Assembly: GCF_006345805.1 (NCBI RefSeq)
Contig: NC_043012.1
Coordinates: 7,626,001 to 7,690,000 of the forward strand
Source of the DNA: Octopus sinensis
Lineage: Eukaryota
DNA: 64,000 nucleotides
Direction: 5' to 3'
In this document: positions 1 to 64,000 of the stretch, in pieces
How positions within the stretch are numbered: position 1 is the first letter of the stretch
Layout of the letters: each line of letters begins with the position of its first letter
Translations under genes and position numbers: made by a program
The notes under the pieces: model-generated
Told to the model about the DNA's origin: nothing
Databases searched by the model: none
What the model saw: only the letters and a program-made list of their open reading frames with translations

Positions 1-1032
1 ACTGTAGAAACCGTGTCATGACTGATACTGGAGCTTGGCACAGCCCCTTGGCTTGCCACATTCTATCAAACCATGCAACCCATGCCAGCATGGACACAAC
101 AGTCACTAAATGATCATGATACACGCAGGTGTGTACACAGACATACACACACAACACAATTAGGGTTTTAAGAGTGTCCTATTAAAATGTTTTATGGGAT
201 TTGTTCCAGTACCTGAGTCAACCATTCTGGGTTCAGTGAATTAAATGCCAGATCAGAATGGTGAACTAATGGAATGGTAGAGCAAGATAATTTGCGAGTA
301 TCTCTTTTGAATGTGTTCTGCATTCAAATATTGCTTCCTATCACCAAAATGAGAGTCATTTGGGAGCCCATCACAAGCCCCCAGTAGGCTGGGGAAGTCC
401 TTATGTAACCAAAGTATTTCAGCTGATAACTCTTACTGCCAACATACCAGGTGGCAGAAGATAATGTAAAGTGATTTTCAAGTTTTGTTTTCCCCAACCA
501 AATTGTTTTAATGTCTACTTTTTCCATGCTTATGATGAAATTCATAGAGGCAGATTTTCTAAAGCTGGATGCTTTTCCTGATATCAACCCTCACCTGCCT
601 ATAAATAAGATATTTTCCCTAGTCCTTCAAACATGAACAGCATAATGGCTGTACATGTATTGATGGGAGATTGCAAACAAATGACACTGTTTGTATGATG
701 GTAACACTTGTTTAAAGCAGTTCATACATGTTAAGACTTGGAGGCAATGGAAAATAAATGTCTGACCTGATAACTTCAGTGAAGCCAACAACAACACCGC
801 ACATTTATGTGAAGACAAATTAAGGTAAAACATACATGAGTCCACCCATGGTGCATGTCCATTCATTGGTCAGAATACACACCATGTTCACTGATTGGTT
901 CAATTTCAAATCAGTTTTTCCTTAACAGAGACATGTACTGCAATACCAGTTGGTCATGCTGTTACTGTTATCAACGACCTGGACAATACCAAAGTGCATT
1001 GTGTGTGGTACATACATTCTGCTTGAATTCGA

Positions 1033-1066
<34 letters not shown>

Positions 1067-1067
1067 A

Positions 1068-1445
1068 GGCGCAGGAGTGGCTGTGTGGTAAGTAGCTTGC
1101 TAACCAACCACATGGTTCCGGGTTCGGTCCCACTGCGTGGCATCTTGGGCAAGTGTCTTCTGCTATAGCCCCGGGCCGACCAATGCCTTGTGAGTGGATT
1201 TGGTAGACAGAAACTGATAGAAGCCTGTCGTCTATATGTATGTGTTTGTCCCCCTAGCGTTGCTTGACAACCGATGCTGGTGTGTTTACGTCCCCGTAAC
1301 TTAGCGGTTCGGCAAAAGAGACCGATAGAATAAGTACTGGGCTTACAAAGAATAAGTCCCGGGGTCGATTTGCTCGACTAAAGGCAGTGCTCCAGCATGG
1401 CCGCAGTCAAATGACTGAAACAAGTAAAAGAAAAGAATAAAGAAT
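1068..1445 (+). mobile_element. SINE family A, full-length copy (tRNA-like head, CORE-like segment, central TA/TG microsatellite, 3' module, AAAGA tail)
   Basis: Head GGCGCAGGAGTGGCTGTGTGGTAAG (A-box-like) and GGTTCGGTCCC (B-box-like), CORE-like CTTGGGCAAGTGTCTT, end CAGCATGGCCGCAGTCAAATGACTGAAACAAGTAAAAGA; more than 20 similar copies in the window. Confidence 0.9.
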
Positions 1446-1847
1446 ATATGTGTGTATAATACTATGTGGCTGTTGGTCATAATGCCGGGGTGCATTGCTA
1501 GTACATTGTTATATTAGTTAAAGATTCAGGTAAAAACCTTGTAGAAAACTATGCACAGTTGTGGTTTTAAGTTTTGCCTGTAAACTGCTGAAAATGATAC
1601 CTTAGTTTGGATATATATTCTCACACTGAGTGAAATGACTGTACAGCTAATGAAGGCCTTATTTAAACAATCACCTGAGATGGTGCATTTTACATATGGA
1701 TGTATGATAATGGTTACACAACATCTCACTGATGTACTACAAGTGTAAAAATATGTTGAAACAATAGTAGTGATTTCAAATTAAGAATGTTGTTCATTCC
1801 ATTTTCTGTCACTTATCTATTTGTCTATATTATATATATATATATAT

Positions 1848-1978
1848 ATCATCATCATCATCGTTTAACGTCCGCTTTCCATGCTAGCATGGGTTGGACA
1901 GTTCAACAGGTTTTGGAAGCCAGGAGGCTGCACCAGGCCCAGTCTGAACTGGCAGTGTTTCTACAGCTGGATGCCCTT
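1848..1978 (-). mobile_element. Family C retroposon fragment with (GAT)n tail
   Basis: (CAT)n-CGTTTAACGTCCGCTTTCCATGCTAGCATGGGTTGGAC...CTGGATGCCCTT, matching copies at 13661 and 57111. Confidence 0.8.
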
Positions 1979-2544
1979 ACACACACACACACTACAATAG
2001 CCACAGGCCAACCAAAGCTTTGTGAGAGGATTTGGTAGACAGAAATTGAAAGAACCCTGTCATGTATATGTATGTATGTATTTGTGTGTCTGTGTTTACG
2101 TCCCCGTAACTGATAGAATAAGTGCTAGGCTTACAAAAAAAAGTCCTGGGGTCAGATCGTTCAAGTAAAGGCAGTACTCCAGCATGGCCACAGTCAAATG
2201 ACTGAAACAAGTAAAAGGATGTATATATACATGACAGGCTTCTTTCAGTTTCCAATTACCAAATCCACTCTCCAAGCTTTGGTCAACCTGGAGTGGGAGT
2301 GAGCCTAAAACCATTTGATTGCAAAGCAAACTTCTTAACCATGCAGCCACAAGAGATATGGCTGTGTGATTTGTTGGCCACATCGATTGAACTCATTTCA
2401 TGCCATCACCAGTTTTCTGGATTCTAGATCCATTTAGCTGTTGTTGGTTCACTACTGGATGAAAGCCTCATTATACTATTGCCAGCTTTTCTATGCTGGT
2501 CATTTATGGCTTGTTCAGGTTGCTTCTTTGATTGGGTAATATGA

Positions 2545-3070
2545 CAAATATTGGGTCTCATTATCACTGAGGATTTCTCCTGGCTAAAACACTTCCTTGA
2601 TACGGCTACCATTGTAACCCAATGATCGATCACTCTCTGTGGAGTCAGAAGCTACATAAACCCCCAACAATTATTGATACTTTACAAAGATCAAGTGAGG
2701 CTTGCAATGGTATATTGTGCCTACATCAGAGATGCTGCTGCTGCTCCACACAGACATCCTAAACTATATCCACAAAAGAGCCACCCAACTGATTGATATA
2801 GAGTCACTTGCACATACACTCCAACCTCAAGCCTGTGAGCAAACTGTCTCTTCTCTCTGATTTTACTACCTCTTCTATTAAGGCCTCTACTTTTTGGAGC
2901 TTGCTGGGCTCCTACTGCCTCCATTTAGGCATCCTTGTCCCACTCAGCTTTTCTTCTCTCATCCTTGTGACCCCACCGCCACCACCACCACCAGGCCCTA
3001 CACCAATCACTACAACCAATCTGTCTTTCTCACAGATTTTAACTTAGAAAAGTTCAAGTACAACGTTAAT
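2545..3070 (+). pseudogene. Decayed CR1/L2-group LINE reverse transcriptase, C-terminal region
   Basis: Manual translation QILGLIITEDFSWLKHF...SYINPQQLLILYKDQVRLAMVYCAYI...KRATQLI...SHP...SVFLTDFNLEKFKYNVN fits the LGV-x-L-x-W-x-H / LYKAQVRP-x-MEYC / FK-x-x-VN pattern of these ORF2 ends; stops and frameshifts present. Confidence 0.75.
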
Positions 3071-3486
3071 GTCATCATTGCCACTTGTCTAGGAAAGCCT
3101 GCAAAAGCCTTGAGCATGGTCTCTTCCAAACCCAACAAAGAAAATAAAAGGGAAAAATGACAGATTTTGATTGAATAGTCATTAGTAAGACTTGTCTGAT
3201 AGCCTACCAATTCTGCCAATTCATTGTCCTGAACTAATATTTTATTTATCAGTACCAATGGAATAAAAGATGTTGCTCTCAGCAAGGTTTGAACTCAGAT
3301 ACAGAATACAGTGAACTCAGGTACAGGACCAATATCATAAGTTATTGCCATGTGTGTGTATTATATTGGATATAATATATTCCATTAAGGGTACACAACT
3401 GGTCTTCCAGTTGCAACAGGTCAGCCTCAATTAAGCAGAGCTATGTATGACCAAAGAGGTTCCAGTATTGTACATTCTGCTCATCT

Positions 3487-3490
<4 letters not shown>

Positions 3491-3576
<86 letters not shown>
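3491..3576. repeat. (CT)n microsatellite
   Basis: About 85 bp of pure CT dinucleotide. Confidence 0.97.
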
Positions 3577-3581
<5 letters not shown>

Positions 3582-4159
3582 CCCCTCACTCCCCTCTTTC
3601 TCCCTCTTCCCCCTCCTCCCTCCAGGCATAGTGTATCAAGGACTTGCATGAGCAATCTTTTTGGGGGAAAGTGGGCCATATGAGATATGGCTGATCGTCA
3701 AGTGGGCCATACTGCAAAAAAAAAAACATTTCAAGGCAATTCATTATGTGTGCTATTCAGAATGTCCCACAGGCCACTGTTCAGTGTGTTCTATTTGTCA
3801 AGATGATAGAGTGTGATTTAAAGCAGATTTTGCTAGTATTTCTAGCAGGTAGAGTGACCAGCTCCCTTGTTAGCTTATGTGGTTGTTGTTGCAGGTGACT
3901 CTTACTGATTTTCTCTCTCTCCCTCCCCTCAAGATTTACAAGAGGAGCAGAATTTAGTGCTGGTCACTCTACCTTTGTATGTGTATATATATATAATGAC
4001 CAACTATTATATTTTCTGATGTATGAAACAAATGGTAGCTTGAATTTAAATCCGGTGTGTATCAAATAATATTTATCTCTCATTGTATAGAGTACTTTTG
4101 TATTGGTCCCACCAATAATGGAACTTTACATATCTCAATAAGGATAAAGATCCTTCCCA

Positions 4160-4384
4160 AGTCTCATAGGCCTGGTTTCTTGGTTTCTGTGGCACATATA
4201 TTCCCTACTGGATAGGACGCCAGTCCATCACAAGCTTGCTCATGTTTACCAATTAAGTGGACTAGAGTAACATGAAATGAGGTGTTTTGCTCAAGAATAC
4301 AACACATCACCTGGTCCAGGAATTAAACCCACCATCTTACAATCATATGTTGATACCCTAATCACTAAGCCACAAGCCCCCCAC
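4160..4384 (-). mobile_element. tRNA-derived SINE with V-domain-like segment
   Basis: Minus strand: GTGGCTTAGTGATTAG head, then GTGATGGACTGGCGTCCTATCCAG resembling the V-SINE core; related copies at ~30696-30930 and ~33260-33486. Confidence 0.65.
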
Positions 4385-6274
4385 GTGTATGTGCAATCTT
4401 TAACATAAGAGCTAAATCTATTTAGGTGACTCTTCGTCATATATTATATTTCTCTTGAGAAAATAATAATTTCATAACTGTATCAGTTATTATGAAGAGG
4501 TCAGCTCTATTTTCTTTGTAGCCCATAAATGTGGGTTGCTAGATCAGCTCAGTTGTCTGAGAATTAAGAAGACTAGAATGGAAACTGGTTTTCTGTTTAT
4601 GTTACATGATTTATTCAGAGGTGGAATGATTGTGTCTGTAAACTTTTCAGGTCTGAGACTTCTGGGTGGAAGGGACATAATTATTCTCAGTTTGGAAACC
4701 TTGCCCAAATTGGATTCTGCTAAAGACATTCAAGCACCAGCTGGTGGGTCAGATTAAATCTACCGTACAAAGAAAAAAAGCAGGGACAGTTTCTCTAGTG
4801 GGCTTCAACATGGTTTCCATTGACCAGATTTTACTCACAAAGACTTACAGAATGGTCATCATTTAACATCCATTTTCCATGATGGCATGGGCTGGACAGT
4901 TTCATATGAGCTGGAAAGCTGCACCAGGCTCCAATTGTCTGTTTTGACTTGGCTTCTGTGGATAGATGCCCTTTCTGATGCCAACCACTTCACAAAGTGT
5001 GCTGGATGCTCTTTATATGGCACCTTTTAAATTTCCTTTATCTGGTACAAGTTGCTTCTAATGTCACCAATAACATATATGATATAGGTGAAGCTGATAA
5101 ACCAAACTACTGGAAAACCCACAATCTTATCTTTACTTGTATGACCTCAGTATTACAAAAGTGTTTGATTTCTTCAAATTACTGCCAAAAGGTGCAGAGA
5201 TATTCTCCACAGGTATATGACATTTTACTTGTATTTATTTATTTATTCATTCATCTTACCTGAGACATTGTGTTACGGGATTGAATGTGAAGCCATGTAG
5301 CTAGAGTAAATTTCCTATCCATGAAGCTGTGACAAAGAGAACATAAAGTACCTTGTCAGGATCTTTTTTTCTTTGTGTGTGTGCGTGCATGCATACATTT
5401 TTTTTCTTCTTTTTACTCTACAACAAACAAGATTTTACATAAATTCAAAGACTAGATATAGTGGTGTAATACTTGAGAAGTTTTGTTGGTTGGTTGTTTT
5501 GTTAATGACTAATCAAAAAATTGTCAAGGCAAATATCCCCGAAAGAGGCGTGAGAACAGAATTATACATGCTGCTGTCAAAAAAATGTGGCTTTTCAGCA
5601 GTACAAGACACTCTGTAAAGAATAACAACAAGAAACTTTTTTTTTCCCATTTTCATGTTTTTTTCCTTCTTGTTTAGTTAGCTTGAGAAAATAGTTATTC
5701 TTGGACAGGTTTGAATCAGGACATTGCAGAATAACAGGGTGTTGTTGATTTTTATCATGTTCTAAGTAGCTTGACTTAAAGGACATAATATAGTGTAATT
5801 AACAAAGTGTAGGTTGTTGTTTAACCCCTGGCCAAAGTTGTTCCACCCCTGACACATGAATCTTTTGTATATTCACTACTTATATACATTGCCCAATGAT
5901 GATGATCATCATCATCATTTAACGTCTGTTTTGCTGGCATGGGTTGGACAGTTTGGCAAGCTGGAGAACTACACCAGGCTTCAATTGTCTGTTCTGGCAT
6001 GGTTTCTATGGGTGAATGCCCTTTCTAATGCCAAAACCTTACAAAGTATACAATGTTTTTTACATGATGCTAGCACAGGTGCTTTTTTCATGGCACCAGC
6101 ATTTCTTTTTAAGCAGTTTATGTGATTTGAGGGAGATCTAACTGTTCTTTCTGCGTGTCAAGTGACTGTTTGGCTTGTATGTTTCTATGTTTGAGGCTGT
6201 ATTATCATCGTTTGAATATCCACTTTTCTATGCTTGCATGTGTCAAATGGAATTTACTGAGGTAAATTTGGAAC

Positions 6275-6655
6275 AGTTAGTAAGTAGTTTGCTTACCAAC
6301 CACATGGTTCCTGGTTTATTCCCACTGCGTGGCACCTTGGGCAAGTGTTTTCTACTACAGCTTCAGGCCGACCAAAGCCTTGTGAGTGGATTTGGTAGAC
6401 AGAAACTGAAAGAAGCCTGTCGTATATATGTATGTATATGTGTGTATATGTTTGTGCCTGTGTTTGTCCCCCAACAGCACTTGACAATCAATGCTGGTGT
6501 GTTTACGTCCCCATAACTTAGTGGTTTGGCAAAAGAGACTGATAGAATAAGTACTAGGCTTACAAAGAATAAGTCTTGGGGTCGATTTGCTCGACTAAAG
6601 GCGGTGCTCCAGCATGGCCACAGTCAAATGACTGAAACAAGTAAAAGAGAGTAAA
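6275..6655 (+). mobile_element. SINE family A copy
   Basis: Colinear with 1068-1445. Confidence 0.88.
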
Positions 6656-7924
6656 ATGTAGTGTATATTACAGCAGGAATATGGTAACAAAAGAGTTAAG
6701 ATGGCCATGGACATATGGTTAAAAAATTTACGTCACAAGCCTGCAGTTTGGTCCTACATTTTGGCCCCTTAGGTATTTTGCTGCAACCTCAAGTTGATCA
6801 GTGCCAGAATGGAAAATTTGGAAAATAGAAACTGTTTGGAAACTTGTATTTATAAGTGTCTGTGACTCAGATTATGTCCTTCCGCGACAAAAAAAAAAAG
6901 ATATATAAATATAGTAAAGGTGATTTAGCTAATCTTTAGAGAATAATGAAATTAGTACTGGGAATGGTCATATGGTCTTTTATCTTTTATTTGTTTCAGT
7001 CAGATTGTGGCCATGCTGGGGCATGGCCTTGAAGAGTTTCAGTCAAGTGAATTGACCTCAGTTCTTATTCTGTTGGTCCCTTTTGCCGAACTGCTATGTT
7101 ATGGGGACATAAACACACTAATAAAAGTTAGTGGTTATCAGTTAGCATTAACTTCTGCTAATTGTTTTTTTACCTGTTTAGCATTTGCAAAGCTAACTTT
7201 TTAGTTAACAAATTAGTGGTTAGAGAAGCTAACTTTTTGGTTAGATGTGCCCACCACTGGTCGTCACCTTCTAGAAATGGTAGCTAAATTCCCTCAAACT
7301 GAAGTATTAAAAGTCTTGATATAACTATCAAGACACTTGGTGTGAGACTCTACCATATGTATATACAGTGAAAGCCCCTTATTACAATCATAGTTAATGG
7401 TCTCAGTTGGTTATTATCAAAGTTAGTGGGACATTGTTTTTGAAAAGATTTTATCCCCAAATGATCACAGTTTCCATTGTATATGTGTTCCCTTCTCCAT
7501 AGACCTTCTGGCCATACTTGCCTTTATAATATAAGGTAACCCTGAATCCCTCTATAACCCACCTCATCACCCTCTCTCACTAACCACTAACACTACTCTC
7601 TTCCCCCCTCTTCCTTCAATACTGCCTCTCCTAACAATGTCTACTCTGTTACTTCCTCCGCTCCCATAACTATCAGTTTGTTCTTCTTGTCATACTTCAC
7701 TTTCTCTCTCTCTGATCACCTTGTTTAAATATCCTCTCACTCTCCTATCTTCCTTCTGTTACAGAGGTCAGGTCCTTTTATGCCCTTTAGTCTTGCAAGT
7801 TACAAGATGGCCCCCATAAAAAATGCACTCGATACACTGTGAAAAGTGGTTGACACGAGGAAGGGCATCTGGCCATAGAAACCATACCAACACAGGTCTT
7901 TGAACATAAATAAATCATCTAACC

Positions 7925-8236
7925 TAATGGTTCTTAACCATTTTTTTATCTATGGTCCCATTTTGATAATTATTTTGTTTTGGTGGACCCCCATAGCCAT
8001 TTGATGTTTTACATATAGTTCTTTCAAAATTCCTGTTTTGTTAGTCACACGTTCCCTTGTTTAGGTTGAGATATGTAAAACATTTGAGAAAGAAACCTGG
8101 CTGTTTCTTGCAATAAGTATATCTAGAACAAAATTTTTTCCTGAACCCCTAAAATACGATTGTGTGGTCCCCGCCAACATTTTAGATGGACTCCCAGGAC
8201 TCCAAGGGTCATATGGCCCCCATTTGAGAACAACTG
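7925..8236. mobile_element. hAT (Charlie-like) MITE inserted in a family C element
   Basis: Ends TAATGGTTCTTAACC ... TTTGAGAACAACTG (degenerate CAGTGGTTCTCAA TIR); internal sequence shared with 21960-22435 and 30934-31569. Confidence 0.65.
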
Positions 8237-8519
8237 AATTAACTCAAGCCACCATGGAAAGCAGGCATTAAATGATGATGATGATGATGTGTGTATGTAT
8301 ATGCATGTATACACATTATATGTATTCATCTGAAATGGTAGAAAGAAAAAAAATTCTTTACATTTACGACTGAGTAATTCTACAACAGAGCGTGAAGTAG
8401 TAAAGTCTATGGTTTGTTAAATAAGTTAAATCTATTTTCTTTGGGTGATTTAAATCATCGTTGTTGTAACATATATGTAAAAATGTATATCATCTCTTAC
8501 CATAATAATTCATAAAATG

Positions 8520-8910
8520 CAATTATCACCATATCAATCTCAGCAACCAGTAGCAGTTAAGTCATTGTCTAATGCCAGTCTGTGAAATTAGAACCATTTT
8601 ATGCAATCACATTCTATAATTTCCAGACCAATTATGTTTTGCTCTGTAGATTCCATTATTGCTTTCAGTGAAATTTCTAAAGCGATTTACTGCTAGATTT
8701 GATTACAGTTGAAATGTTTAATGAAAGATTTGACTTCTTCACAAAGTTCTGGATGTTTTATTTTACCAAGCTCAAAGAATCACATAATTACTATTCGTAT
8801 CAAATCATATAATACTTGACTCCATTTCTGGAGACTGGTTTTATGAAGTTGGTACTTGTTTATTTTATTCCTAGCAGAAGCAAAAACATGTTCTGCTTCA
8901 CATCTCTTAC
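8520..8910 (-). pseudogene. Highly decayed hAT (Buster/Charlie-type) transposase C-terminus
   Basis: Minus-strand peptides KPVSRNG, KHPELCEEVKSFI and STEQNIIGLEIIECD resemble the hAT dimerization-domain pattern; many stops. Confidence 0.4.
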
Positions 8911-8964
8911 CATTTCCTTTCATTTGTCGATTGTTGAGTTGCGTGTTATGTATAGTCTACTCTA

Positions 8965-9377
8965 CACTCTCTTTACTCTTTTTACTTGTTTCAGTCATTT
9001 GACTGCGGCCATGCTGGAGCACCGCCTCTAGTCGAGCAAATCGACCCTGGGGCTTATTCTTTGTAAGCCCAGTACTTATTCTATCAGTCTCTTTCGCCGA
9101 ACCGCTAAGTGACGGGGACTTAAACAGACCAGCATCGGTTGTCAAGCAATACTAGGGGGACAAACACAGACACACAAACACACACACACACATATATATA
9201 TATACATATATACGACAGGCTTCTTTCAGTTTCTGTCTACCAAATCCACTCACAAGGCATTGGTCGGCCCGGGGCTATAGCAGAAGACACTTGCCCAAGA
9301 TGCCACGCAGTGGGACTGAGCCCAGAACCATGTGGTTGGTTAGCAAGCTACTTACCACACAGCCACTCCTGCGCCTA
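8965..9377 (-). mobile_element. SINE family A, full-length
   Basis: Reverse complement of the 1068-1445 type; ends CCACTCCTGCGCC. Confidence 0.9.
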
Positions 9378-10349
9378 TACATGATGATAATGTTTTACAT
9401 TTTTAAAAAGTTTCTATCCGTTTTCTTTTTCGCTCTCTCGTTTTAGTTTTGTCACTGTTATCTCCCTCATTATTGTCATCACCATCATGAAATCTTCATC
9501 ATCCCTACATGTGTCACCATTATTATTGTCACTACAATCATCATCACTAACAACATGTATGTTTGTGTGTTTGTCCCCTCACCCTCTGCTGCTTGACAAC
9601 TGTTCATGTCTGTGTGGTAAGAAACTTACTTCCTAACCTCATGGTCCCAGGTTCAGTTCCACTGCATGGCACATTGGGCATGTGGATTTGGTAGATAGGA
9701 ACTGAAAGAAGCCCCATGCATGTCCCACCATTGCTTGATAAATGATGGTGGTGTGTTTACATCCCTGTAACTTAGCAGTTTGGCAAAAAAGACCAATAGA
9801 ATAAATACCAATACTTGGAAAAAGAAAAAAAAAGAAATGCTAGGGTTTATTCATTTGACTAAAATTCTTCAGGGTGATGCTCCAGCATGGCTGCAGTCTA
9901 ATGACTGAAACAAGTAAAAGACCCCCATAACTTGGTGCAAAACTTTAAAGAAATCAGCAATGGGGTTGATTTGGCTAAACCTTTCAATGTGGTGATGCAG
10001 CATGGTTGCAGTCCAGTGGCTGAAACAAGTAAAAGATAGAAAATAGTTCATTTGGCTGGACTAACCTATTTCCTGACCTCAGAGATGAAGTCCAGTCCTT
10101 GGCAAACAGTTTAGGTATTGTTCATAGATAAACGGGACTGTCTGAAAACAATATTGAAGATTTTGTGATTTTAGTATATATTTATTCCTTGAATAATGCT
10201 TTATTTTCGGGCTCCTTCCATTTGGAGTTGTTTTTGTAGCTCTTCTTAATATCAGTATTTATTTTCCTTGTTTTATTTAACATTTTTTTCTTTTTAAAAT
10301 GGGTTGACACATGTTGCTGTAAATTCTTCATCGTCTTTATTAAAGATAG

Positions 10350-11310
10350 CAAGTCTTTTTGATCAGCTTAGTCTTTCATCCTTTTGGGGTTGATAAAATA
10401 AAGAACCAGTCAAGTACTGGAGTCAATGTAATCAACTAACCCACTCCCTAAAATTGCTAGCCTTGTACCAAAATTTGGAACCATCAAAGGCGGAAAACTG
10501 GTAGAATCATTAACATATTGGGCAAAATGCTTAGTAACATTTTTTTTTTCAAATTCCACTGAAGTTAGCTTTGCCTTCCATCTTTTAAGGACCAGTTGAG
10601 CACTAAGGTTGATGTAATTGACTGTCCCTCCTCCCCCGAAATTGCTGGTTTTGTGCCAAAAATTGAAACCATTAAAGGTGATAAGCTGGCATAATCATTA
10701 GCAGGATTTCATGTCTTTACATTCTGAGTTCAAATTCCACCAAGGCTGATGTTGTCTTTCATCCTTTCAGGGTTGATAAAATAAGTACCAGTTAAGCACT
10801 GGGGGTTGATGTAACTGATTAACCTGCTTCCCTCAAAATTGCAGGCCTTGTGCTTGTAGTAGGAAGAATAATTATTATTAAGGTGATAAGCTGGCAGAAT
10901 TGTTAGTGTGTCAGACAAAATGCTTAGCAACATTTCACCATCTTCACGTTCTGAGTTCAAATTCTGCCAAGGCCAATTTTGCTGTTCATTCTCTTAGAGG
11001 TCAATACAATTAAGAACCAGTCAAGTACCGAGGTTGATGTCATTGGCTTGCCCCCCCCTCATAATTACTGGCTTTGTGCCAAAATTCGAAAGTATTATAA
11101 GGGCAGTGAGCTGCTAGAATCATTAGCGCACTGGGCAAGATGCTTAGCAACATTTCTTTTGGCTCTTTATGTTCTGAGCTCAAATCTTGCTGAGATTGAC
11201 TTTAAATTTTGTCCTTTCTGGGTCGATAAAATAAATACCAATTTAGCAATGCAGTTGATGTTCTTTTCCCCCCAATAAAAATTACTGGCCTTATACCAAA
11301 ATTTGAAGCC
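10350..11310 (+). mobile_element. Head-to-tail array of about 5 diverged SINE family B copies
   Basis: Repeated unit GGTGATAAGCTGGCAGAAT...GAGTTCAAATTC...TTTCATCCTTTCAGGGTTGATAAAATAAGTACCAG...GGCCTTGTGC. Confidence 0.85.
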
Positions 11311-12552
11311 ATTTTTATTTTTATCATTAATTTGTGTTTTCCATGCTGGCATAGTTTGTATAAAAATAATTGTATAATCACCAGTGAAATAACTGTTTCC
11401 TTTTTTTTTTCCCCCCTGACATTTTCTTTTTCTTCTTTTGGTTTTAAAACATTAAAACTGCAAAAGACAGAGAAAGATACAAAATGGTCTGCAAAACTGA
11501 TTGTATTTGTAACAGTTGCTCAATCAATCAATGTCTGCAATCTCAGCATGTTTAAGACCCTTGCAGACATAGGTAGGATATAATTTTATTAATCTATGCC
11601 ATGCCGAAATTCTGACACTGTCATATTAATAGGCTGAAATAATTAATTGGGTGTCTATTACTTTAACCAATGATTTTTTATATTTTGTTTTGTATGTGTG
11701 TGTGTAAATTAACAATGATTCAGAACTCTTGGACTGATTCTGTTGTTGATAAAATAAACAACCAGCTTCCGTTACATCTCTGGAATATTTAACATCGTAT
11801 TTACATGAACTTGTGCAGAATTCTTCACCATGCACCATGTTGTGAATGGAAATTAATGTAATCAGTTCACCTAGTTTACAAATTCCAAGCACCCACATAT
11901 ATTTACCATTTGTTACTTTTTTTTTTTTGTTCTTGTGTTTCCATTTATCTTTTTCTTTCTTTTAAAAACCTTTTTGTCTGTTTTCTGTGCCAGCATGAGT
12001 TGCATGGTTTGACAGGAGCTGGCAAACGGGAGGGCTGCCACTGGCGCCATTGTCTGTTTTGGCATGATTTCTATGGCTAGATGCCCTTCCTAGTACCAAC
12101 CACTTTACAGTGTGTACTGGGTGCTTTTTATATGGCACCAGCATGGGTGTTTTTTACAAGAAAATTGTATGTTCCTGTTGCTATTAATCTTATAATTTGA
12201 TTTTTATACCCTCTATTGAAATAAAATCATTTCCCTTTTTGGTTTTGTTTTGTGTTTTATGTCATTTAGTCTGACGAGTAAAGGCAGTGCACTTTTCACT
12301 TTTCTTCTTGTAAAGTGGTGGTAGGATGAGATGAAGTTATTGGAAACTAGAACTGAATGTTTCTAACAGAGTAGCCTCCGCTTAAAGCATCCAAGGTCCA
12401 GGTGGTGATGCTAATCTGAGTGATGACTTTAAACGAGATTGATGATAGAATACACATTACAATCATCCAAGGTGCTCTGCAATAGATTTGAACCTAAAAC
12501 CATATACTTAAGCAAAATTCTTGATCTCATTGATTGAAGCTGCACATTTCAT

Positions 12553-12743
12553 TACTCTTTACTCTTTTACTTGTTTCAGTCATTTGACTGCGGCCATGCT
12601 GGAGCACCGCCTTTAATCGAGCAACTCGACCCCAGGACTTATTCTTTTGTAAGCCCAGTCTCTTTTGCCGAACCGCTAAGTAACGGGGACATAAACACAC
12701 CAGCATCGGTTGTCAAGCAATGCAAGGGAGACAAACACATACA

Positions 12744-12797
<54 letters not shown>

Positions 12798-12981
12798 ATA
12801 TATATATACATATATACGACGGGCTTCTTTCAGTTTCCGTCTACCAAATCCACTCACAAGGCATTGGTCGGCCTGAGGCTATAGTAGAAGACACTTGCCC
12901 AAGGTGCCACGCAGTGGGACTGAATCCGGAACCATGTGGTTGGTAAACAAGCTACTTACCACACAGCCACTCCTGCGCCTA
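12553..12981 (-). mobile_element. SINE family A, full-length
   Basis: Colinear with the family consensus; long (TA)n centre. Confidence 0.9.
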
Positions 12982-13660
12982 TAGCCACTGTTCTTTTGGA
13001 AAAGACTTGAACATCACACCATTTGAAGAATATTAAAGATATTAAGAGTGAAGACAGTTAGTCATTGTTCCACCACTTCATAGAAGAAGCAATAGCTACC
13101 CCCCCACACCAATTCTATAAAGTTCCAAACTTATATTCTTTAAGCAGTTTCATCCAGCTATCAGCCCTGTCCTACAGCAAATATTAAAGTGTGAAATGTA
13201 TGTACAATTATATTTAACATGTTCTTGTACTCTTGGACATGAGAATCCCTTTTACTGCAAAAATAGTCTCTGGAGAAAATGCTCCTTACAGACAATGTGT
13301 GAAAATACATCCATCGGGCGACAGCATCATTAAAACATTTAGTGTTACATCATGCACCTCCAGTTAATTAATTCCAGCTTCATCAAGTTTTGAATACATA
13401 CGCAAATCTATTATTTACTGTTCTTGTATATTTGTATGTAAGAACTACTGTTCTTACAGGGCTGTGGATCAACTGATTTTGTATTTGTAACTGATGAAGC
13501 TAAACGATACTGAAACATGTGTCCTATGATCTGATGACATCATTCATAGTTTGATGATGTTTCTTAACACATGTGGTCTTTGGAGGAAATTCCCCTCAAA
13601 GACAATTTCTACAGTGAAAGGCATTCCCATGTCTGAGTCTACATGAACTTCAATATGATT

Positions 13661-14007
13661 CATCATCATCATCATCATCGTTTAACGTCTGTTCTCCATG
13701 CTAGCATGGGTTGGACGGTTCGACCAGGGATCTGGGAAGCCAGAAGGCTGCACCAGGCCCAGTCTGATCTGGCAGTGTTTCTACAGCTGGATGCCCTTCC
13801 TAACGCCAACCACTCCGTGAGTGTAGTGGGTGCTTTTTACATGCCACCGGCACAGGTGCCAGGCGAGGCTGGCAATGGCCACGATCGGATTGGTGCATTT
13901 TACGTGCCACCGGCACAGAAGCCAGTCTTGGCGGCACTGGCATCGGCCACGTTCGGATGGTGCTTTTTAACATGCCACAGGCACGGAAGCCAGTCTAGGC
14001 GGCGCTA
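13661..14007 (-). mobile_element. Family C element with three internal ~63-66 bp tandem units
   Basis: (CAT)n tail, GGATGCCCTTCCTAACGCCAACC motif, unit GGTGCTTTTTACRTGCCACCGGCAC... repeated three times at 13829-14007. Confidence 0.85.
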
Positions 14008-14883
14008 TTTTATTCAGCTCTACTTTGTGTGCCTCCAGTTAATTAATGTGCAAGTTGCTATAATGGTACTTTGACTCTTGCTGTCTTATACTACAAATGT
14101 CTGCACCTGTTGCCAAATCATGAACCACACGAAACTGTGCTTCAAACTATGTTCTTGTTTGGGATACAAAACTGGAACTAAGCACTCTTCTGTGCAAGAA
14201 ACAAAGTTTAACTTCATTTTAGAAAGAACATCCTCTCAAATGATTTCCTGTTTGCATTGTGTGTTTATTTTTTGCTTTTTATCAAATAAATTTCTCCAAA
14301 TTTCCTCTTTCAATTTTCAAACTAAATAGTAATTTCATTACCCCTAGCAGTGAGTAACAATTTTCTGACATTATTTATTCCTCATTTAATTAGGAGACTG
14401 ATGACCAGGAATCATATCTTCTAAATTATACGTGGAAAAAACTGGTAATCAACTTTACCAGCTTCCAGGAATGTATTTAATATGTAAAATTGGTATATCC
14501 AATAACATTACACCACTGTATATTGTGGCTATTTAAGCAATGTGTTTGTGAATGATTAAAGGTTAGATGGGTGCTGATGAAGGGGCAATCCCCCCCCCCC
14601 AATATGGCATATACACCCATTACCCTTTTTTCTTCTTTGATTTCATTGTTTGTTTACATCTGATGTCTTGTGTACAAAACATTGCAACAAAAATCAGTAC
14701 TGGTTTTAATTTCTGTCGAACACCTGTAGATATAACCTTAACAAGTAAACTGTTCAATCTACCTTGGCAGGTGAAAGTACCTGACAAAAAACCAATTCAC
14801 AAAGTACACTAGGTCTTTATGCTGTACTGCATCTCATCAAAATCTCTAGCTTTTTTTTTTAACAAGATTAAAAAACAGGGCTT

Positions 14884-15105
14884 TTAACCCTTTTGCGTTT
14901 AGCTTACTCAGTCAAATGTAATGCTTATTTATCGAAATTGTTTTGAATTAATCCTACATCATCTTGTAGCTTTGAAATGATGTGAGCATTTATCTTTAGA
15001 ATGATTTTGAAGTGTGAGAAGACATGTGGTTGTTTCGAACTTAAAACAGGTAAAATATTTGAGCCAGATATAACAGGTTTAAATGCTAATGGATCAAGAG
15101 TTAAC
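14884..15105. mobile_element. piggyBac-type MITE (degenerate)
   Basis: Starts TTAACCCTTT; internal homology to 55025-55221. Confidence 0.6.
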
Positions 15106-15554
15106 AATGTATAAATGGAGCAAGCAATGCATCAGCTACTTTTTCCATAGTAGTGCTCATTCCACAGTATGGTTTTTGACTCGTAAAACTGATGTTCTGT
15201 TTCCAACACTTAAGATAAAATGTTACTGCTTTTATAAGTCAGCACTTGCTCCATCTGCTAGAGATAGCAGCCAAATCTCAAGCAAACTTCTTAGTTTAAG
15301 ATGATAATGTGATTTGAGAGGAGTTTAGCTGCAATTTCTAACCATTTAGCCGCTCATATTAATATTGTTAGTAGTAGTATTGCTAATGGATGTATAGTTG
15401 TGTAAACCTTAGTTAGTCCAGATCTGACACTATGGTAAAATGTGTTCCAGCAATGTCCGTCATCTTTTATTCAAGCATTATCTATTTAGGACCATTTATC
15501 CAAAGTGTTGCTTTCTTCTTTCTTAAGAAAGTATTATTTTACTTTCATTTTCTA

Positions 15555-15925
15555 TTATTCTTTTACTTGTTTCAGTCATTGGACTGTGTCCATGCTGGGG
15601 CACTGACTTGAAGAGTTTTAGTACATTTTTTTTTCATTTTTTAAGTTTGGTTCTTATTGTATCAGTCTCTTTTGCCAAACTACTAAGTTACTGGCACACA
15701 AATAAACCTATATAGGTTGTCACACCTGCAGTGGTAGCAGGTGTGACAAATACAAAGATTGGCATGCATGCACACATATACACACACACACAACAGGCTT
15801 CCACACAGTTTCAATCTCCCAAATTCACTCACAAGGCATTGGTCAGCCCAAACTGCTGTGAAGTGTGACTGAACCTGAAACCTTGTGGTGGCTAAGCAAA
15901 CTTCTTAATCACACAACCATGCTTA
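15555..15925 (-). mobile_element. Diverged SINE family A
   Basis: TTTTACTTGTTTCAGTCATT start and CACTCACAAGGC segment. Confidence 0.75.
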
Positions 15926-17067
15926 TCTCTAGAGATTTTAGCTGTTATTTCTAGCAGACTGACTGAAACCACAGTGAGTTCCTTCATTTACTCACAACCA
16001 GTGAAGTGTGATTGCTGTTAGGAGCTAAAACAACTATTATTCAGTCCATCCATTGTCTCTGTTTTAGAAATCTCTTTTATCCTTTCATCTCTGTTCTCTC
16101 TCTCTCATATTGCATCTGATAATTTCATCTCTACAGTTACCATGGAGTACCACTCCAGCCATTCCTCTTTTAGAAACCTCTCATCTTCACAACCTTAATA
16201 TAAAGGGTCCCTTGAGAATAGTTATGATGATGATAAAGATGTTGGGGGTTTAATTTCTCTTTTCTTTCTCATTTTCTATGTTTTCCCTTTTCTTTTTTTA
16301 TGATCCCCTTTCAATTTTCTTTTTATTTCATTCATTCATTCTCTTCCTAATTATTTATTTATCATCCCCTTTTATTCATAACCTAGTTAGACAGGAAAAA
16401 AAATATTAATGCTGATAATGGTGGTTTATATTTGACACCTATGATAGAAGCCCTTACCATTAACCCCAAACAGTGTTTAAGCCCAATAGAATCCTAAAAT
16501 TAGGTTCTGGTCTCCACATATTTCTTTTCCAATGAAAAACTCTATAGGCTCTACCTTGAAAACATTAACCCTTTTGATATCAACTCACCCTGGTTCTATG
16601 ACACAAACACCGGTTTTAAAGTGATCCAATTTTAATCTTCCCATCAAAATTTCATGTTAATTCATGTTCCTAACTACAACTTAATAATGGTTTTACATTT
16701 TGACACTCAGCCAGCAATTTCAGTTGATTACAACAACCTCAGTGATTAACTGGTACTTATTTTATCACCCTCTGAAAGAATGAAAGGAAGACAGACAAAA
16801 AGCTACTAAGCATTTTGCCTAACACTCTAACATCCCTGGCAGCTTGCTGCCTTACAGTAGCAGTTATTTTACTAAATTCTTCATTATTTTTCAAATAGCG
16901 ATGGTAACAAATGAGTTTGATATTCCATCTTATTACATCAATCTATCAGAAGTTTTTTTTTTCTATTTTTAAAACAAGAAATATAGAAGAAAATAAAGCA
17001 TGCTCTCCCATCCATTCTTCCTTTGACCACCCACCCTGATTCTTTTTTTGTATTTAAGCATTTAACA

Positions 17068-17460
17068 TCTTTTACTTGTTTCAGTCATTGGACTGCAGAC
17101 ATGCTGGATCCTTGGCTTTGAGGGTTTAGTCAAACACATCAACCTCAGTGCTTTATTATTTATTATTTATTTATTTTTTGCTTTAAGAAAACCATTACTT
17201 ATTCTATTGATCTCTTTGGCCAAACTGCTACATCACAGGAATGTAAACAAACCAGCACCAATTGTCAAGCACTGGTGAGGAGCAAACTCTCTCACACACA
17301 CACACACACAACAAGCTTCTTTCTGTTTCTACCAAATCCATTCACAAGGCTTTGGTTACCCTGGAGCCTTAGTAGAAGACATTTGCCCAAGGTGCCATGT
17401 GGTGGAACTGAACATGGAACCATGTAGCTGAGAAGAGAACTTCTCATCACACATCCACAC
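17068..17460 (-). mobile_element. Diverged SINE family A
   Basis: Same module order as the consensus. Confidence 0.78.
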
Positions 17461-17751
17461 CTTCATCTGCTTAAGCTAGTAAAATTAAAAGCTTCATCAT
17501 TCTGGCAGTGTTTTAAACCTCCAATTATTATAGATCCATTGAAATCTACTCAATCATTTAATTCCATTCAGCTCTTTTTCAGCATTGCTAACAGCCAAAC
17601 AAGTGCCTGGCTGATCTTTGGCTCAACCTTACAAACTGATATCTGCTAACCCATAGTTACCTCTACCTTTTGGCAGGTTATGATCTAACATTTTGGACCA
17701 AAGGTTTTAACATCTTATCAAGTTATAACAAACAGAAGGGCCCTAAGAGGA

Positions 17752-17978
17752 TTAATCCATTTGTTACCATATTTCTGTTAAAATACACAGCCTTTATTTC
17801 AGATGATTTTAAAAATAATGAATTTAGTAAAATAACTTTATCATCATTAAGCTGGTGTTAAAAGCATAAATTAACATGAAACTTCAGTGGAACATTTTCA
17901 ATTTACATCACTTTAAAATGTGAAGTTTGTATCAAAGGACCAGGAGCAGTCTCAGAAGGATTAATGTCAAAAGGGTTA
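17752..17978. mobile_element. piggyBac-type MITE, second subfamily
   Basis: TTAATCCATTTGTTACC ... GTCAAAAGGGTTAA; related copies at ~16566-16915, ~28300-28463 and ~40215-40338. Confidence 0.6.
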
Positions 17979-18636
17979 AGTGTTTATAAGGGATTTTCAA
18001 ACTCAAATGTTATTGGTTAGAATTGGAATTTCTCTGCTACAAGCAGAGAAGCCTCTGTGATGATACCCAACTTGGTAGGAATGACTGCTAAATCTTTCTT
18101 AAATCATATCCTGCAGTCTTTTATAAAGGAAGGACACTTTGGATAATGTATTTCTACATATACAATGAACACAACCGAAATATTTTTAATTATTGATCTG
18201 CTGGATCGAGACTGACCTACAGCTAAACAACAACTTCACAAATCTCTGTTTATTCATCAAGGAATTCAGCACCATTTGCTATTTGAATAGTAAGTCTATA
18301 ATAATAATTTGGCATTTTTATTTTAGAAAGTTGGAGAATGGAGGTGGTTGTTTGGTTATGGCTGTTGGACACTTGTTGCTATGGAGATGAATCAATTAAT
18401 TCGTTCTCAGATTAACATCTCCCCTGCTTTCATATTACAATAATTCCAAATATTTCTCTCTATAGTTGGATCCAAAATAACTGAACAATAGTAATCTAAT
18501 GGCTTCTTTGTCAGTTAACGACTATCTAAAGGCTGCAAGTTGGTGCCATTTTTATCTCAAACCTCACTCCAATTAGGCTACACACCACCCAACAAAAATA
18601 TATAAACTTATACAGAATAAATTATGAATTCACATA

Positions 18637-18684
<48 letters not shown>

Positions 18685-18791
18685 CTCATTCACTGGGATT
18701 ATAATGTATAACCTCTTGAAGAAAATATGTCGAACTTGCTGGAATTGGATTTCATTGTGTTGACCACCATCCAATAAATGAATTATAAGTA

Positions 18792-19316
18792 CCATAAATC
18801 CTCAAGAATAGTCCGCGCTTGAGTATAATAATACACAGGGGATTTTTAGGAGGCTGTACCTCTGAAAAACCTAAACCTTGTGTATAATACACACCCCTTC
18901 TCTAACTTGAGTCAAGGAGGTCTATATAATGTCTTTGGTTTGTAAAAATGTATACGATAACGTCCTTTATTATTATTGTGTATATAACATAATGCGAACA
19001 TGTAGCTTTTTTGTGCATTTTGTTTGCAGAAAATAAAGAAATAACAGTAATAATAGTAATAAAGTTTAGTAACTGTTGCTTACTGCAAGTTACGGATGAT
19101 TCTTTTACGACTTCGTTGCTTTCAGGCTTAGCTTAAAGTATTTTTGCACCCAACATCACAAAATGTGTCTGAATAAACATTGCCAGACAGCAAATTGAGA
19201 CTCGGACATTGCTTAGAAAATAATTTTCATTTTTAACCTCGTATATAGTATGCACTAGGGATTTTGACCTTTAAATTTTTGGAAAAAAAATGCGGATTAT
19301 ACTCGAGGATTTATGG
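18792..19316. mobile_element. pogo/Tc2-like MITE with TA target-site duplication
   Basis: TA|CCATAAATCCTCAAGAATAGTCCGC ... GCGGATTATACTCGAGGATTTATGG|TA imperfect terminal inverted repeats. Confidence 0.8.
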
Positions 19317-19436
19317 TATCTCTCTTATAAAACTGCTCCCCAGTGTTATTAGTATTTTCTCAAGTGATGGTGTGAAATATACAGACTTCATATAAGATAA
19401 CATGAGTCAAGAAGAAAATTTAATGACAATGTTTGA

Positions 19437-19925
19437 TCATCATCATCATTTAACATCTGATATCCATGCTGGCATTGGTTGGACAGTTTGACTAAGCTGG
19501 CATGTTGGAAGGCTGTGCCAGGATCAAGTCTGATTTGGCATGGTTTTCTATGGCTGAATGCCCTTCCTAATGCCAATCACTCCGAGAGTGTAATGGGTCT
19601 TTTTACATGCTACCAGCACGGGTGCCATTTGCATGACACTGGTATTTGCCACAACTGCGATTTTGCTTGGCTTGATGGGTCTTCTTCTCAAGCACAATAT
19701 AATGCCTAAGGTCTTGGTCATTGCATCTGTGAGGCCCAACACTAGAAAGGAGCTTGGCAACTCTGCCTCCATGAGGCCCAACACTTGAAAGAAACTCAGC
19801 CACCTCACCTCCGTGAGGCCTGCTCGAAAGAAATTCGGCCACCTCGCCTCTGTGGGGCCCAACACTCGAAAGGAACTTAACCACTTTTCCTCCATGAGGC
19901 CCAACATTTGAAAGGAACTCAGCCA
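19437..19925 (-). mobile_element. Long family C element with five ~42-bp tandem units at its 5' end
   Basis: (CAT)n tail at 19437; unit TGAGGCCCAACACTYGAAAGGAACTCAGCCACCTCGCCTCCR repeated at 19730-19925. Confidence 0.8.
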
Positions 19926-21468
19926 CACATATATAGACTAGGAGGTGGATTTTAAAAAGTCAGTTTTTTGGGGCTTTTTTTTTATAGATATTTCTCATAG
20001 AAAGATCCTTGGCCCAATCAGTCATACTCATGACCCAAAACTCATTGGCTATTTTCTTTGTCTTATGCTCCAGTTCATGTGATTCATATGATAAATGGAG
20101 ACAAATCACTTTGCAAAATATAAGCAACGAAAACAGGAGGGTAAACTAAAGAAAATGAAGTCATTTTGCCATAAATATAATATATATTAGCAAGAGGCAG
20201 TATCAATACTGAGAAGTAATATTTATTCCCACTTGAACGTGAATTTTCTATCAGAACAAACTATACAGCAATGGTTACAATCAGAAGAACTCTCATATGG
20301 GATTTTGGTACAAAATGCACTCTTGTTTATATTGCTAGCAGTGAGACAAATCCCAAGCCCCAAGACTATCAGATCATGTGATTTTGATCTTCCTTTGTCT
20401 TGTCAGTGATGGATAGTTGACTGCTAGAAATAACAGCAACTCCTCTCCTTGCTAGTGATATATCAAATGACAATGCCAGAACAGGTGCTGGTGTCATGAT
20501 TAGCCAATGAGCTTGTTTATATATATATATATATATAATATAGGCACAGGCATAGCTGTGTAATTATGAAGTTTGTTTCACAGTTACATGGTTTAGGGCT
20601 CAACTCCATTGCATGACATCTTGAGCAGGTCTTTTATATAGTCTCAGGCCAACCAAAAGCCTTCTGATGAGTTTAGTAGACTGAAAGAAGCCTGTGCAAC
20701 TATTAATCCAGACATTTTTATTTTATACTCTTTTCGGTTTTTTTCTGTAGAAGAGTGTATGCTCAAAATATCGAAGACATTTCCATTTTTCCTGAATGTC
20801 AAACTAATACACCTTGTTTGTTGTTTCTTCACCTGTATATGTCTTTTGTTTTTTGTGTGCTGTTTTAAACACTGTGTGTGTGTGTGTGTGATTATGACTT
20901 CTTGTCTTGACATCACATATAATATATGGTGATATCAAAAAATTTAAATAACTTTGTATTTCAGATTTTACCTGTAATTAGAGTTGAGATAAAGATTACA
21001 TCCATCCATCCATCTTCTCTACTCACTATTCCTGGGAGGGTTGTTGGGGTAGAATCCTCAGGCATCTCTTCCATAGGGTCCTATCAAAAACAACTATCAT
21101 TAGACTTGCCAGCAATGTTTGCTTGGACAGGATTTGAACTCATAATTAATTACTTCAAAGTATCTTGTCTCCAATATTTTACCAATTCTACCATCTACTC
21201 CTTATTAACCCAAAGGTTAGTTTGACACTGCACCTTACTGGCTTGTATGCATTCTTTCTGTGGGCTCAATGCAGAGCTAATTTGAGATAATAAGAGTGAA
21301 TTTGTACTTGCCTCAGGACAAATATACTTCTATTTATACAGGTAACCAGCATAATTTTATTGGTCAAGAAGTGCTTTTTTTTTTCTTTTCTTTTTTCACC
21401 CAATCAAGTGACAATAAATATAAAGTAGGGAGGGGAAAAAAATGACCATATATCTATCTATCTATCTA

Positions 21469-21514
<46 letters not shown>

Positions 21515-21959
21515 ATTATAATCTTCATCATTGTTACCAAAGCCACCACCATCATTATTATCATTGACTTTGTTATTGTTTTACTATCCACTTTTCCTGC
21601 CGGCATTTGGCATTCATTGGGTTTGCTATAAACACATAATATATTATTTAACAGCCTGGACAAATGAATACAGGACTTGACCTAGAGAAGCAGGAAATAT
21701 TTCATAGTTTAGGATCAATAAACGAACACACGAATATGGTGATTCAGAATGAAAGCACGAAACTGGAGTGGCCTTTTAGAAAGAGCTTAGATTGGTTATT
21801 GCTTTCCTGGAGCCTCTAACTCTTTTATGCCCTCGACACCAACAACAGTAGCATACTACACTTATTTATGGCAAAATTACCTGGAAATACATCACTAAAT
21901 CTGTTCTTCTCTTTAAATATGTGATAACAGCATGTTTTCCTGTGTAGATTAGCTTATAT

Positions 21960-22435
21960 CAGTGGTTCTCAACCATTTTCTTATAACCTATGGACCTCTT
22001 TGATTCCTATTTTATTTGTATGAACCCTCATAGCCATTTGATGTAAGAAAAAAAAAACAATCCTATTTTAGTTTTATCATTAAATGTTGGTTTCAAATTT
22101 TGGCACAAGACCAGCAATTTTGGGCAAGAGGGTAAGTCAATTAGATCAACCCAGTGTTCAACTGGTACTTGTTTTATTGATCCCCAGAAAGACGAAGGGC
22201 AAAGTTGACCTTGGCGGAATTTGAACTCGGAATATAAAAACCTGAGATGCCACTAAACATTTTACTTGGCATGCTAACAGTTGCGCCATCTTGCCATCTT
22301 TTTATCATTAAATATTGCTAGGAATTATGTAACAAAATTATTTAAAATATTTTATATATTACAAAAATATAACCAGTTTTTTGCACATAAACTTTAACAA
22401 CAAAATCTTATATGGACCCTGGTTAAAAACCATTG
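21960..22435. mobile_element. hAT MITE with nested SINE family B (~22090-22298, minus strand)
   Basis: CAGTGGTTCTCAACC ... GGTTAAAAACCATTG termini. Confidence 0.75.
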
Positions 22436-23519
22436 CTTTGAATGCTCACCATTTTGTGCCTCGAGAGTTTGCTCTGGTATCTCATCACCATAATCTTTAT
22501 CTTTTTTACAGCTACTCCCACCCACCCTTATATAATGCAGGATGGTTGTGTATTTCTTCTATAGCATGGCACCTGTACCTGTCTATCATACTTTAGCCCC
22601 TCAACACCCAACATAAAGCCACCTCTCCTCTTTCAAATAAACTCTTACTCAGAGAAGAGGGGGTCTTTTTCTTGTCCTACGAGTTAGTTGGTAACATCAC
22701 TAGTGCCAGTGTCACAAATATAGGTACCCAGTATACATTGTAAAGTGATTGGTGTTAAGAAGGGCATCCTGCTGAAGAAACCATGCCAAAGCTGACATAG
22801 GAGAATAACATAGTCCTGTAGCTTGTCAGATTGTATCAAACCATCCAACCTATGACAGCATGGAAAAACAGATGTTAAGTGATGATGATGATGATAAGTT
22901 AAGACCAATGCTCTGTTTGTTGATGGGAACACTTAGGACAAACCACATCCTACTACCATGCCCCTGACCTTTAGTTGATATGAAATCTTTGAAAAGAGTC
23001 TTTTGACCTGTTCAATATTTCAGCTAGGAAACACTTCTCTTTTTAGAAATAGGAACTTTGTCTTTCAATCTGTTCGCTGCAGAAATCAGATATATCTACT
23101 CAAAATTTCATTACTCTCAACTGTGGAAAGCAATTTGCTGAGATATGTCAAGTTTATTGAGGCAATGAGACTTACAGAAATATCAGTTTAAAAAAAATTT
23201 TTTCTTTATTTATTAATCGCTTGTTTTGCTAGATATTTGATGTTGTTACTGGAATAACCATGAAATTTAATTTTGCAATTAAAGTCTAATACGGCATTAT
23301 CTCATGGAAATAAATGAAATAATGAATCCTTGTCATCATTTAACGTCTGTTTTCCATGCTGACATGCATTGGATGGTTTCACAGGAGCTGGCTCCATTTG
23401 TCTGTTTTGGCTTGGTTTCTGTGGCTGGAAGCCCTTCTTAACATCAGCCACTTTATAGTGTGTATTGAGTGCTTTTTAAGTGGCTCCAGCATAGGCATGG
23501 CACCAATTATAATCTTCTA

Positions 23520-24230
23520 TTGCAGTCCTCTCAAGTCATTGAAGAAGACTTGGTGTTTTTTCTCAGCTAAAGAGAAAGAGCAGCTAAATCTCCCATCGCA
23601 CTCTGCTGTCTTCAAAACAGGGTACATTAGTTTGTGAGGCTGTACTATACTTGAAGAAGGCTGGGAAAGTTTTTGATAAATCTGCTTGATCAGAGTTGAC
23701 TTCAGGCTAAACCACAATAACAAGCCTACAAGGGAACCTCTATATGATCACTCAGCTTGCTAGAAATAGCAGCCAAATTTCTTGTGAATCATACATTTGT
23801 GCCTTAAAAAAGGAAGAATACATTGTGCCTGAGCATGAAAATATTCAAGACAAGATGGTTGTGGCTAGAATGAATCTGCAACCATGGTCACCTCTTGATC
23901 ACTGTCCTCTCATCAAGGTTGACCTGGTGTTAAACTACTACTACTCCTGTAACAGTAACAGCTGCTACATCACTAAAACAGGTCATTAATAGAAGAAAAT
24001 ATCTGTAATAAGGCAAGTAAATGACAGAGCACCTGTTCAGCTAATTGTCCTGCTTGAGACAGCAGCTAAATCCTCTCAAATCATTAACTGTTGTCTGAAA
24101 ACAGTAACGACTTATTGGACAGTACAGCCCTAGATATGCTAAGGAAAAGATAGGGTGGTCTTATTTAGCATTTCTTTGATCATAGATCTGCCCTGACCTG
24201 GAGGCTGAGATCAAAACTACCACAACATGT
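23520..24230 (+). mobile_element. About three tandem copies of family D (unclassified retroposon-like repeat with (AAC)n-type tail)
   Basis: GCTAGAAATAGCAGCCAAAT...GATCAGRGYTGACCTGG...TAAACAACAAC; further copies near 18050, 48720(-), 54640, 58550(-) and 60080. Confidence 0.6.
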
Positions 24231-24329
24231 AATAATTTTTGAACATTATTTCATTAATTTAGTATTTTGGTATGCTAACCATTTAGCCACCATATCATGC
24301 TAACCATTTAGCTTCCAAATCATTGACTT

Positions 24330-24433
24330 CCACTGAAGATATGGTTCCAGGTTCATTCTCACAGCATGGGAAAATGTCTTCTACCAAAAAGCCTTATGAA
24401 TGGATTTGGCAGACGGAAACTAAAAGAAGCACA

Positions 24434-24464
<31 letters not shown>

Positions 24465-24680
24465 ACTGTGTAATGTAAAATGATTGTCACCATCATGAAA
24501 GTAATGTCATTCATTTCTAGTTTTCTACAAAATCATGACTGGCCATAGGGGAAAATTACCTCACTTGGAAACGAGTGAGGATTGGTGACAGAAGGGCATC
24601 TAACTGTAGAATACCTACCTTAAAAAAAAAAAAACTCCACCTGGCCCATGCAAACGTGGTAAAATGGTTGTTATGAGATG
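24330..24680 (+). mobile_element. Family E SINE (A-type head with C-type tail)
   Basis: A-like head followed by GGCCATAGGGGAAAATTACC...GAAGGGCATC...CCATGCAAACGTGGTAAAATGG; related sequence at 40940-41290 and 52520-52760. Confidence 0.6.
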
Positions 24681-24748
24681 TGTGTGTGTCATGTGTGTAT
24701 CGTTGGCAATTTTCTTTCTCCGTCTGCCCTTCTTTGGACTTTTTCTAT

Positions 24749-24783
24749 ATTTCTGATGAAGAGCTTCGCTTGAAACGTGAAAT
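24749..24783 (+). ncRNA. Minimal type-I hammerhead ribozyme-like motif
   Basis: ATTT-CTGATGA-A-GAGC-TTC-GCTT-GAAACGT-G-AAAT: stem I ATTT/AAAT, canonical core, stem II, palindromic ACGT stem III; cleavage triplet is GUG (non-permissive in this copy). Confidence 0.7.
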
Positions 24784-24892
24784 CTTTCTTTTCTTTCCTT
24801 TCCTGAGCGTCCAATAACACTGTACTTATTCCACGTCCTCACGTTTATTTTTTCTTGCTTGTTCATGTTTGGATTGAGTATATATATATATA

Positions 24893-25066
24893 TTAGCCAC
24901 TACACACATTTTTTTCTCTCTTTGTTTTTTCTGTGTCCCTTTCTGTAGAAGAGCATAGGCTTGAAACGTAAAAGACTTTTTTCTATTCCAGAGCATTATA
25001 CTAATACATCTGTTTGTTTTGTACACCACCTGTCTTCGTCTTTTGTTTTTTCGTAAACTCTCCCTA
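24893..25066 (+). mobile_element. ~170-bp hammerhead-bearing repeat unit (family H1)
   Basis: CTTT-CTGTAGA-A-GAGC-ATAG-GCTT-GAAACGT-A-AAAG at 24939-24974; homologous units at ~20715, 34552, 39800, 47110(-) and 53725(-). Confidence 0.7.
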
Positions 25067-25099
25067 TATATATATATATACATACATACATACATACAT

Positions 25100-25460
25100 A
25101 CAGGAGTGACTGTGTGGTAAGTAGCTTGCTTACCAACCACATGGTTACAGGTTCAGTCCCACTGCATGGCATCTTGGGCAAGTGTCTTCTACTACAGCCT
25201 CAGGCCGACCAAGGCCTTGTGAGTGGATTTGGTAGATGAAAAACTGAAAGAAGCCCGTTGTATATATATATGTGTTTGTCTGCCCAACATCGCTTGACAA
25301 CCAATGCTGGTGCATTTACATCTTATTCTATCGGCAAAAGAGCCCGATAGTTTAAGTTCTAGGCTTACAAAGAATAAGTCCTGGGGTCAGTTTGCTCAAC
25401 TAAAGGTGGCGCTCCAGCATGGCTGCAGTCAAATGACTGAAACAAGTAAAAGAATAAAAG
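25100..25460 (+). mobile_element. SINE family A
   Basis: Colinear with the consensus. Confidence 0.88.
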
Positions 25461-25966
25461 AAAGAATATATATACAAATATTAAATGAAATAGGGAAATA
25501 CAATTGACAAACTAAAAATTTATTTACATTCTAATATAATAAATATAACAAATCCTTAAAAACCACATATAATGCCAACAATTTGTTCTGACTTATGTAC
25601 AGTAGAGAATTTATAGAAAAATTCTTATCTATGTATGCAAGCCTCTTCAATGTTCAAAAAAACATATGAAATTCTATGTAAGGACTGCCAAATTGCAAAA
25701 ATGCTGATTCCAAAATGCCTGTTTAGCAGTAAAACGAAGGAAATATCTTCATTTATATAGATCAAATACATTTAAATATTCACTGTGTATTGGTTAAAGA
25801 ACATAGTCTTATATTGGGGTATATAAGCTCTCAATGGAAAAAGTAGGTTTTAATACGTATCTATACACACACACATTGTCTATCTGGTTGTATTGATTGA
25901 TAGTCCTTCCAACTAAAGTCCCCAGTAGTATGTCCATTGACTATACATATATGTATATATATATAT

Positions 25967-26180
25967 ACTCTTTTACTCTTTTACTTGTTTCAGTCATTTG
26001 ACTGCGGCCATGCTGGAACATCACCTTTAATCGAGCAAATCGACCCTGGGACTTATTCTTTTGTAAGCCCAGTACTTATTCCATCGGTCTCGTTTGCCGA
26101 ACCGCTAAGTAACGGGGACATAAACACACCAGCATCGGTTGTCAAGCAATGCTAGGGGACAAACACAGACACACACACGC

Positions 26181-26211
<31 letters not shown>

Positions 26212-26378
26212 TACGACGAGCTTCTTTCCGTTTCCGTCTACCAAATCCACTCACAAGGCTTTGGTCGGCCCGAGGCTATAGTAGAAGACACTTGCCCAAG
26301 GTGCCACGCAGTGGGACTGAACCCGGAACCATGAGGTTGGTATACAAGCTACTTACCACACAGCCACTCCTACGCCTA
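25967..26378 (-). mobile_element. SINE family A, full-length, in a (TA)n tract
   Basis: Colinear with the consensus. Confidence 0.9.
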
Positions 26379-26812
26379 TATATATATATATATATATAAT
26401 GTGCATGTATGCATGTTCCTGTGTATGTGTGGTATATTTGTATGTTCACTTATATGTATATAAGCTATATGTTCGACTTAGTTACTAGATCCTCCTATTG
26501 TACCATATTAATTCAACTGGCATTTCCAATCACTAATCCCAAGCAGACGCTCCATTAAAATGACTAACTTGTACCAAAATTCCATGGACGTAGATTCATC
26601 AATTCCCTGAGACTTCACAGACATTGAATTATAGCATATGTCCAAAATATGTGGGCTTATTGCTCTTCGCTCAGTTGAACAGCTTCACTTCCCCACCCCC
26701 CACCTAGCTAATAATATATCCATGTTACCCACCTCCCAGTCTCTTTTTGCAAACCCTTCATCACCCTTTCTCTTTTCTTTTTCCTATTCTAATCAATCTC
26801 CCTCTTCACTCA

Positions 26813-26814
<2 letters not shown>

Positions 26815-26863
<49 letters not shown>

Positions 26864-27098
26864 GTGTGTGTGTGTGTGTGTGTGTGTATGAAATGTAAAT
26901 TTCAATGCTTGGCTATTTTTCTCTTCATTTTTTTTTCTGTGTGTTTGTCCCCAGCTCTTACACCCATTCATTCCTTTTTTTCTATTTTTCCTCTTTTGAT
27001 CAACTTCTGTGCACCAACATTTCTCTCTCTCTCCCCTCTCAATGTGTATATGTGTCATATATATATATATATATATAATGTGCATGTGTGTATGTATG

Positions 27099-27130
<32 letters not shown>

Positions 27131-27345
27131 TGTAGATTTCAGTGTTTCTGCCTTTCTCTTCTCTCCGACTAACCATGTATTTCTCTCTCTCTCTCGTATG
27201 TGTGTATATAATATATATATATATACACACATACATATATGCTCATACACAGATTTCATTGTTTCTGTCTATTTGTCTCTTTTTTTACCCCCTCCAACCA
27301 TCCATCTCTCTCTCTCTCTCCCTCTCTCTCTCTCTCTCTTTCTCC
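26815..27345. repeat. Compound (CT)n/(GT)n/(TA)n microsatellite region
   Basis: Directly visible. Confidence 0.9.
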
Positions 27346-28466
27346 CCACTCTCTTTCATGTCAAAATACTCCATATTTATGTATTTCTCTCCCATCATTT
27401 CCTGTCTATTGTGAAAACATAACTCTGCAATATCAAATTGGCTTCCATAATTCCGTCTCTATCGGCCACTTTGCTTTATTATTATTATTATCATTATTAT
27501 TATTCTTTTATTTATTTATGTGTGTGTGTGGGGGGGGGGGTTTCTATCCCAGGACATCTAAAGGAATTGACTTTCCCCAAGGGTTGGGGAAGGATATGGA
27601 GAAATAAGAATTTTGTGTATTTTTGCTATTCTATTTCAGTTACTTAAAAAGTATTTCGAAATTGATCAACGAAAGAAAAATAGGAATTTTATAAGTGTGT
27701 GTTTGTGTGTGTGTAATGTATCTATATGTGTATGTGTGCATAAAAGAAAATACAACTGAAAAATGAAATTACTATTTAGAAATACATGTACATCTGTACG
27801 TATGTATGGGTGTGTGTGTGAAATCTCAGCTGAGGTGGGGGAAGGATTGGGCATGAAGAAAATGGATTGCTTACACAGGAAATTATGTCATTGAATCATA
27901 ATAGTTGTCTTAAAATTTCAACTCGATTACCACAATATGGCAATAGGTGGAGAGTGGGGGAAGGGGAACAATAATTGTTTAGTGCCCTGCTCAAAATAAC
28001 TGTGTGATAATGGCTTAATAGAATGGAAGAATGATCAACGTGTGTATTAATGGACACAAGGCCATCATGCGGATAACCACTTTTTAGATTGTTTGTTTGC
28101 TTCATAATGAGCTATCAACAATACAACTGAAGCAATATTCCTCAGGAGGCTATATTTAATATGGTGGGTTGAAAAATGTTGAGATCCCAGCAATTAGTAG
28201 GCATAAACTCACTCAATGGAGTTGTTTAAAATCTAAAAGAAGGGGAAATAACTCTTGTTAGATCAGTTGATTGAAACATGCTCATTGCTTTCACCCATTG
28301 GCTTTACCTCAGTCAATTTGGTTTCATGATACAAGCCGCTTGTTTAAAGTGATCTAAATTATAACCTGCCATTAAAATTTCATGTTAATTCATATTCCTA
28401 ATGCCAGCTTAAGTGAATCAAAGGCAGTGTATTTCAACAGAAATATGCTAATAAAAGGGTTAAAAA

Positions 28467-29612
28467 CACTGGTTTTACAAATTTTTTTTTTTTTTTAGGC
28501 AAGGATGTGAATGGGTGTGTTTTTCACTAATTTTGATGTGATGAATTCAATTTTCTGAACAGTTCTACTCTATCACCTCTATTTTATTTCCTTTCACATA
28601 TCCCATTTTAATTATACTGCATATAAATTCAAAATATAATGTTTATTTCATCTGTAACAAAGGCATGTTACAGGGAAAAAAAACAACAACTAAGATATGG
28701 AACATTGATGGAACTAAATTACTTGGATAATACAATACATACAAATCAAAGTACAGCAGACAGAAGTGATTTTTTTTTTGGGGGGGGGGATGATCTTGTG
28801 TACTTTGTCTCTGGGATGTCACTCAAGAGCATCCGGCAAAAGGTCCCCATCATGTTGGGGTTCCACTTGCCTTAGTAGTTGCTCTCCATTTTAGTAATAT
28901 CTTGATAGAACCTTTCTCCATGCTCATCACTCACTGCTCTAAGCTTTGGAGGGAAAAAGTTATGGTGGGAGTGGAGAGAGTGAATTTTGAGTGACATTCA
29001 GCATCCCATATCCTCGTAAGACTGTAATAACTTCTCGATACACTCTTGGTAATCTAGTACCCATATGTTACCAAGAAAGCTGTGGCAGACTGAGTTAAAT
29101 GCTTCCTATGCTCTCAGTTCCTTTAAAGTAAGAAGCTCCTCAAAGTCCTTGTCTTTCAACACCTCTCATATCTGAGGTCCGACGAAATTTCCCTTCATGA
29201 GCTTAGCAGAACTCAGAGCTGGGAACAGAGAGCACAAGTATTGGAAGGCAGCGCCATTTTTGTCCATGACCTTCACGAAATTCTTCATTAAGCCAAGCTT
29301 GATATGAAGAGGGGGAAGAAGCACCTTGTTCGTGTCCACCACAGGATTTTCTTGGACACTGTGTTCATCAGACATGAAAGTACTCCTAGATCCCCAGTCC
29401 TTCTGCTTGTAGTGCTTGGACAGAGCCCAACTCTCCTAGAGACAGAGAAAGCAACAGTACTTTGTGAAACCCACTTGCATACCCATAAGGAGCCCAGTGA
29501 CCTTGAGGTCCCTGCAGAGACTCCACTGGTACTGGTTGTACTTGACAACTTCCAAAACGAGCTACATATTGTTATAAGACTCTTTCTGATGGACTGAGTA
29601 AGGATATTTGGT
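28467..29612 (-). mobile_element. Chapaev3-like (CMC superfamily) DNA transposon fossil: 3' part of the transposase pseudogene plus one terminus
   Basis: Translation KESYNNM*...WSLCRDLKVTGLLMGMQVGFTKYCCFLC...LLPPLHIKLGLMKNFVK...GNFVGPQI*...MSLKIHSLHSH...VSDEHGERFYQDI with in-frame stops; CACTGG terminus at 28467. The family name is from recalled motifs. Confidence 0.75.
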
Positions 29613-30933
29613 CTTTTTTCTAGAAGCATTGAAACCTGTTACATTTGTTAGACAATTGAGGGTTGTTGACAGGAAGGACATCCAGCCATAGAAAATCTGC
29701 CTCAGTGAATTTCATTAACCCTATGCAAGCATGGAAAAGTGAACAGTAAAACAATCATGTTGATAATAAATGAGATAGGGGTGTGTGTGTGTGTGTAATT
29801 TCCCTTCTCTTGTGTCACACAAATATTAAATATTAAAAACAAGTATTTTAATCAAGAATGAAGTATTTGCAAGTGTTGTGTACATTGATTTCTTTTTTGA
29901 TTTTTTTTGTTCCAAATATGTTATTACACAACCCAGTTCTTCAATAATTAGAAGTATTGATGTAAGCTTTATACATATATTGAATGTATATATTAGTCAT
30001 TCATTATTTTTTTACTTGTTTATTATGAAGAGGAGGAACATTATTTTACTGTAACAAGCTAATCTTTACCACCAGTGCTGGAATAGGTTTTGGCTAGAAT
30101 CTTTCTCTAGCAGAAGTCCTATCCAGGTTGATGATTATCTCTCATCTGGTGAGATCAAAGCATCTGGTGAGATCGAAGCATCTGGTGTTCATCTAGAACA
30201 GGTGTTGGTAAAGTGGTCAATATTGACTCCTGTTAGGGTGGGGTCTGTATGGCTGTCCAGGGGGTTGATATACACCTGAAAAGATCTTGATCATTAAGGG
30301 TTCTGAGTTTATAGCAAACTGAATCTGACAATACAGTAATTTAAGGCTAAAACTCACTAATTTCCAACCAAATATCAATGTAAAATCTAGTATGCACCCA
30401 ACACATATTTTACTCTAAGTATTCCAACTATATCAATATTGCATGACTAAACTTTTATTGTTCTTCATCAATTTCATTAAGTATTTTTATTAAATTTTTT
30501 TATTTCTTATTAAAATGTAGATATGCCACAGAAGAATGGAGGAATTATTGCTTTTAAATGAAAAAAAAAAGATTATTAATTATACAGGCATAGGAGTGCC
30601 TGTATGTTAAGAGTGCCTGTGGTTCCCCGTTCAGTTCCAGAATGTATATATTAGATCTCTATACTTAGATCTCTCATGAGCTCTAAGATTCATAAGACCA
30701 GAGCTCAACCTGGTTTTCCATGGTATATAAGTGATTGAGACATCACAACACTCACCCCTGAATGGGCTGCCAGTCCTTTGCAGGGTCAACTGCCCAGATA
30801 ATTCTGGAACACATTTACAGCTGAATGAACTGGATCAATGTGAAATAAGTTCTTTTGCTTAAGAACACAGTGCACTGCCAAGTTCTGGAATCAAAACCAC
30901 AATCCCGTGGTCATTAGTGCAAAACTCTAATGC

Positions 30934-31569
30934 CAGTGTTTCTCATTTTCTGCCCACTGACCCCTTTGATTCCTGTTTTATTTGGATGGACACTCATAGC
31001 CATTTGATGTTAAAATGATCCTATTATATTTTTATAATTAAATGTTATTTGAAATTTTCTTCTATTTTACTCTTCATCTTTTGACTGTGGCCATGCTGGA
31101 GCACCGCCTTGAGGGGTTTTAGTCAAACAAATTGACCCCAGGACTTATTATTTTGAGCCTAGTACTTATTCTATCAATCTCTTTTGCCGAACCGCTAAGT
31201 TACAGGGATGTAAACATACCAACACTGGTTATCAAGTGCTGATGAGGAGACAGACACACACACATAGATGTATACACAGACACACACAACAGGCTTCTTT
31301 CAGTTTCTGTCTACCAAATCCACTCACAAGGTTTTGATTGGCCTGAGGTTTATAGTAGAAGACTCTTAAGGTGCCATGCAGTGGAACTGAACCCTAAACC
31401 ATGTGCTTGGGAAGCAAGTTTCGTACCCTACAGCAATGCCTGCACCTGTATAAAATTGTATAAGAAAATTTTTTTTAATATTTTGTGTATTGCAGAAGCA
31501 TAATCAGTTTATTGGACATAAATTTTAACAGCAAAAAAATCTTACGTGGACCCCAGTTAGGAACCATTG
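30934..31569. mobile_element. hAT MITE containing SINE A (~31075-31447, minus strand), itself at the head of a V-domain-like SINE
   Basis: CAGTGTTTCTCA ... GTTAGGAACCATTG; homology to 21960-22435. Confidence 0.7.
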
Positions 31570-32469
31570 CTCAAACCATTAGACTGTAAATTAATCTTGG
31601 TCAAAAGTGACTTTTGTGGAGGTCAGTAATTGATCAAGGCTAAAGTATTTTCTGACACTGAAAGAGAAACCTGGCCTTTGAAATGAGGTTTTCACAATGT
31701 TCTGTGGTTACCATGTAAGATCTTAAGAGGCTGTTTTGATCTAGAATCTCCTTATAACAGGTTTATTCTACTTTCATTTTATTGCCATATTTTATATACA
31801 ACATTCCAAGCAGTATTCTTTACATTTATGGATGTGTGAAAAAAACCCAAAAAACATTTAGGTCTTATCTGTCCATCTACCACCAAATTTTACTTCCTAC
31901 AAACATCATGCTGTGGGGCAGTTTCTGATGCTGTAGATTTTTGTCTTCTTTGTCCACTCAACAGATATAGTACACAGTGTCATAGCTAGGTTCTTTGGCT
32001 TAAGATCACTACCACCACCACTATAACTAAGTAATTAGGTGATTATCTCCTGCTCCACCAACAGAAAACACATGCACATCAAAGTTAATGTGAATGTGTG
32101 TGTGCACTTTGTGCATATGTGTGTGTGTGTGTATGCTGATTTGTGTACTTCAGTGCCTGTTTATACATATATGTATATATGCTTTTGTGTATGCATTTGC
32201 ATCTATGTACATATGCATTGTGTGTGTGAGAGATAAATTGATAGATAGAATGATATATATAAACATACACACATGCATGCACACATACACATTATACACG
32301 CTGCTGAAATACAATATACTTCAGCCATATAACTAAATGACAAGATTTAGATCTATGAGATATATGTGTGTGTATCTATATCTATTTATCTTTCTATCTA
32401 TCTGTGTGTGTGTGTGTGTGTGTATATACGTATACACACATATGCATACCTCGTCATTTCATAATTCTT

Positions 32470-33240
32470 TTTTTATGCCAATGTAGGTGGACATGTCTTC
32501 TCCAGTACAGCGTCTTGCCATTTGTTGCTGTCCCTTGTCAGCTTCTTCGTAGTTCAGAATTCTAAGACGATCATTCACTACTCTTCCCACATCTTTTTTA
32601 TTTATTCATCTTTTTCTCTTCGTCCTCTTCAAGTTCTTTCCACTTTTCAATTGAACCTTTTCACACATTTTTACCTGAATGCCATCCTTCATACTTGACA
32701 CATGTCCATACCAGCATGGTCTCCTCTCTTACACACTACAACTGATTCCTCTTGCATCCAGCTTTTCTCTCAGCTCGTTTGTGCTCCGTTGTTCATACAT
32801 GCTAGCATTACACATCCAGTGGAGGGAGCTAGTCTCATTTCTTGCCAACCATTTGTCCATACTCTGCATTCAGTGCCCATGTTTGGCTATCATGCAATAA
32901 CACACTTCACACAAAAGCATCAGACTGTCTGCCAGAGACAGAATACGTTTGTTACCAACATAGCTAATAAAACCCTGAACCCTTGAACTTTTTTCCATTC
33001 CATCCCCATTGTGGCTCTGATAATCTCAGAAGACCAAGCAGCATTGCTAATTCAGTTACCTCAATAAAATATTCTCTCACCAACATCAGGGGAGCCTTTT
33101 AGGTACTTCAGATAACTCATGACTTGGTTCCTCTTTCATGAATGTTCTTGCTGCTTACTACTTTTATACATGAGCTGCACATGACATTTCTCTTCCCTGT
33201 CAGCTTCTTTGTGATGCAACTGCATATTTTGTGCATTGGT
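32470..33240 (-). pseudogene. Decayed RTE-clade LINE, 3' region
   Basis: Minus-strand peptides SQTWALN, HWMCNASM, STNELREKLDARGISCSV*ERRPCWYGHV match the RTE C-terminal pattern (SETWA, RWMC, RRLRWYGHV). Confidence 0.8.
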
Positions 33241-34118
33241 TAGTCCACATTACTCCGTAGGGAACATAGGACCAGTTTCCCCACTTTCTCTGGTATATAT
33301 GTTTCTCCCTGGATGGGGCACCAGTCCAGCACAGGATTACTCATTTTAACCAGCTGAGTGAACTGGAGCAGTGTAAAATGAAGTGCTTTGCTGAAGAACA
33401 TAATGCAACACCTGGCCCAGAAATCAAAACCACGACCTTGCAATCATGAATTCAACACCCTAACCACTAAGCCATGCACTCCCACCACTTAGTTTGCATT
33501 GGGTACTTATTATAGAGTTTCTTCCCAACTACCTTATGTATAAATATAAAGCATTCATGGCCAAATTATGGCTCACAGAACTTCAGAGTGGCATGCCTAA
33601 ACTAAAAATTCCCTTGAATTTTTTTTTAGTAGTGTGGCCCATCTTACTAATGATGGGCTATGTCTCATGTGGCCCACTTCTGGAAAAAGGTTACCCATGT
33701 CTGATATAGAATATGACCTCTTCCCCAGTCAGCAGTTGTCTCAGTTATTTCCCACTTCCTAAAATTTTTGTCTCTGCTAACTGTAATAGGAAGCCTCTCA
33801 ATTTCTAGGATTTCCGTCCATGTTTGGTAGTTCTTCAGCAGATTCAGTGCTACATAAAAATCACCCAACACAACTGTAAAGTGTTTGGCGTTAGGAAGGG
33901 CATTCAGCTGTAGAAACCGTACTGAAAAGATAATGGAACTTGGTGCAGCTCCTGGCCTTCCCTGCTTCTGTGAAACTGTCCAACCCATGCCAGCATGGAA
34001 AACAGATGTTAAATAGTGATGATGATGATTCAGTTATGAGAATTAGGTCACTGACATAGTTCCCATTGACAGGTGGTTTATACAGCTCTATAGAATATAT
34101 ATTGATAGATTTTTAACC

Positions 34119-34190
34119 AACGCTATGCATATACACATATATAACACTATGCATATACACATATATAACGCTATGCATATACACATATAC
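34119..34190. repeat. 24-bp minisatellite, three copies
   Basis: AACRCTATGCATATACACATATAT repeated. Confidence 0.9.
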
Positions 34191-34551
34191 AAACACCTTG
34201 CTTCATTATATACAGTTTTTTTAAGTATCAGATTCAGCTATAAGAATTAGGTCGTTAGCATACAGAAATTCCCCTACATAGACACCTGGTTTACACTACA
34301 CTAGAGAACATGTATCTTTTTCTTTTTTTCTTTTTCAATCATTGAATTGTGGCCATGCTGAAGCACCATCTTGAAGAATTTTTACTCAAATGAATTGACC
34401 GGAATACTTTTTTTTTCTTTAAGGCTAGTGCTTATTCTTTTGGTCTCTTTTGCCAAACTGCTAAGTTATGAGGATGTAAACACACCAACACTTGTTGTCA
34501 AGTAGTTTGGAGGACGACACAGGCATAAAGACAAACACGTACACACACACA

Positions 34552-34727
34552 TCGTTAGCTCCTAAACGCATTTTTTTCTCTCCTTGTTTTTTTCTGTGTA
34601 TTTTTCTGCCAAAGAGCGTAGGCTCGAAACGTAAAAGACTTTTTCTATTCCTGAGCGCTATACTAATACATTTGTTTGTTTGTACTCCGCCTGCCTTCGT
34701 CTTTTGTTTATTTTCGTAAACTTTCCC

Positions 34728-34730
<3 letters not shown>
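34552..34730 (+). mobile_element. Family H1 hammerhead-like unit inserted in the central microsatellite of a SINE A (34320-34955, minus strand)
   Basis: TTTT-CTGCCAA-A-GAGC-GTAG-GCTC-GAAACGT-A-AAAG at 34602-34637. Confidence 0.7.
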
Positions 34731-34774
<44 letters not shown>

Positions 34775-34776
34775 GC

Positions 34777-35421
34777 ACACACACACACACACACATGACA
34801 GCTTTCAGTTTCTCTCTATCAAGGCTTTGGTTTCCACTCAGAAGCTTTGGTCAACCTGAGGCTATGGTAGAAAATACTTGCTCAAGATGCCACACAGTGG
34901 GACAGTACTCTGAACCATGTGGATGGGAAGCAAGCTTCTTAACGCATGGCCATGCCTACATATTTTTTTAACCAACTTTATAATAGACTTATGCTTTAGA
35001 GGTCTGTTATGACTTCAGAACTTAAGTTTGAACTAAACCTGATTTTTGTGTTGTTGAAGTGACTGAGAATACACTGCTCATCTTCTACTATAGCCCCAGG
35101 CCAACTAGAACCTTGTAAGTGGATTTGATGTCATTTCCTATAGTCGCAAGTCAACCCAAACCTTGTAAGTGAAATTGGGTAGAAAGATAGGTGGAAACTG
35201 TACAGAATCCCAGTGGTGGGATTCTGCCTGCAATTCAAAGATACAGCTTTGTTACAAATTAGGTTAAGGTTATATGTGTTTGTGGAATACTCAGCTACTT
35301 GCATGTTAATCATATGAGCAGGAAATCCAGTTGATCAAAAAACTGGATACCTGTCATGGGAATTGACAGAAATCCAACCATGCACACACACACACACCAC
35401 TCACATATGTGCTCTCACACA

Positions 35422-35452
<31 letters not shown>

Positions 35453-36116
35453 CACCACTCACGCTCACACACACACACACATGACAGCTTTCAGTTTCTC
35501 TCTATCAAGGCTTTGGTTTCCACTCAGAAGCTTTGGTCAACCTGAGGCTATGGTAGAAAATACTTGCTCAAGATGCCACACAGTGGGACAGTACTCTGAA
35601 CCATGTGGATGGGAAGCAAGCTTCTTAACGCATGGCCATGCCTACATATTTTTTTAACCAACTTTATAATAGACTTATGCTTTAGAGGTCTGTTATGACT
35701 TCAGAACTTAAGTTTGAACTAAACCTGATTTTTGTGTTGTTGAAGTGACTGAGAATACACTGCTCATCTTCTACTATAGCCCCAGGCCAACTAGAACCTT
35801 GTAAGTGGATTTGATGTCATTTCCTATAGTCGCAAGTCAACCCAAACCTTGTAAGTGAAATTGGGTAGAAAGATAGGTGGAAACTGTACAGAATCCCAGT
35901 GGTGGGATTCTGCCTGCAATTCAAAGATACAGCTTTGTTACAAATTAGGTTAAGGTTATATGTGTTTGTGGAATACTCAGCTACTTGCATGTTAATCATA
36001 TGAGCAGGAAATCCAGTTGATCAAAAAACTGGATACCTGTCATGGGAATTGACAGAAATCCAACCATGCACACACACACCACTCACATATGTGCTCTCAC
36101 ACACACACACACACAC
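34777..36116. repeat. Near-identical 686-bp tandem duplication bounded by (CA)n
   Basis: Identical ORFs at 35131 and 35817 (offset 686); the two copies match along their length. Confidence 0.95.
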
Positions 36117-36829
36117 ACATACACACACACCACTCACGCTCACACACACACACACATCACTCGTGCTCACACACCACTTACACGTGCTCACACACACACA
36201 CACACCACTCACACATACATGCATACACACACACACATGCATATATACACACACACACACACATGCATGTGTGCATATACATAAGCCTGACCAATGAACA
36301 ACTGGACTGAATGATAGAAAGAAATTTTTAATTTTTCATTTACTATCATTAAAATATGTTTGCTGTAAACTGGTTTCATAGTTGACTTCACCTTGCGTTG
36401 CCCACCACCACGCCTTTACCACCGCAGCTACTACTATTACCATCACCACTGTCACAACCACTAGTACCAATACCGCTGTCACCACCACCACCACCGCCAC
36501 CATCATCATCAGTGCACCTGACATAAAGGCCACTATACTTGCCACTACCAACCACCCCTAATACTTCTGCCTGACACTCCAATGCTGTGTGATCTACTAC
36601 CAATCTCACCCCGCTACCAAAATATTGGAGTGGAAGGAATAGATGAGGGATGAGGGTAGCGTGGAGTTGGGTTGGGTGGGGTGGAGGGGGGGGGGGGGGT
36701 TCTAAATTACTTTTCGCCCATTTCTTCTCACTAAATATTGATATTATCAAACCAACCATAACTGTTATTATTGGAAATCATTATTCACCAGTTGGTTGCA
36801 GTCATCATCACTGGGAACCCAACAGGGGG

Positions 36830-37039
36830 GGGGCTAGTTCCCCCCCGCTACCCTCCGACCCGTCGTTTGTGCCCCTACGACAGCACCATCTTCGTATTGG
36901 AAACGAACGAGTTAGTTGCACAAGTTAGTAGTAGGCCCACAAAGGAAAAGTGCCTGTTGTTCAGTGTTTGTGTGTATAGGAAGGGGTTAAGAAACGAGGT
37001 ATATATAATAGAAAATGAGAAGTCGGGTGCGGGGTAAGC
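36830..37039 (+). promoter_or_regulatory. Candidate promoter / first exon with 5' splice donor
   Basis: Unique sequence with about 11 CpGs in ~200 bp in a CpG-poor window; AAAATG at 37012-37017, then AGAAGTCGGGTGCGGG|GTAAGC donor at 37034. Confidence 0.35.
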
Positions 37040-37099
37040 AAAGTTTTGTAATTAGATCATTCCAGCTGAAATATACTGTCTGTCTGTCTATCTCTTGTG

Positions 37100-37316
37100 T
37101 ATACAGACATACATATGTACACATACATATATGCCTACACACACGCACCCACACATGTAGCTACATGCACATGCATGCACCTACCTACATGCATGCGTGC
37201 ACATGTATCTATATGCACGTGCACACACTTATCTACACACACACACACACCATCATCATCATCATACATATGTACCTACACATGCACATATATATATACA
37301 CACACACACATATATC

Positions 37317-37349
<33 letters not shown>

Positions 37350-37381
37350 TACACACACCACACACATATATATATACACAT

Positions 37382-37412
<31 letters not shown>

Positions 37413-37441
37413 CATACACACACACATATATATATATACAT

Positions 37442-37472
<31 letters not shown>

Positions 37473-37475
37473 CAT

Positions 37476-37506
<31 letters not shown>

Positions 37507-37560
37507 CATACACACACACATACATATTTTTATATACATACACATATATATATATATTCA
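37100..37560. repeat. Long compound (CA)n/(TA)n microsatellite
   Basis: Directly visible. Confidence 0.95.
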
Positions 37561-38154
37561 TAAATATAAATTATGAAGAATGAGTAAAAATAAGCCCAAG
37601 CCTACGCTGGTATAAAACCAAGCCATGTGATCTGTCACCTGAATAATTTATGCAGTCGTGTTTTGACATGTTGAAACACGTTATGACAAGAGGATGTTTG
37701 GCTCTGCTCTGGCCCACTTCGATTTGTTTTATGTTTTGAGAGCAAAATAATAATTACACCGACTCCTTACTTGCAAACTGGCTTCAAATGGCAGAAAGTA
37801 GCAGGTCTGTTGCCTGCAGTTGGCTGACTAGAAAATAAACATGATTGTGTGGTTTAGAAATTCATTTTGCAACTGCATAATTTTGCATTGTGTCCCGCTG
37901 TGCAGCAGTTAGACTTTATTACCTTCTACTGTAAGGTGAGATGAACTGATTCGTTGTGAGTGAAATTTGATAGGCAGAGACTCTATGTGGGGAAACAGAC
38001 ACAGGCGTGGCTTTATGTTGAGCACTTTGTTTACCAGCCACATGGTTTTGTATTCAGTCCTATGTAGGACCTTGGATGGGTTCCTTCCGTTATAGTCCCA
38101 GGATAATCGAAGCCTTACGAGTGAATTTGCTGTACAGAAACTGATAGAAGTTTG

Positions 38155-38190
<36 letters not shown>

Positions 38191-38284
38191 CAGAAGCCTG
38201 TGTGTTCATGCACACACGCATACATTTGTGCTTCTCCAAAAATTGTCAACAAATCATTTGCAGGTTGTTTGCCTTCAAAGATAT

Positions 38285-38680
38285 GAGGTGTGGTAAGTAG
38301 CTTACTTACCAATCACGTGGTTCTGGGTTCAGTCCCACTGCGTGGCACCTTGGGCAAGTGTCTTCTACTATAGCCTTGGGCTGACCAAAGCCTTGTGAGT
38401 GGATTTGGTAGACGGAAACTGAAAGAAGCCCGTCGTATATATGTATATATACGTTGTGTGTGTGTCTATGTTTGTGTGTCTGTGTTTGTGCCCCCCCCCC
38501 CTCATCACTTGACAACCGATGCTGGTATGTTTACGTCCCCGTAATTTAGCGGTTCGGCATAAAAAAGACTGCTAGAATAAGTACTAGGCTTACAAAGAAT
38601 AAGTCCTGGGGGTCGATTTGCTTGACTAAAGGCAGTGCTCCAGCATGGCCACAGTCAAATGACTGAAACAAGTAAAAGAG
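38285..38680 (+). mobile_element. SINE family A
   Basis: Colinear with the consensus. Confidence 0.9.
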
Positions 38681-39656
38681 TATAACAATGTATTGCGCTT
38701 GTCCCACTTTCGATAAACAGATATATATATATAGAGGGGTGAGGATGACTAAACAAACACACAACAATAGAATTGGCTGTTGTATGTCAGATTATAAAGG
38801 ACTGCAACAAGTGATGATGTGCTGTGAGACCCACCCAATCTTGTAATTGTGTGTGGGGGGGGGGTGCTTGCACACACACTCTTGCTTAAAAAATTTTAAC
38901 AAAAAAAAAAAACCATGCATCCTTGCATTATGTTAACCCTTGAGACTAATAATATACCATTGTATTTTACAGTCTAGCATTAGAAGTTTGCTCCTGCTTC
39001 CATGTGTGTGTGTGTGTGTATGTTTCTATGTATGTGAATACATGTTCATATGCACATGCGTGTAATTTAACAAAATGTCACATATTTTATTCAACGCGAA
39101 TAAATACAAAAATAGAATTTTGGGTGTTGTTTCTCCATGAGAGACTAAAACAGGAAGAAAATTAAACGCATGCACACACACACACACACACTGTTGTATT
39201 ATTTCCATTGATGGTTTCTCTTGTTTTTTTCTTTTCTTTTCTTTTTTCTTTTTTTTGGATAAATTCTTTTGTGCTGAACAATGTTTTAATCCTAATTAGC
39301 TTTACCCTTATTAGGAAACACTAGCATGATAATCAAAATGATGTGTAAGTCAGACTTCTGGAGACACACCCACCTTCATTAGAACTAAACATACCTGGCA
39401 AGTCTTAAATACTTTATAAGTAAACTTACAGTTAGGTCTTTAAGAGATATTAAAGATAGACACTCATTGGAATTGGTACATTAGTGAAAGTGATGTGAAT
39501 GCTAAAAGTGGATCGGGACTACAAAATGAAGTGTTGTAGATGAGATGAAGAAATGTCAAATATTTAAGTATTCTAAAGTTGCACATTTTTCTATTACAAG
39601 TTCCCTTTTCCCACACTTTTCATCCACTCTTGTCCTTATAATTAAGGAGCCTGTCG

Positions 39657-40206
39657 TAGGAGTGGCTGTGTGGTAAGTAGCTTGCTTACCAACCACATGG
39701 TTCCAGGTTCAGTCCCACTGTGTAGCACCTTGAGCAAGTGTCTTCTACTATAGCCTCGGGTCGACCAAAGCCTTGTGAGTGGATTTGGTAGATGGAAACG
39801 TATATAGGCTCGAAACGTTAAAGACTTGTTTTATTTATATTTCCTGAGCGCCATACTAATACAATTGTTTTTTTGTATTCCACCTGCCTTCGTCTTTTGT
39901 TTATTTCCGTAAACCTGCCTTTGTCTTTTGTCTATTTTCATAAAGCTTCCCGTTATATATATGTGTGTGTGTGTGTGTGTGTTTGTTTGTATATGTTTGT
40001 ATGTCTGTGTCTGAACCCCCAACATTGCTTGACAATTGATGCTGGTGTGTTTACGTCCCTGTAACTTAGTGGTTCGGCAAAAGAGACTGCTAGAATAAGT
40101 ACTAGGCTTACAAAGAATAAGTCCTGGGGTCGATTTGCTCAACTAAAGGCGGTGCTCCAGCATGACCACAGTCAAATGACTGAAACAAGTAAAAGAGTAA
40201 AAGAGA
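39657..40206 (+). mobile_element. SINE family A interrupted by a 5'-truncated H1 unit (~39800-39952)
   Basis: SINE breaks at GATGGAAAC; insert begins ATAGGCTCGAAACGTTAAAGAC. Confidence 0.85.
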
Positions 40207-41909
40207 ATGCGATGGATAAATATTACATTTGACAGAAATATCTGAAGGCTAAGGTGTTAGTCTAGATCACATTAAAAGAGAAAAGTTTGTATCATTGAAC
40301 CAGAGGCAGTTTCAAGTAGGTTGGTGTTAGAATGGTTAATTTGGGCTGCTTATTGCTTTAAAATTTAATTTTTAAATATAACACTCAGCATAGCATATTA
40401 ATTTATCACCTAAATAAATTAGAATCAACCGGCAGACAATTCTTTTTTTATCATGCAAATTTCTAACAGTTCTCTGCTGGTTTTGAAACTTTAATGCTAA
40501 TTTTTATGAAATTGACCTGGCAACTTTGCTTATAATGGCAGCACAGTTGTCTAAGAAAAGACAATTTCCAACTATGATCCAGCAATGGGACTTGAGTAAA
40601 CACTCCAACATCAAACTCCAATCGCATTGTTGTTGATCATCACATTCTACGATAGGCTCCTTAATTAACCCTTTTAATGTAGACCCATCTCAAACTTCTG
40701 GTTCTTTGTTTTGCAATTCTGGCAGAATTATTAGCATGCTGCACAAAATGCTAAGTGGCATTTTGTCCGTCTTTATGTTCTGAGTTCAAACTCCGAGGTC
40801 CACTTTGCTTTCGCCCTTTTGGGGTCCATAAGATAAGTACCAGTTGAGCACTGGTGTTGATGTAATCAACTTACCCCTCCTATGAAATTGCAGGCCTTGT
40901 GTCAATATTTTAAACCAATTTTATATAAGAACAAATGACGGTATGGCTGTGTGATTAAGAATTTCCCTTTCCAGCCATGTGATTTCAGGTACAGTCTCAC
41001 TGCACAGCACCTTGAGCAAATGTCTTCTATCTATTTATACCCTCAGACTGGCTAAAACTTTGCAAATGGATGTGTAAAGAAACCCATCCTGTATATATTT
41101 GTGCATATATTTGTATATCTTTGTTTTGACATCACAGAGTAGTTGCACATGGATATCACCCTCATACAAGCAGTGTCATTCGTTGTCAATCTTCTCTGAA
41201 AATATGATTGGCCATGGGGAAATATTACCTTGCTTGCAAACAGGTGAGGGTTCACAACTGGAAGGGCATTTGGTTGTAGAAAATATACAACAAATTTTCC
41301 TATTTATTTTTTGCTTGTTTCAGACATTAAACTGTGACCACGCTGGGGCACTGCCTTAAAAGAATTTTTAGTCAAATAAATTGACTTCAGTGCTTTTTTT
41401 TTTTTTTTTTTAAATCCTGGTACTTATTCTATCAGTCTCTTTTGCTGAACTGTTGAGTTACAGGAAGGTAAACAAACCAACACCACTTGTCAAGCAGTCA
41501 TGGGAGACGAACACAGACACAAAGACACACACACAAACATACATAAATACACATATGTATATGACTGATTTCTTTCAGTTTTCCCCTATCAAATCTACTC
41601 CCAAGTCTTTGGTTTGCCCAAGTTGCCATGCCTTGGAACTGAACCTTGAACCACATGGTTGGGAAGCAAACTTCTTATCACACAGCCATGTATGATGCTT
41701 GCTAGTGATGGAAAACTAGATGTTAAAATGATAGTGATGATGTTCAGCTTTGAACACCTGGTTTCTGTGCAGGCAGTCAGACATTTTATCCGCTTGGCTA
41801 TTCTGTATTTATTTCCACATGACGAGACATGTTTTCATGGATGACTGGAAACCAACAACACCATTTGTATGATAGTGATGCTCATTTACAAGTGTCACAT
41901 GATGTCAAT

Positions 41910-41943
<34 letters not shown>

Positions 41944-41944
41944 G

Positions 41945-41981
<37 letters not shown>

Positions 41982-42853
41982 CACACACACACACACACAC
42001 ATACGCATGCAAGGATCTTCAGTTTCCATCTCAAAATCCACTTACAAGGCTTTTGTCAACCCAAGGCTACAGAAGGGGACAATTTGCCTAAGATGCTGTG
42101 TAGTGTGACTGAACCTGAAACCATGTGGTTGGGAAGCAAACTTCTTAACTACATAGCTGGGCCTCCACTTGACATGGAACAAAATGAAAAACCCCCTCTT
42201 ATTTCACATTGCCTCAAGTTCTCCAAGCTGTTAGGAATAGGTAGATGATGTGAAAAGGTTACTTTTGATAGACTGTCTTATCCAGAGATTTTTATCTTTT
42301 ATCCATTTTAACACCTTGGCACCTGATCAAAGCACCAGCTCCTTGAGCTTTATAAGACATTTAGAATTTTTACCTTTTCTGGTTTTTACAATCTCGTGTG
42401 TATCTTTGTCTTTTGCCTCATTTTCACTCTCTTCACTTTCTTTCCTCTCTTAATTCTCCACTCACTGATGGGTTGCAGTGATATTTTGGACAACCATCAT
42501 TCACTGACACCCATTAGCAACTGAATATATCAATTTAACAAACTATATATATATGATCAATTCACAAATAAAAGGAAGAAAATAGCTTTTACATACAAAG
42601 TGGAATTATATATATATATATATATATATGTAACATCCCTGATGTTAGAGAAAAGTTGCAATCCTGAAAATCTTGCTGTTGGCTGGTTTTCCATAACATG
42701 AAATGTATTTTCTTATTCACTTCCATGTTAGATAAGAAGTCAAAGAGAGAAAAATACCATATTCCGTTATGGCACTTGAGGTTGATGCATAATTTCATGA
42801 ACCCATTGTTTTCATAATGTAGAGGGATACCTTGTATGTGCATGTTCATTATC

Positions 42854-42892
<39 letters not shown>

Positions 42893-42896
<4 letters not shown>

Positions 42897-43152
42897 ATAT
42901 TTCGGAATGGTCATATTGCCAGTTTAGCCAATAAAAACACACGCACTATATATTTGGTGTTATTTTGCTTCAGTGATATTTATTTTTTACATTAATCTTA
43001 ATCTTATTTCGGCCAAAGTTCTTTCGTCACACTCCTGTGACCGCATCAGTGGTCCTTTGTTTTCTTCTCACTTACTTGTGTCTCTCCTTACTAACCGTCA
43101 GCCATTTTATATTTCTATTGTATGTCTTCATTGCACAACAAATATTTAAACG
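42893..43152 (-). mobile_element. Short hammerhead-bearing element (H2) between (TA)n tracts
   Basis: Minus strand 43052-43013: CCA-CTGATGC-G-GTCACA-GGAG-TGTGAC-GAAAG-AA-CT-T-TGG; one core deviation (A9 to C). Confidence 0.6.
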
Positions 43153-43173
43153 TATATATATATATATATATAT

Positions 43174-43475
43174 ATATATTAATAAAAGGAATTCCAACCT
43201 TGTCTGATTTTCATGTTTTATTTACAATCTTATAATGATATATTATAAGATAATATAATATAATAGAATAAAATAAAATAAAATAGTAGAATGTTAAATG
43301 TTCATTCTGATTGAACTAGTATTTTCATGCATTAAATTCTGCAATCATCAGGTTCCTGTAGTAGTGGTGACAGTCATGTTTCACAATTTTTGACTGTCAA
43401 TAATAATATATCATTATAAGATTATAAATAAAACGTGAAAATCAGACAAGGTTGGAATTCCTTTTATTAATATAT
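43174..43475 (-). mobile_element. Element with 73-bp terminal inverted repeats enclosing a hammerhead-like motif (H3)
   Basis: IR 43174-43246 / 43403-43475 with two mismatches; minus strand 43355-43313 GAAC-CTGATGA-TTGCA-GAATTTAA-TGCAT-GAAA-ATAC-TA-GTTC. Confidence 0.7.
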
Positions 43476-43789
43476 TCTACTATACACAATCACACACACC
43501 CATATATATATATATATATATATATATATGGAGAGTTTGAGTTATTGCTAGATTGTGGTGTAGAGGAAATATTAATATATACAAGTGTTTTGATAGAATT
43601 GTATAGATGTATTCATAGATTGCGTATTTTTTCAAATGGTGGGTTCAGTCATCATCATCATCATCGTTTAACATCCGCTTTCCATGCTGGCATGGGTTGG
43701 ACGATTTGAGTGAGGACTGGCTAACCAGATGGCTGCACCAGGCTCTAATCTGATCTGGTAGAGTTTCTACAGCTGGATGCCCTTCCTAA

Positions 43790-44320
43790 TGCTGGCAGAA
43801 TCAGTAGCATACTGGACAAACATCCACCTTGGAAGTTCTGAGTTCAAATTCTACTGTGGTCGACTTTGCTTTTCATCCTTTCAGAGTTGATGTGATTGAC
43901 TAGTCCCCTTCACCAAAATCTCAGACCTTGTAACTATAGTAGATAGAGTTGTAGCATGCTGGATGAAGGTCCGCCTTGACGTTCTGAGTTCAAATTCTGC
44001 TGAGGTCAACTTTGCCTTTCATCCTTTCGGTGTTGATAAATTAAGTATCAGTGAAACATTAGTATCGATGTAATCAACTAGTCCCCTTCACCAAAATTTC
44101 AGACCTTGTAACTATAGTAGAAAGAGTTGTTGTTATTATTATTAAGGCAGCGACCTGGCAGAATCAGTAGCATGCTGGATGAAGGTCCGCCTTGACGTTC
44201 TGAGTTCAACTTTGCTTTTCATCCTTTCGGTGTTGATAAATTAAGTATCAGTGAAACATTAGTATCGATGTAATCAACTAGTCCCCCTCCTCCAAAATTT
44301 CAGTCCTTGTGCTTTTAGTA
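43790..44320 (+). mobile_element. Tandem array of three SINE family B units
   Basis: Units 2 and 3 are nearly identical (GTAGCATGCTGGATGAAGGTCCGCCTTGACGTTCTGAGTTCAA...). Confidence 0.85.
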
Positions 44321-44819
44321 GAAAAGTTTATTAGTTATTGGACATATTTCAGAAAACCATCTGTAGTTTGCTCAGTTGTTGTTGAGGTCTACTGAAGGTC
44401 TCTGTCCAAATTTTTGTGCATCAGTGTAAAACCATTACTAAATAAATATACAGAGCTCTGTAAAACCCAACAAGTGTGAATTAAGTATTTGTTCGAGTTT
44501 CACATGGCCAAAACAAGCATGCTCTTTACCTCCACTTATATATAACATATTCATTGTTAATGATGGAAGTAGTATTAGCTCAGAATAGAACTCATTATAT
44601 CTTACTTAGCATGGATATACTGTAGAAAGCCAAAAAAAAAAAACTATGGCATTTCTAAAACCTACGGAAGCATATCAGTAGCAGGTGAAAAGTGTTCAGC
44701 AGTGGTTGTGTAATTGTTAGATCCAGATATTCTTTTATCTATTTCAGTCATTTGATTGTGGCCATGCTGGAGCACCACATTTAGTCGAACAAATCGATCC
44801 CAGGATATGTTCTTTGTAA

Positions 44820-45095
44820 TACAGTTCTGTATTTAAGAGATGAGGAATTATGTACATCATTTACAATTGACGGATATTTGTCCCCAAGATTCCGAGTTCG
44901 ATTCCAGGCAGTGACCTGAATAATAATAATAATAATAATAATGATAACAACATCGTAAAATACCTTAGGAATGAGAACCCAGGTTCGAAATTTCCCTAAG
45001 ACACCTGATGAAGGCTGGAGGGTATATCAGCTGAAACGTGTTAACAACAAACAAGATGAGGACAAATATCCGTCAATTGTAAATAAATGTAAATA
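44820..45095 (+). mobile_element. Insertion with B-box, hammerhead-like motif and inverted end (H4), inside a SINE A (44735-45352, minus strand)
   Basis: 10-bp TSD TTCTTTGTAA (44810-44819 / 45096-45105); 25-bp perfect IR 44859-44883 / 45060-45084; GTTCGATTCC at 44896-44905; ACAC-CTGATGA-A-GGCTG...CAGCT-GAAAC-GTGT at 45001-45041. Confidence 0.8.
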
Positions 45096-46111
45096 TTCTT
45101 TGTAAGCCTAGTACTTATTCTGTTGGTCTCTTTTGCCGAACCACTAAGTTACAGGGGCATAACACATAAGTTGGGGGATAAACACACACACATATATAGA
45201 CAGGCTTCTTTCATTTTCCGTCTCCCAAATCCACTCACAAGGCTTTGGTCAGCCCGAGGCTATAGAAGAAGACAGTTGCCCATGGTGCCACACAGTGGGA
45301 CTGAACCCAGAGCCATGTGGTTCGTAAGCAAGCTACTTACCACTCAGCCACATAATTTTTTTTTTTTTTTTTTTTTTGTTCTTTCATTTATTCAAAACAT
45401 ATTCTTGTTTCCTAGCAAAGCTGCTGCAACTGCAGTGTGAAGTACTCTGAGTAGTGACTCATGCATATGAGGCTTTGCATCAATATTGCTATTGTACTCT
45501 ATCCAGAATTATTGAGTACCCTTTTTTTATGTAGTTTACACAAGTGTGAAATTACCACACTTTATTTGTGTGTATTTGTAGTGTAACATATGTTTGAAAT
45601 GTTGAAATTTCAAACATATAACATAACAAGCAAGTTTGAATTAGGGGTAAAAAAACTCAAAGAAGTTACATTGTATTTTTTACTAAGAAACAGAAAGCTG
45701 GCATCTGAAGTATTCAAGAGATAGATGAACACAGATAGCCATACATATAGATGAGAGACAGCAGGGGACACACAGCAAGACTTTAAACTGGACACCAACA
45801 GATTTATTGTGAAGATTAAAAACCAATCAGTAATTTACACCAAAAATTCTGTCGTTAAATCAATTCGAAATAACTAACTTGACTTTGTAGATTATTGAAA
45901 GCATCGGTCAATATTATACAGTCTGTGATGGGGTACCAATGTTACTCATTAATTCAGATAAATGATTGTATTTGAAATGATGAGATAGTGAGCTGGTGTA
46001 GAATGAAGCTAACAAACCACTAATAAGTACTACAATATAATATGAGGGACCAGAGAAGTGATGAGGGAGTCTGGAGTGCCTGTCTTAAAGTGGCATCTCA
46101 CCAGTTTGTCT

Positions 46112-46603
46112 TAACCATTTAGCATTCAGATTACTGTGTGAAATGCAATGTTAATTTATTCACATTGTTTTGAATTAATCATACATATTGAAGGTGGTGC
46201 CCCAGCATGACCGCAGTCTAATGACTGAAACAATTAAAAGGTATCTTGTAGCTTTGAAGGCAGTGAGCTAGCAGAACTGTTAGCACGCCAGGCAAAATGC
46301 TTGGTGGTATTTCGTCTGATTTACGTTGTGAGTTCAAATTCCACCGAAGTCGTCTTTGCCGTTCATCTTTTCAGGGTTGATAAATTAAGTATCAGTTGTG
46401 TACTGGAGGTGATCTGATCAAATGTTTCGAGCCTTGTGCCTAGAGTAGAAAAGATTATCTTGTAGCTTTGAGATTCTAGTGATGTGATAGTTTATTTTTA
46501 GAATGACATTGTGGGGTAAGTGTGAGAGACCAGTTCTGGTCAGTCTGAGTATAAAACAGAATGTTTGGGTTGGATATGGCCTGTTTAAATGCTGAAGGGT
46601 TAA
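46112..46603. mobile_element. piggyBac-type MITE carrying nested SINE fragments
   Basis: TTAACCATTTAGCATT ... AATGCTGAAGGGTTAA. Confidence 0.75.
46258..46455 (+). mobile_element. SINE family B, complete copy with 16-bp TSD
   Basis: TATCTTGTAGCTTTGA at 46242-46257 and 46456-46471; head GGCAGTGAGCTAGCAGAA and B-box-like GAGTTCAAATTCC. Confidence 0.9.
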
Positions 46604-47490
46604 AGAGTAGAAACCACAGTAGTAGTAGTAGTAGTAGGAGTAGTAGAAACAGATGTGACATAGCATAATTGTGAATCTTTAAAGGTGCTTGTGACTACAT
46701 GCTAATCAAAATAGTCTTTGTCTGCATTTAGTCTAGAATGTGTGTGTGGAAGTAGTTTTCTGTTGTGGGTTTCACTTGAGCTGTTCCTGGGAGATGAAGA
46801 CTTTATTGGCTCTAAAGTGAAAGGCCAGTCTTTTGTTATGACAGCGATGTTGGTGATGATGACAATAGCAATCAATGCTCAGCCTCACTCTTTAGCTATC
46901 ATTCAACTGACATTATCCACACATACTCACCACTGATGTAGTCTTCTCTATTGAACTACTGTTTAAAACTTTGCTTTGTCTAAAAGCTATGGGCTGGAGA
47001 TTTTCTTTGTTCAACTGTTTGTTAGCCTGGTTTCTGCATGTTGTAAGAGGCAAATAAAAGGGTTGGTTATAAGAAGGGCATCTGGCTGTAACACAATGCT
47101 TCAGAAAAATTATCCGTAGTTCAAATTTACAGAAAGCAAAAGACAGATAGGTGAGGGGACAACAAGCAGGTGTATTAGTTTGATGCTCAGGAAGAACGGA
47201 AAAGTCCTCAACATTTTGAGCCTATGCTCTTTGACAGAAAGGATTGAGAGGAAAAAAATTGGAGAGAGAGAATGAAGAAAAGAAAAACAAAATGTGTAGG
47301 GATTAAGAGTTCAACATGATGAAATAATCCATGTCAGCATGGAATACTGACTGTAAAATACTTGATAATGATAGCTGATATCCATGAATATATCATGGAA
47401 ATTTATCCTGCTTTTTTTTATATTTTATTCCAATTTTTTTCCCTATGTTAAATTCCTTCTATAACAATGTTTCTTTTTTCTTCTCTTCAG

Positions 47491-47544
47491 TTTCTTCATA
47501 AAAACCTACCAGCCCAACCAGAGAACCTCAGGCCAAAACATCCG
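47491..47544 (+). other. Candidate 54-bp internal exon
   Basis: Polypyrimidine acceptor TTTCTTTTTTCTTCTCTTCAG| and donor CCG|GTTAGT; length is a multiple of 3; open in two frames (FLHKNLPAQPENLRPKHP or FFIKTYQPNQRTSGQNI); product not recognised. Confidence 0.3.
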
Positions 47545-49198
47545 GTTAGTTCAGTGATGGATATCACTTCTTTATATCTTTCTTTTATAAATGAGAACCA
47601 TGAGGATTTGGATAAGAACTATGCAGGGAAAGTCTTTGAAGGGGTGTTTCACCAATGAGGACTATGATGTGGTTTTCATAAACTTGAGGTCAAAAGCACT
47701 GATCTCATATAAAACACCCATGCTGGTGCCATGTAACAAGCACTCAATACACTCTGCAAAGTGGCTGGCATTAGGAAGATGGAGCCTGTTATGGTTCTTG
47801 ACCTTACCAGCTCCAGTCAAACCATCCAACCCATGCCAGCATGGAAAATGGATGTTAATGATGATGATGATGATGATGATGATGTTTTCCCACTGCTCTT
47901 GGAGACTTTGTTGTAGTATTTCTATATATGTATGTCAGTTACCAGCATTATGTATTTTTCAGAACTGATGCTATTTTTTCATGTTTGTAAAGATGTCTAT
48001 GTATGTCTGTACACGTGTGTGTGTGTCTGTGTATTTGGTTATGTAAGATGCCTTACTCTGTGTCTCTGTCTCCCCCCTCTCTTTTGCTTGTGTATTTTCA
48101 ATATAACTAAATGAAATATTACTTTTATGCAATTTTTAAAATTCATGCTTAGAGCAGTTGCTGTTTTTTGGGAGTTTTTTTCCCTTTGCAAATTTACTTC
48201 CATCTGTTTTACTAACACACGCATGAACTCACATAAATGCTAACATAGCTTTCACACGCACGCATCTGCACACAATGTATTCTTTTCTCCTTTTTCTTGC
48301 AGACTCTTTTTAACAAGTACAAGTCCTTTCCTCACATATTTTCATCTCTCCCTCCCATTCTCTTTCTCCCCTCTGCCCTTCTTCTCCTTCTTTCAACCTC
48401 ATCCTCTTCCTCTCCTACTCCTCCCTTACCCATCCTGACTTTCTCCTCTGCCCTACACTGTTGTCGCCAACTACTTGTGCAAATTGTAGATGTAAAACTA
48501 GACTTTATGATGTCACTACCACTGCCTCCTACCCCTGACACCTTTAAACTTTTGAAGTTTCCTCCCCACCGCCAGAAATGTTTTAGCTAAAAGCTGAATC
48601 TGTATTCACGGAACCATTTCATTCCATTAGCCCCACACTCCACTGGTTCCCTGAGAACTTACCAATTGTGCCACATCAAATAATTTTAAGGATTACAATT
48701 GATTCTCACTCAACATTTTAGCCAACTCTGGTCAGCTGAAGTCCAGACTTGCTTTCAGTTTGAATCAAACCAACTTATGTTCAAAAGCACTCCAGCCTTG
48801 ACCATCCCATCATTTTTATTCAGACAGTATATCTAAAGTTACATTACTATTAGCCTATATCAGCTTTTCTTTTTGTTTTTATGATGATAGGATGTGATTA
48901 TGAGTGAGATTTGGCTGTTATTTCTAGTGAGTTGAGAGCACATAGACGTTCTTTCTTCAATGATTTATTTCATGATTAAGTGTATGGGTTTTCTAGATCC
49001 TTAATTTTGTGTTTTTGTGCTTCTAACCATCTTCCTCTTATCAGATCACAGACCATCTTTTAAGTACCATATTGTCTACGTATATGTATCATGTTCTATG
49101 GCACAGTTTGAACTTATATATAAAAACCCAATGTTTTTTTCATGTTTGTAAAGATATTTATGTATGTCCGAGTGTGTATGTGTGTGTTTACATATATA

Positions 49199-50422
49199 CA
49201 GGGGTTGGACAAAATAATGGAAACACCTTAAAATTTCAAACAAATTTATTTTAATACGGGGTAGGACTGCTTTTGGCAGTAATTGCAGTTTGAATTCTAC
49301 AAGGTATGGACTCATACAAAGTTTGAATTGTTTCCAAAGGAATTTTTGTCCATTCTCCGGCTAAAACAGTCTCCAGTTCTTGTGGTGATGATGGTGGAGG
49401 ATATTGACTCCTTACTTGTTTTTCTAAAATGCGCCATAAATGTTCAATGGTATTGAGATCTGGGGACTATGGTGGCCAAATAAGATTAGAATGTTCTTCG
49501 TGCCATTCACTAACAACTTTAGTTGTGTGAATTGGTGCATTATCATCCTGAAAGATTGCATTTCCCTCCAGAAACAATTCCACAACTATAGGATGAATTT
49601 CATCTGATAAAATGCTTAAATAGTCTTGACTGTTAATTCTGCCATGAAAGGAAACCATTGGGCTGGCTGATTTCCAAGATATAGCCATCACAGATCCTCT
49701 ATGTTTAACACTTGGAAGAAGGCAGTCTGGGTCAAATGCTTCTTTTGACAGTCTCTACATGAATACTCAGCTGGTGGTCAGAAATAAGATAAAAAAGATT
49801 ACTTGTCCAAGAAATTAACATTCTTCCACTGCTCTAGGGACCAATTCTGTAGGTTTTTACTCCACTCTAAACACTTTGCAGCGTTTGTTTTTGAAAGTAG
49901 TAGTTTTCTGATTGCAGCCCTCCCGTGTGAAGCTCCTGGTGAACAGTTTTTGTGGAAACTGGGTTCTTGAGGTGCAGTAATTTTGGGAGCTGTACTTTTG
50001 TGATCCTTTCTAACAATTTGAGTAAGAGTCCGACAGTCCCTATCTGAAAGTTTTGGTTTTCTTGCAGCGTTTTGTTTTGACGAGGAGGTTTTCCCTCTTT
50101 CTCAAAGGCTGTCTCATAACTTTCGAGACAGTACTTCTTGCTACACCAAACATTTCAGCTGTTTTCATTATGCTGCGCCTGCCAAATGACCACCAACAAT
50201 TTGACCTCTTTGAAAGTCCAATAGATCTGTCGTTTTAGCGAATTTTAATTAACTTTTGCTGACGATATCTGAAAAGAAAGAGCAATTTTAGTAAAACATA
50301 TTAAGCAACACTAACGATAAATCAAAAAACAAATATAAACAGGCTTTTGACAGTTTTATAGATATTTCAAAATTATGATACTGTGATGCTAGGCGTTTCC
50401 ATTATTTTTTGTCCAACCCCTG
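49199..50422 (-). mobile_element. Tc1/mariner (Tc1 type) DNA transposon, full-length, transposase inactivated
   Basis: TIRs CAGGGGTTGGACAAAATAATGGAAACACCT / AGGCGTTTCCATTATTTTTTGTCCAACCCCTG with left TA; peptides DFQRGQIVG, FQDDNAPIH, WPP*SPDLNTIEHLW, PTPY*. Confidence 0.92.
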
Positions 50423-50460
50423 TGTATGTGCAATATATATATACATGTATGTGTATATAT

Positions 50461-50599
50461 GGCGCAGGAGTGGCTGTGTGGTAAGTAGCTTGCTAACCAG
50501 CCACATGGTTCCAGTGTCTTCTGCTATAGCCCCGGGCCGACCAATGCCTTGTGAGTTGATTTGGTAGACGAAAACTGAAAGAAGCTTGTCGTATATATG

Positions 50600-50630
<31 letters not shown>

Positions 50631-50832
50631 TTGTCCCCCTAGCATTGCTTGACAACCGATGCTGGTGTGTTTACGTCCCAGTCACTTAGCGGTTCAGCAA
50701 AAGAGATTGATGGAATAAGTACTGGGCTTACAAAGAATAAGTCCTGGGGTCGATTTGCTCGACTAAAGGTGGTGCTCCAGCATGGCCGCAGTCAAATGAC
50801 TGAAACAAGTAAAAGAGTAAAGAGTAAAAGAG
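50461..50832 (+). mobile_element. SINE family A with an internal deletion in the head
   Basis: Colinear with the consensus apart from the deletion. Confidence 0.9.
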
Positions 50833-51199
50833 TATATATATATATGTATATATATATATATACACACACACACATACATATGTGTGCATGTGTGTGTACT
50901 TGTGTATGTAACTTTTGTCTGCATATTTCTCTCATGTTCTTTGACACAGTTTGAACTCGCAGACTTAATTCCTGATGTAAATATAATTGTTCACATCAAA
51001 GTGTGTGTGATATGTATTTTCATATGTGGGTCTGTTCGATTAATATGTTGACATTTCTGTGTGTTCTGCATGTGTGTGTGTGTGTATTTATATTTTTATG
51101 TGTTCCATGAGTGGGAATGGGACTCAAAGTGTCTTTATAAGTGGCTGCTTATTTCAATGATTATGCACTTATGTGTGTGACATTTGTACTTTTTTTACT

Positions 51200-51880
51200 T
51201 TTCATTTGTTTCAGTCATTAGACTGCACCCATGCTGGGGCACCGCCTTGCAGAATTTTAGTTGAATGAATCAACTCCAGTTCTTATTTTTTTTATCCTTT
51301 TAAGCTTGGTACTTATTCTATCGATCTGTTTTGCCAAGCCACTAAGTTACAAGAATGTAATCACACCTACACCTGTTGTCGAGTGATACTGAGGAACAAA
51401 CAAAAACACACACTCACAGAAGCATATAAAGGATGATCTCAAGACATTGAGCCTTACAAAGGAGATGACAAAGGACTGAGATATCTGGTACCTTGCTGCA
51501 CTCAAGACAACCCGTCCATTACAGCAGAACTGGTGCCACATAAAAAGCACCCAATACACTCTGTGGGGTGGTTGACATTAGGTAGGGCATCCAACCATAG
51601 AAACCATGCCAGATAAGATAATGGAGCCTGGTGTGGGTCCTGGCCTTAGCAGCTCCAGTCAAACCATCCAATCCATGCCAGCATGGAAAACAGACACTGA
51701 ATGATGATGATAAATATTTACATTGGACTGCTTTTGGTTTCCATCTCCCAAATCCACTTACAAGGCTTTGTTCGGCCTGAGTCTATAGCAGAAGACACTT
51801 GTCCAAGGTGCCACTCAGTGGACTGAACCCCAAATCTCGAAATTGGAAAGCAAACTTCTTAGCCAAACAGCCATACTTGT
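51200..51880 (-). mobile_element. Diverged SINE A with a nested family C element (~51420-51710, plus strand)
   Basis: The two A halves flank a GGGCATCC...CCATGCCAGCATGGAAAA...GATGATGAT element. Confidence 0.7.
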
Positions 51881-53724
51881 ACATGTATATCTTTTTACAT
51901 ATTTCTGTCTTTCTATTTGTGAACATATGTAAATTAAAGTGTATTTGTTACTATTTACCTCTCTATATAATATTAACACCATCATCATTGTTTCAGCATC
52001 TTTTCCATGCTTACATGGAAATGATTCGTTAAGGCACATATTCTACAGCAGTATGTTCTCCTGTCACCAGATCTCCCCCATTTCTAAGCAAGGTGATATT
52101 TTCCCTAGTTTAGATATGTTTCCACAGGAGATTTCAAATTACAAACAGCACTTGTGAAAGTATTACTTCGGTGGATAAAAGAATATGATACACATGGCCG
52201 TGTGGTCAAGAAGCTTGCTTTGCAACCATGAAGTTTTGGGATCATTTCCAAATGTGGTACTTTGGGCAAGTGTCCTTGTGAGTGGATTTGGTAGGTGGAA
52301 ACTGAAAGAAGCCTGTTTTGTGTGTGTGTTTATATAAATATATATATATCACAGGCATGTGTGTACATGTGTATCTTTGTGGTTCAACAAGAGTCTGATA
52401 GAATAAGTACTGAGCTTTAAAATAAAAAAAGTACTGGGGTTAATTCATTTGACTAAAAATTCTTCAAGGTGGTGCTCCAGCATGGCCACAGTTTAATGAT
52501 CGAAACAAGTAAAAGAATATATATGTGTTTGTGTGTGTGCACCCCTGTTTTGACACCACATGTTGGGATAGTTGTAAATAAACATCGTCATACAAGCAAT
52601 GTCGGTCATTTCCAGTCTCCTGTCAAACATGTCTGACCATGGGGAAATATTACCTTACTTGGAAACATGTGGCTGACAACAAGAAAGGCGTCCAGCTGTA
52701 GAAAATCTATCCCAACAAATCTTGTTTGACCCTTGTAAGCATGGAAAAGTGGATGTTTAAAAAAGTAATCTTTTACATGTAAATTTAGTACATTTATTTC
52801 AGTGTGTGTGTCTGTGTGTTTGTGTGCGCATTTCAGTGCAGTGACTGACAGACACGCCAGTCCTAAAACAGTAGCTGTTTAGGAAATGTACACCAAGTGT
52901 ATATGTTGCCACCCCTATATATATTCATTGTACAAACTTACTCTGCTGTGTTAACTCTTGATAGCCACACCCAAACAAACATGTCTGTACAATTCTTCTA
53001 ATGCTTCTCATTAGAGTCTCAAATGTCTCTGTTAAATATTGAAATTTATATACACATGTTTATTTATTACGTATAATCGTTTCCTTAAAAGAAGCCATGT
53101 AGCCTCTCTGTATGGTTTGACCCCATGATATAGACTGTGTAGAAGTATCTGGAAGATTTAGAAACTTGAGATATGCGTTAGGATTCCAGACATGAGAAAG
53201 CCATACCAGCAGAGAGAATAACCGTATTTACTTGTGTATAATGCAAGAAATTTAATACAAAGCATCAGTGTCTAAAAGGAAGAGGTAGCATTATACTTGG
53301 GCTTAGAAAAAGAAAAATCAAGGATAAAATATGTTAATGACTTTAGGTGCAAAATATGACTGTGGTGTTGCTGCTTGTATTCACCATCATCATCATCATC
53401 ATCATTATTTTACATTTGCTTTTTTCTTACTGGCAAAGGTTGGGTGGGTCACCACAGTTTGAGACATTTATTATTGGAAGCTATTGCTCTTAAAACCCTG
53501 GTAATTTTATCATATTTTTCTAAGATGGCAAAATCGTTAGCATGCTGGGCAAAATGCTTAGTGGTATTTCATCTGTCTTCGTGTTCTGAGTTCAAATTCT
53601 GCTAGGGTCAGCTTTACCTTTCATCCATTTGGGGGCTAATAAAATAAGTATCAGTTGAGTCTTGGGGTCAGTGTAATCAACTTAACCCATTCCTCAAAAC
53701 TGCTGGCCTTGTGCCAAAATTTGA

Positions 53725-53896
53725 AACAAAAGACGAAGACAGGTGAGAGAACAACAAGCAGGTGTATTAGTTTAACACTCAGGAAGAATGGAAAAGTCTT
53801 TGACATTTCAAGCCTATGCTCTTTGACAGAAAGGATTGAGAAGGAAAAAAATGGAGAGAGAATGAGAAAAAATGTATAAGGATTAACAGTTCAACA

Positions 53897-53898
<2 letters not shown>
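53725..53898 (-). mobile_element. Family H1 hammerhead-like unit
   Basis: Minus strand CTTT-CTGTCAA-A-GAGC-ATAG-GCTT-GAAATGT-C-AAAG; close to the copy at 47110-47320; adjacent to (TA)n. Confidence 0.6.
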
Positions 53899-53928
<30 letters not shown>

Positions 53929-55024
53929 CAGGTTTCTTTCAGTTTCTATCTACACAATCCACTCACAAGGCTTTGGTTGGCCCAAGGCTATAGTAGAAGA
54001 CACTTGCCCAAGATGCCATTCAGTGGGACTGAACCTGGAACCATGTGGTTGAGAAGCAAACATCTTGTCACACCTGCACCTATATCTGTCTTTTTTTTTT
54101 TTTAAGATGGGTGTTATTTGGGGGAATTTGGTTGCCATTTCTAATGTCTTGAGTGACCACTTATCAGCTCATACCAGTAACCTACTGAAATGTAGATTAA
54201 TTAACCCCATTCCTGTCTCTTCTCTCCAAAATTTTGCTTTGTGTCTTTACGCTAGCAATCAATATTATTAATAATTTCGTTAATATTCATCATGAATTAA
54301 TTAATTTTTCACCATTGAGAGAAAAAGAAACAAAAACAAAATATCGCAACATGGTTAGTTAATGATTTCTTTAATAATAATAATAATAATAATGAGCAGA
54401 AAAATTATTTTAATAAAATAAAAATTTGAGAGGAAATTGATATTCAATTTCAAACTTTAAACCAGATAAAATAATCTATATTTTTGTAAAAACCTTTATA
54501 AATTTGAAATAATCTTGATGATAGAATTGCTTTAACGACTTAATCAAGTTGATGAATAATGTGGAGCTCTGTTTTAGAGGTGTTTTGATGCCAATGTTGT
54601 TGTTTTTAATAATTATGGGTGAACTCATGATGGAATGATTTTGTAAGTTTGGACATTCCATAGAATGCTGTAGCATGTAAACAACAGCCAAATCTCTGTA
54701 CTGTCTTTTAATAAAGGAAGGACACATGGGATAATATAGTCCTAGATAACCCTATCATCATTATTGTTCCACATCTACCTCTCCATGCTGGCATGGTTTG
54801 GATGGGTTTTTTCTGAGGCAGTGTTTGATGGCCAGATTCCCTTCCAGCCACCAATCCTTTTAGTTGCCTCATCAGGGCTAGCTTGTTCTAAAACTGGGAT
54901 GTATTGCAAAAAGTTGGCATGGTCTCTGTTAGAATGCATTTGATTGTGAGTCTGCTGGACCAGGACTGGTCTGGGTAAGGGACTAAAACAACAACAACCC
55001 CTACAATATGTACATTAGCATTAA

Positions 55025-55221
55025 CCCTTTAGCATTTAAACTGGCCGTATCTGGCCCAAATATTTTACCTGTTTTATATGGAAACCAGCTAGATCTGGCC
55101 TCTTACATCTGATCTACAATGTCATTCTAAAAACAAACGATCACATCATTGAAATCTCAAAGCTATGAGATACTGTGAATAGATAAGCATTACATTTGAT
55201 AGTAATCTGAATGCTAAGGGG
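55025..55221. mobile_element. piggyBac-type MITE with TTAA TSD
   Basis: TTAA|CCCTTTAGCATT ... AATGCTAAGGGG|TTAA. Confidence 0.85.
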
Positions 55222-55999
55222 TTAAAAGAAATGTTAACAAGGGATTTCAACTGTGTAGCTGTCAATTGCAGCTGCTGACCCATGCGTTGAGACTACTTGG
55301 GTAGCCACTTTCTTTCTCCCATGCATTCAGCAACCTCTCATACGAACAATAACATATCTATCCTCAGAATCACTGAGGGCCAGTACACTATTCACCAACA
55401 TCTTTAGTCACTCTAATACATTGCTTAGTAATCTAAAATACTTCTTCACATTACAGAACAATGGAAAACCTCTCGCTTTCAGTTTCTTTCTTTGCTGAGT
55501 ATGCCTGATGTACAGCTTACTTTTTGCTACCTAATATTGTTTCTTTATCAACCCCCATTTCTTCAATTTTCTCCAGGGTTGTCTCTGAGGTTTTCTATCT
55601 CTATCTACACTACCATTTTACCACCATTGCTGGAACCTTGCTATGGTAACTCCTATTTGTTTTCCAGATTATGTTTCTGTCTGCTCCTCATCATTATCAG
55701 TATCATGATTGTTCCTAATATAGGCACAAGGTCTGAAATTTGATGGAAGGTGACCCCAATACTTGACTGTTGCTTTGTTTTATCAAGCCCAAAAGGAGGC
55801 AACCGCTGTAGTTTTAGTGCTAAGGAAAAAAAAAATAGTAGCCAGCACACTTTGTAAAGCGGTTGGTGTTAGAAAAGGCATCCAGCCATAGAAACCATAC
55901 CAAAGCTGACATTGGAGCGAGTAGCAGTCCTCCAACCCAGTGGATCCTGTTGAACCATCCAATCAGCATAAGATGATGATGATGATAATTACAATATTT

Positions 56000-56398
56000 A
56001 ACTTTACTCTTTTACTTGTTTCAGTCATTTGACTGCGGCCATGCTGGAGCACCGCCTTTAGTTGAGCAAATCGACCCCGGGACTTATTCTTTGTAAGCCC
56101 AGTACTTATTCTATCGGTCTCTTTTGCCGAACCGCTAAGTGACGGGGACGTAAACACACCAGCGTCGGTTGTCAAGCAATGCTAGGGGGACAAACATATA
56201 CTCTCACACTTATATATATATATATACATATATACGACAGGCTTCTTTCAGTTTCCGTCTACCAAATCCACTCACAAGGCATTGGTCGGCCCGGGGCTAT
56301 AGCAGAAGATACTTGCCCAAGATGCCACGCAGTGGGACTGAACCCGGAACCATGTGGTTGGTAAGCAAGCTACTTACCACACAGCCACTCCTGCGCCT
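56000..56398 (-). mobile_element. SINE family A, young full-length copy
   Basis: CpGs retained; colinear with the consensus. Confidence 0.92.
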
Positions 56399-56979
56399 TG
56401 ATTGTCTTTTATTTCTACCACTCTGAAAGAATAGAAAGAAAAAAAATTCTGATCTGCAAACTGCTTTTTATACTTTTTAAAATTAAAATTGATATTTCAT
56501 CTTTTACATGTATAAAAATCTGTAATTTTTCACAACTTGCAACCTTGCACAAATCTTGAAATTCATATATTGATTCTAAATTAGAATAATTTTGAGTTCA
56601 CTGTTTTGAATTGCTTGTGTATTTCCAATACTTATGCTATAATCTAGTTTCTCACGAGAGAGGAAAATTTACTGAAGTTCTTCTTTCTATTGCAACGAAA
56701 CTCTTCTGTCGTCTTCAGTGCACTAAAAGTACTTTAGTACAAACAGTACTTAGATAAAAGCCATTTATCAGGATCTTCTTTCAACAACAGTGCAGTACAT
56801 TTGAGCTGGGTTCGACAGCTACGGCTTTTCCTAACTAATCACTTTATCTCTCCCACTTGTTTCAACTGGTGTATTTTAGTAATGGAGTTGATAACCTTAG
56901 TAACTAGATTCAGGACTGTTGTTGGGCAACACTCTTCTGACTTCTCTCTCTCTCTCTCTCTCTCTCTCGTGTATATATA

Positions 56980-57012
<33 letters not shown>

Positions 57013-57110
57013 GTATGTATATATATGTAGATGTGTATATATATATAAATATACATACATATGTATATGTATATATATACACACACCCATATATATATAT
57101 ATACATACAT

Positions 57111-57362
57111 ATCATCATCATCATCATTTAGCGTCTACTTTCCATGCTAGCATGGGTTGGACGGTACAAATGGGGTCTGCGAAGCCAGAAGGCTGCACCA
57201 GGCCCAGTCTGATCTGGCAATGTTTCTACGGCTGGATGCCCTTCCTAACGCCAACCACTCCGTGAGTGTAGTGGGTGCTTTTTACGTGCCACCGGCACAG
57301 GTGCCAAACAGGGATGGCAAACGGCCACGGTCAGATGGTGCTTTTTACGTGCCACCAGCACG
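57111..57362 (-). mobile_element. Family C element
   Basis: Close match to 13661-13900. Confidence 0.85.
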
Positions 57363-57451
57363 GATATACATATATAATATATATATATATATATATACAC
57401 ACACATATATCATCATCATCATCATCGTTTAACGTCCACTTTCCATGCTAG

Positions 57452-58025
57452 CAGGTGTGGCTGTATGGTAAGTAACTTGCTTACCAACTGCATGGTTCCA
57501 GTTTCAGTCCCACTGCATGACACCTTGGCCAAGTGTCTTCTACTATAACCTCAGGCCAACCAAAGCCTTGTGAGTGGATTTGGCAGACAGAAACTGAAAG
57601 AAGCCCATTGTATATATGTGTGTGTGTGTATTTGTGTCTGTGTTTGTCCCCCACCATCGCTTGACAACCAATGTTGGTGTGTTTACGTCCCTGTAACTTA
57701 GCGGTTCAGCAAAAGAGACGATAGAATAAGTACTAGGCTTATAAAGAATAAGTCCTGGGGTCAGTTTGCTTGTCTAAAGGTGGTGCCCCAGCATGCATGG
57801 CCACAGTCAAATGTCTAAAGCAAATAAAAGATTATATATATGTATAGGCGCAGGAGTGGCTGTGTGGTAAGTAGCTTGTTTACCAACCACATGGTTCCGG
57901 GTTCAGTCCCACTGTGTGGCACCTTGGGCTAGTGTCTTCTACTATAGTCTCGGGCCGACCAAAACCTTGTGAGTGGATTTGGTAGACGGAAACTGAAAGA
58001 AGCCCGTCGTATATATGTATATGTA

Positions 58026-58073
<48 letters not shown>

Positions 58074-58285
58074 TGTTTGTGTGTCTGTGTTTGTCCCCCT
58101 AGCATTGCTTGACAACCGATGCTGGTGTGTTTATGTCCCCGTTACTTAGCAGTTCGGCAAAAGAGACCGATAGAATAAGTATTGGGCTTACAAAAGAATA
58201 AGTCCCGGGGTCGAGTTGCTCGATTAAAGGCGGTGCTCCAGCATGGCCGCAGTCAAATGACTGAAACAAGTAAAAGAGTAAAAGA
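57452..58285 (+). mobile_element. Two tandem SINE family A copies (57452-57830 and 57846-58285)
   Basis: Both colinear with the consensus. Confidence 0.9.
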
Positions 58286-60624
58286 ATATATATATAAATA
58301 AAAGAGAGACAAATGTATGTTCCTCTTACAACTCTATTCATAGAGTTTCTGTATGTCTCTGACTGTACAATATCTTGCAGCACACACACAATTCTCACTC
58401 AATGTCTGTTCATAATACCAAAAGTAACCAAGGCTGCTAAAAGCTCATTAGCAACTAATTACTCTTGTTACTTGAGATGCAAAAAGTGCAGTGAAGTGAA
58501 GTAAATAAGCTTACAACATCAGTTGACTTTGAGTTAGTATAATTTAACATTGATCATGTTTCATTTGGCAAGACATCCTACCCATGACTGTTCCATCTTT
58601 TTCTTTTTTTTTTTTTACCAGACATAATATTTCTAGAACTACTTTATCCAATGTGTTCAATTTTTAAATAGTAGGATGCAATTTCGAAGCTGTTTCGCTG
58701 CTATTTCTAGCAAGTGACAACATAGATCAATGGTTTCTAACCATTTCACTACCAAGGGCCCTGTATCTCCTCAAAGCACTTTTTTTGTCTCTCTTTCCTA
58801 CATAAGTCTTTCTACCCTTGTGCAAAGTTAGTCCCCTCGATACAGTATGCCACCCACCCAGTCCAGGAAGGGGTCTTGTGAGTTACTTGGTGACCCCACT
58901 CATAGTGGTGGTGCCATGAAAAAAAGCAACCTAGGCATTAGGGAGGGCATCGAGTTATAGAAATCTTGCCAAAGTAGACAATGGATACCGGCATAGCCCT
59001 CAGGTTAGTTGGATCTTGTCAAACTGTCCAACCCATGCCAGCATGGAACACAGATGTTAAATGATTATGATGATAATGCCTCCCACTGAAATTAATTTTC
59101 CTGATAGACCAACTCCAACAAGGTCTTGAAAGATTTGTCTATTCAACAAATTTTGAATTCAGCTTACAGCCCCCTGTCTTTGTGCACACCCTAGAGATCT
59201 GTGGGTTCCAGGTTAGGAATCAGGGCACAGAGGCTCCCAAATTGCTTCAGTTACATACTACTATTGTGACAAGAAACTTGTAACTCCATTCCCTTTTATT
59301 TATAACTAGCTTAAAAGCCACACTCCACACTTTTTAAGCTAGCTCCTGTAGAGGGTTGATTGGGCCTGCAGCCCCAAACTAAAGAGAGCAATAATAATAT
59401 AGTGTTCATTGGTGTCCTACCAATATGGTATCACTTTAAATTCGGTTTAAATGAAAAACTTGTAAGTTCACAAATTTTTGGAGTTCTTTTAAAATTTGAA
59501 TTTTCAACTGTTAAGATTTCAAAAGTTTGTATATTTTTAGAATGACATTGTAGGGTAGGTATGAGATTTTGGATCTGGTGAGTGTTAGCCTGAAACAGGC
59601 TAACATCCAGTTGTAGAAATCTTGCCAAAGCATTATATATATATATATAATTGAAAAACTTGGAGTCAACAAGAAGGGGTTACAGGGACAATATTTACAT
59701 ATCGCCTGAGGAAACACAACTAGACCTCATAATGCAGGGAAACAGTTGTATAATCAAGTATCCAGCTGTACCCCTTCTTGTTGATTCCAATGTTTTCAAT
59801 TATATATTCGCACACAACAGCTGCCCAAATGCAAACCTGAAAGTACGTGTAATACTACTACTGGGGAGCACAGGGTAAATCTAAAAGTGGACAAGCTTTA
59901 TACTGTACTCTACTATGTTCTTAACAGAACATATATATATATGCATGCAAGGCTTCTTTTGGTTTCCATCTACCAAATCCACTTTGTGAGACTTTATTCA
60001 CCCAAGATGCTGCAGGGTGGAACTGAACCCAAAACCACATGGTTGGGAAGTAAGCTTCTCAATCACACCAGCACCTAGGTCTGCATAAGTAAAAGATGGA
60101 ATGGTTATAGAAGGAACGTTTGCGATCATAGGTCTGCTGGATCGAGGTTGACCTGGGGTTAAACAGCTATAGCAACCAGCCTGTGATTTACTGGCTGAAC
60201 AAGGAATCTCTACCCAGTCACTCATTCTGCTGAATACAAAAATCAAATCACTCTTGAATCACACCTTCCCATCTTAATTACAGTAGTTTCCTGGTATCCA
60301 TAGAAAGGTGTGATGGTCATGGTGGAAAGATGTTTGATGATGCCTGTTATATTAGGACTTGGCTACAGTTAAACAACAACAGTGGCCTCCTAATAGACAG
60401 CTTAAAGCTTTTTAAAACGATGGGAAATAACATGGAAATCATGCTTGAAATTCTATAGCATTAGAGCCTGTCTGTCTGTGTGTCTATATGTGTACAAGAC
60501 TGATTTAATAATGATATGATACTAATTAAAATGAAGAATTACACAGATTTGGAATGTTTGAGTAATTAATCAGCAGTTATCAAGCAAGTTTGGTTATTTA
60601 TTCATATCTACACACACACACACA

Positions 60625-60663
<39 letters not shown>

Positions 60664-61167
60664 ATATACAAAACAGTTCTAAATTTCTTAGAGCCATGTT
60701 CATCATTGCTTTGATTATTATCAGCAGAGTAGTTAACATCATCATCATCACTTTTATTATCATCATTAACTCTGCAGTGCTTATTTTTGTGTTGTTTCAT
60801 TCAGGAACATTTTCACAAAAAAATATATAAATCATCATCATCAAACATCCGTATTCTATGCTGGCGTGGGCTGGACAGTTTGACAGGATCCAATGTGTCC
60901 AAGGACTGCACTGTGCTCCAATGCCTGTTTTGGTCTCCTGTTTATGGTTAGATGCCCTTCCTAACATCAACTACTTTACAGCATGGACTGGGTGCTTTTT
61001 TTTCATACCACCTAACTATTGAGGTTGCGATATAGTTCGCAGAACTACAAATCCTGTTGGGTGGGGTCAGTTTCATGCCAGTGGACAAGGGAATGATCTA
61101 TGAGGAGGTGTGGTAGTATAGGTTTTTGTAGAGGACCTGTGTGGTTACTAATATCCAGTAGGGGGAA

Positions 61168-61505
61168 AGGGTAAAGATCCCTGTTGGTCATGAATGATCA
61201 TGAGATTGCATCTAGAAAGTTCCCCTCCAAGGCACAAGTCCAGGCAAATTTGTTTATGAAAGACCGGCAGTCACCCATGCATACCAGCCTCCCCTCTCCA
61301 TACCACCAATGTTGCCCAAGGGAAGGCAAAGGCTGATACAGCTTGGTACTAGTGATGTCACAACTCATTTCAACAGTTCAGTGAACTGGAGTAATGTGAA
61401 ATAAAGTGTCTTGCTCAAGAACACAACACCCAGCCTGTTCCATAAATCGAACTCACTACCTCATGATTGTGAGCCCGACATTCTCACCACTGAACCATGT
61501 ACCTT
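61168..61505 (-). mobile_element. tRNA-derived SINE with a V-family-like head and a different tail
   Basis: Minus-strand head CATGGTTCAGTGGTGAG...GAGTTCGATT...GTGTTCTTGAGCAAGACAC shared with 4160-4384 and 33260-33486. Confidence 0.65.
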
Positions 61506-61923
61506 CACACAGAGGAAGGAGAGGGAAAGAGAAAATAAAAAGTAGGCGTTACAAGAGATAGATCAAGGTGATGAAGCGCTAAGATGACCCCATGAGGCCC
61601 AATGCAAGATTGTAGGCAAAGTGAAATGGGGGCGGAGAAAGCAGACTGCAAGAATGGATATGGTTGAAGGGTGGGTGAGCAGGGAGCCATGTATTGGGAA
61701 AGATAAGAGGGATTCAGAAGAGTGTGTGGTTGGGGGGGGGGGAGAACAGCAGGGCTAGTAAAGATGATACAGCTGTCAGCTGAGTGAGGAATGACGCAGC
61801 TCGAAGTCTGCAGGAGCCAGTAATTTGTTTCATGCATCAGCTTGATAATGGCAGTTATTTTATTAAATTCTTTGTTGGTTTTGAGAGGCAATGGATTTCA
61901 ACAGAAATATGGTGGCAAATGTG

Positions 61924-62185
61924 TTAACCCTTTAGCATTCAGATTATTCTGTTAAACGAAGTGCTTATTTATTCCACATTGTTTTTAATTAATTAGGCAT
62001 TATCTTGTGACTTTGAGATTTTAATGGTGTGATTGTCCTTTTTTTCTTTTCTTTTTCTTTTTTTTTTTTTTCTCTGTAGAATCACATTGTAGAGGAGGTG
62101 TGAGTTGTCAGACCTGATTGATTTGAACTATAAAACAGGTGGAATATTTGGGCGTGATATGACTAGTTTATATGCTAAAGGGTAA
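61924..62185. mobile_element. piggyBac-type MITE
   Basis: TTAACCCTTTAGCATT ... TATGCTAAAGGGT. Confidence 0.75.
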
Positions 62186-62737
62186 AGATCCCTGTTGGTC
62201 ATGAATGACCATGAGATTGCATCTAGAAAGTTCCCCTCCAAGGCACAAGTCCAGGCAAATTTGTTTATGAAAGACCGGCAGTCACCCATGCATACCAGCA
62301 TCCCTAATTTAAAGAAATTCAGCTTGTTATATCTAACAGGTTGAATACCTACACAGTGGCTTTCCTTTGATACTGTTGTTGCATATTCTCATATCAATTG
62401 AAATTAAACAAAATTATGATGAAACGTAGTCCACCAAGATCAGCCTTGCCTTTTATCCTTTCGGGGTCACTAAAATAAGAACCAGTTGAGCACCAGGGTC
62501 AATGTAATTGACTGGATCCCTCCCCCAAAAGTTCACACCTTTTGCCTTATCCCCTCCCTTACCTCTTCCTCCTTTTATGTCTATATGATTCTTACCCTCT
62601 CGCTGTCATTCCTTTACTCATTGCTTGCTACCAAGTCTAGTATGAAGGTGTGCGGAAAAGTTCCTAGCTTTTGAGTACAAGAAAATACAGGAGGATCAGT
62701 TAATTATGATTTTATTCGACATATTTTTATTCAACAT

Positions 62738-63145
62738 AGGCGCAGGAGTGGCTGTGTGGTAAGTAGCTTGCTAACCAACCACATGGTTCCGGGTTCAGTC
62801 CCACTGTGTGGCATCTTGGGCAAGTGTCTTCTGCTATAGCCTCGGGCCGACCAATGCCTTGTGAGTGGATTTGGTAGACAGAAACAGAAAGAAGCCTATC
62901 GTATATACGTATATCTATATAAGTGTGTGTGTATATGTTTGTGTGTCTGTGTTTGTCCCCCTAGCATTGCTTGACAACCGATGCTGGTGTGTTTATGTCC
63001 CCGTCACTTAGCGGTTCGGCAAAAGAGACCGATAGAATAAGTACTGGGCTTACAAAGAATAAGTCCTGGGGTCGATTTGCTCGACTAAAGGCGGTGCTCC
63101 AGCATGGCCGCAGTCAAATGACTGAAACAAGTAAGAGTAGAAGAG
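62738..63145 (+). mobile_element. SINE family A, full-length
   Basis: Colinear with the consensus. Confidence 0.92.
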
Positions 63146-64000
63146 TATATTCCCCTCTCAGATTCACACACTTGTTGCAGTGGTCCTTCAACGGTCTAAG
63201 ACTTGTAAAAGAACTTGGAAGGTTGTGCCACCAACCAGGCCTTTCGCAATACCCTTAAGGCCAGGAACTTTTCAGGACCCCTTCATATATGTGCACTCAT
63301 TCCATACCTCTTATGTCAACTCTCTTTGTATCTCTCTGTCTCTTTTCCCCCCTTCTCTCTATCATATAAAGCATGACTGGCAAAACCAACCAACCAACCA
63401 ACAGCTATATCAGCTGTTATTACATTAAAGATAACAATACTGTCATGTCTGCTTATGAAGCTTTAGCCATGGTTGTTACTACCGCAGCCACCACCACCAC
63501 TAAACCAACAGACTTATTTCTAGGCATTGCAATGTGTCTGTCTGTGCATCAGCCTCAAAGACTCTTTTAATGAAATATTTCCCAACCAGAGATCATTGCA
63601 TACACACCTCACCTCTCCCCAGGACCCACTTCATTCCGCAATTCAGCCTTATTTCTCTGAAGAAAAAATAATAATAAAAAAAAAAGGAAAAGAATAGAAA
63701 AATGCATAATAAATGATAAAAAAAAGACCATAACTATGTTAGTAGCCTCAATTGATTGAGCCTAGAGTCAAGTCTGTTCACATCATTTTCCGCTCTATTT
63801 CATTAAGATAAAGCTCCCTCCCCCCTTTTTTCACAGTTCAGCACCGCCAATACCATCCACCCACCTTCCTATTGTTTGGGTGAGAAAGTTACCATTGATA
63901 TTCTCTTGGCACTTCTCTGGTGTTTTAACATCACAGTTATTTACATAAACTTTGGGGCAGGTTTTCTTCTTTCCTTTTTTCGCCTTTTAAACATTACAAT

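Follow-up and report, generated by a model that had tools for sequence, protein, structure and literature searches.

The short repeat H1 carries a minimal hammerhead ribozyme motif that departs family-wide from A at core position 6, which is regarded as a fixed hammerhead position, and reads U there instead. H1 is a very common short repeat in the host genome, among its most abundant. From its sequence, it is best explained, at slightly below even odds (a probability of about 0.45), as a non-autonomous piece of a Penelope-like retroelement that has the U6 fold, would cut weakly and would probably depend on a helper.

Searches of the window (the whole 64,000-nt stretch of Octopus sinensis DNA analyzed) with blastn and nhmmer, using the copy at 34556–34735 as the query, recovered the six dispersed copies of the original prediction as one repeat of ~180–200 nt, the five copies other than the query having nhmmer E-values between 3e-27 and 1e-7. 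They were dispersed monomers (n = 6) lying kilobases apart, with no tandem units. The minus-strand copies were real, but the positions first given for them were their 3′ ends. Five copies retained a core, with C3 at 20745 (+), 24943 (+), 34606 (+), 47237 (-) and 53829 (-), and the letters of these cores (CTGTAGA, CTGTAGA, CTGCCAA, CTGTCAA, and CTGTCAA) were identical to those first read. A relaxed motif built from the H1 copies, and chosen post hoc, matched the window six times (the five H1 cores and one sister element, described below) and had no match in 100 simulated windows.

Subfamily A included the young copy at 34552–34730 (+), used as the reference for the contig pile-up, which differed from the majority of run X1 at 4 of 179 listed places, two of them being private core changes (C6 and A8). 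The copy at 24894–25072 (+; C3 24943, U6 24946, and A17 at 24970), flanked on both sides by (TA)n, was the only one in the window with every core position except 6 intact, and had a G10.1-U11.1 wobble. The third, at 39804–39957 (+), was 5′-truncated; it began in loop II with no C3-G10 half, had T17 at 39819 and a duplicated 3′ tail, and was embedded in an abundant SINE-like repeat. Subfamily B comprised the most decayed copy at 20691–20866 (+; C3 20745, U6 20748, A7, G12 changed to A, C17 at 20772, and helix III reading ATAT), the copy at 47125–47322 (-; C3 47237, U6 47234, A8, G12 changed to A, and T17 at 47210), and the copy at 53723–53900 (-; C3 53829, U6 53826, A8, and C17 at 53802), with (TA)n at its 5′ end. 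Dinucleotide tracts of (TA)n, (CA)n or (TG)n adjoined five of the six copies on at least one side, such tracts being very common in the window; a microsatellite insertion bias has been attributed to Neptune and Naiad elements (PMC8557442).

Based on the sequence, the family letters, the predicted fold and the published descriptor of PMC4209133, as far as that source was available, a minimal type I hammerhead was placed at 34601–34638 (+) in the copy at 34552–34730. It consisted of stem I (34601–34605/34634–34638), the core (34606–34612, with position 6 at 34609), a bulged A at 34613, stem II (34614–34617/34622–34625), GAAA (34626–34629) and the palindromic ACGT (34629–34632), with a predicted cut site after H17 at 34633. 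The extra nucleotide between A9 and G10.1 was A in 5/5 cores, and 34613 had no listed variant in the contigs. Stem II was a 4-bp GAGC/GCTC helix closed by a 4-nt loop, with a predicted pairing probability of 0.99–1.0 and no stem variants listed at 4%; GAAACGT followed by A or T was the family reading in the pile-up. These elements had been described as recognizable; stem II and the GAAACGT box are damaged in several copies (GAGT and AAAATAT at 20745, AAAATGT at 47237, and GAAATGT at 53829). At position 17, all six window copies had A, T or C rather than G, and no G was listed at 4% in the four runs. Stem I had 4–5 pairs in all five cored copies. Compensation in the stems was seen at one stem I pair relative to the sister element at 24753 (pair 2.4/1.4, C-G in the H1 majority and A-U in the sister), with none shown within H1.

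Folding predictions for the U7 monomer favored mis-pairing of the core (-10.8 vs. -8.4 kcal/mol), and only the U6-U7 combination gained clearly stabler mis-pairing. The idea of U6 as a lock for an inactive hairpin was not supported, as stems I and II formed alike with A6 or U6. A different register giving a canonical core was rejected by eye, CUG never being followed by A. Self-cofolding of natural H1 copies gave no clean dimer model, and an Rfam scan of the window had no matches among 4227 families, with no gathering score for type I hammerhead models.

Public contigs from four runs under three organism labels, aligned on the copy at 34552–34730 with variants listed from a threshold of 4%, had T at position 6 in 92%, 93%, 87%, and 99% of the depth, with A below 4% in every run. 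The genome-wide CUGANGA consensus that would have contradicted a family-wide change from A6 to U was thus absent in 4/4 runs. The reference copy itself has C6, yet the contigs aligned on it had T6, and contigs clipped at 34612 likewise gave a U6 consensus for their loose ends in all four runs. The majority core was CUGUCGA. At position 7, C was the majority letter (two thirds or more in runs X1, X2, and X14), with T at 17–36%, A at 1–25%, and G at 2–10%, which makes CUGU(C>U>A>G)GA the more accurate notation for the core; G occupied position 8 in 88–99% of the depth. The proposed CpG decay within the core agreed with the window copies, since C7 accompanies A8 in 3/3 cases and G8 is retained in both copies that carry A at position 7. 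In run X14 (organism E), depth was 290,000–400,000 over 34612–34641 and fell to <14,000 from 34654 on, and because of this collapse the ribozyme half was taken as the portion shared in that organism. The reading of run X12 as RNA is a guess, and contigs cannot show a pile-up of starts or ends.

Two canonical A6 hammerhead-like motifs, at 24753 and 45005, were overlooked in the first reading of the window. The former belongs to a sister element at approximately 24700–24878 (+; C3 24753; nhmmer E 0.005) with the core CTGATGA, an H1-type stem II, a 3-nt loop and G17, and from the core onward it shared 66–73% identity with H1 copies. Its core lies 190 nt upstream of the H1 core at 24943, on the same strand.

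Comparison of variable positions was suggestive of a core and stem II less variable than the 3′ flank. Non-CpG variants were listed at 0/20 core, stem II, and helix III positions vs. 16/56 downstream (pooled Fisher p 0.008), for a core/flank partition picked after the table was seen and with contig seeding that may mask core variants of subfamily B. Run X1 alone gave p values of 0.057 (4% cut) and 0.10 (8% cut), constrained vs. free positions gave p 0.06–0.23, and between subfamilies A and B in the window alone 1/20 core vs. 19/118 flank positions differed (p 0.31). Subfamily-diagnostic differences in stem I numbered 0/8. At the CpG on the border of stem II and its loop, the loop G varied at 5–10% and the stem C had no listed variant. 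The freely variable sites were those that hammerheads tolerate, namely position 7 (all four letters) and position 17 (A and U).

The descriptor for minimal hammerheads of Cervera and De la Pena (2014; PMC4209133), in the available part of the paper, specifies a CUGANGA or UUGANAA core, a single additional nucleotide separating A9 from G10.1, a stem II of 3–7 bp from G10.1-C11.1 with a loop of 3–10 nt, GAAANNUH with a palindromic 15.1–16.1, and a stem I of 3–7 bp. H1 agrees with it in the bulge, stem II, GAAANNUH, and stem I, and departs from it at U6 of the core. Within the same portion of that source, H1 resembles the minimal hammerheads of metazoan Penelope-like elements in being type I, in the bulge between 9 and 10.1 and the G10.1-C11.1 pair, in a palindromic 15.2–16.2 without a helix III of its own, in a short stem I, in the U-rich 5′ flank, and in occurring mostly as single dispersed motifs distant from an ORF. 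It differs in U6, the representatives listed in their Figure S3 all being A6 and the only core change named there being U3-A8. The Penelope-like motifs, moreover, belong to terminal repeats of elements whose ORF encodes RT and GIY-YIG, whereas the window shows no ORF linked to H1.

Among other known systems, described here from the accessible parts of the sources, the Bcep176 phage hammerhead (a natural A6C variant) likewise carries a pyrimidine in place of A6 in an otherwise intact core (PMC3088659; PMC7151607); it has C6 and is a single phage ribozyme (PMC3088659), whereas H1 has U6 and is a high-copy animal family, probably from a retroelement. Cleavage by Bcep176 is slow in Mg2+ and efficient in Mn2+ (PMC7151607), whereas H1 is known here from its letters. 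The PAc hammerhead of the Anolis element Poseidon, like that proposed for H1, is in a Penelope-like terminal repeat and is a model for protein-assisted cutting with an uncut RNA template (PMC11167929). PAc, in contrast, belongs to an autonomous element with an ORF starting inside the ribozyme, whereas H1 is short and non-coding, and the available text mentions no position-6 variant for it (PMC11167929). Non-LTR retrozymes share with H1 a non-autonomous character, an animal host, a length of a few hundred bases and a type I hammerhead, and have been argued to descend from Penelope-like terminal repeats (PMC7229834; bioRxiv 10.64898/2026.07.22.740005). They form tandem arrays with typically canonical cores (PMC7229834), whereas the H1 copies here are scattered single units bearing a minimal hammerhead with U6. 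No natural U6 hammerhead family was found in the literature searched, an earlier mention being possible, e.g., in Lunse et al. (2017), Ruffner (1990) or the Terminon paper.

In a metagenome control with positions 6–7 left free, 116 of the 120 matches had A6 and one had U6; counted by distinct context, A6 was present in 99/103. The sole U6 match (L081) looks like a private change, because its other family members have A6. The A6 form of the stem II-GAAACGT motif was located 100–676 nt behind Penelope-like ORFs in 3/119 metagenome loci. Locus L026 had an RVT_1 match (E 5e-8), a GIY-YIG motif was seen by eye in A6 control loci without a Pfam match, and a CX2-5CxxC linker joining RT and endonuclease, a mark of the Neptune clade, was seen by eye in A6 control loci only. 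The window held no Penelope ORF remnants (best tblastn E 0.44), and none of the 148 ORFs scanned against Pfam, out of 277, had a match. The 5′ part of H1 did not resemble the sequence preceding the A6 metagenome ribozymes, and a by-eye reading of the 5′ end of H1 as a TLNP-like endonuclease tail was abandoned, since a profile built from 59 such upstream regions had 0 matches in the window. Searches of viral contigs and prokaryote genomes with the U6 pattern also had 0 matches.

These observations are consistent with H1 descending from a Penelope-like terminal repeat, possibly one of Neptune type, and being mobilized in trans by the RT/GIY-YIG protein of the parent element. U6 would have arisen once, from an A6 ancestor resembling the sister at 24753, before the split of subfamilies A and B and of the three labelled organisms, and the hammerhead fold would later have been selected on master copies. 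Helix III would be made by two RNAs pairing through the ACGU palindrome into a dimeric hammerhead. With G8 and G12 retained, U6 may reduce Mg2+ self-cleavage by orders of magnitude, and cutting after H17 would be conditional on a helper, probably one such as the element's protein. In the available parts of the sources, the A6C hammerhead is near-silent in Mg2+ and active in Mn2+ (3.55e-6 vs. 0.18 per min at 0.3 mM; PMC7151607), and cleavage of the Anolis Penelope-like hammerhead requires its protein, its uncut RNA being the chief insertion substrate in vitro (PMC11167929). We propose that, as U6 would lower cleavage, most H1 RNA may remain uncut and available as template. This reading is countered by the low activity of CUGA-turn mutants in a type III hammerhead (PMC9901934), the weaker p values of the stricter conservation tests, the absence of Penelope ORF remnants from the window, the dissimilarity of the H1 5′ part to the A6 metagenome loci, and the predicted core mis-pairing with U7. 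That U6 makes a conditional natural ribozyme under cross-species selection, with muted cleavage as part of the spread of the family, is tentative and on the doubtful side. Candidate switches for such a ribozyme are the retroelement protein, Mn2+ or a partner RNA.

A somewhat less probable reading is that the U6 motif is a non-cutting scaffold, its fold kept as a cis mobilization signal recognized or loaded by a Penelope-like protein. In the accessible text of PMC11167929, catalytic hammerhead mutants of the Anolis element left in vitro insertion unaffected and no RNA-seq read terminated at the cleavage position; Naiad elements lack canonical hammerheads, yet become extremely numerous (PMC8557442). 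Pairwise mutagenesis of a type III hammerhead gave low activity and no rescue for every single or double change in the CUGA turn, the C3/G8 swap excepted (PMC9901934), and no A6 reversion was seen in H1 at 4%. Position 17, however, obeys the cleavage rule (A, U, and C, not G), on very few events, and the natural phage ribozyme tolerates a pyrimidine at position 6 for cutting. It is improbable that H1 is a neutral passenger, in which a master with a dead A6U ribozyme was amplified by luck and the conserved core reflects chance or alignment bias. The window-only comparison and the borderline test on X1 alone would fit this, as would contig seeding, which favors the shared central 30 nt; the pooled p of 0.008, the sharing of the ribozyme half rather than the flanks by organism E, and the invariance of stem I between subfamilies argue against it.

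Much less probable is a mixed dimer, with H1 RNA as the substrate half and a related element, perhaps an autonomous one, supplying the A6 core that cuts it. The A6 sister has the H1 stem II and the palindrome, its stem I agrees with that of H1 at 3/4 pairs, its core is near an H1 core on the same strand, and dimeric action has been proposed for minimal hammerheads. The single adjacency may be chance, however, that sister copy has G17, and C3, U4, G5, G8, A9, and stem II of H1 would be unneeded, yet have no listed non-CpG variants. Contact between the two RNAs could be made by the shared ACGU palindrome and the compatible stem I. The least probable reading has U6 fully active in its own context, cutting in Mg2+ about as A6 minimal hammerheads do. 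Although positions vary or stay fixed as they do in active hammerheads and U6 looks stable, the position-6 changes in the accessible parts of the cited work all lose activity in Mg2+, the distinct control contexts are almost uniformly A6, and the H1 core has no second-site change able to compensate.

Hammerheads of Penelope-like elements cut poorly alone, and their cutting was dispensable in one in vitro system. H1 with U6 and the neighboring A6 sister with the same stem II form a construct pair for telling selection on cleavage from selection on shape. The descriptor in the available part of PMC4209133 hard-codes CUGANGA, so that a high-copy U6 family such as H1 would escape it. If U6 is indeed a conditional ribozyme, a large ribozyme class would be hidden from searches based on CUGANGA.

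H1, a dispersed repeat of about 180–200 nt with a minimal type I hammerhead, was searched for with blastn and nhmmer using the copy at 34556–34735 as query, which yielded five further copies, with E between 3e-27 and 1e-7. Plus-strand cores begin at 20745, 24943 and 34606 and minus-strand cores at 47237 and 53829, and the five core readings of the original prediction proved exact; the copy at ~39804 is without the 5′ core half. The copies were 72–89% identical from the core onward, with 24943, 34606 and ~39804 forming subfamily A and 20745, 47237 and 53829 subfamily B. Extra damage at G8 or G12 was present in four of the five cored copies, leaving 24943 as the sole otherwise whole core. A dinucleotide microsatellite adjoined five of the six copies. 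At 39650–40200, 34411–34960 and 53868–54095, H1 lay within or beside the microsatellite tract of a SINE-like repeat (repeat families D3–D5, D9 and D11), indicating that H1 inserted later than that repeat, at least at those three sites.

In the H1 hammerhead, stem I spans 4–5 pairs, the 8-nt first strand includes a bulged A, and stem II comprises 4 bp that begin with G10.1-C11.1 and close on a 4-nt loop; the 3′ strand follows GAAANNUH and contains the palindrome ACGU. The family majority fits all elements of the descriptor in the available text of PMC4209133 save position 6, where H1 has U (U6) instead of the canonical A (A6). Because this descriptor begins with 'cuganga', it is unable to return H1, which is built like the Penelope minimal hammerhead yet lacks the defining CUGANGA, making it a variant of that kind and not a member. 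Predicted folds were alike with A6 or U6 (stem II probability 0.99–1.0, stem I 0.77–0.90), and only U6-U7 gained a clearly more stable core mis-pairing.

The original prediction of a family-wide U6 was upheld by a pile-up of public contigs placed on 34552–34730 at 80% likeness, in four of 24 listed runs (X1, X2, X14 and X12, with 12208, 15838, 2032 and 194 contigs; organism labels A, B, E and A). Position 6 of the reference copy is C, which favours neither T nor A. T made up 92% of the depth in X1 (961868/1041520), 93% in X2, 87% in X14 and 99% in X12, whereas A was unlisted and hence below 4% in all four, depth being summed word depth and not copy number. G8 accounted for 88–99% of the depth, while position 7 was mostly C (T 17–36%, A 1–25%, G 2–10%). 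Core depth was about one fifth of stem II depth because many contigs were clipped at 34612; the loose-end consensus of these contigs had U6 in four of four runs (agreement 0.65–0.76). A6 relatives with other 5′ flanks would likewise be clipped, so the U6 share describes H1 and not every hammerhead of the genome. In the same pile-up, the helix III CpG (34630–34631) varied more (4–17%) than the 11.1/G12 CpG (4% or less), and helix III of the oldest copy reads ATAT (20768–20771), with the palindrome retained; CG-to-TA linked subfamilies are possible.

As a control, metagenomes were scanned for a pattern that kept H1 stem II and GAAACGT but allowed any letter at positions 6–7, giving at least 119 loci. 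Among the 120 matches listed, position 6 was A in 116, G in 2, C in 1 and T in 1, with A6 in 99/103 distinct contexts and 34/37 loop types. Position 7 took all letters in these listed contexts, and position 17 was G in 2/103. Stem I was fully paired in 61 of the 103, in 11 sequence types (shuffled mean 5.2; 11 reached in 13/2000 shuffles). Penelope-like ORFs stood 100–676 nt upstream of the motif at three of the listed loci (L026, L073 and L006). All three show, on visual inspection, CxxC and GIY-YIG-like motifs that Pfam does not match; the L026 ORF matched RVT_1 (E 5e-8). The A6 predominance and these ORFs identify the motif class as the Penelope minimal hammerhead, with A6 as its rule. At another control locus (L050:604–689), a pair of A6 minimal hammerheads, one on each strand and ~30 nt apart, has the inverted layout described for Penelope-like insertions. 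Since H1 and the control loci have only the ~28-nt motif in common, and no Penelope ORF remnant was found in the window, H1 is tied to an autonomous element by inference.

The window consists of animal DNA rich in repeats (GC 37.6%, CpG observed/expected 0.28) with many microsatellites and an abundant SINE-like family. No Rfam family reached threshold anywhere in it, and 148 scanned ORFs of its 277 gave no Pfam matches. Broken ORFs at ~49250–50240 (minus strand) and ~29170–29640, without Pfam match at E 0.001, are by eye presumably a Tc1/mariner transposase likeness and another DNA-transposon remnant, respectively. The repeats have an octopus-like look; on that reading, the relevant share is the one in O. 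vulgaris, whose genome is 6.83% Penelope-like elements in 190 families, according to the supplement of PMC13282606.

Two A6 motifs also occur in the window. An A6 sister hammerhead at 24753–24783 (plus strand), 190 nt upstream of H1 core 24943 on the same strand, has the same stem II as H1, a 3-nt loop, G at position 17 and a stem I A-U pair where H1 has C-G. A G>T variant at 34637 (9–10% in X1 and X2) may derive from this sister. The hammerhead-like motif at 45005–45045 (plus strand), unrelated to H1, combines a longer stem II with a core that is canonical at A6, and its cut-site region is apparently shortened or has G17. It lies within a ~300-nt insert with a short direct repeat on both sides, and is probably another Penelope-like remnant.

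Variation around the core suggests that the H1 fold was likely under selection after U6. Counting non-CpG variants of at least 4% in the four-run table, with a position partition chosen post hoc, none of the 20 positions in the core, stem II and helix III varied, versus 16/56 downstream (p 0.008). Stem I varied at 3/10 positions, bringing the constrained positions to 3/30 (p 0.059 versus flank), and the free positions at 2/7 (7 and 17); position 17 showed A and U in the pile-up and C in two window copies, with no G. In favour of selection, deep sharing in organism E was confined to the ribozyme half. Against it stand p 0.057 or 0.10 in X1 alone and p 0.31 for the window copies alone (1/20 core versus 19/118 flank), and contig seeding could mask subfamily B core variants. 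H1 as a neutral passenger appears unlikely.

Published data point to a large cleavage loss for U6. A natural A6C phage ribozyme cleaves at <0.1 per min (PMC3088659, as excerpted), and in another hammerhead at 0.3 mM Mg2+, A6C reduced a rate of 0.3 per min to 3.55e-6, with 0.18 per min in Mn2+ (PMC7151607, as excerpted). In the available part of a pairwise mutant scan, the CUGA turn was low in activity, with no rescue except by a C3/G8 swap (PMC9901934). Penelope minimal hammerheads cleave weakly even with A6. The literature searched held no U6 rate for this class and no natural U6 hammerhead family. A fully active U6 variant is the most improbable reading, and H1 as the substrate half for an A6 partner is very unlikely as well. 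Of the rivals, the least unlikely is that H1 serves the element's protein as a scaffold and does not cut. As far as the consulted text of PMC11167929 goes, catalytic mutants of the Anolis element equalled the wild type in insertion in vitro, and Naiad elements are described as successful without canonical hammerheads (PMC8557442, in part). The Anolis hammerhead required its own protein for cleavage. Tentatively, as the most likely reading with a probability of about 0.45, H1 would be a non-autonomous derivative of a Penelope element whose RNA retains the dimeric hammerhead fold, muted by U6 so that it would cut only with help.

Follow-up and report, generated by a model that had tools for sequence, protein, structure and literature searches.

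Adjacent minimal hammerhead motifs in the Octopus sinensis genome are likely decayed solo copies of two dispersed, Penelope-derived repeat families

A locus of the Octopus sinensis genome, at which two hammerhead motifs follow each other on the same strand with a (TA)n tract between them, raises the question whether a small RNA that is processed into circles is encoded there or whether two separate insertions have come to lie side by side. Non-LTR retrozymes have been described as one unit repeated in tandem, whose canonical type I hammerheads lead to self-paired circles (PMC7229834). In a preprint, two consecutive complete motifs are demanded for retrozymes, which are described there as derived from Penelope pseudo-LTRs, with dispersed monomers present and with cleavage in one of nine assayed dimers (bioRxiv 10.64898/2026.07.22.740005). 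Most minimal hammerhead ribozyme (min-HHR) motifs were reported as single and as probably belonging to truncated elements (PMC4209133); a base bulged after A9 and the lack of a stem III loop are given in the same source as typical of Penelope-like elements, and the consensus in its supplement comprises a U-rich stretch, CUGANGAH, a G..C stem, GAAAN, a palindrome and an NUH triplet. In the initial annotation the locus was taken for a tandem pair of related, retrozyme-like units.

The window, i.e. the whole stretch of 64 kb that was analysed, has a GC content of about 37% and contains many microsatellites and short repeats, among them 64 (TA)n tracts of at least four units and putative SINE-like repeats that resemble those of octopuses. 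The annotated arrangement of two adjoining plus-strand units with a (TA)n spacer was found at 24698-24878 and about 24890-25065 (Table 1). Unit 1 opens with ATCGTT directly after a (GT)n-like tract, and the 5′ end of unit 2 blurs into the (TA)n. No Pfam match was obtained for the ORFs overlapping the two units, which were read as non-coding. The upstream flank (24480-24620) is a moderately repeated element with a summed contig depth of up to about 11,000, so that at least four repeats have accumulated at the locus. Elsewhere in the window, minisatellites are located at 19730-19926 (42 bp, 4.8 copies) and 13829-14003 (68 bp, 2.7 copies). Three consecutive ORFs on the minus strand of 49254-50234 gave weak DDE_3 and helix-turn-helix Pfam matches below the cut-off, and likely represent a decayed Tc1/mariner-type transposase. 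Nothing was found in a sigma-70 promoter scan, the consensus of which is bacterial and irrelevant to animal DNA.

Table 1. Features of the locus and family B copies in the window
Feature	Position	Strand	Remarks
Family B, older, more decayed solo copy	20696..20868	+	profile, alignment
Unit 1, family A short repeat, solo copy	24698..24878	+	about 181 nt, 45% T, GC 38%
min-HHR of unit 1	24749..24783	+	type I; 4-bp stem I, 4-bp stem II, GAAA-CGU
TTCCTGAGCG motif, unit 1	24800..24809	+	able to pair with GAA and the stem II 3′ strand
(TA)n spacer	24879..24893		15 nt; likely target site or tail
Unit 2, family B short repeat, solo copy	~24890..25065	+	about 176 nt, 44% T, GC 34%
min-HHR of unit 2	24939..24974	+	type I; 4-bp stem I, 4-bp stem II, GAAA-CGU
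TTCCTGAGCG motif, decayed copy in unit 2	24986..24995	+	contigs, alignment
(TA)n(TACA)n tract	25066..25102		3′ of unit 2; then a repeat that we take to be SINE-like
Family B, full-length solo copy, most closely related to unit 2 within the window	34551..34727	+	between (CA)n and (TA)n
Family B, 5′-truncated copy	39803..39953	+	31-bp tandem duplication near the 3′ end
Second family B subfamily, solo copy	47116..47320	-	profile, alignment
Second family B subfamily, solo copy	53711..53901	-	5′ end on (TA)n

Both units have the claimed layout of a stem I arm, the CTG core, a bulged A, GAGC and GCTT on either side of a loop, GAAACGT, one further nucleotide and the second stem I arm, and their identification as minimal type I hammerheads with a palindromic ACGU stem III was borne out. 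The pattern GAAGAGCN{2,6}GCTYGAAACGT was matched twice in the window, compared with an average of 0.00 over 100 shuffles, and a relaxed min-HHR scan of the window yielded three matches, compared with a mean of 0.03 and a maximum of one in 30 block shuffles. The two motifs are genuine and greatly exceed chance expectation. In the Rfam search of the window there was no hammerhead match at the gathering score and none among the 14 matches up to E=10; weak miRNA matches located on a microsatellite were set aside. A reading as type II or permuted hammerhead with the downstream CTGAGC as core, compared by means of sequence blocks from PMC10085705, was rejected on inspection, since this stretch lacks NGA and no pair of stem I can form beside C3. 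Across seven copies, stems I and II pair in 49 of 49 cells, a value equalled by 81 of 500 shuffles, and covariation in these stems was not significant.

Each of the two motifs carries defects. In unit 1 the core CUGAUGA is intact (24753-24759) and is followed by the bulged A; the cleavage position 17 (24779) is G, which gives the triplet GUG and not NUH. In unit 2 position 17 (24970) is A and the triplet GUA fits NUH; its core reads CUGUAGA, with U at position 6 (24946) in place of the conserved A6. The base of stem II (G10.1-C11.1) is G-U in both units. Among the 56 published min-HHR representatives, as counted from the supplement of PMC4209133, eight have a G-U pair at the foot of stem II and one has G at position 17, so that neither change is absolutely disqualifying. 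A6 is present in all 56, which in part reflects search bias, since the conserved core was demanded by the descriptor. Changes of A6, shown for A6C, reduce activity in Mg2+ (PMC3088659, PMC7151607).

The two units do not form a tandem repeat. A global alignment gave 109 identical columns out of 195 (56%), and the units have in common only a core of about 55 nt. None of 1000 shuffles attained the local score of this core (57), while the score of the 5′ flank was attained by 482 and that of the 3′ flank by 420 of 1000. For the control pair, unit 2 and the copy at 34551-34727, which lie 10 kb apart and are identical in 151 of 180 columns (84%), none of 1000 shuffles attained the score of either flank. 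The designation as related units therefore holds for the core and fails for the flanks. With flanks that cannot be aligned, two distinct families and no period of 170-190 bp detected at the locus by Tandem Repeats Finder, the designation as a tandem pair had to be given up. For a core conserved above its flanks, which had likewise been expected, the outcome was mixed. Such a core was found between families A and B; among the copies of family B, conservation is no higher in the hammerhead region (79%, 367 of 465 pairwise cells) than in the 3′ flank (80%, 622 of 778), with 87% at the 11 catalytic positions (117 of 135). Many of the changes in family B are located at CpG sites, as would be expected from neutral decay after insertion.

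With the family B profile six copies were detected in the window, on both strands (20.7, 24.9, 34.6, 39.8, 47.2 and 53.8 kb), and none of them lies beside a full copy of its own family. Unit 1 is the sole window copy of family A beyond core matches. These statements on arrays cover the 64-kb window, and arrays may exist elsewhere in the genome. In six of seven copies an end lies at most 10 nt from a TA, CA or GT tract, compared with 6.8% of all window positions; such a tract may be either target or tail. Besides unit 2, three family B copies adjoin (TA)n. Family A has the 5′ terminus ATC(G/A)T in common with the two subfamilies of family B (24698, 34551, 53901, 47320), with unrelated sequence directly after it in these families. 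The copy at 39.8 kb is truncated inside loop II and adjoins a truncated SINE-like repeat; the duplication of its 3′ end (39882-39943) consists of 31-bp copies that are 87% identical, a length equal to that of a Penelope tail. A third min-HHR family is present at 44859-45084 (core at 45005, long stem II) within 28-nt inverted arms (44859-44886 and 45057-45084), an arrangement that resembles inverted Penelope insertions. Its stem I is out of register with position 17, which suggests a small deletion.

Public contigs of four of 24 runs (X1, X4, X11 and X12) were matched to 24480-25065 at 80% likeness; no holder of the sequence was listed as RNA. For X11 and X12, in which the family sequence is present as contigs, an origin from RNA or DNA is ambiguous, and the contigs carry no signal on RNA ends, strand or circles. 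The numbers of contigs amounted to 19,442 for X1 and 23,804 for X4. Summed depth, which is not a copy number, reached 1e5-1e6 over both units, compared with 39 for the sole X1 contig that continues the upstream flank, and shows that the two families are large. Contigs of all four runs start at 24693-24698, some of them after unrelated sequence, and loose contig ends are found at 24693 and 24893; thus, within other flanks each unit keeps a 5′ end of its own. Among the 32 pieces listed (47,704 more lie outside the listing) none joins unit 1 to unit 2, which is weak evidence, as microsatellites interrupt contigs assembled from short reads. Back-jumps at single-locus depth (X4 25049->24941 with 86, X4 25042->24992 with 116 and X11 24784->24697 with 28) indicate partial tandems at some loci.

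A motif scan of metagenomes returned two loci, neither of which is a member of family A or B. One of them holds an unrelated min-HHR as part of an inverted pair, lacks ORFs of at least 100 aa and was set aside; at about 4940-5100 of this locus (L001) two opposed min-HHR-like motifs lie within a long inverted repeat, and the intact one, with a stem II formed by GAGC/GCTC as in the present units' layout, is similar to the Acropora Neptune motif of PMC4209133. The other (L002) lies within bacterial transporter genes and was set aside as well. Two loci from prokaryote genomes without the hammerhead core pattern were taken as chance matches, and the scan of viral contigs gave none.

The contigs also separate defects of the single copies from properties of the families. 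At 24771 the majority letter is C (131132 of 142332 depth in X1, 92%), and C11.1 is restored by the majority in family B too (91% of X1 depth at 24962). About half of the family A depth carries T at 24779 (15346 of 31198). The G-U base and G17 are hence defects of these copies, and with its majority letters family A has an intact core and the triplet GUU. The loss of A6 is of another kind, as it extends over family B: A6 is absent in 5/5 window copies (four with U, one with C), and A accounts for less than 10% of the depth at position 6 of family B contigs in three runs. No T>A change of at least 10% was found at 24946 in X1, X4 or X11, and in X12 this position is not among the four listed of six places with such a change. 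Lunse et al. reportedly described dimeric Penelope-associated hammerhead variants in 2017, and A6 variants may be included among them.

Could the pair nevertheless be the remnant of a single retrozyme dimer, cleaved by a double hammerhead to give a circle of about 191 nt? The units lie on the same strand, their cut sites (24779 and 24970) are 191 nt apart, both have the ACGU palindrome, and stem III could cross-pair on paper. Against this stand the unrelated flanks, the large family to which each unit belongs and the distance of 10 kb to the nearest relative of unit 2; moreover, release would yield a chimeric piece made up of a family A 3′ half and a family B 5′ half. The predicted probability of the cis double-hammerhead fold is 2e-17 and that of either monomer hammerhead fold 1-2e-4, values to be read with the fact that folding programs score minimal hammerheads too low. 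In the cross-dimer each stem I would consist of three A-U pairs, and the GUG site of unit 1 would depend on the core of unit 2 with its U6. Since excision of a monomer or release of the 191-nt piece requires both cuts, the GUG site, the U6 core and the weak stems I leave it unsupported; a single cut at 24970 by the unit 1 core might at best be conceivable. The hammerheads at this locus are thus predicted to be inactive as a pair, and descent from one dimer is very improbable. The proposal of a retrozyme-like dimer that yields circles of 170-190 nt received no support, the units being members of different dispersed families.

A retrozyme origin may also be placed further back, with families A and B as monomer offspring of non-LTR retrozyme arrays elsewhere and the locus still a chance A-B pair. 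Arrays would be transcribed, dimeric hammerheads would cut the RNA, the pieces would be circularised, and Penelope enzymes would reverse-transcribe the circles. The fixed 5′ and 3′ ends with a hammerhead in the middle of the copy would fit a circle copied from a fixed start, the monomer fraction of retrozyme families spans 0 to 1 (bioRxiv 10.64898/2026.07.22.740005), unit size and low GC agree with PMC7229834, and the family A majority has an intact core with GUU. However, none of the six family B copies in the window adjoins another full family B copy, and none of the 12 joints listed ties the 3′ end of a unit to its own 5′ start, the highest joint depth among them being 157 compared with summed depths of 1e5-1e6. 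The family B core without A6 speaks against this origin as well, and so does weak self-pairing: the circular folds amount to -21.7 kcal/mol for unit 1 and -12.1 kcal/mol for unit 2 (-15.8 for a third circular fold) and the pair folds like shuffled sequence (z 0.73), whereas published circles are described as highly self-paired (PMC7229834). Offspring of retrozyme arrays are hence considered unlikely.

What is to be explained are two hammerhead motifs that belong to separate families, dispersed solo copies in a microsatellite neighbourhood, and core defects. We consider it likely, with a probability of about three in four, that the locus consists of two decayed Penelope-derived copies from two high-copy families, which were inserted, likely independently, into one (TA)n tract and form a predicted non-cleaving pair. 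As families A and B differ and likely arrived independently, Penelope-type debris is a likelier description than a circle-making retrozyme dimer; the original recognition of remnants of a small mobile RNA proved right. Since no empty-site allele was seen, we infer rather than observe the order and independence of the insertions. Families A and B likely derive from Penelope-like pseudo-LTRs. No reverse transcriptase or GIY-YIG domain was found among 249 of the 277 window ORFs (stop-to-stop, at least 62 aa; 28 low-complexity ORFs excluded), and this link is drawn from the anatomy of the copies; from the (TA)n targeting, a Neptune or Hydra clade would be expected. The same 249 ORFs gave no Pfam match at the curated cut-off, and no host gene was identified. 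Penelope-like elements are described with (TA)n targets, tails of 30-40 bp and inverted truncated copies (PMC8557442), tend to land in or beside earlier copies (PMC6765202), and are abundant and in part recent in Octopus vulgaris (PMC13282606). By a rough estimate, a family A copy ending in (TA)n would have a chance of a few per cent of a family B neighbour, so that at such density A-B pairs would be expected by the hundreds per genome.

Under this Penelope-derived origin, an autonomous Penelope-like element elsewhere would supply reverse transcriptase and GIY-YIG endonuclease in trans, and the endonuclease would nick AT-rich or (TA)n DNA. Reverse transcription would begin about 95-99 nt 3′ of the position at which the hammerhead cuts and would proceed over about 175-180 nt of RNA that is either uncut or religated, which would place the hammerhead mid-copy in solo insertions. 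Inserted copies would then decay, chiefly at CpG sites. The distance from cut site to 3′ end is 99 nt in unit 1 and 95 nt in unit 2; for Anolis Poseidon, with the cut at +26 and the start of reverse transcription at +111-118, a distance of 85-92 nt can be calculated (PMC11167929). Hammerhead mutants of that element insert, and its ribozyme cuts only with protein (PMC11167929). Family B would have spread with a core without A6, so that efficient self-cleavage was likely unneeded for its spread.

Mobilisation of both families by LINE rather than Penelope enzymes, as SINE-like repeats with the hammerhead as a captured relic, was also weighed. The window holds no Penelope ORF, and SINE-like repeats with a hammerhead are described from schistosomes (PMC6765202); on the other side, the motif is of the minimal type typical of Penelope-like elements (PMC4209133). 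The search of the window for tRNA genes yielded none, and the strand with the motifs consists of 44-45% T with long T runs. Such runs would halt RNA polymerase III. A SINE-like nature is given very little credence.

Like the Penelope min-HHRs of PMC4209133, the motifs are of type I with a short stem I and an unpaired base between A9 and stem II, have no stem III loop, show palindromic 15.2/16.2 and U-rich and AU-rich flanks, and belong to multiple families per genome with chiefly single dispersed motifs; the 4-bp stem II of the units resembles that of the Acropora digitifera Neptune motif from the same source. They differ from the pseudo-LTR min-HHRs described there (Cervera and De la Pena 2014) in that no adjoining RT/EN ORF was seen in the window, and from the published min-HHRs in position 6, which is U and once C in family B and A in theirs. 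With non-LTR retrozymes (Cervera and de la Pena 2020, PMC7229834) they share a non-coding unit of suitable size and composition (181 and 176 nt with 38% and 34% GC, within the range of 150-450 bp and less than 50% GC), one type I hammerhead per unit and a likely dependence on Penelope enzymes (also bioRxiv 10.64898/2026.07.22.740005), and with the retrozymes of Li, Clavereau and Pollet 2026 the dispersed monomers (same preprint). Unlike non-LTR retrozymes, units 1 and 2 are not head-to-tail copies of one unit and do not provide two consecutive complete motifs (GUG in unit 1, U6 in unit 2); their motif is minimal instead of canonical, and their self-pairing is weak. With Poseidon PAc of Anolis carolinensis (Frangieh et al. 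2024, PMC11167929) they have in common a hammerhead about 85-99 nt before the 3′ end, AT-rich targets, a tail of 30-40 bp and a spread compatible with an inactive hammerhead; PAc is autonomous with a hammerhead that overlaps the ORF start, whereas the units are without ORF.

A further feature common to families A and B, and present in all family B copies, is the TTCCTGAGCG motif 19-25 nt past the cut site. The peak of contig depth inside unit 1 falls at this motif. In unit 2 it is decayed, with T instead of A at 24990 (75% of the X1 depth) and G instead of A at 24995 (74%). Pairing of the motif with the stem II strand would form an anti-hammerhead helix, which in the best-kept copy was predicted at 0.78, compared with 0.08 for stem II, and was predicted to beat stem II in three of six copies. 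The helix pairs in 63 of 76 cells, a value equalled by 292 of 500 shuffles, and neither compensatory change nor covariation support was found in the copies. With no covariation and a predicted advantage in only three of six copies, the helix is unproven; the motif may serve protein binding or act as a switch, or it may stem from an old partial duplication.

A more far-reaching proposal, which is speculative and for which we see little probability, is that family B is an abundant Penelope-dependent element whose master carried U6, either as an active A6U variant or as a substrate-only partner, with TTCCTGAGCG as a switch. As a substrate, family B RNA would be cut in cross-family dimers by intact cores like those of family A; the ACGU palindrome and the UUU/AAA stem I arms are common to both families. 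As a switch, TTCCTGAGCG would keep the monomer inactive until a retrotransposon protein binds. No account of families A and B or of a U6 family was found in the part of the literature that was surveyed, and a U6 family would be overlooked by standard descriptors.

The locus adds two families of Penelope-type minimal hammerheads, a kind already described as massively present and widespread across the genomes of animals, and it advises caution, as adjacent motifs in microsatellite hot spots can imitate a retrozyme dimer. If a family with a defective core has spread this far, this would support the dispensability of hammerhead cleavage for Penelope-type insertion seen in vitro, and descriptor searches would undercount such elements. 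If, on the other hand, the U6 RNA cleaves, alone or across families, it would represent a new natural variant of the hammerhead core.

What the first reader, a model, noticed from the sequence alone, without database searches (positions are those of the whole stretch)
43174..43475. MITE-like foldback element that encloses a hammerhead
Seen: 73-bp inverted arms (two mismatches) in a (TA)n tract flank a minus-strand motif GAAC-CTGATGA-(T)TGCA..TGCA(T)-GAAA-ATAC-TA-GTTC. Stem III is one change away from the palindrome AGTACT. A second hairpin (TGACAGTCA/TGACTGTCA) lies at ~43368-43399. Standard tools would probably call this a DNA MITE, but the ribozyme suggests an inverted Penelope pseudo-LTR insertion.
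Basis: partly seen in the sequence, partly recalled or inferred. Interest (0 to 1): 0.7.

Follow-up and report, generated by a model that had tools for sequence, protein, structure and literature searches.

The report
Penelope retrotransposon scar posing as MITE
A 300-base stretch of animal DNA holds one hammerhead-ribozyme motif between two inverted arms and is likely a heavily shortened Penelope-type retrotransposon insertion rather than a DNA transposon, a known layout that structure-based transposon finders would likely mislabel.

Summary
Observation mostly confirmed: 73-nt arms (2 mismatches), the minus-strand hammerhead motif (43313-43355; 1 of 20,000 shuffles) and the 9-bp hairpin are there. 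Only the left end touches (TA)n; the right end has 26 extra nt first. No second copy of this family was reachable, so the evidence is architectural. (1) The U·U-closed core occurs in 14 of 25 published Hydra-clade Penelope-like (PLE) hammerheads. (2) A scan for that core found an unrelated PLE family with the same layout: arms of 65 and 147 nt, a shared 61-nt one-sided tail, a junction palindrome, (TA)n ends and an RT-like ORF. (3) A second hammerhead-core fold-back 1.3 kb away has a 12-nt target duplication and a 29-nt one-sided tail. The arms do not match the window's Tc1 element. Best reading (0.8): a head-to-head pair of 5'-truncated PLE 3' ends in (TA)n. The second hairpin is likely a junction scar, and the ribozyme a passenger predicted to cleave poorly. 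The layout is known; the family seems uncatalogued in what I could search. Interest is low to moderate.

The parts
43153..43179 (.). (TA)13.5 tract abutting the 3' end of the main copy; likely insertion target
   Evidence: TRF; sequence
43174..43246 (-). Left arm = 3' end of the main (hammerhead-bearing) copy; outer 6 nt shared with the TA tract
43250..43285 (-). AT-rich low-complexity stretch between ribozyme and arm
43300..43316 (-). Predicted competing hairpin that takes the 3' strand of hammerhead stem I
   Evidence: fold; coordinates
43313..43355 (-). Type I hammerhead motif: stem I GAAC/GTTC, core CTGATGA (43351-43345), U·U-closed 4-bp stem II (43344-43327), GAAA, 6-nt non-palindromic stem III, predicted cut after CUA
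   Evidence: shuffle control; no Rfam match
43368..43399 (.). 9-bp hairpin, 14-nt loop, 3 nt from the inner end of the right arm; likely junction palindrome at the 5'-truncation point
   Evidence: analogue in L034
43403..43475 (+). Right arm = inverted, more heavily 5'-truncated copy of the same 3' end
43476..43501 (+). 26-nt AC-rich extension on one end only; candidate PLE 'tail' (its CA-rich end could be host microsatellite)
43502..43529 (.). (AT)14 tract; likely the other half of the target
   Evidence: TRF

Best explanation
This 0.3-kb fold-back is likely a single, heavily 5'-truncated insertion made by a Penelope-like retrotransposon (PLE) system: two partial copies of the same 3' end sit head to head between TA repeats, and only the longer one reaches the hammerhead motif. 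Shown by the sequence: a 223-nt copy on the minus strand (43402-43180) carries the hammerhead and ends at (TA)n; a 73-nt inverted copy on the plus strand continues 26 nt further before (AT)n; a 9-bp palindrome lies 3 nt from their junction. Inferred from PLE biochemistry (PMC11167929): the GIY-YIG endonuclease cut both strands of a TA tract, the RT extended both 3' ends from two start sites about 26 nt apart on the element RNA (giving the one-sided tail), both cDNAs stopped early, and their ends were joined after a short snap-back. The hammerhead is then a passenger from the parent's terminal repeat. It is predicted to cleave poorly here (no stable stem III, no palindrome for dimer rescue, competing hairpin). 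The copy itself is likely immobile. Whether the parent was an autonomous PLE or a non-autonomous PLE-mobilised element cannot be told.
For: Hammerhead beyond chance and oriented towards a (TA)n-abutting end, 172 nt from core start to TA run. U·U-closed core in 14 of 25 Hydra-clade PLE families, and identical CTGATGATTGC...GCATGAAA in 7 of 25 (counted by eye, supplement of PMC8557442); almost all Hydra families insert in (TA)n. Core scan of genome contigs: 89 loci, 13 with stem I >=4, 9 of them with Hydra-type stem III spacing (8 contigs of assembly CBDDTI01 plus L072); 7 of these 9 have a TA run within 200 nt downstream. Within one of those families: L034 = 65-nt arms around one hammerhead, 18-bp junction palindrome, 61-nt tail on the inverted copy only; L077 = 147-nt arms, same tail; L040 = same 3' end joined to an RT/endonuclease-like ORF. 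That ORF has YRDDG and is 38 of 63 identical, by eye, to a stretch of Hydra-1_Amil shown; Atlas neighbours carry HTH_animal/GIY-YIG in 17-76% of members (query L072). Same genome: 44820-45093 is a hammerhead-core fold-back inside a SINE with a 12-nt duplication (11/12), 39-nt arms and a 29-nt one-sided tail. 3 of 4 short fold-backs in the window enclose CTGANGA..GAAA, against 3.1% of 160-nt windows. Inverted 5'-truncated copies, 30-40-nt tails and junction palindromes are described PLE traits.
Against: No second copy of this family: none in the window, none for a 22-nt arm motif in genome contigs, none in plasmids, none of the short motifs in the supplements searched. The analogue families share only the core; downstream sequence shows no significant similarity (p 0.06-0.72, 5 of 5 tests; blastn only TA hits). 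The core match in those loci is by construction. 4 of the other 80 loci also form a stem I >=4 (G-U allowed) by chance. In the Hydra register this motif breaks stem I, so it is not a typical Hydra hammerhead. No Rfam match. Pfam gave no RT or GIY-YIG hit for the analogue ORFs or 7 of their relatives. The tail is 26 nt (30-40 described), and CACACCC(AT)n also occurs at 57082 and CA repeats precede 7 of 94 (AT)5+ runs, so part of it may be host. No target duplication can be read inside TA repeats. The third fold-back's core has no stems. Only 2 of 9 analogue loci are fold-backs.
Confidence: 0.8

Rival explanations
1. An ordinary DNA MITE (about 67-nt TIRs, TA or TTAA target) whose spacer happens to hold a captured or chance hammerhead.
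For: Near-perfect TIR-like arms, about 300 nt, TA and TTAA at both outer ends. TIR elements are as abundant as PLEs in O. vulgaris (6.8% each).
Against: No other copy in 64 kb, while SINEs have about 10. Arms do not match the window's Tc1-like TIR (best 11 nt). Ends lack the CAG (Tc1/mariner) and CCC (piggyBac) starts (recalled definitions). Asymmetric flanks. Hammerhead very unlikely by chance. The same layout arises with variable arms in a PLE family.
Confidence: 0.06
2. A solo PLE 3' end inserted first, and the inverted arm arose later by host DNA repair or replication template switching at the TA tract.
For: Long TA tracts on both sides and a junction palindrome also fit snap-back repair (own knowledge). 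Only one copy is seen.
Against: In the analogues the inverted copy carries element sequence that the forward copy lacks (same 61-nt tail in L034 and L077; 29-nt tail at 44820-44848). Local duplication cannot supply that. For this element the 26-nt extension is not proven to be element sequence.
Confidence: 0.07
3. A PLE-born fold-back that became fixed and now spreads as a unit, copied in trans by a PLE RT or adopted by a DDE transposase.
For: PLE terminal repeats alone can mobilise enclosed sequence in trans (PMC3846280 passage). Arms are 97% identical.
Against: No second copy. Analogue fold-backs differ in junction from copy to copy.
Confidence: 0.05
4. Assembly or amplification artefact (chimeric fold-back read).
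For: Inverted repeats beside microsatellites are hard to assemble (PMC8557442 passage).
Against: The arms differ at two positions, the spacer is unique and structured, and a similar fold-back nearby has a target duplication.
Confidence: 0.02

Closest known systems
Inverted-repeat insertions of endonuclease-bearing PLEs (Fig. 2 legend and text of PMC8557442; Pen2a_Av and relatives in PMC3846280)
   Same: Inverted 5'-truncated copy at the 5' end, extension on one end only, palindrome at the inverted junction, microsatellite target that hides the duplication.
   Different: Here both copies are so short that no ORF or direct pLTR remains, which gives a MITE-sized unit. The extension is 26 nt rather than 30-40.
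Hydra-clade PLEs (Penelope-n_HM, Hydra-1_Obim and others; PMC8557442)
   Same: U·U-closed hammerhead core (14 of 25 families), (TA)n target, ribozyme near the 3' end; Penelope-13_HM is noted with a 5'-truncated inverted copy.
   Different: Stem III is 6 nt with the cut after CUA, against 9-10 nt in the Hydra table. The Hydra-1_Obim hammerhead row differs in sequence. No protein to test.
Minimal metazoan PLE hammerheads (PMC4209133)
   Same: Type I, short helix I, vestigial helix III, solitary genomic copies attributed to truncated PLEs, and pairs on opposite strands 100-700 bp apart.
   Different: Lacks the usual G10.1-C11.1 pair, and helix III is not palindromic in this copy.
DNA MITEs (definition in PMC8969392)
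   Same: Short, non-coding, flanked by inverted repeats.
   Different: No copy family seen, no link to a transposase, asymmetric ends, internal ribozyme motif.
Non-LTR retrozymes (bioRxiv 10.64898/2026.07.22.740005)
   Same: Non-coding, type I hammerhead, PLE-derived.
   Different: Those are head-to-tail tandem units with two or more hammerheads; this has one hammerhead and inverted arms.

Membership tests
Truncated PLE insertion | Hammerhead motif near the 3' end, sense towards that end | tested here: met
Truncated PLE insertion | Inverted 5'-truncated copy joined head to head | tested here: met
   (which copy is sense is inferred from the hammerhead strand)
Truncated PLE insertion | 30-40-nt tail on one end only | tested here: inconclusive
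   26-nt one-sided extension; may be partly host CA repeat
Truncated PLE insertion | Palindrome at the inverted junction | tested here: met
   9 bp, 3 nt from the arm; 3 of 2000 shuffles; trait described
Truncated PLE insertion | AT-rich or (TA)n target | tested here: met
Truncated PLE insertion | Homology to a parent with RT and GIY-YIG ORF; variable truncation among copies | not testable with these tools
   No host genome collection; about 50 nt remain upstream of the ribozyme. Seen only in an unrelated analogue family.
Hydra-clade PLE | U·U-closed hammerhead core (common in the clade; exclusivity not established) | tested here: met
Hydra-clade PLE | Canonical hammerhead with 3-4-bp stem III and paired stem I in that register | tested here: not met
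   In the Hydra register 3 of 4 stem III pairs form but 3 of 4 stem I pairs fail; energy +4.0 vs -5.1 kcal/mol. Not filed as Hydra.
Hydra-clade PLE | RWK, DKT, CxCX5C motifs; no CCHH | not testable with these tools
   No coding sequence in this copy
Type I hammerhead ribozyme | Core CUGANGA / GAAA / UH with stems I and II | tested here: met
Type I hammerhead ribozyme | Stable or palindromic stem III | tested here: not met
   Self-duplex +1.2 kcal/mol vs -10.6 and -6.0 for the two nearest palindromes
Type I hammerhead ribozyme | Score above an Rfam hammerhead model | tested here: not met
Type I hammerhead ribozyme | Self-cleavage | not testable with these tools
   needs in vitro assay
DNA MITE | Terminal inverted repeats around a short non-coding spacer | tested here: met
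DNA MITE | TIRs shared with a DDE transposon | tested here: inconclusive
   No match to the single Tc1-like element in the window; rest of the genome not available
DNA MITE | Many copies of constant size and ends | tested here: inconclusive
   0 further copies in 64 kb; genome not available
DNA MITE | Superfamily-specific duplication and terminal motif | tested here: not met
   TA/TTAA present but no CAG or CCC start (definitions recalled; sequence; the window's Tc1 starts TA|CAG)
Non-LTR retrozyme | Two or more tandem units each with a hammerhead | tested here: not met
   definition

The most novel reading that the evidence does not exclude
A Penelope-made fold-back has become a fixed, self-contained mobile unit, a 'MITE born from a retrotransposon' with a register-shifted hammerhead, now spreading whole in an octopus genome. 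A weaker and likelier form (my estimate about 0.3): many single-copy octopus 'MITEs' (65 families with 65 insertions among recently active elements, PMC13282606) are such PLE fold-backs and record both-strand priming and the two RT start sites in vivo.
Probability: 0.05. Interest if true: 0.65.

Novelty: new member of a known kind. Interest (0 to 1): 0.27.

Why it matters
If right, it is a compact genomic record of the PLE insertion reaction: both target strands extended, two start sites, head-to-head joining. Two or three such fold-backs in 17 kb suggest they are common in this genome. They would be easy to mine for tail lengths and junction rules, which bear on the unresolved later steps of PLE retrotransposition (PMC11167929). 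Practically, a hammerhead core plus a one-sided tail is a simple filter against calling these MITEs. The layout itself is long known, so a PLE specialist would not be surprised.

Tried and rejected
Rfam, whole window and 171-nt region: no hammerhead family, only microsatellite- or hairpin-driven miRNA/snoRNA noise. Motif searches in supplements of PMC8557442 and PMC13282606: no match to this element; line breaks can hide short motifs, Repbase sequences are not included, and the O. vulgaris repeat library is not in the supplement held. Pfam on analogue ORFs and 7 of 120 listed relatives: no RT or GIY-YIG hit. Homology of the element's 3' part to analogue families: not significant. Similarity to the 59643-59807 fold-back: p=0.002 around the 3' half of the core and p=0.095 at the ends, but the unrelated 45005 element also scored p=0.002 on AT-rich sequence, so it is left as a lead. 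Hydra-type stem III register: rejected because stem I fails. The covariation comes mostly from the 7 analogue rows, whose core columns are fixed by the search pattern, so it is not support for the window copy; only pair 22-31 (A-U here, U-A or C-G in others) is independent. L049's ORF belongs to a neighbouring copy and was not counted. L015, L020, L070, L081 were inspected and dropped as chance matches in bacterial DNA; L017, L043, L071, L076 pass the stem I filter but were treated as chance from flanks alone. My note that the 34625/39811 repeats are the same family as 24753 was not borne out.

Full report
Setting. The window is AT-rich animal DNA full of microsatellites and SINE copies. A translation of one SINE hits a single named protein, from Octopus vulgaris (93% over 39% of the query), so an octopus host is likely. 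No animal genome collection was available, so copies of the element could not be collected directly.

The observation. The motif is the only descriptor hit in 64 kb, against 0.005-0.08 expected, and 1 of 20,000 spacer shuffles hits. Two points need correcting. The flanks are asymmetric: the left arm runs into (TA)13.5, while the right arm is followed by 26 nt before (AT)14. And being one change from a palindrome is expected about half the time. Rfam has no match.

The ribozyme. The U·U-closed core is in 14 of 25 Hydra-clade PLE families in the supplement table of PMC8557442, 7 of them with identical 11- and 8-nt core flanks (by eye). Those ribozymes have a longer stem III. The window motif aligns to that type without gaps and forms 3 of 4 stem III pairs, but then loses stem I, and that register is energetically worse. 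So it works like a minimal PLE hammerhead and resembles the Hydra type, but I do not file it in the Hydra clade. Folding gives stem I a probability of 0.13 or less, with a competing hairpin downstream, and the stem III self-duplex is unstable. Minimal PLE hammerheads cleave poorly in vitro and not as monomers (PMC4209133), and the Anolis one needs protein and is dispensable for insertion (PMC11167929). I therefore predict little activity from this copy.

A stand-in family. Scanning genome contigs for the shared core gave 89 loci. 13 form a stem I of 4 or more pairs; 9 of them have Hydra-type spacing (8 contigs of assembly CBDDTI01, plus L072), and 7 of those 9 have a TA run within 200 nt downstream. 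They are not homologous to the window element outside the core. Three belong to one family. L040 runs from an ORF with YRDDG and a Cys-rich linker through the hammerhead to (TA)n; the ORF is 38 of 63 identical by eye to a Hydra-1_Amil stretch, although Pfam gives no RT or GIY-YIG hit and the Atlas gives only leads. L034 is a fold-back between TA tracts with 65-nt arms, one hammerhead, an 18-bp palindrome at the junction and a 61-nt tail on the inverted copy only. L077 has 147-nt arms, a hammerhead in each, a different junction and the same tail. Only 2 of the 9 loci are fold-backs, and several are cut by contig ends.

The same genome. Four short fold-backs (arms >=25 nt, >=85%, span <=500) exist in the window; three enclose CTGANGA..GAAA, against 3.1% of 160-nt windows; the fourth is two facing SINEs. 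The one at 44820-45093 interrupts a SINE whose empty site is seen in nine other copies, with a 12-nt duplication (11/12), 39-nt arms and a 29-nt extension on the inverted copy only. That matches the A. vaga description of a 9-10-bp duplication and a 31-bp tail (PMC3846280). The one at 59643-59807 has a core without stems and is only suggestive.

The DNA-transposon alternative. The window's own Tc1-like element (weak Pfam hits) has TIRs starting TA|CAG at 49199 and 50422 that do not match the arms. No further copy of the fold-back exists in 64 kb. TA and TTAA do flank the arms, so a duplication cannot be excluded, and TIR elements are as abundant as PLEs in O. vulgaris (6.8% each; annotated MITEs only 186 kb).

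Mechanism. Shown: two unequal copies of one 3' end, head to head, 3' ends facing TA repeats, one with a 26-nt extension, and a palindrome at the joint. Established elsewhere: a PLE protein cuts AT-rich DNA, extends both strands and starts at two internal sites that bound the tail (PMC11167929); inverted truncated copies, tails and junction palindromes are typical. Inferred: both strands of a TA tract were primed, the cDNAs stopped after about 223 and about 100 nt, and a snap-back preceded joining. PMC3846280 instead explains junction palindromes by self-priming on an antisense template; this copy cannot separate the two. The tail assignment is the weakest step, because CACACCC(AT)n also occurs at 57082.

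Novelty. The layout is in print. Searches showed no listing that describes this family or PLE fold-backs mislabelled as MITEs; I saw only listings for most hits, and subscription papers and Repbase are not covered. Papers seen: PMC8557442 passages, section 11, supplement parts 2 and 52 of 59 and motif searches; PMC11167929 parts 1-2 of 4; PMC4209133 parts 1-2 of 4 and a supplement search; PMC3846280 and PMC8969392 passages; PMC13282606 part 1 of 3, passages and its whole held supplement (no repeat library in it); bioRxiv 10.64898/2026.07.22.740005 part 1 of 5 (supplements closed). MITE superfamily end motifs are recalled.

Verdict. Truncated inverted PLE insertion, confidence 0.8; new member of a known kind; interest 0.27.

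Noticed in passing
window 44808-45105: Second hammerhead-core fold-back (insert 44820-45093, core at +45005) inside a SINE: 12-nt target duplication, 39-nt arms, 29-nt one-sided tail, an (AAT)n run and a tRNA B-box-like motif (recalled) inside; looks like a non-autonomous PLE-mobilised element. Its cleavage-site side is short by about 2 nt.
   Followed up: yes
window 59643-59807: Third fold-back: 43-nt arms (91%), (TA)n on the left, CTGAGGA..GAAA on the plus strand without stems; weak collinear similarity to the main element around GAAA.
   Followed up: partly
window 24753, 13491 (+): Further minimal-hammerhead-like cores; 24753 has a stem II and its repeat ends in a short TA run. No inverted arms found within 700 nt.
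   Followed up: partly
window 34619-34729, 39805-39960, 24955-25075, 53724-53817, 20785-20854: A repeat family starting at about GCTCGAAACG (3' half of a hammerhead) and, in two copies inspected, ending in (TA)n; likely 5'-truncated PLE ends.
   Followed up: partly
window 49199-50422 (-): Decayed Tc1/mariner-like element with TA|CAG-type TIRs and transposase remnants (weak DDE_3 and HTH_Tnp_Tc3_2 hits).
   Followed up: partly
L009, L018, L034, L040, L046, L049, L051, L077 (CBDDTI01 contigs); L072 (JAAEPJ010000185.1): Animal-like, microsatellite-rich DNA with Hydra-type PLEs inside assemblies listed as bacterial genomes; likely host contamination of metagenome bins in the collection.
   Followed up: partly
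L051:1-62 (hammerhead orientation): 27-bp palindrome at the 5'-truncated end of a PLE ORF; it sits at the contig edge, so it may be an assembly effect.
   Followed up: no
L049:1320-1670 (hammerhead orientation): One PLE 3' end with its own hammerhead and TA run is directly followed by a second, different hammerhead unit: serial insertion into the same TA tract.
   Followed up: no
PMC13282606 Table 1: Recently active O. vulgaris 'MITEs' are 65 families with 65 insertions, i.e. all single copies, as one-off fold-backs would be.
   Followed up: no
window 43790-44200: Imperfect direct repeats of 40-64 nt with 146-216-nt spacing just downstream of the element.
   Followed up: no

What the first reader, a model, noticed from the sequence alone, without database searches (positions are those of the whole stretch)
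44810..45105. Ribozyme-bearing insertion combining a Pol III B-box, a hammerhead core and an inverted 3' end, with a clean TSD
Seen: a 276-bp insert splits a SINE A and is flanked by a 10-bp duplication (TTCTTTGTAA). It contains a tRNA-like B-box (GTTCGATTCC), an (AAT)n spacer and a hammerhead core ACAC-CTGATGA-A-GGCTG..CAGCT-GAAAC-GTGT. Its left end is a perfect 25-bp reverse complement of its right end. Known: minimal type-I hammerheads and inverted partial terminal repeats are hallmarks of Penelope-like elements (PLEs). Inference: a tRNA-headed non-autonomous retroposon, i.e. a SINE mobilised by a PLE rather than a LINE, which is an unusual combination. The GUH triplet appears to be missing in this copy.
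Basis: partly seen in the sequence, partly recalled or inferred. Interest (0 to 1): 0.85.

Follow-up and report, generated by a model that had tools for sequence, protein, structure and literature searches.

The report
Penelope retrotransposon with a tRNA promoter

Summary
The insert, its 10-bp target duplication, B-box, (AAT)n and hammerhead core are real. The inverted arm is 64-67 bp, not 25, and includes a 39-bp 'tail' with no partner on the right. The family has thousands of exact-motif copies. In 51 of 58 classifiable head-to-head pairs one arm is long and one short, the published Penelope-like element (PLE) signature. The coding partner was found. All 30 fetched copies of a Penelope/Poseidon-type RT-GIY-YIG ORF end run into this unit. 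In copies of the ORF start, head-(AAT)n-hammerhead-tail runs in frame into the ORF. So the 'SINE' is the pseudo-LTR of a coding PLE, with a tRNA-derived head at the promoter position. Of 40 arms that reach the tRNA 5' end, 36 stop there. The ORF strand lacks TTTT terminators. Pol III transcription is inferred, not shown, for the short RNAs and perhaps the whole coding element. Most copies keep a GUU cleavage triplet; this copy has a recurrent 3-nt deletion there. Ten literature searches found no PLE with a tRNA head.

The parts
44810..44819 (+). Left target-site duplication TTCTTTGTAA
   Evidence: the empty site matches uninterrupted host repeats
44820..44883 (-). Inverted, 5'-truncated 'long' arm (family body 109-175); 44820-44858 is the PLE tail with no partner on the right
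   Evidence: 94% to a natural family copy; long/short asymmetry
44882..44918 (+). 3' half of the tRNA-derived head (positions 42-78) with B-box at 44894-44905; joined to the inverted arm through a 2-nt CC overlap
   Evidence: full heads have A-box TGGCGTAGTGG and B-box
44919..44951 (+). (AAT)n/(AAC)n spacer, variable in length across the family
44952..45095 (+). Body = pseudo-LTR and start of the PLE ORF (ATG at 44971), ending at the 'short' 3' end
45000..45042 (+). Minimal type-I hammerhead: stem I GACAC/GTGTT, CTGATGA, extra A, 6-bp stem II, GAAA; 3 nt with the NUH triplet deleted in this copy
   Evidence: features as in PMC4209133
45053..45062 (+). 5' arm of a hairpin whose 3' arm lies in the tail; the short 3' end falls in its A/C-rich loop (candidate RT start site)
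   Evidence: folds of intact copies L133 and L136; analogy to PMC11167929
45096..45105 (+). Right target-site duplication
44735..45330 (-).

Best explanation
[quoted passage not shown] SHOWN: the unit order; the in-frame continuation of the body into the ORF; the head-to-tail junction (L376); head-to-head arms inside one TSD; two 3' ends about 30 nt apart; 5' ends piled at the tRNA start; no TTTT on the sense strand. INFERRED, step by step: (1) Pol III starts a few bases before the tRNA +1 and meets no terminator inside the unit. (2) The RT-EN protein binds the hammerhead/hairpin region and nicks both target strands about 7-14 nt apart. (3) It starts reverse transcription at two internal sites, one per strand, giving a long and a short arm, as shown in vitro for the anole PLE (PMC11167929). 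(4) The two cDNAs join head to head by microhomology. (5) Internal initiation needs only the ~280-nt unit, so every pseudo-LTR or solo copy with an intact head can act as a SINE-like source, and short copies far outnumber coding ones. (6) Hammerhead cleavage is not required for insertion.
For: ORF end followed by head in 28 of 30, body in 25 of 30, either in 30 of 30 loci (one is the query, two are duplicates; 30 of 42 matches fetched). Tail continues in frame into the ORF (L287; 47% over 101 aa to the independent 847-aa homolog P0007, E 6e-29). Body directly upstream of the ORF start in 9 of 10 loci, or 6 of 7 independent ones; full head-to-ORF in L374; tandem junction in L376. RVT_1 E 9e-9. 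The C-terminus aligns with a Pfam-positive GIY-YIG and lacks the Zn-finger linker. Long/short arms in 51 of 58 pairs, p 1e-9. Exact TSD >=7 bp in 38 of 58 pairs against 4% in shuffled pairings. The same two 3' ends appear in RNA reads and DNA contigs of public runs. 5' ends in 77 pattern-selected loci (130 arms): 59 reach the head, 19 stop inside it, 36 stop at -13..+4, 4 run on into the ORF, a 24-fold higher stop rate per base. No 5'-end pile-up at the hammerhead cut site. TTTT runs: 0 in 2285 nt (L287+L285), 0 in 2150 nt (L271), 1 in 20,195 nt pooled from 30 copies, against 2.8 per kb in six other octopus PLE ORFs, P about 0.002.
Against: No direct evidence of Pol III. RNA reads lie equally in both directions and show no start or end pile-up, which fits host read-through or an unstranded, fragmented library. 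A 10-bp hairpin straddles the head's 5' end and could stall RT or fold back; part of the -13..-8 class is a palindromic junction artefact. 42 of 130 arms were classed as ending in the AAT run and say nothing on the start. A TTTT-free ORF also occurs without Pol III boxes: 1 of 28 long related ORFs (L304) and 1 of 18 ORF+UTR stretches (L350, 1 kb). Against a dinucleotide-preserving null the absence is not significant (P 0.07-0.13). All copies are one lineage. No intact full-length ORF was seen. Pfam GIY-YIG does not hit this family directly and the Foldseek hits to I-TevI and T4 EndoII have E 0.6-0.7. Rfam and ARAGORN do not recognise the head or the hammerhead.
Confidence: 0.72

Rival explanations
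1. Ordinary 5'-truncated PLE copies made from Pol II or read-through RNA. The tRNA head is a passenger from one old SINE insertion into the 3' UTR, and cDNAs end at its 5' side because a hairpin stops RT or lets the cDNA fold back.
For: PLE copies are normally 5'-truncated with inverted arms (PMC8557442, passages). A hairpin straddles the head start (sequence). RNA reads show no discrete start. Arms of one insertion share rare alleles more than chance (24 against 7.4+/-2.6), as fold-back would give.
Against: Stops cluster at the 5' arm and loop of the hairpin (-3..+4), where a tRNA-type transcript would start, not at its 3' base. Solo copies without an inverted arm also start there (5-6 of 7 listed). 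A- and B-boxes are well kept. The unit lacks TTTT.
Confidence: 0.2
2. One reading: an independent non-autonomous tRNA-SINE that captured a PLE 3' end and is mobilised in trans by a PLE that has no tRNA head.
For: Short copies dominate: 4 of 130 arms continue into the ORF. Sm-alpha in schistosomes is a precedent for a tRNA-derived SINE with a hammerhead (PMC2770079, PMC6765202, passages).
Against: Every fetched ORF-end copy carries the unit and 28 of 30 carry the head at a fixed ~30-nt distance. L376 shows the tandem junction. No headless partner was seen, although only the best-scoring 40 of 2831 candidates were scored.
Confidence: 0.06
3. A retrozyme-like element in which hammerhead self-cleavage and circular RNA set the ends of the copies.
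For: The hammerhead core is kept and related PLEs show covarying stems (10 distinct motifs). Retrozymes are proposed PLE derivatives (bioRxiv 10.64898/2026.07.22.740005, abstract and introduction).
Against: Copies are mostly solo or head-to-head, not tandem arrays. Neither end maps to the cut site. About 14% of copies lack the triplet.
Confidence: 0.02

Closest known systems
Penelope/Poseidon-clade PLEs, e.g. PAc of Anolis (Frangieh et al. 2024, PMC11167929, main text read; Craig et al. 2021, PMC8557442, passages)
   Same: RT followed by C-terminal GIY-YIG; pseudo-LTR overlapping the ORF start with the hammerhead in it; inverted 5'-truncated arm; 30-40-bp tail at one end only; two 3' ends, one in an A/C-rich stem-loop.
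   Different: A tRNA-derived A/B-box head and (AAT)n lie between the stop and the next ATG; the sense strand lacks TTTT; solo pseudo-LTRs start sharply at the tRNA 5' end. No B-box was found at that place behind 79 of 80 related ORFs (one stray hit beyond the hammerhead; many contigs end early).
Minimal type-I hammerheads of metazoan PLEs (Cervera and de la Pena 2014, PMC4209133, results and discussion read)
   Same: Short stem I, 6-bp stem II, extra base after the core, G10.1-C11.1, palindromic CG; GUU triplets also occur in 5 of 10 related motifs.
   Different: About 14% of copies, this one included, have a 3-nt deletion at the predicted cut site.
Sm-alpha / Sj-alpha of schistosomes (seen only through passages in PMC2770079 and PMC6765202)
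   Same: tRNA-derived head with a hammerhead, reported as Pol III-transcribed, very high copy number.
   Different: Described as non-coding and often tandem, with no coding partner in the passages read. Here the unit is part of a coding PLE and inserts as asymmetric head-to-head pairs.
TRIMp3: Cassandra, Helenus, Ajax (Kojima 2024, PMC10886601, abstract and discussion read)
   Same: A small-RNA-derived Pol III-type promoter inside the terminal repeat of a retroelement.
   Different: Those are non-autonomous LTR elements with PBS/PPT, and the paper argues their autonomous partners must use Pol II. Here the head is in the terminal repeat of the coding element itself.
Octopus tRNA-derived SINEs of Ohshima and Okada 1994 (title seen in reference lists only; Arg-tRNA origin of OR1/OR2 is recalled)
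   Same: Octopus, tRNA-derived head; best match among 35 sampled host tRNA sequences is tRNA-Arg(TCT), by a narrow margin.
   Different: Could not compare sequences. The short form may already be catalogued as a SINE there or in Repbase/Dfam, which were not available.

Membership tests
Canonical EN+ PLE (Penelope/Poseidon type) | ORF with PLE-type RT | tested here: met
   RVT_1 E 9e-9 on L285; DKG and YVDD-type motifs in translations; 52-68% identity to eight RT-bearing homologs
Canonical EN+ PLE (Penelope/Poseidon type) | C-terminal GIY-YIG endonuclease | tested here: met
   Profile alignment to Pfam-positive octopus GIY-YIG, whole-profile probability 100; fold most like I-TevI, prob 0.87 but E 0.7; no direct Pfam hit
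Canonical EN+ PLE (Penelope/Poseidon type) | No Zn-finger linker between RT and EN (separates it from Neptune/Nematis) | tested here: met
   Gap opposite the Cys-rich linker of the L094-type families; criterion from PMC8557442
Canonical EN+ PLE (Penelope/Poseidon type) | Pseudo-LTR from partial tandems | tested here: met
   ORF end-head-body-ORF start in L376; unit at both ends of L285/L287
Canonical EN+ PLE (Penelope/Poseidon type) | Inverted 5'-truncated arm and 30-40-bp tail at one end | tested here: met
   69 pairs in 122 loci; 51 long/short, 5 short/short, 2 long/long, 11 unclassifiable
Canonical EN+ PLE (Penelope/Poseidon type) | Hammerhead motif in the pseudo-LTR | tested here: met
   Descriptor features and MFE fold of intact copies; no Rfam hit
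Canonical EN+ PLE (Penelope/Poseidon type) | Placement in an RT tree with named reference elements | not tested
   No named PLE references were available; clade assigned from architecture only
tRNA-derived SINE (SINE2) | tRNA-derived head with A and B boxes | tested here: met
   39 full heads are collinear with host tRNAs, score 48.5 against a shuffled maximum of 30-36.5; this copy keeps only the B box; ARAGORN negative
tRNA-derived SINE (SINE2) | Transcribed by Pol III | not testable with these tools
   Indirect only: 5' pile-up and no TTTT; reads uninformative
tRNA-derived SINE (SINE2) | Non-autonomous family separate from its partner | tested here: not met
   The unit is an integral part of the coding element
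tRNA-derived SINE (SINE2) | LINE-type 3' end (poly(A) or simple-repeat tail) | tested here: not met
   Two defined 3' ends followed by TSD or unrelated flank
Animal non-LTR retrozyme | Head-to-tail arrays with a complete hammerhead in each unit | tested here: not met
   Solo or head-to-head copies; only a few tandem dimers
Animal non-LTR retrozyme | Circular RNA intermediate | not testable with these tools
   No suitable library
TRIMp3 | Two true LTRs with PBS and PPT, 4-5-bp TSD | tested here: not met
   Pseudo-LTR architecture; TSDs of variable length, median 8, up to 18

The most novel reading that the evidence does not exclude
An autonomous, protein-coding retrotransposon transcribed end to end by RNA polymerase III from a captured tRNA promoter. 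Its ~2.9-kb sense strand has been purged of TTTT terminators, its uncapped RNA is translated, and internal RT initiation makes the element its own SINE. The recurrent 3-nt deletion would be a genomic record of RT crossing a self-cleaved hammerhead in vivo.
Probability: 0.35. Interest if true: 0.92.

Novelty: new variant of a known kind. Interest (0 to 1): 0.74.

Why it matters
Coding retroelements are expected to use Pol II, and a 2024 paper on Pol III-promoter LTR parasites argues their autonomous partners must (PMC10886601). A coding PLE with a tRNA head at its promoter position and a terminator-free ORF is a direct test of that rule, and of whether a Pol III RNA can be translated in animals. 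It also shows a route from a PLE to a SINE-like family without capture of a LINE tail. An estimated tens of thousands of arms (5 of 43 unselected arms match the exact motifs counted 5104 times) give a large natural data set for PLE insertion mechanics: two RT start sites, one or two templates per insertion, and hammerhead activity in vivo. The head-to-head pairs are also likely A-to-I editing substrates in octopus.

Tried and rejected
Rfam and ARAGORN: no hammerhead or tRNA called. Partner search through Pfam GIY-YIG (30 loci plus 10 extended) and through a second PLE family (30 loci): none shared the unit; these are other families with other hammerheads. Search for a GUC/GUA-triplet parent: 48 copies; the 20 fetched had the same short architecture. 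Protein search with the body peptide found only two proteins that contain pieces of it. PDB sequence search: no hit. Viral contigs: none. 'No RNA holder listed' in the run index is not used as evidence. Idea that the two arms always come from two RNAs: rejected as stated, since arms share rare alleles above chance yet about half are discordant. Idea that the triplet-less form is one subfamily: not supported, since it occurs on all marker backgrounds, though partly inherited. Higher CpG decay in triplet-less copies is confounded by chromosome region and was not used. Hope that a second TTTT-free relative (L304 family) had a Pol III head: no boxes, and T runs in its UTR. One row of alignment A1 (L145) was given on the wrong strand and was ignored. 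Earlier-findings look-ups by sequence, by the first word set and by genome were empty.

Full report
Observation. The insert spans 44820-45095 between exact copies of TTCTTTGTAA and splits an abundant host repeat; the reconstructed empty site aligns across the junction with 79 of 86 hits. It has two arms. The left arm (44820-44883) is the reverse complement of the family's last 64-67 nt. The right arm is the 3' half of a tRNA-like head, an AAT spacer and a 144-nt body with a hammerhead core. The perfect 25-bp match lies 39 bp inside the left end. Rfam and ARAGORN call neither module.

The family. The genome is 2.7 Gb. I take it to be an octopus from recall of its repeats and from an Octopus bimaculoides protein model that contains a piece of the body. 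Exact motifs across the hammerhead occur 4394 times with the GUU triplet and 710 times without, and 0 times for reversed controls. Five of 43 unselected arms match these motifs exactly, which suggests tens of thousands of arms. The unit is held by runs labelled with five organisms. Full copies begin with a complete tRNA-like head. The majority of 39 heads has an A-box and a B-box at tRNA spacing and aligns end to end with host tRNAs, best with tRNA-Arg(TCT) among 35 sampled sequences; not all isotypes were sampled. Intact copies fold into a minimal type-I hammerhead with the extra base, the G10.1-C11.1 pair and the palindromic CG described by Cervera and de la Pena (PMC4209133, results and discussion read).

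Insertion signature. I analysed 122 non-redundant loci: 45 chosen by similarity to this copy and 77 by exact patterns. They hold 69 head-to-head pairs. The 3' ends are bimodal, near body 139-149 and 171-175. Of the pairs, 51 have one long and one short arm, 5 two short, 2 two long, and 11 were unclassifiable (p 1e-9 against independence). An exact TSD of 7 bp or more encloses 38 of 58 pairs, against 4% of shuffled pairings. Craig et al. describe this inverted copy with a 30-40-bp tail at one end as the PLE pattern (PMC8557442, passages). Frangieh et al. show that the tail is the stretch between two internal RT start sites, one in an A/C-rich stem-loop, and that hammerhead cleavage is not needed (PMC11167929, main text read). 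Here the short end lies in the loop of a hairpin closed by the tail. RNA reads and DNA contigs of public runs show the same two ends with unrelated sequence beyond.

The coding partner. Two screens of other PLE families found nothing shared. The lead came from flanks: L126, L136, L145, L106 and L015 have the end of an RT-GIY-YIG ORF directly before the head. A search with that DNA gave 2831 candidates, 40 scored, 30 fetched. All 30 continue into the unit after a ~30-nt spacer: 28 with the head, 25 with the body. At the other end, the tail runs in frame into the ORF, 47% identical to an independent 847-aa homolog, whose N-terminus also has the peptide that encodes the hammerhead core. Among 10 fetched ORF-start loci (7 independent), L374 reads head-AAT-ATG-hammerhead-tail-ORF without a stop over the 200 codons translated, and L376 is a head-to-tail junction. 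The protein has an RT, an endonuclease that aligns with GIY-YIG, and no Zn-finger linker. Direct Pfam and Foldseek support for the endonuclease is weak. The 'SINE' is therefore the pseudo-LTR of a Penelope/Poseidon-type element.

Is the head a Pol III promoter? Shown: in the 77 pattern-selected loci, 59 of 130 arms reach the head; 19 stop within it, 36 stop at -13..+4, and 4 continue into the ORF, a 24-fold jump in stop rate. No cluster of 5' ends lies at the hammerhead cut site. The ORF strand has no TTTT in 2285 nt, none in 2150 nt of a second copy, and one in 20,195 nt pooled; L373 and L377 add 1789 nt each with none; 23 of 25 pseudo-LTRs have none. Six other octopus PLE ORFs of similar T content average 2.8 per kb (P about 0.002). 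Against: a dinucleotide null gives only P 0.07-0.13; 1 of 28 long related ORFs is also TTTT-free without Pol III boxes; a hairpin at the head start could stop RT; part of the -13..-8 class is a junction artefact; and RNA reads lie equally in both directions with no start pile-up. Pol III is thus likely for short RNAs and possible for the whole element.

The missing triplet. The deletion removes 3 nt at the predicted GUU cut. It is 4.9 times as common as a matched 3-nt loss in the adjacent AAC repeat (595 against 122; intact 3600). It is unlinked to markers 58, 127 and 129, although 58 and 127, which flank it, are linked to each other (p 7.5e-6). That points to repeated origin. It is what RT would write if it crossed a cleaved RNA using the GU repeat on both sides of the cut (inference). 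Against: 6 of 12 pairs selected for it by pattern carry it in both arms, and it is associated with T at position 81 (36 of 100 against 10 of 100 listed matches, counted by eye, tested), so part of it is inherited. I give the footprint reading about 0.35.

Comparison and novelty. Sm-alpha is a tRNA-derived, hammerhead-bearing repeat (passages in PMC2770079 and PMC6765202). Retrozymes are proposed PLE derivatives (PMC7229834 passages; bioRxiv 10.64898/2026.07.22.740005, first fifth and term passages). TRIMp3 elements carry Pol III promoters in LTRs but are non-autonomous (PMC10886601, abstract and discussion). PMC6962438 and PMC4758252 were seen as passages and add nothing direct. Ten searches of the open library showed no PLE with a tRNA head in its pseudo-LTR; most hits were seen as listings only. 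Subscription papers, supplements, Repbase, Dfam and SINEBase were not seen, and the short form may be catalogued there as an octopus SINE. Three unchecked AI notes report tRNA-bearing, ribozyme-free, PLE-patterned repeats in other genomes; they are leads, not support.

Verdict. A real feature and a new variant of a known kind. PLE identity is about 0.95 sure, Pol III-type short RNAs about 0.72, whole-element Pol III transcription about 0.35.

Noticed in passing
L133:1325-1620 (RNA runs X21-X23 against DNA contigs X15): RNA reads show 31-36 A>G and 27-31 T>C sites against 3 and 9 in DNA contigs; e.g. T>C at 1438 and 1468 in about 25% of reads against under 1%. This fits A-to-I editing of the head-to-head pairs, but RNA and DNA come from differently labelled organisms.
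   Followed up: partly
69 head-to-head pairs, L001-L180: Arms of one insertion share rare alleles above chance (24 against 7.4+/-2.6) yet about half of the marker carriers are discordant, suggesting both one-template and two-template insertions. Unexplained.
   Followed up: partly
P0002: An Octopus bimaculoides dystrobrevin-beta model begins with 26 residues from the element's body: an exonised copy or a gene-model artefact.
   Followed up: no
L038:2361, L047:2364, L051:2209, L052: The most abundant GIY-YIG PLE family in this genome carries a hammerhead with the U3-A8 core variant.
   Followed up: no
L094:673-4374: A Neptune-like PLE with two long ORFs (479 and 781 codons) between identical hammerhead-like motifs 5.9 kb apart.
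   Followed up: no
L252 (minus, near 2885); L259 downstream of 2400: Another short repeat with a minimal hammerhead of the CCGACGA core variant and a GUU triplet.
   Followed up: no
L015, L105: Internally deleted copies in which RT-region sequence is joined directly to the ORF end or to the AAT spacer, suggesting template jumps.
   Followed up: no
L302-L304, L339, L366: A related PLE family from another organism with a nearly TTTT-free ORF but T-rich UTR and no Pol III boxes.
   Followed up: partly
window 45577-45631: A palindromic hairpin with a 17-bp near-perfect stem (weak mir-190 hit, far below the gathering score); probably chance or a repeat remnant.
   Followed up: no
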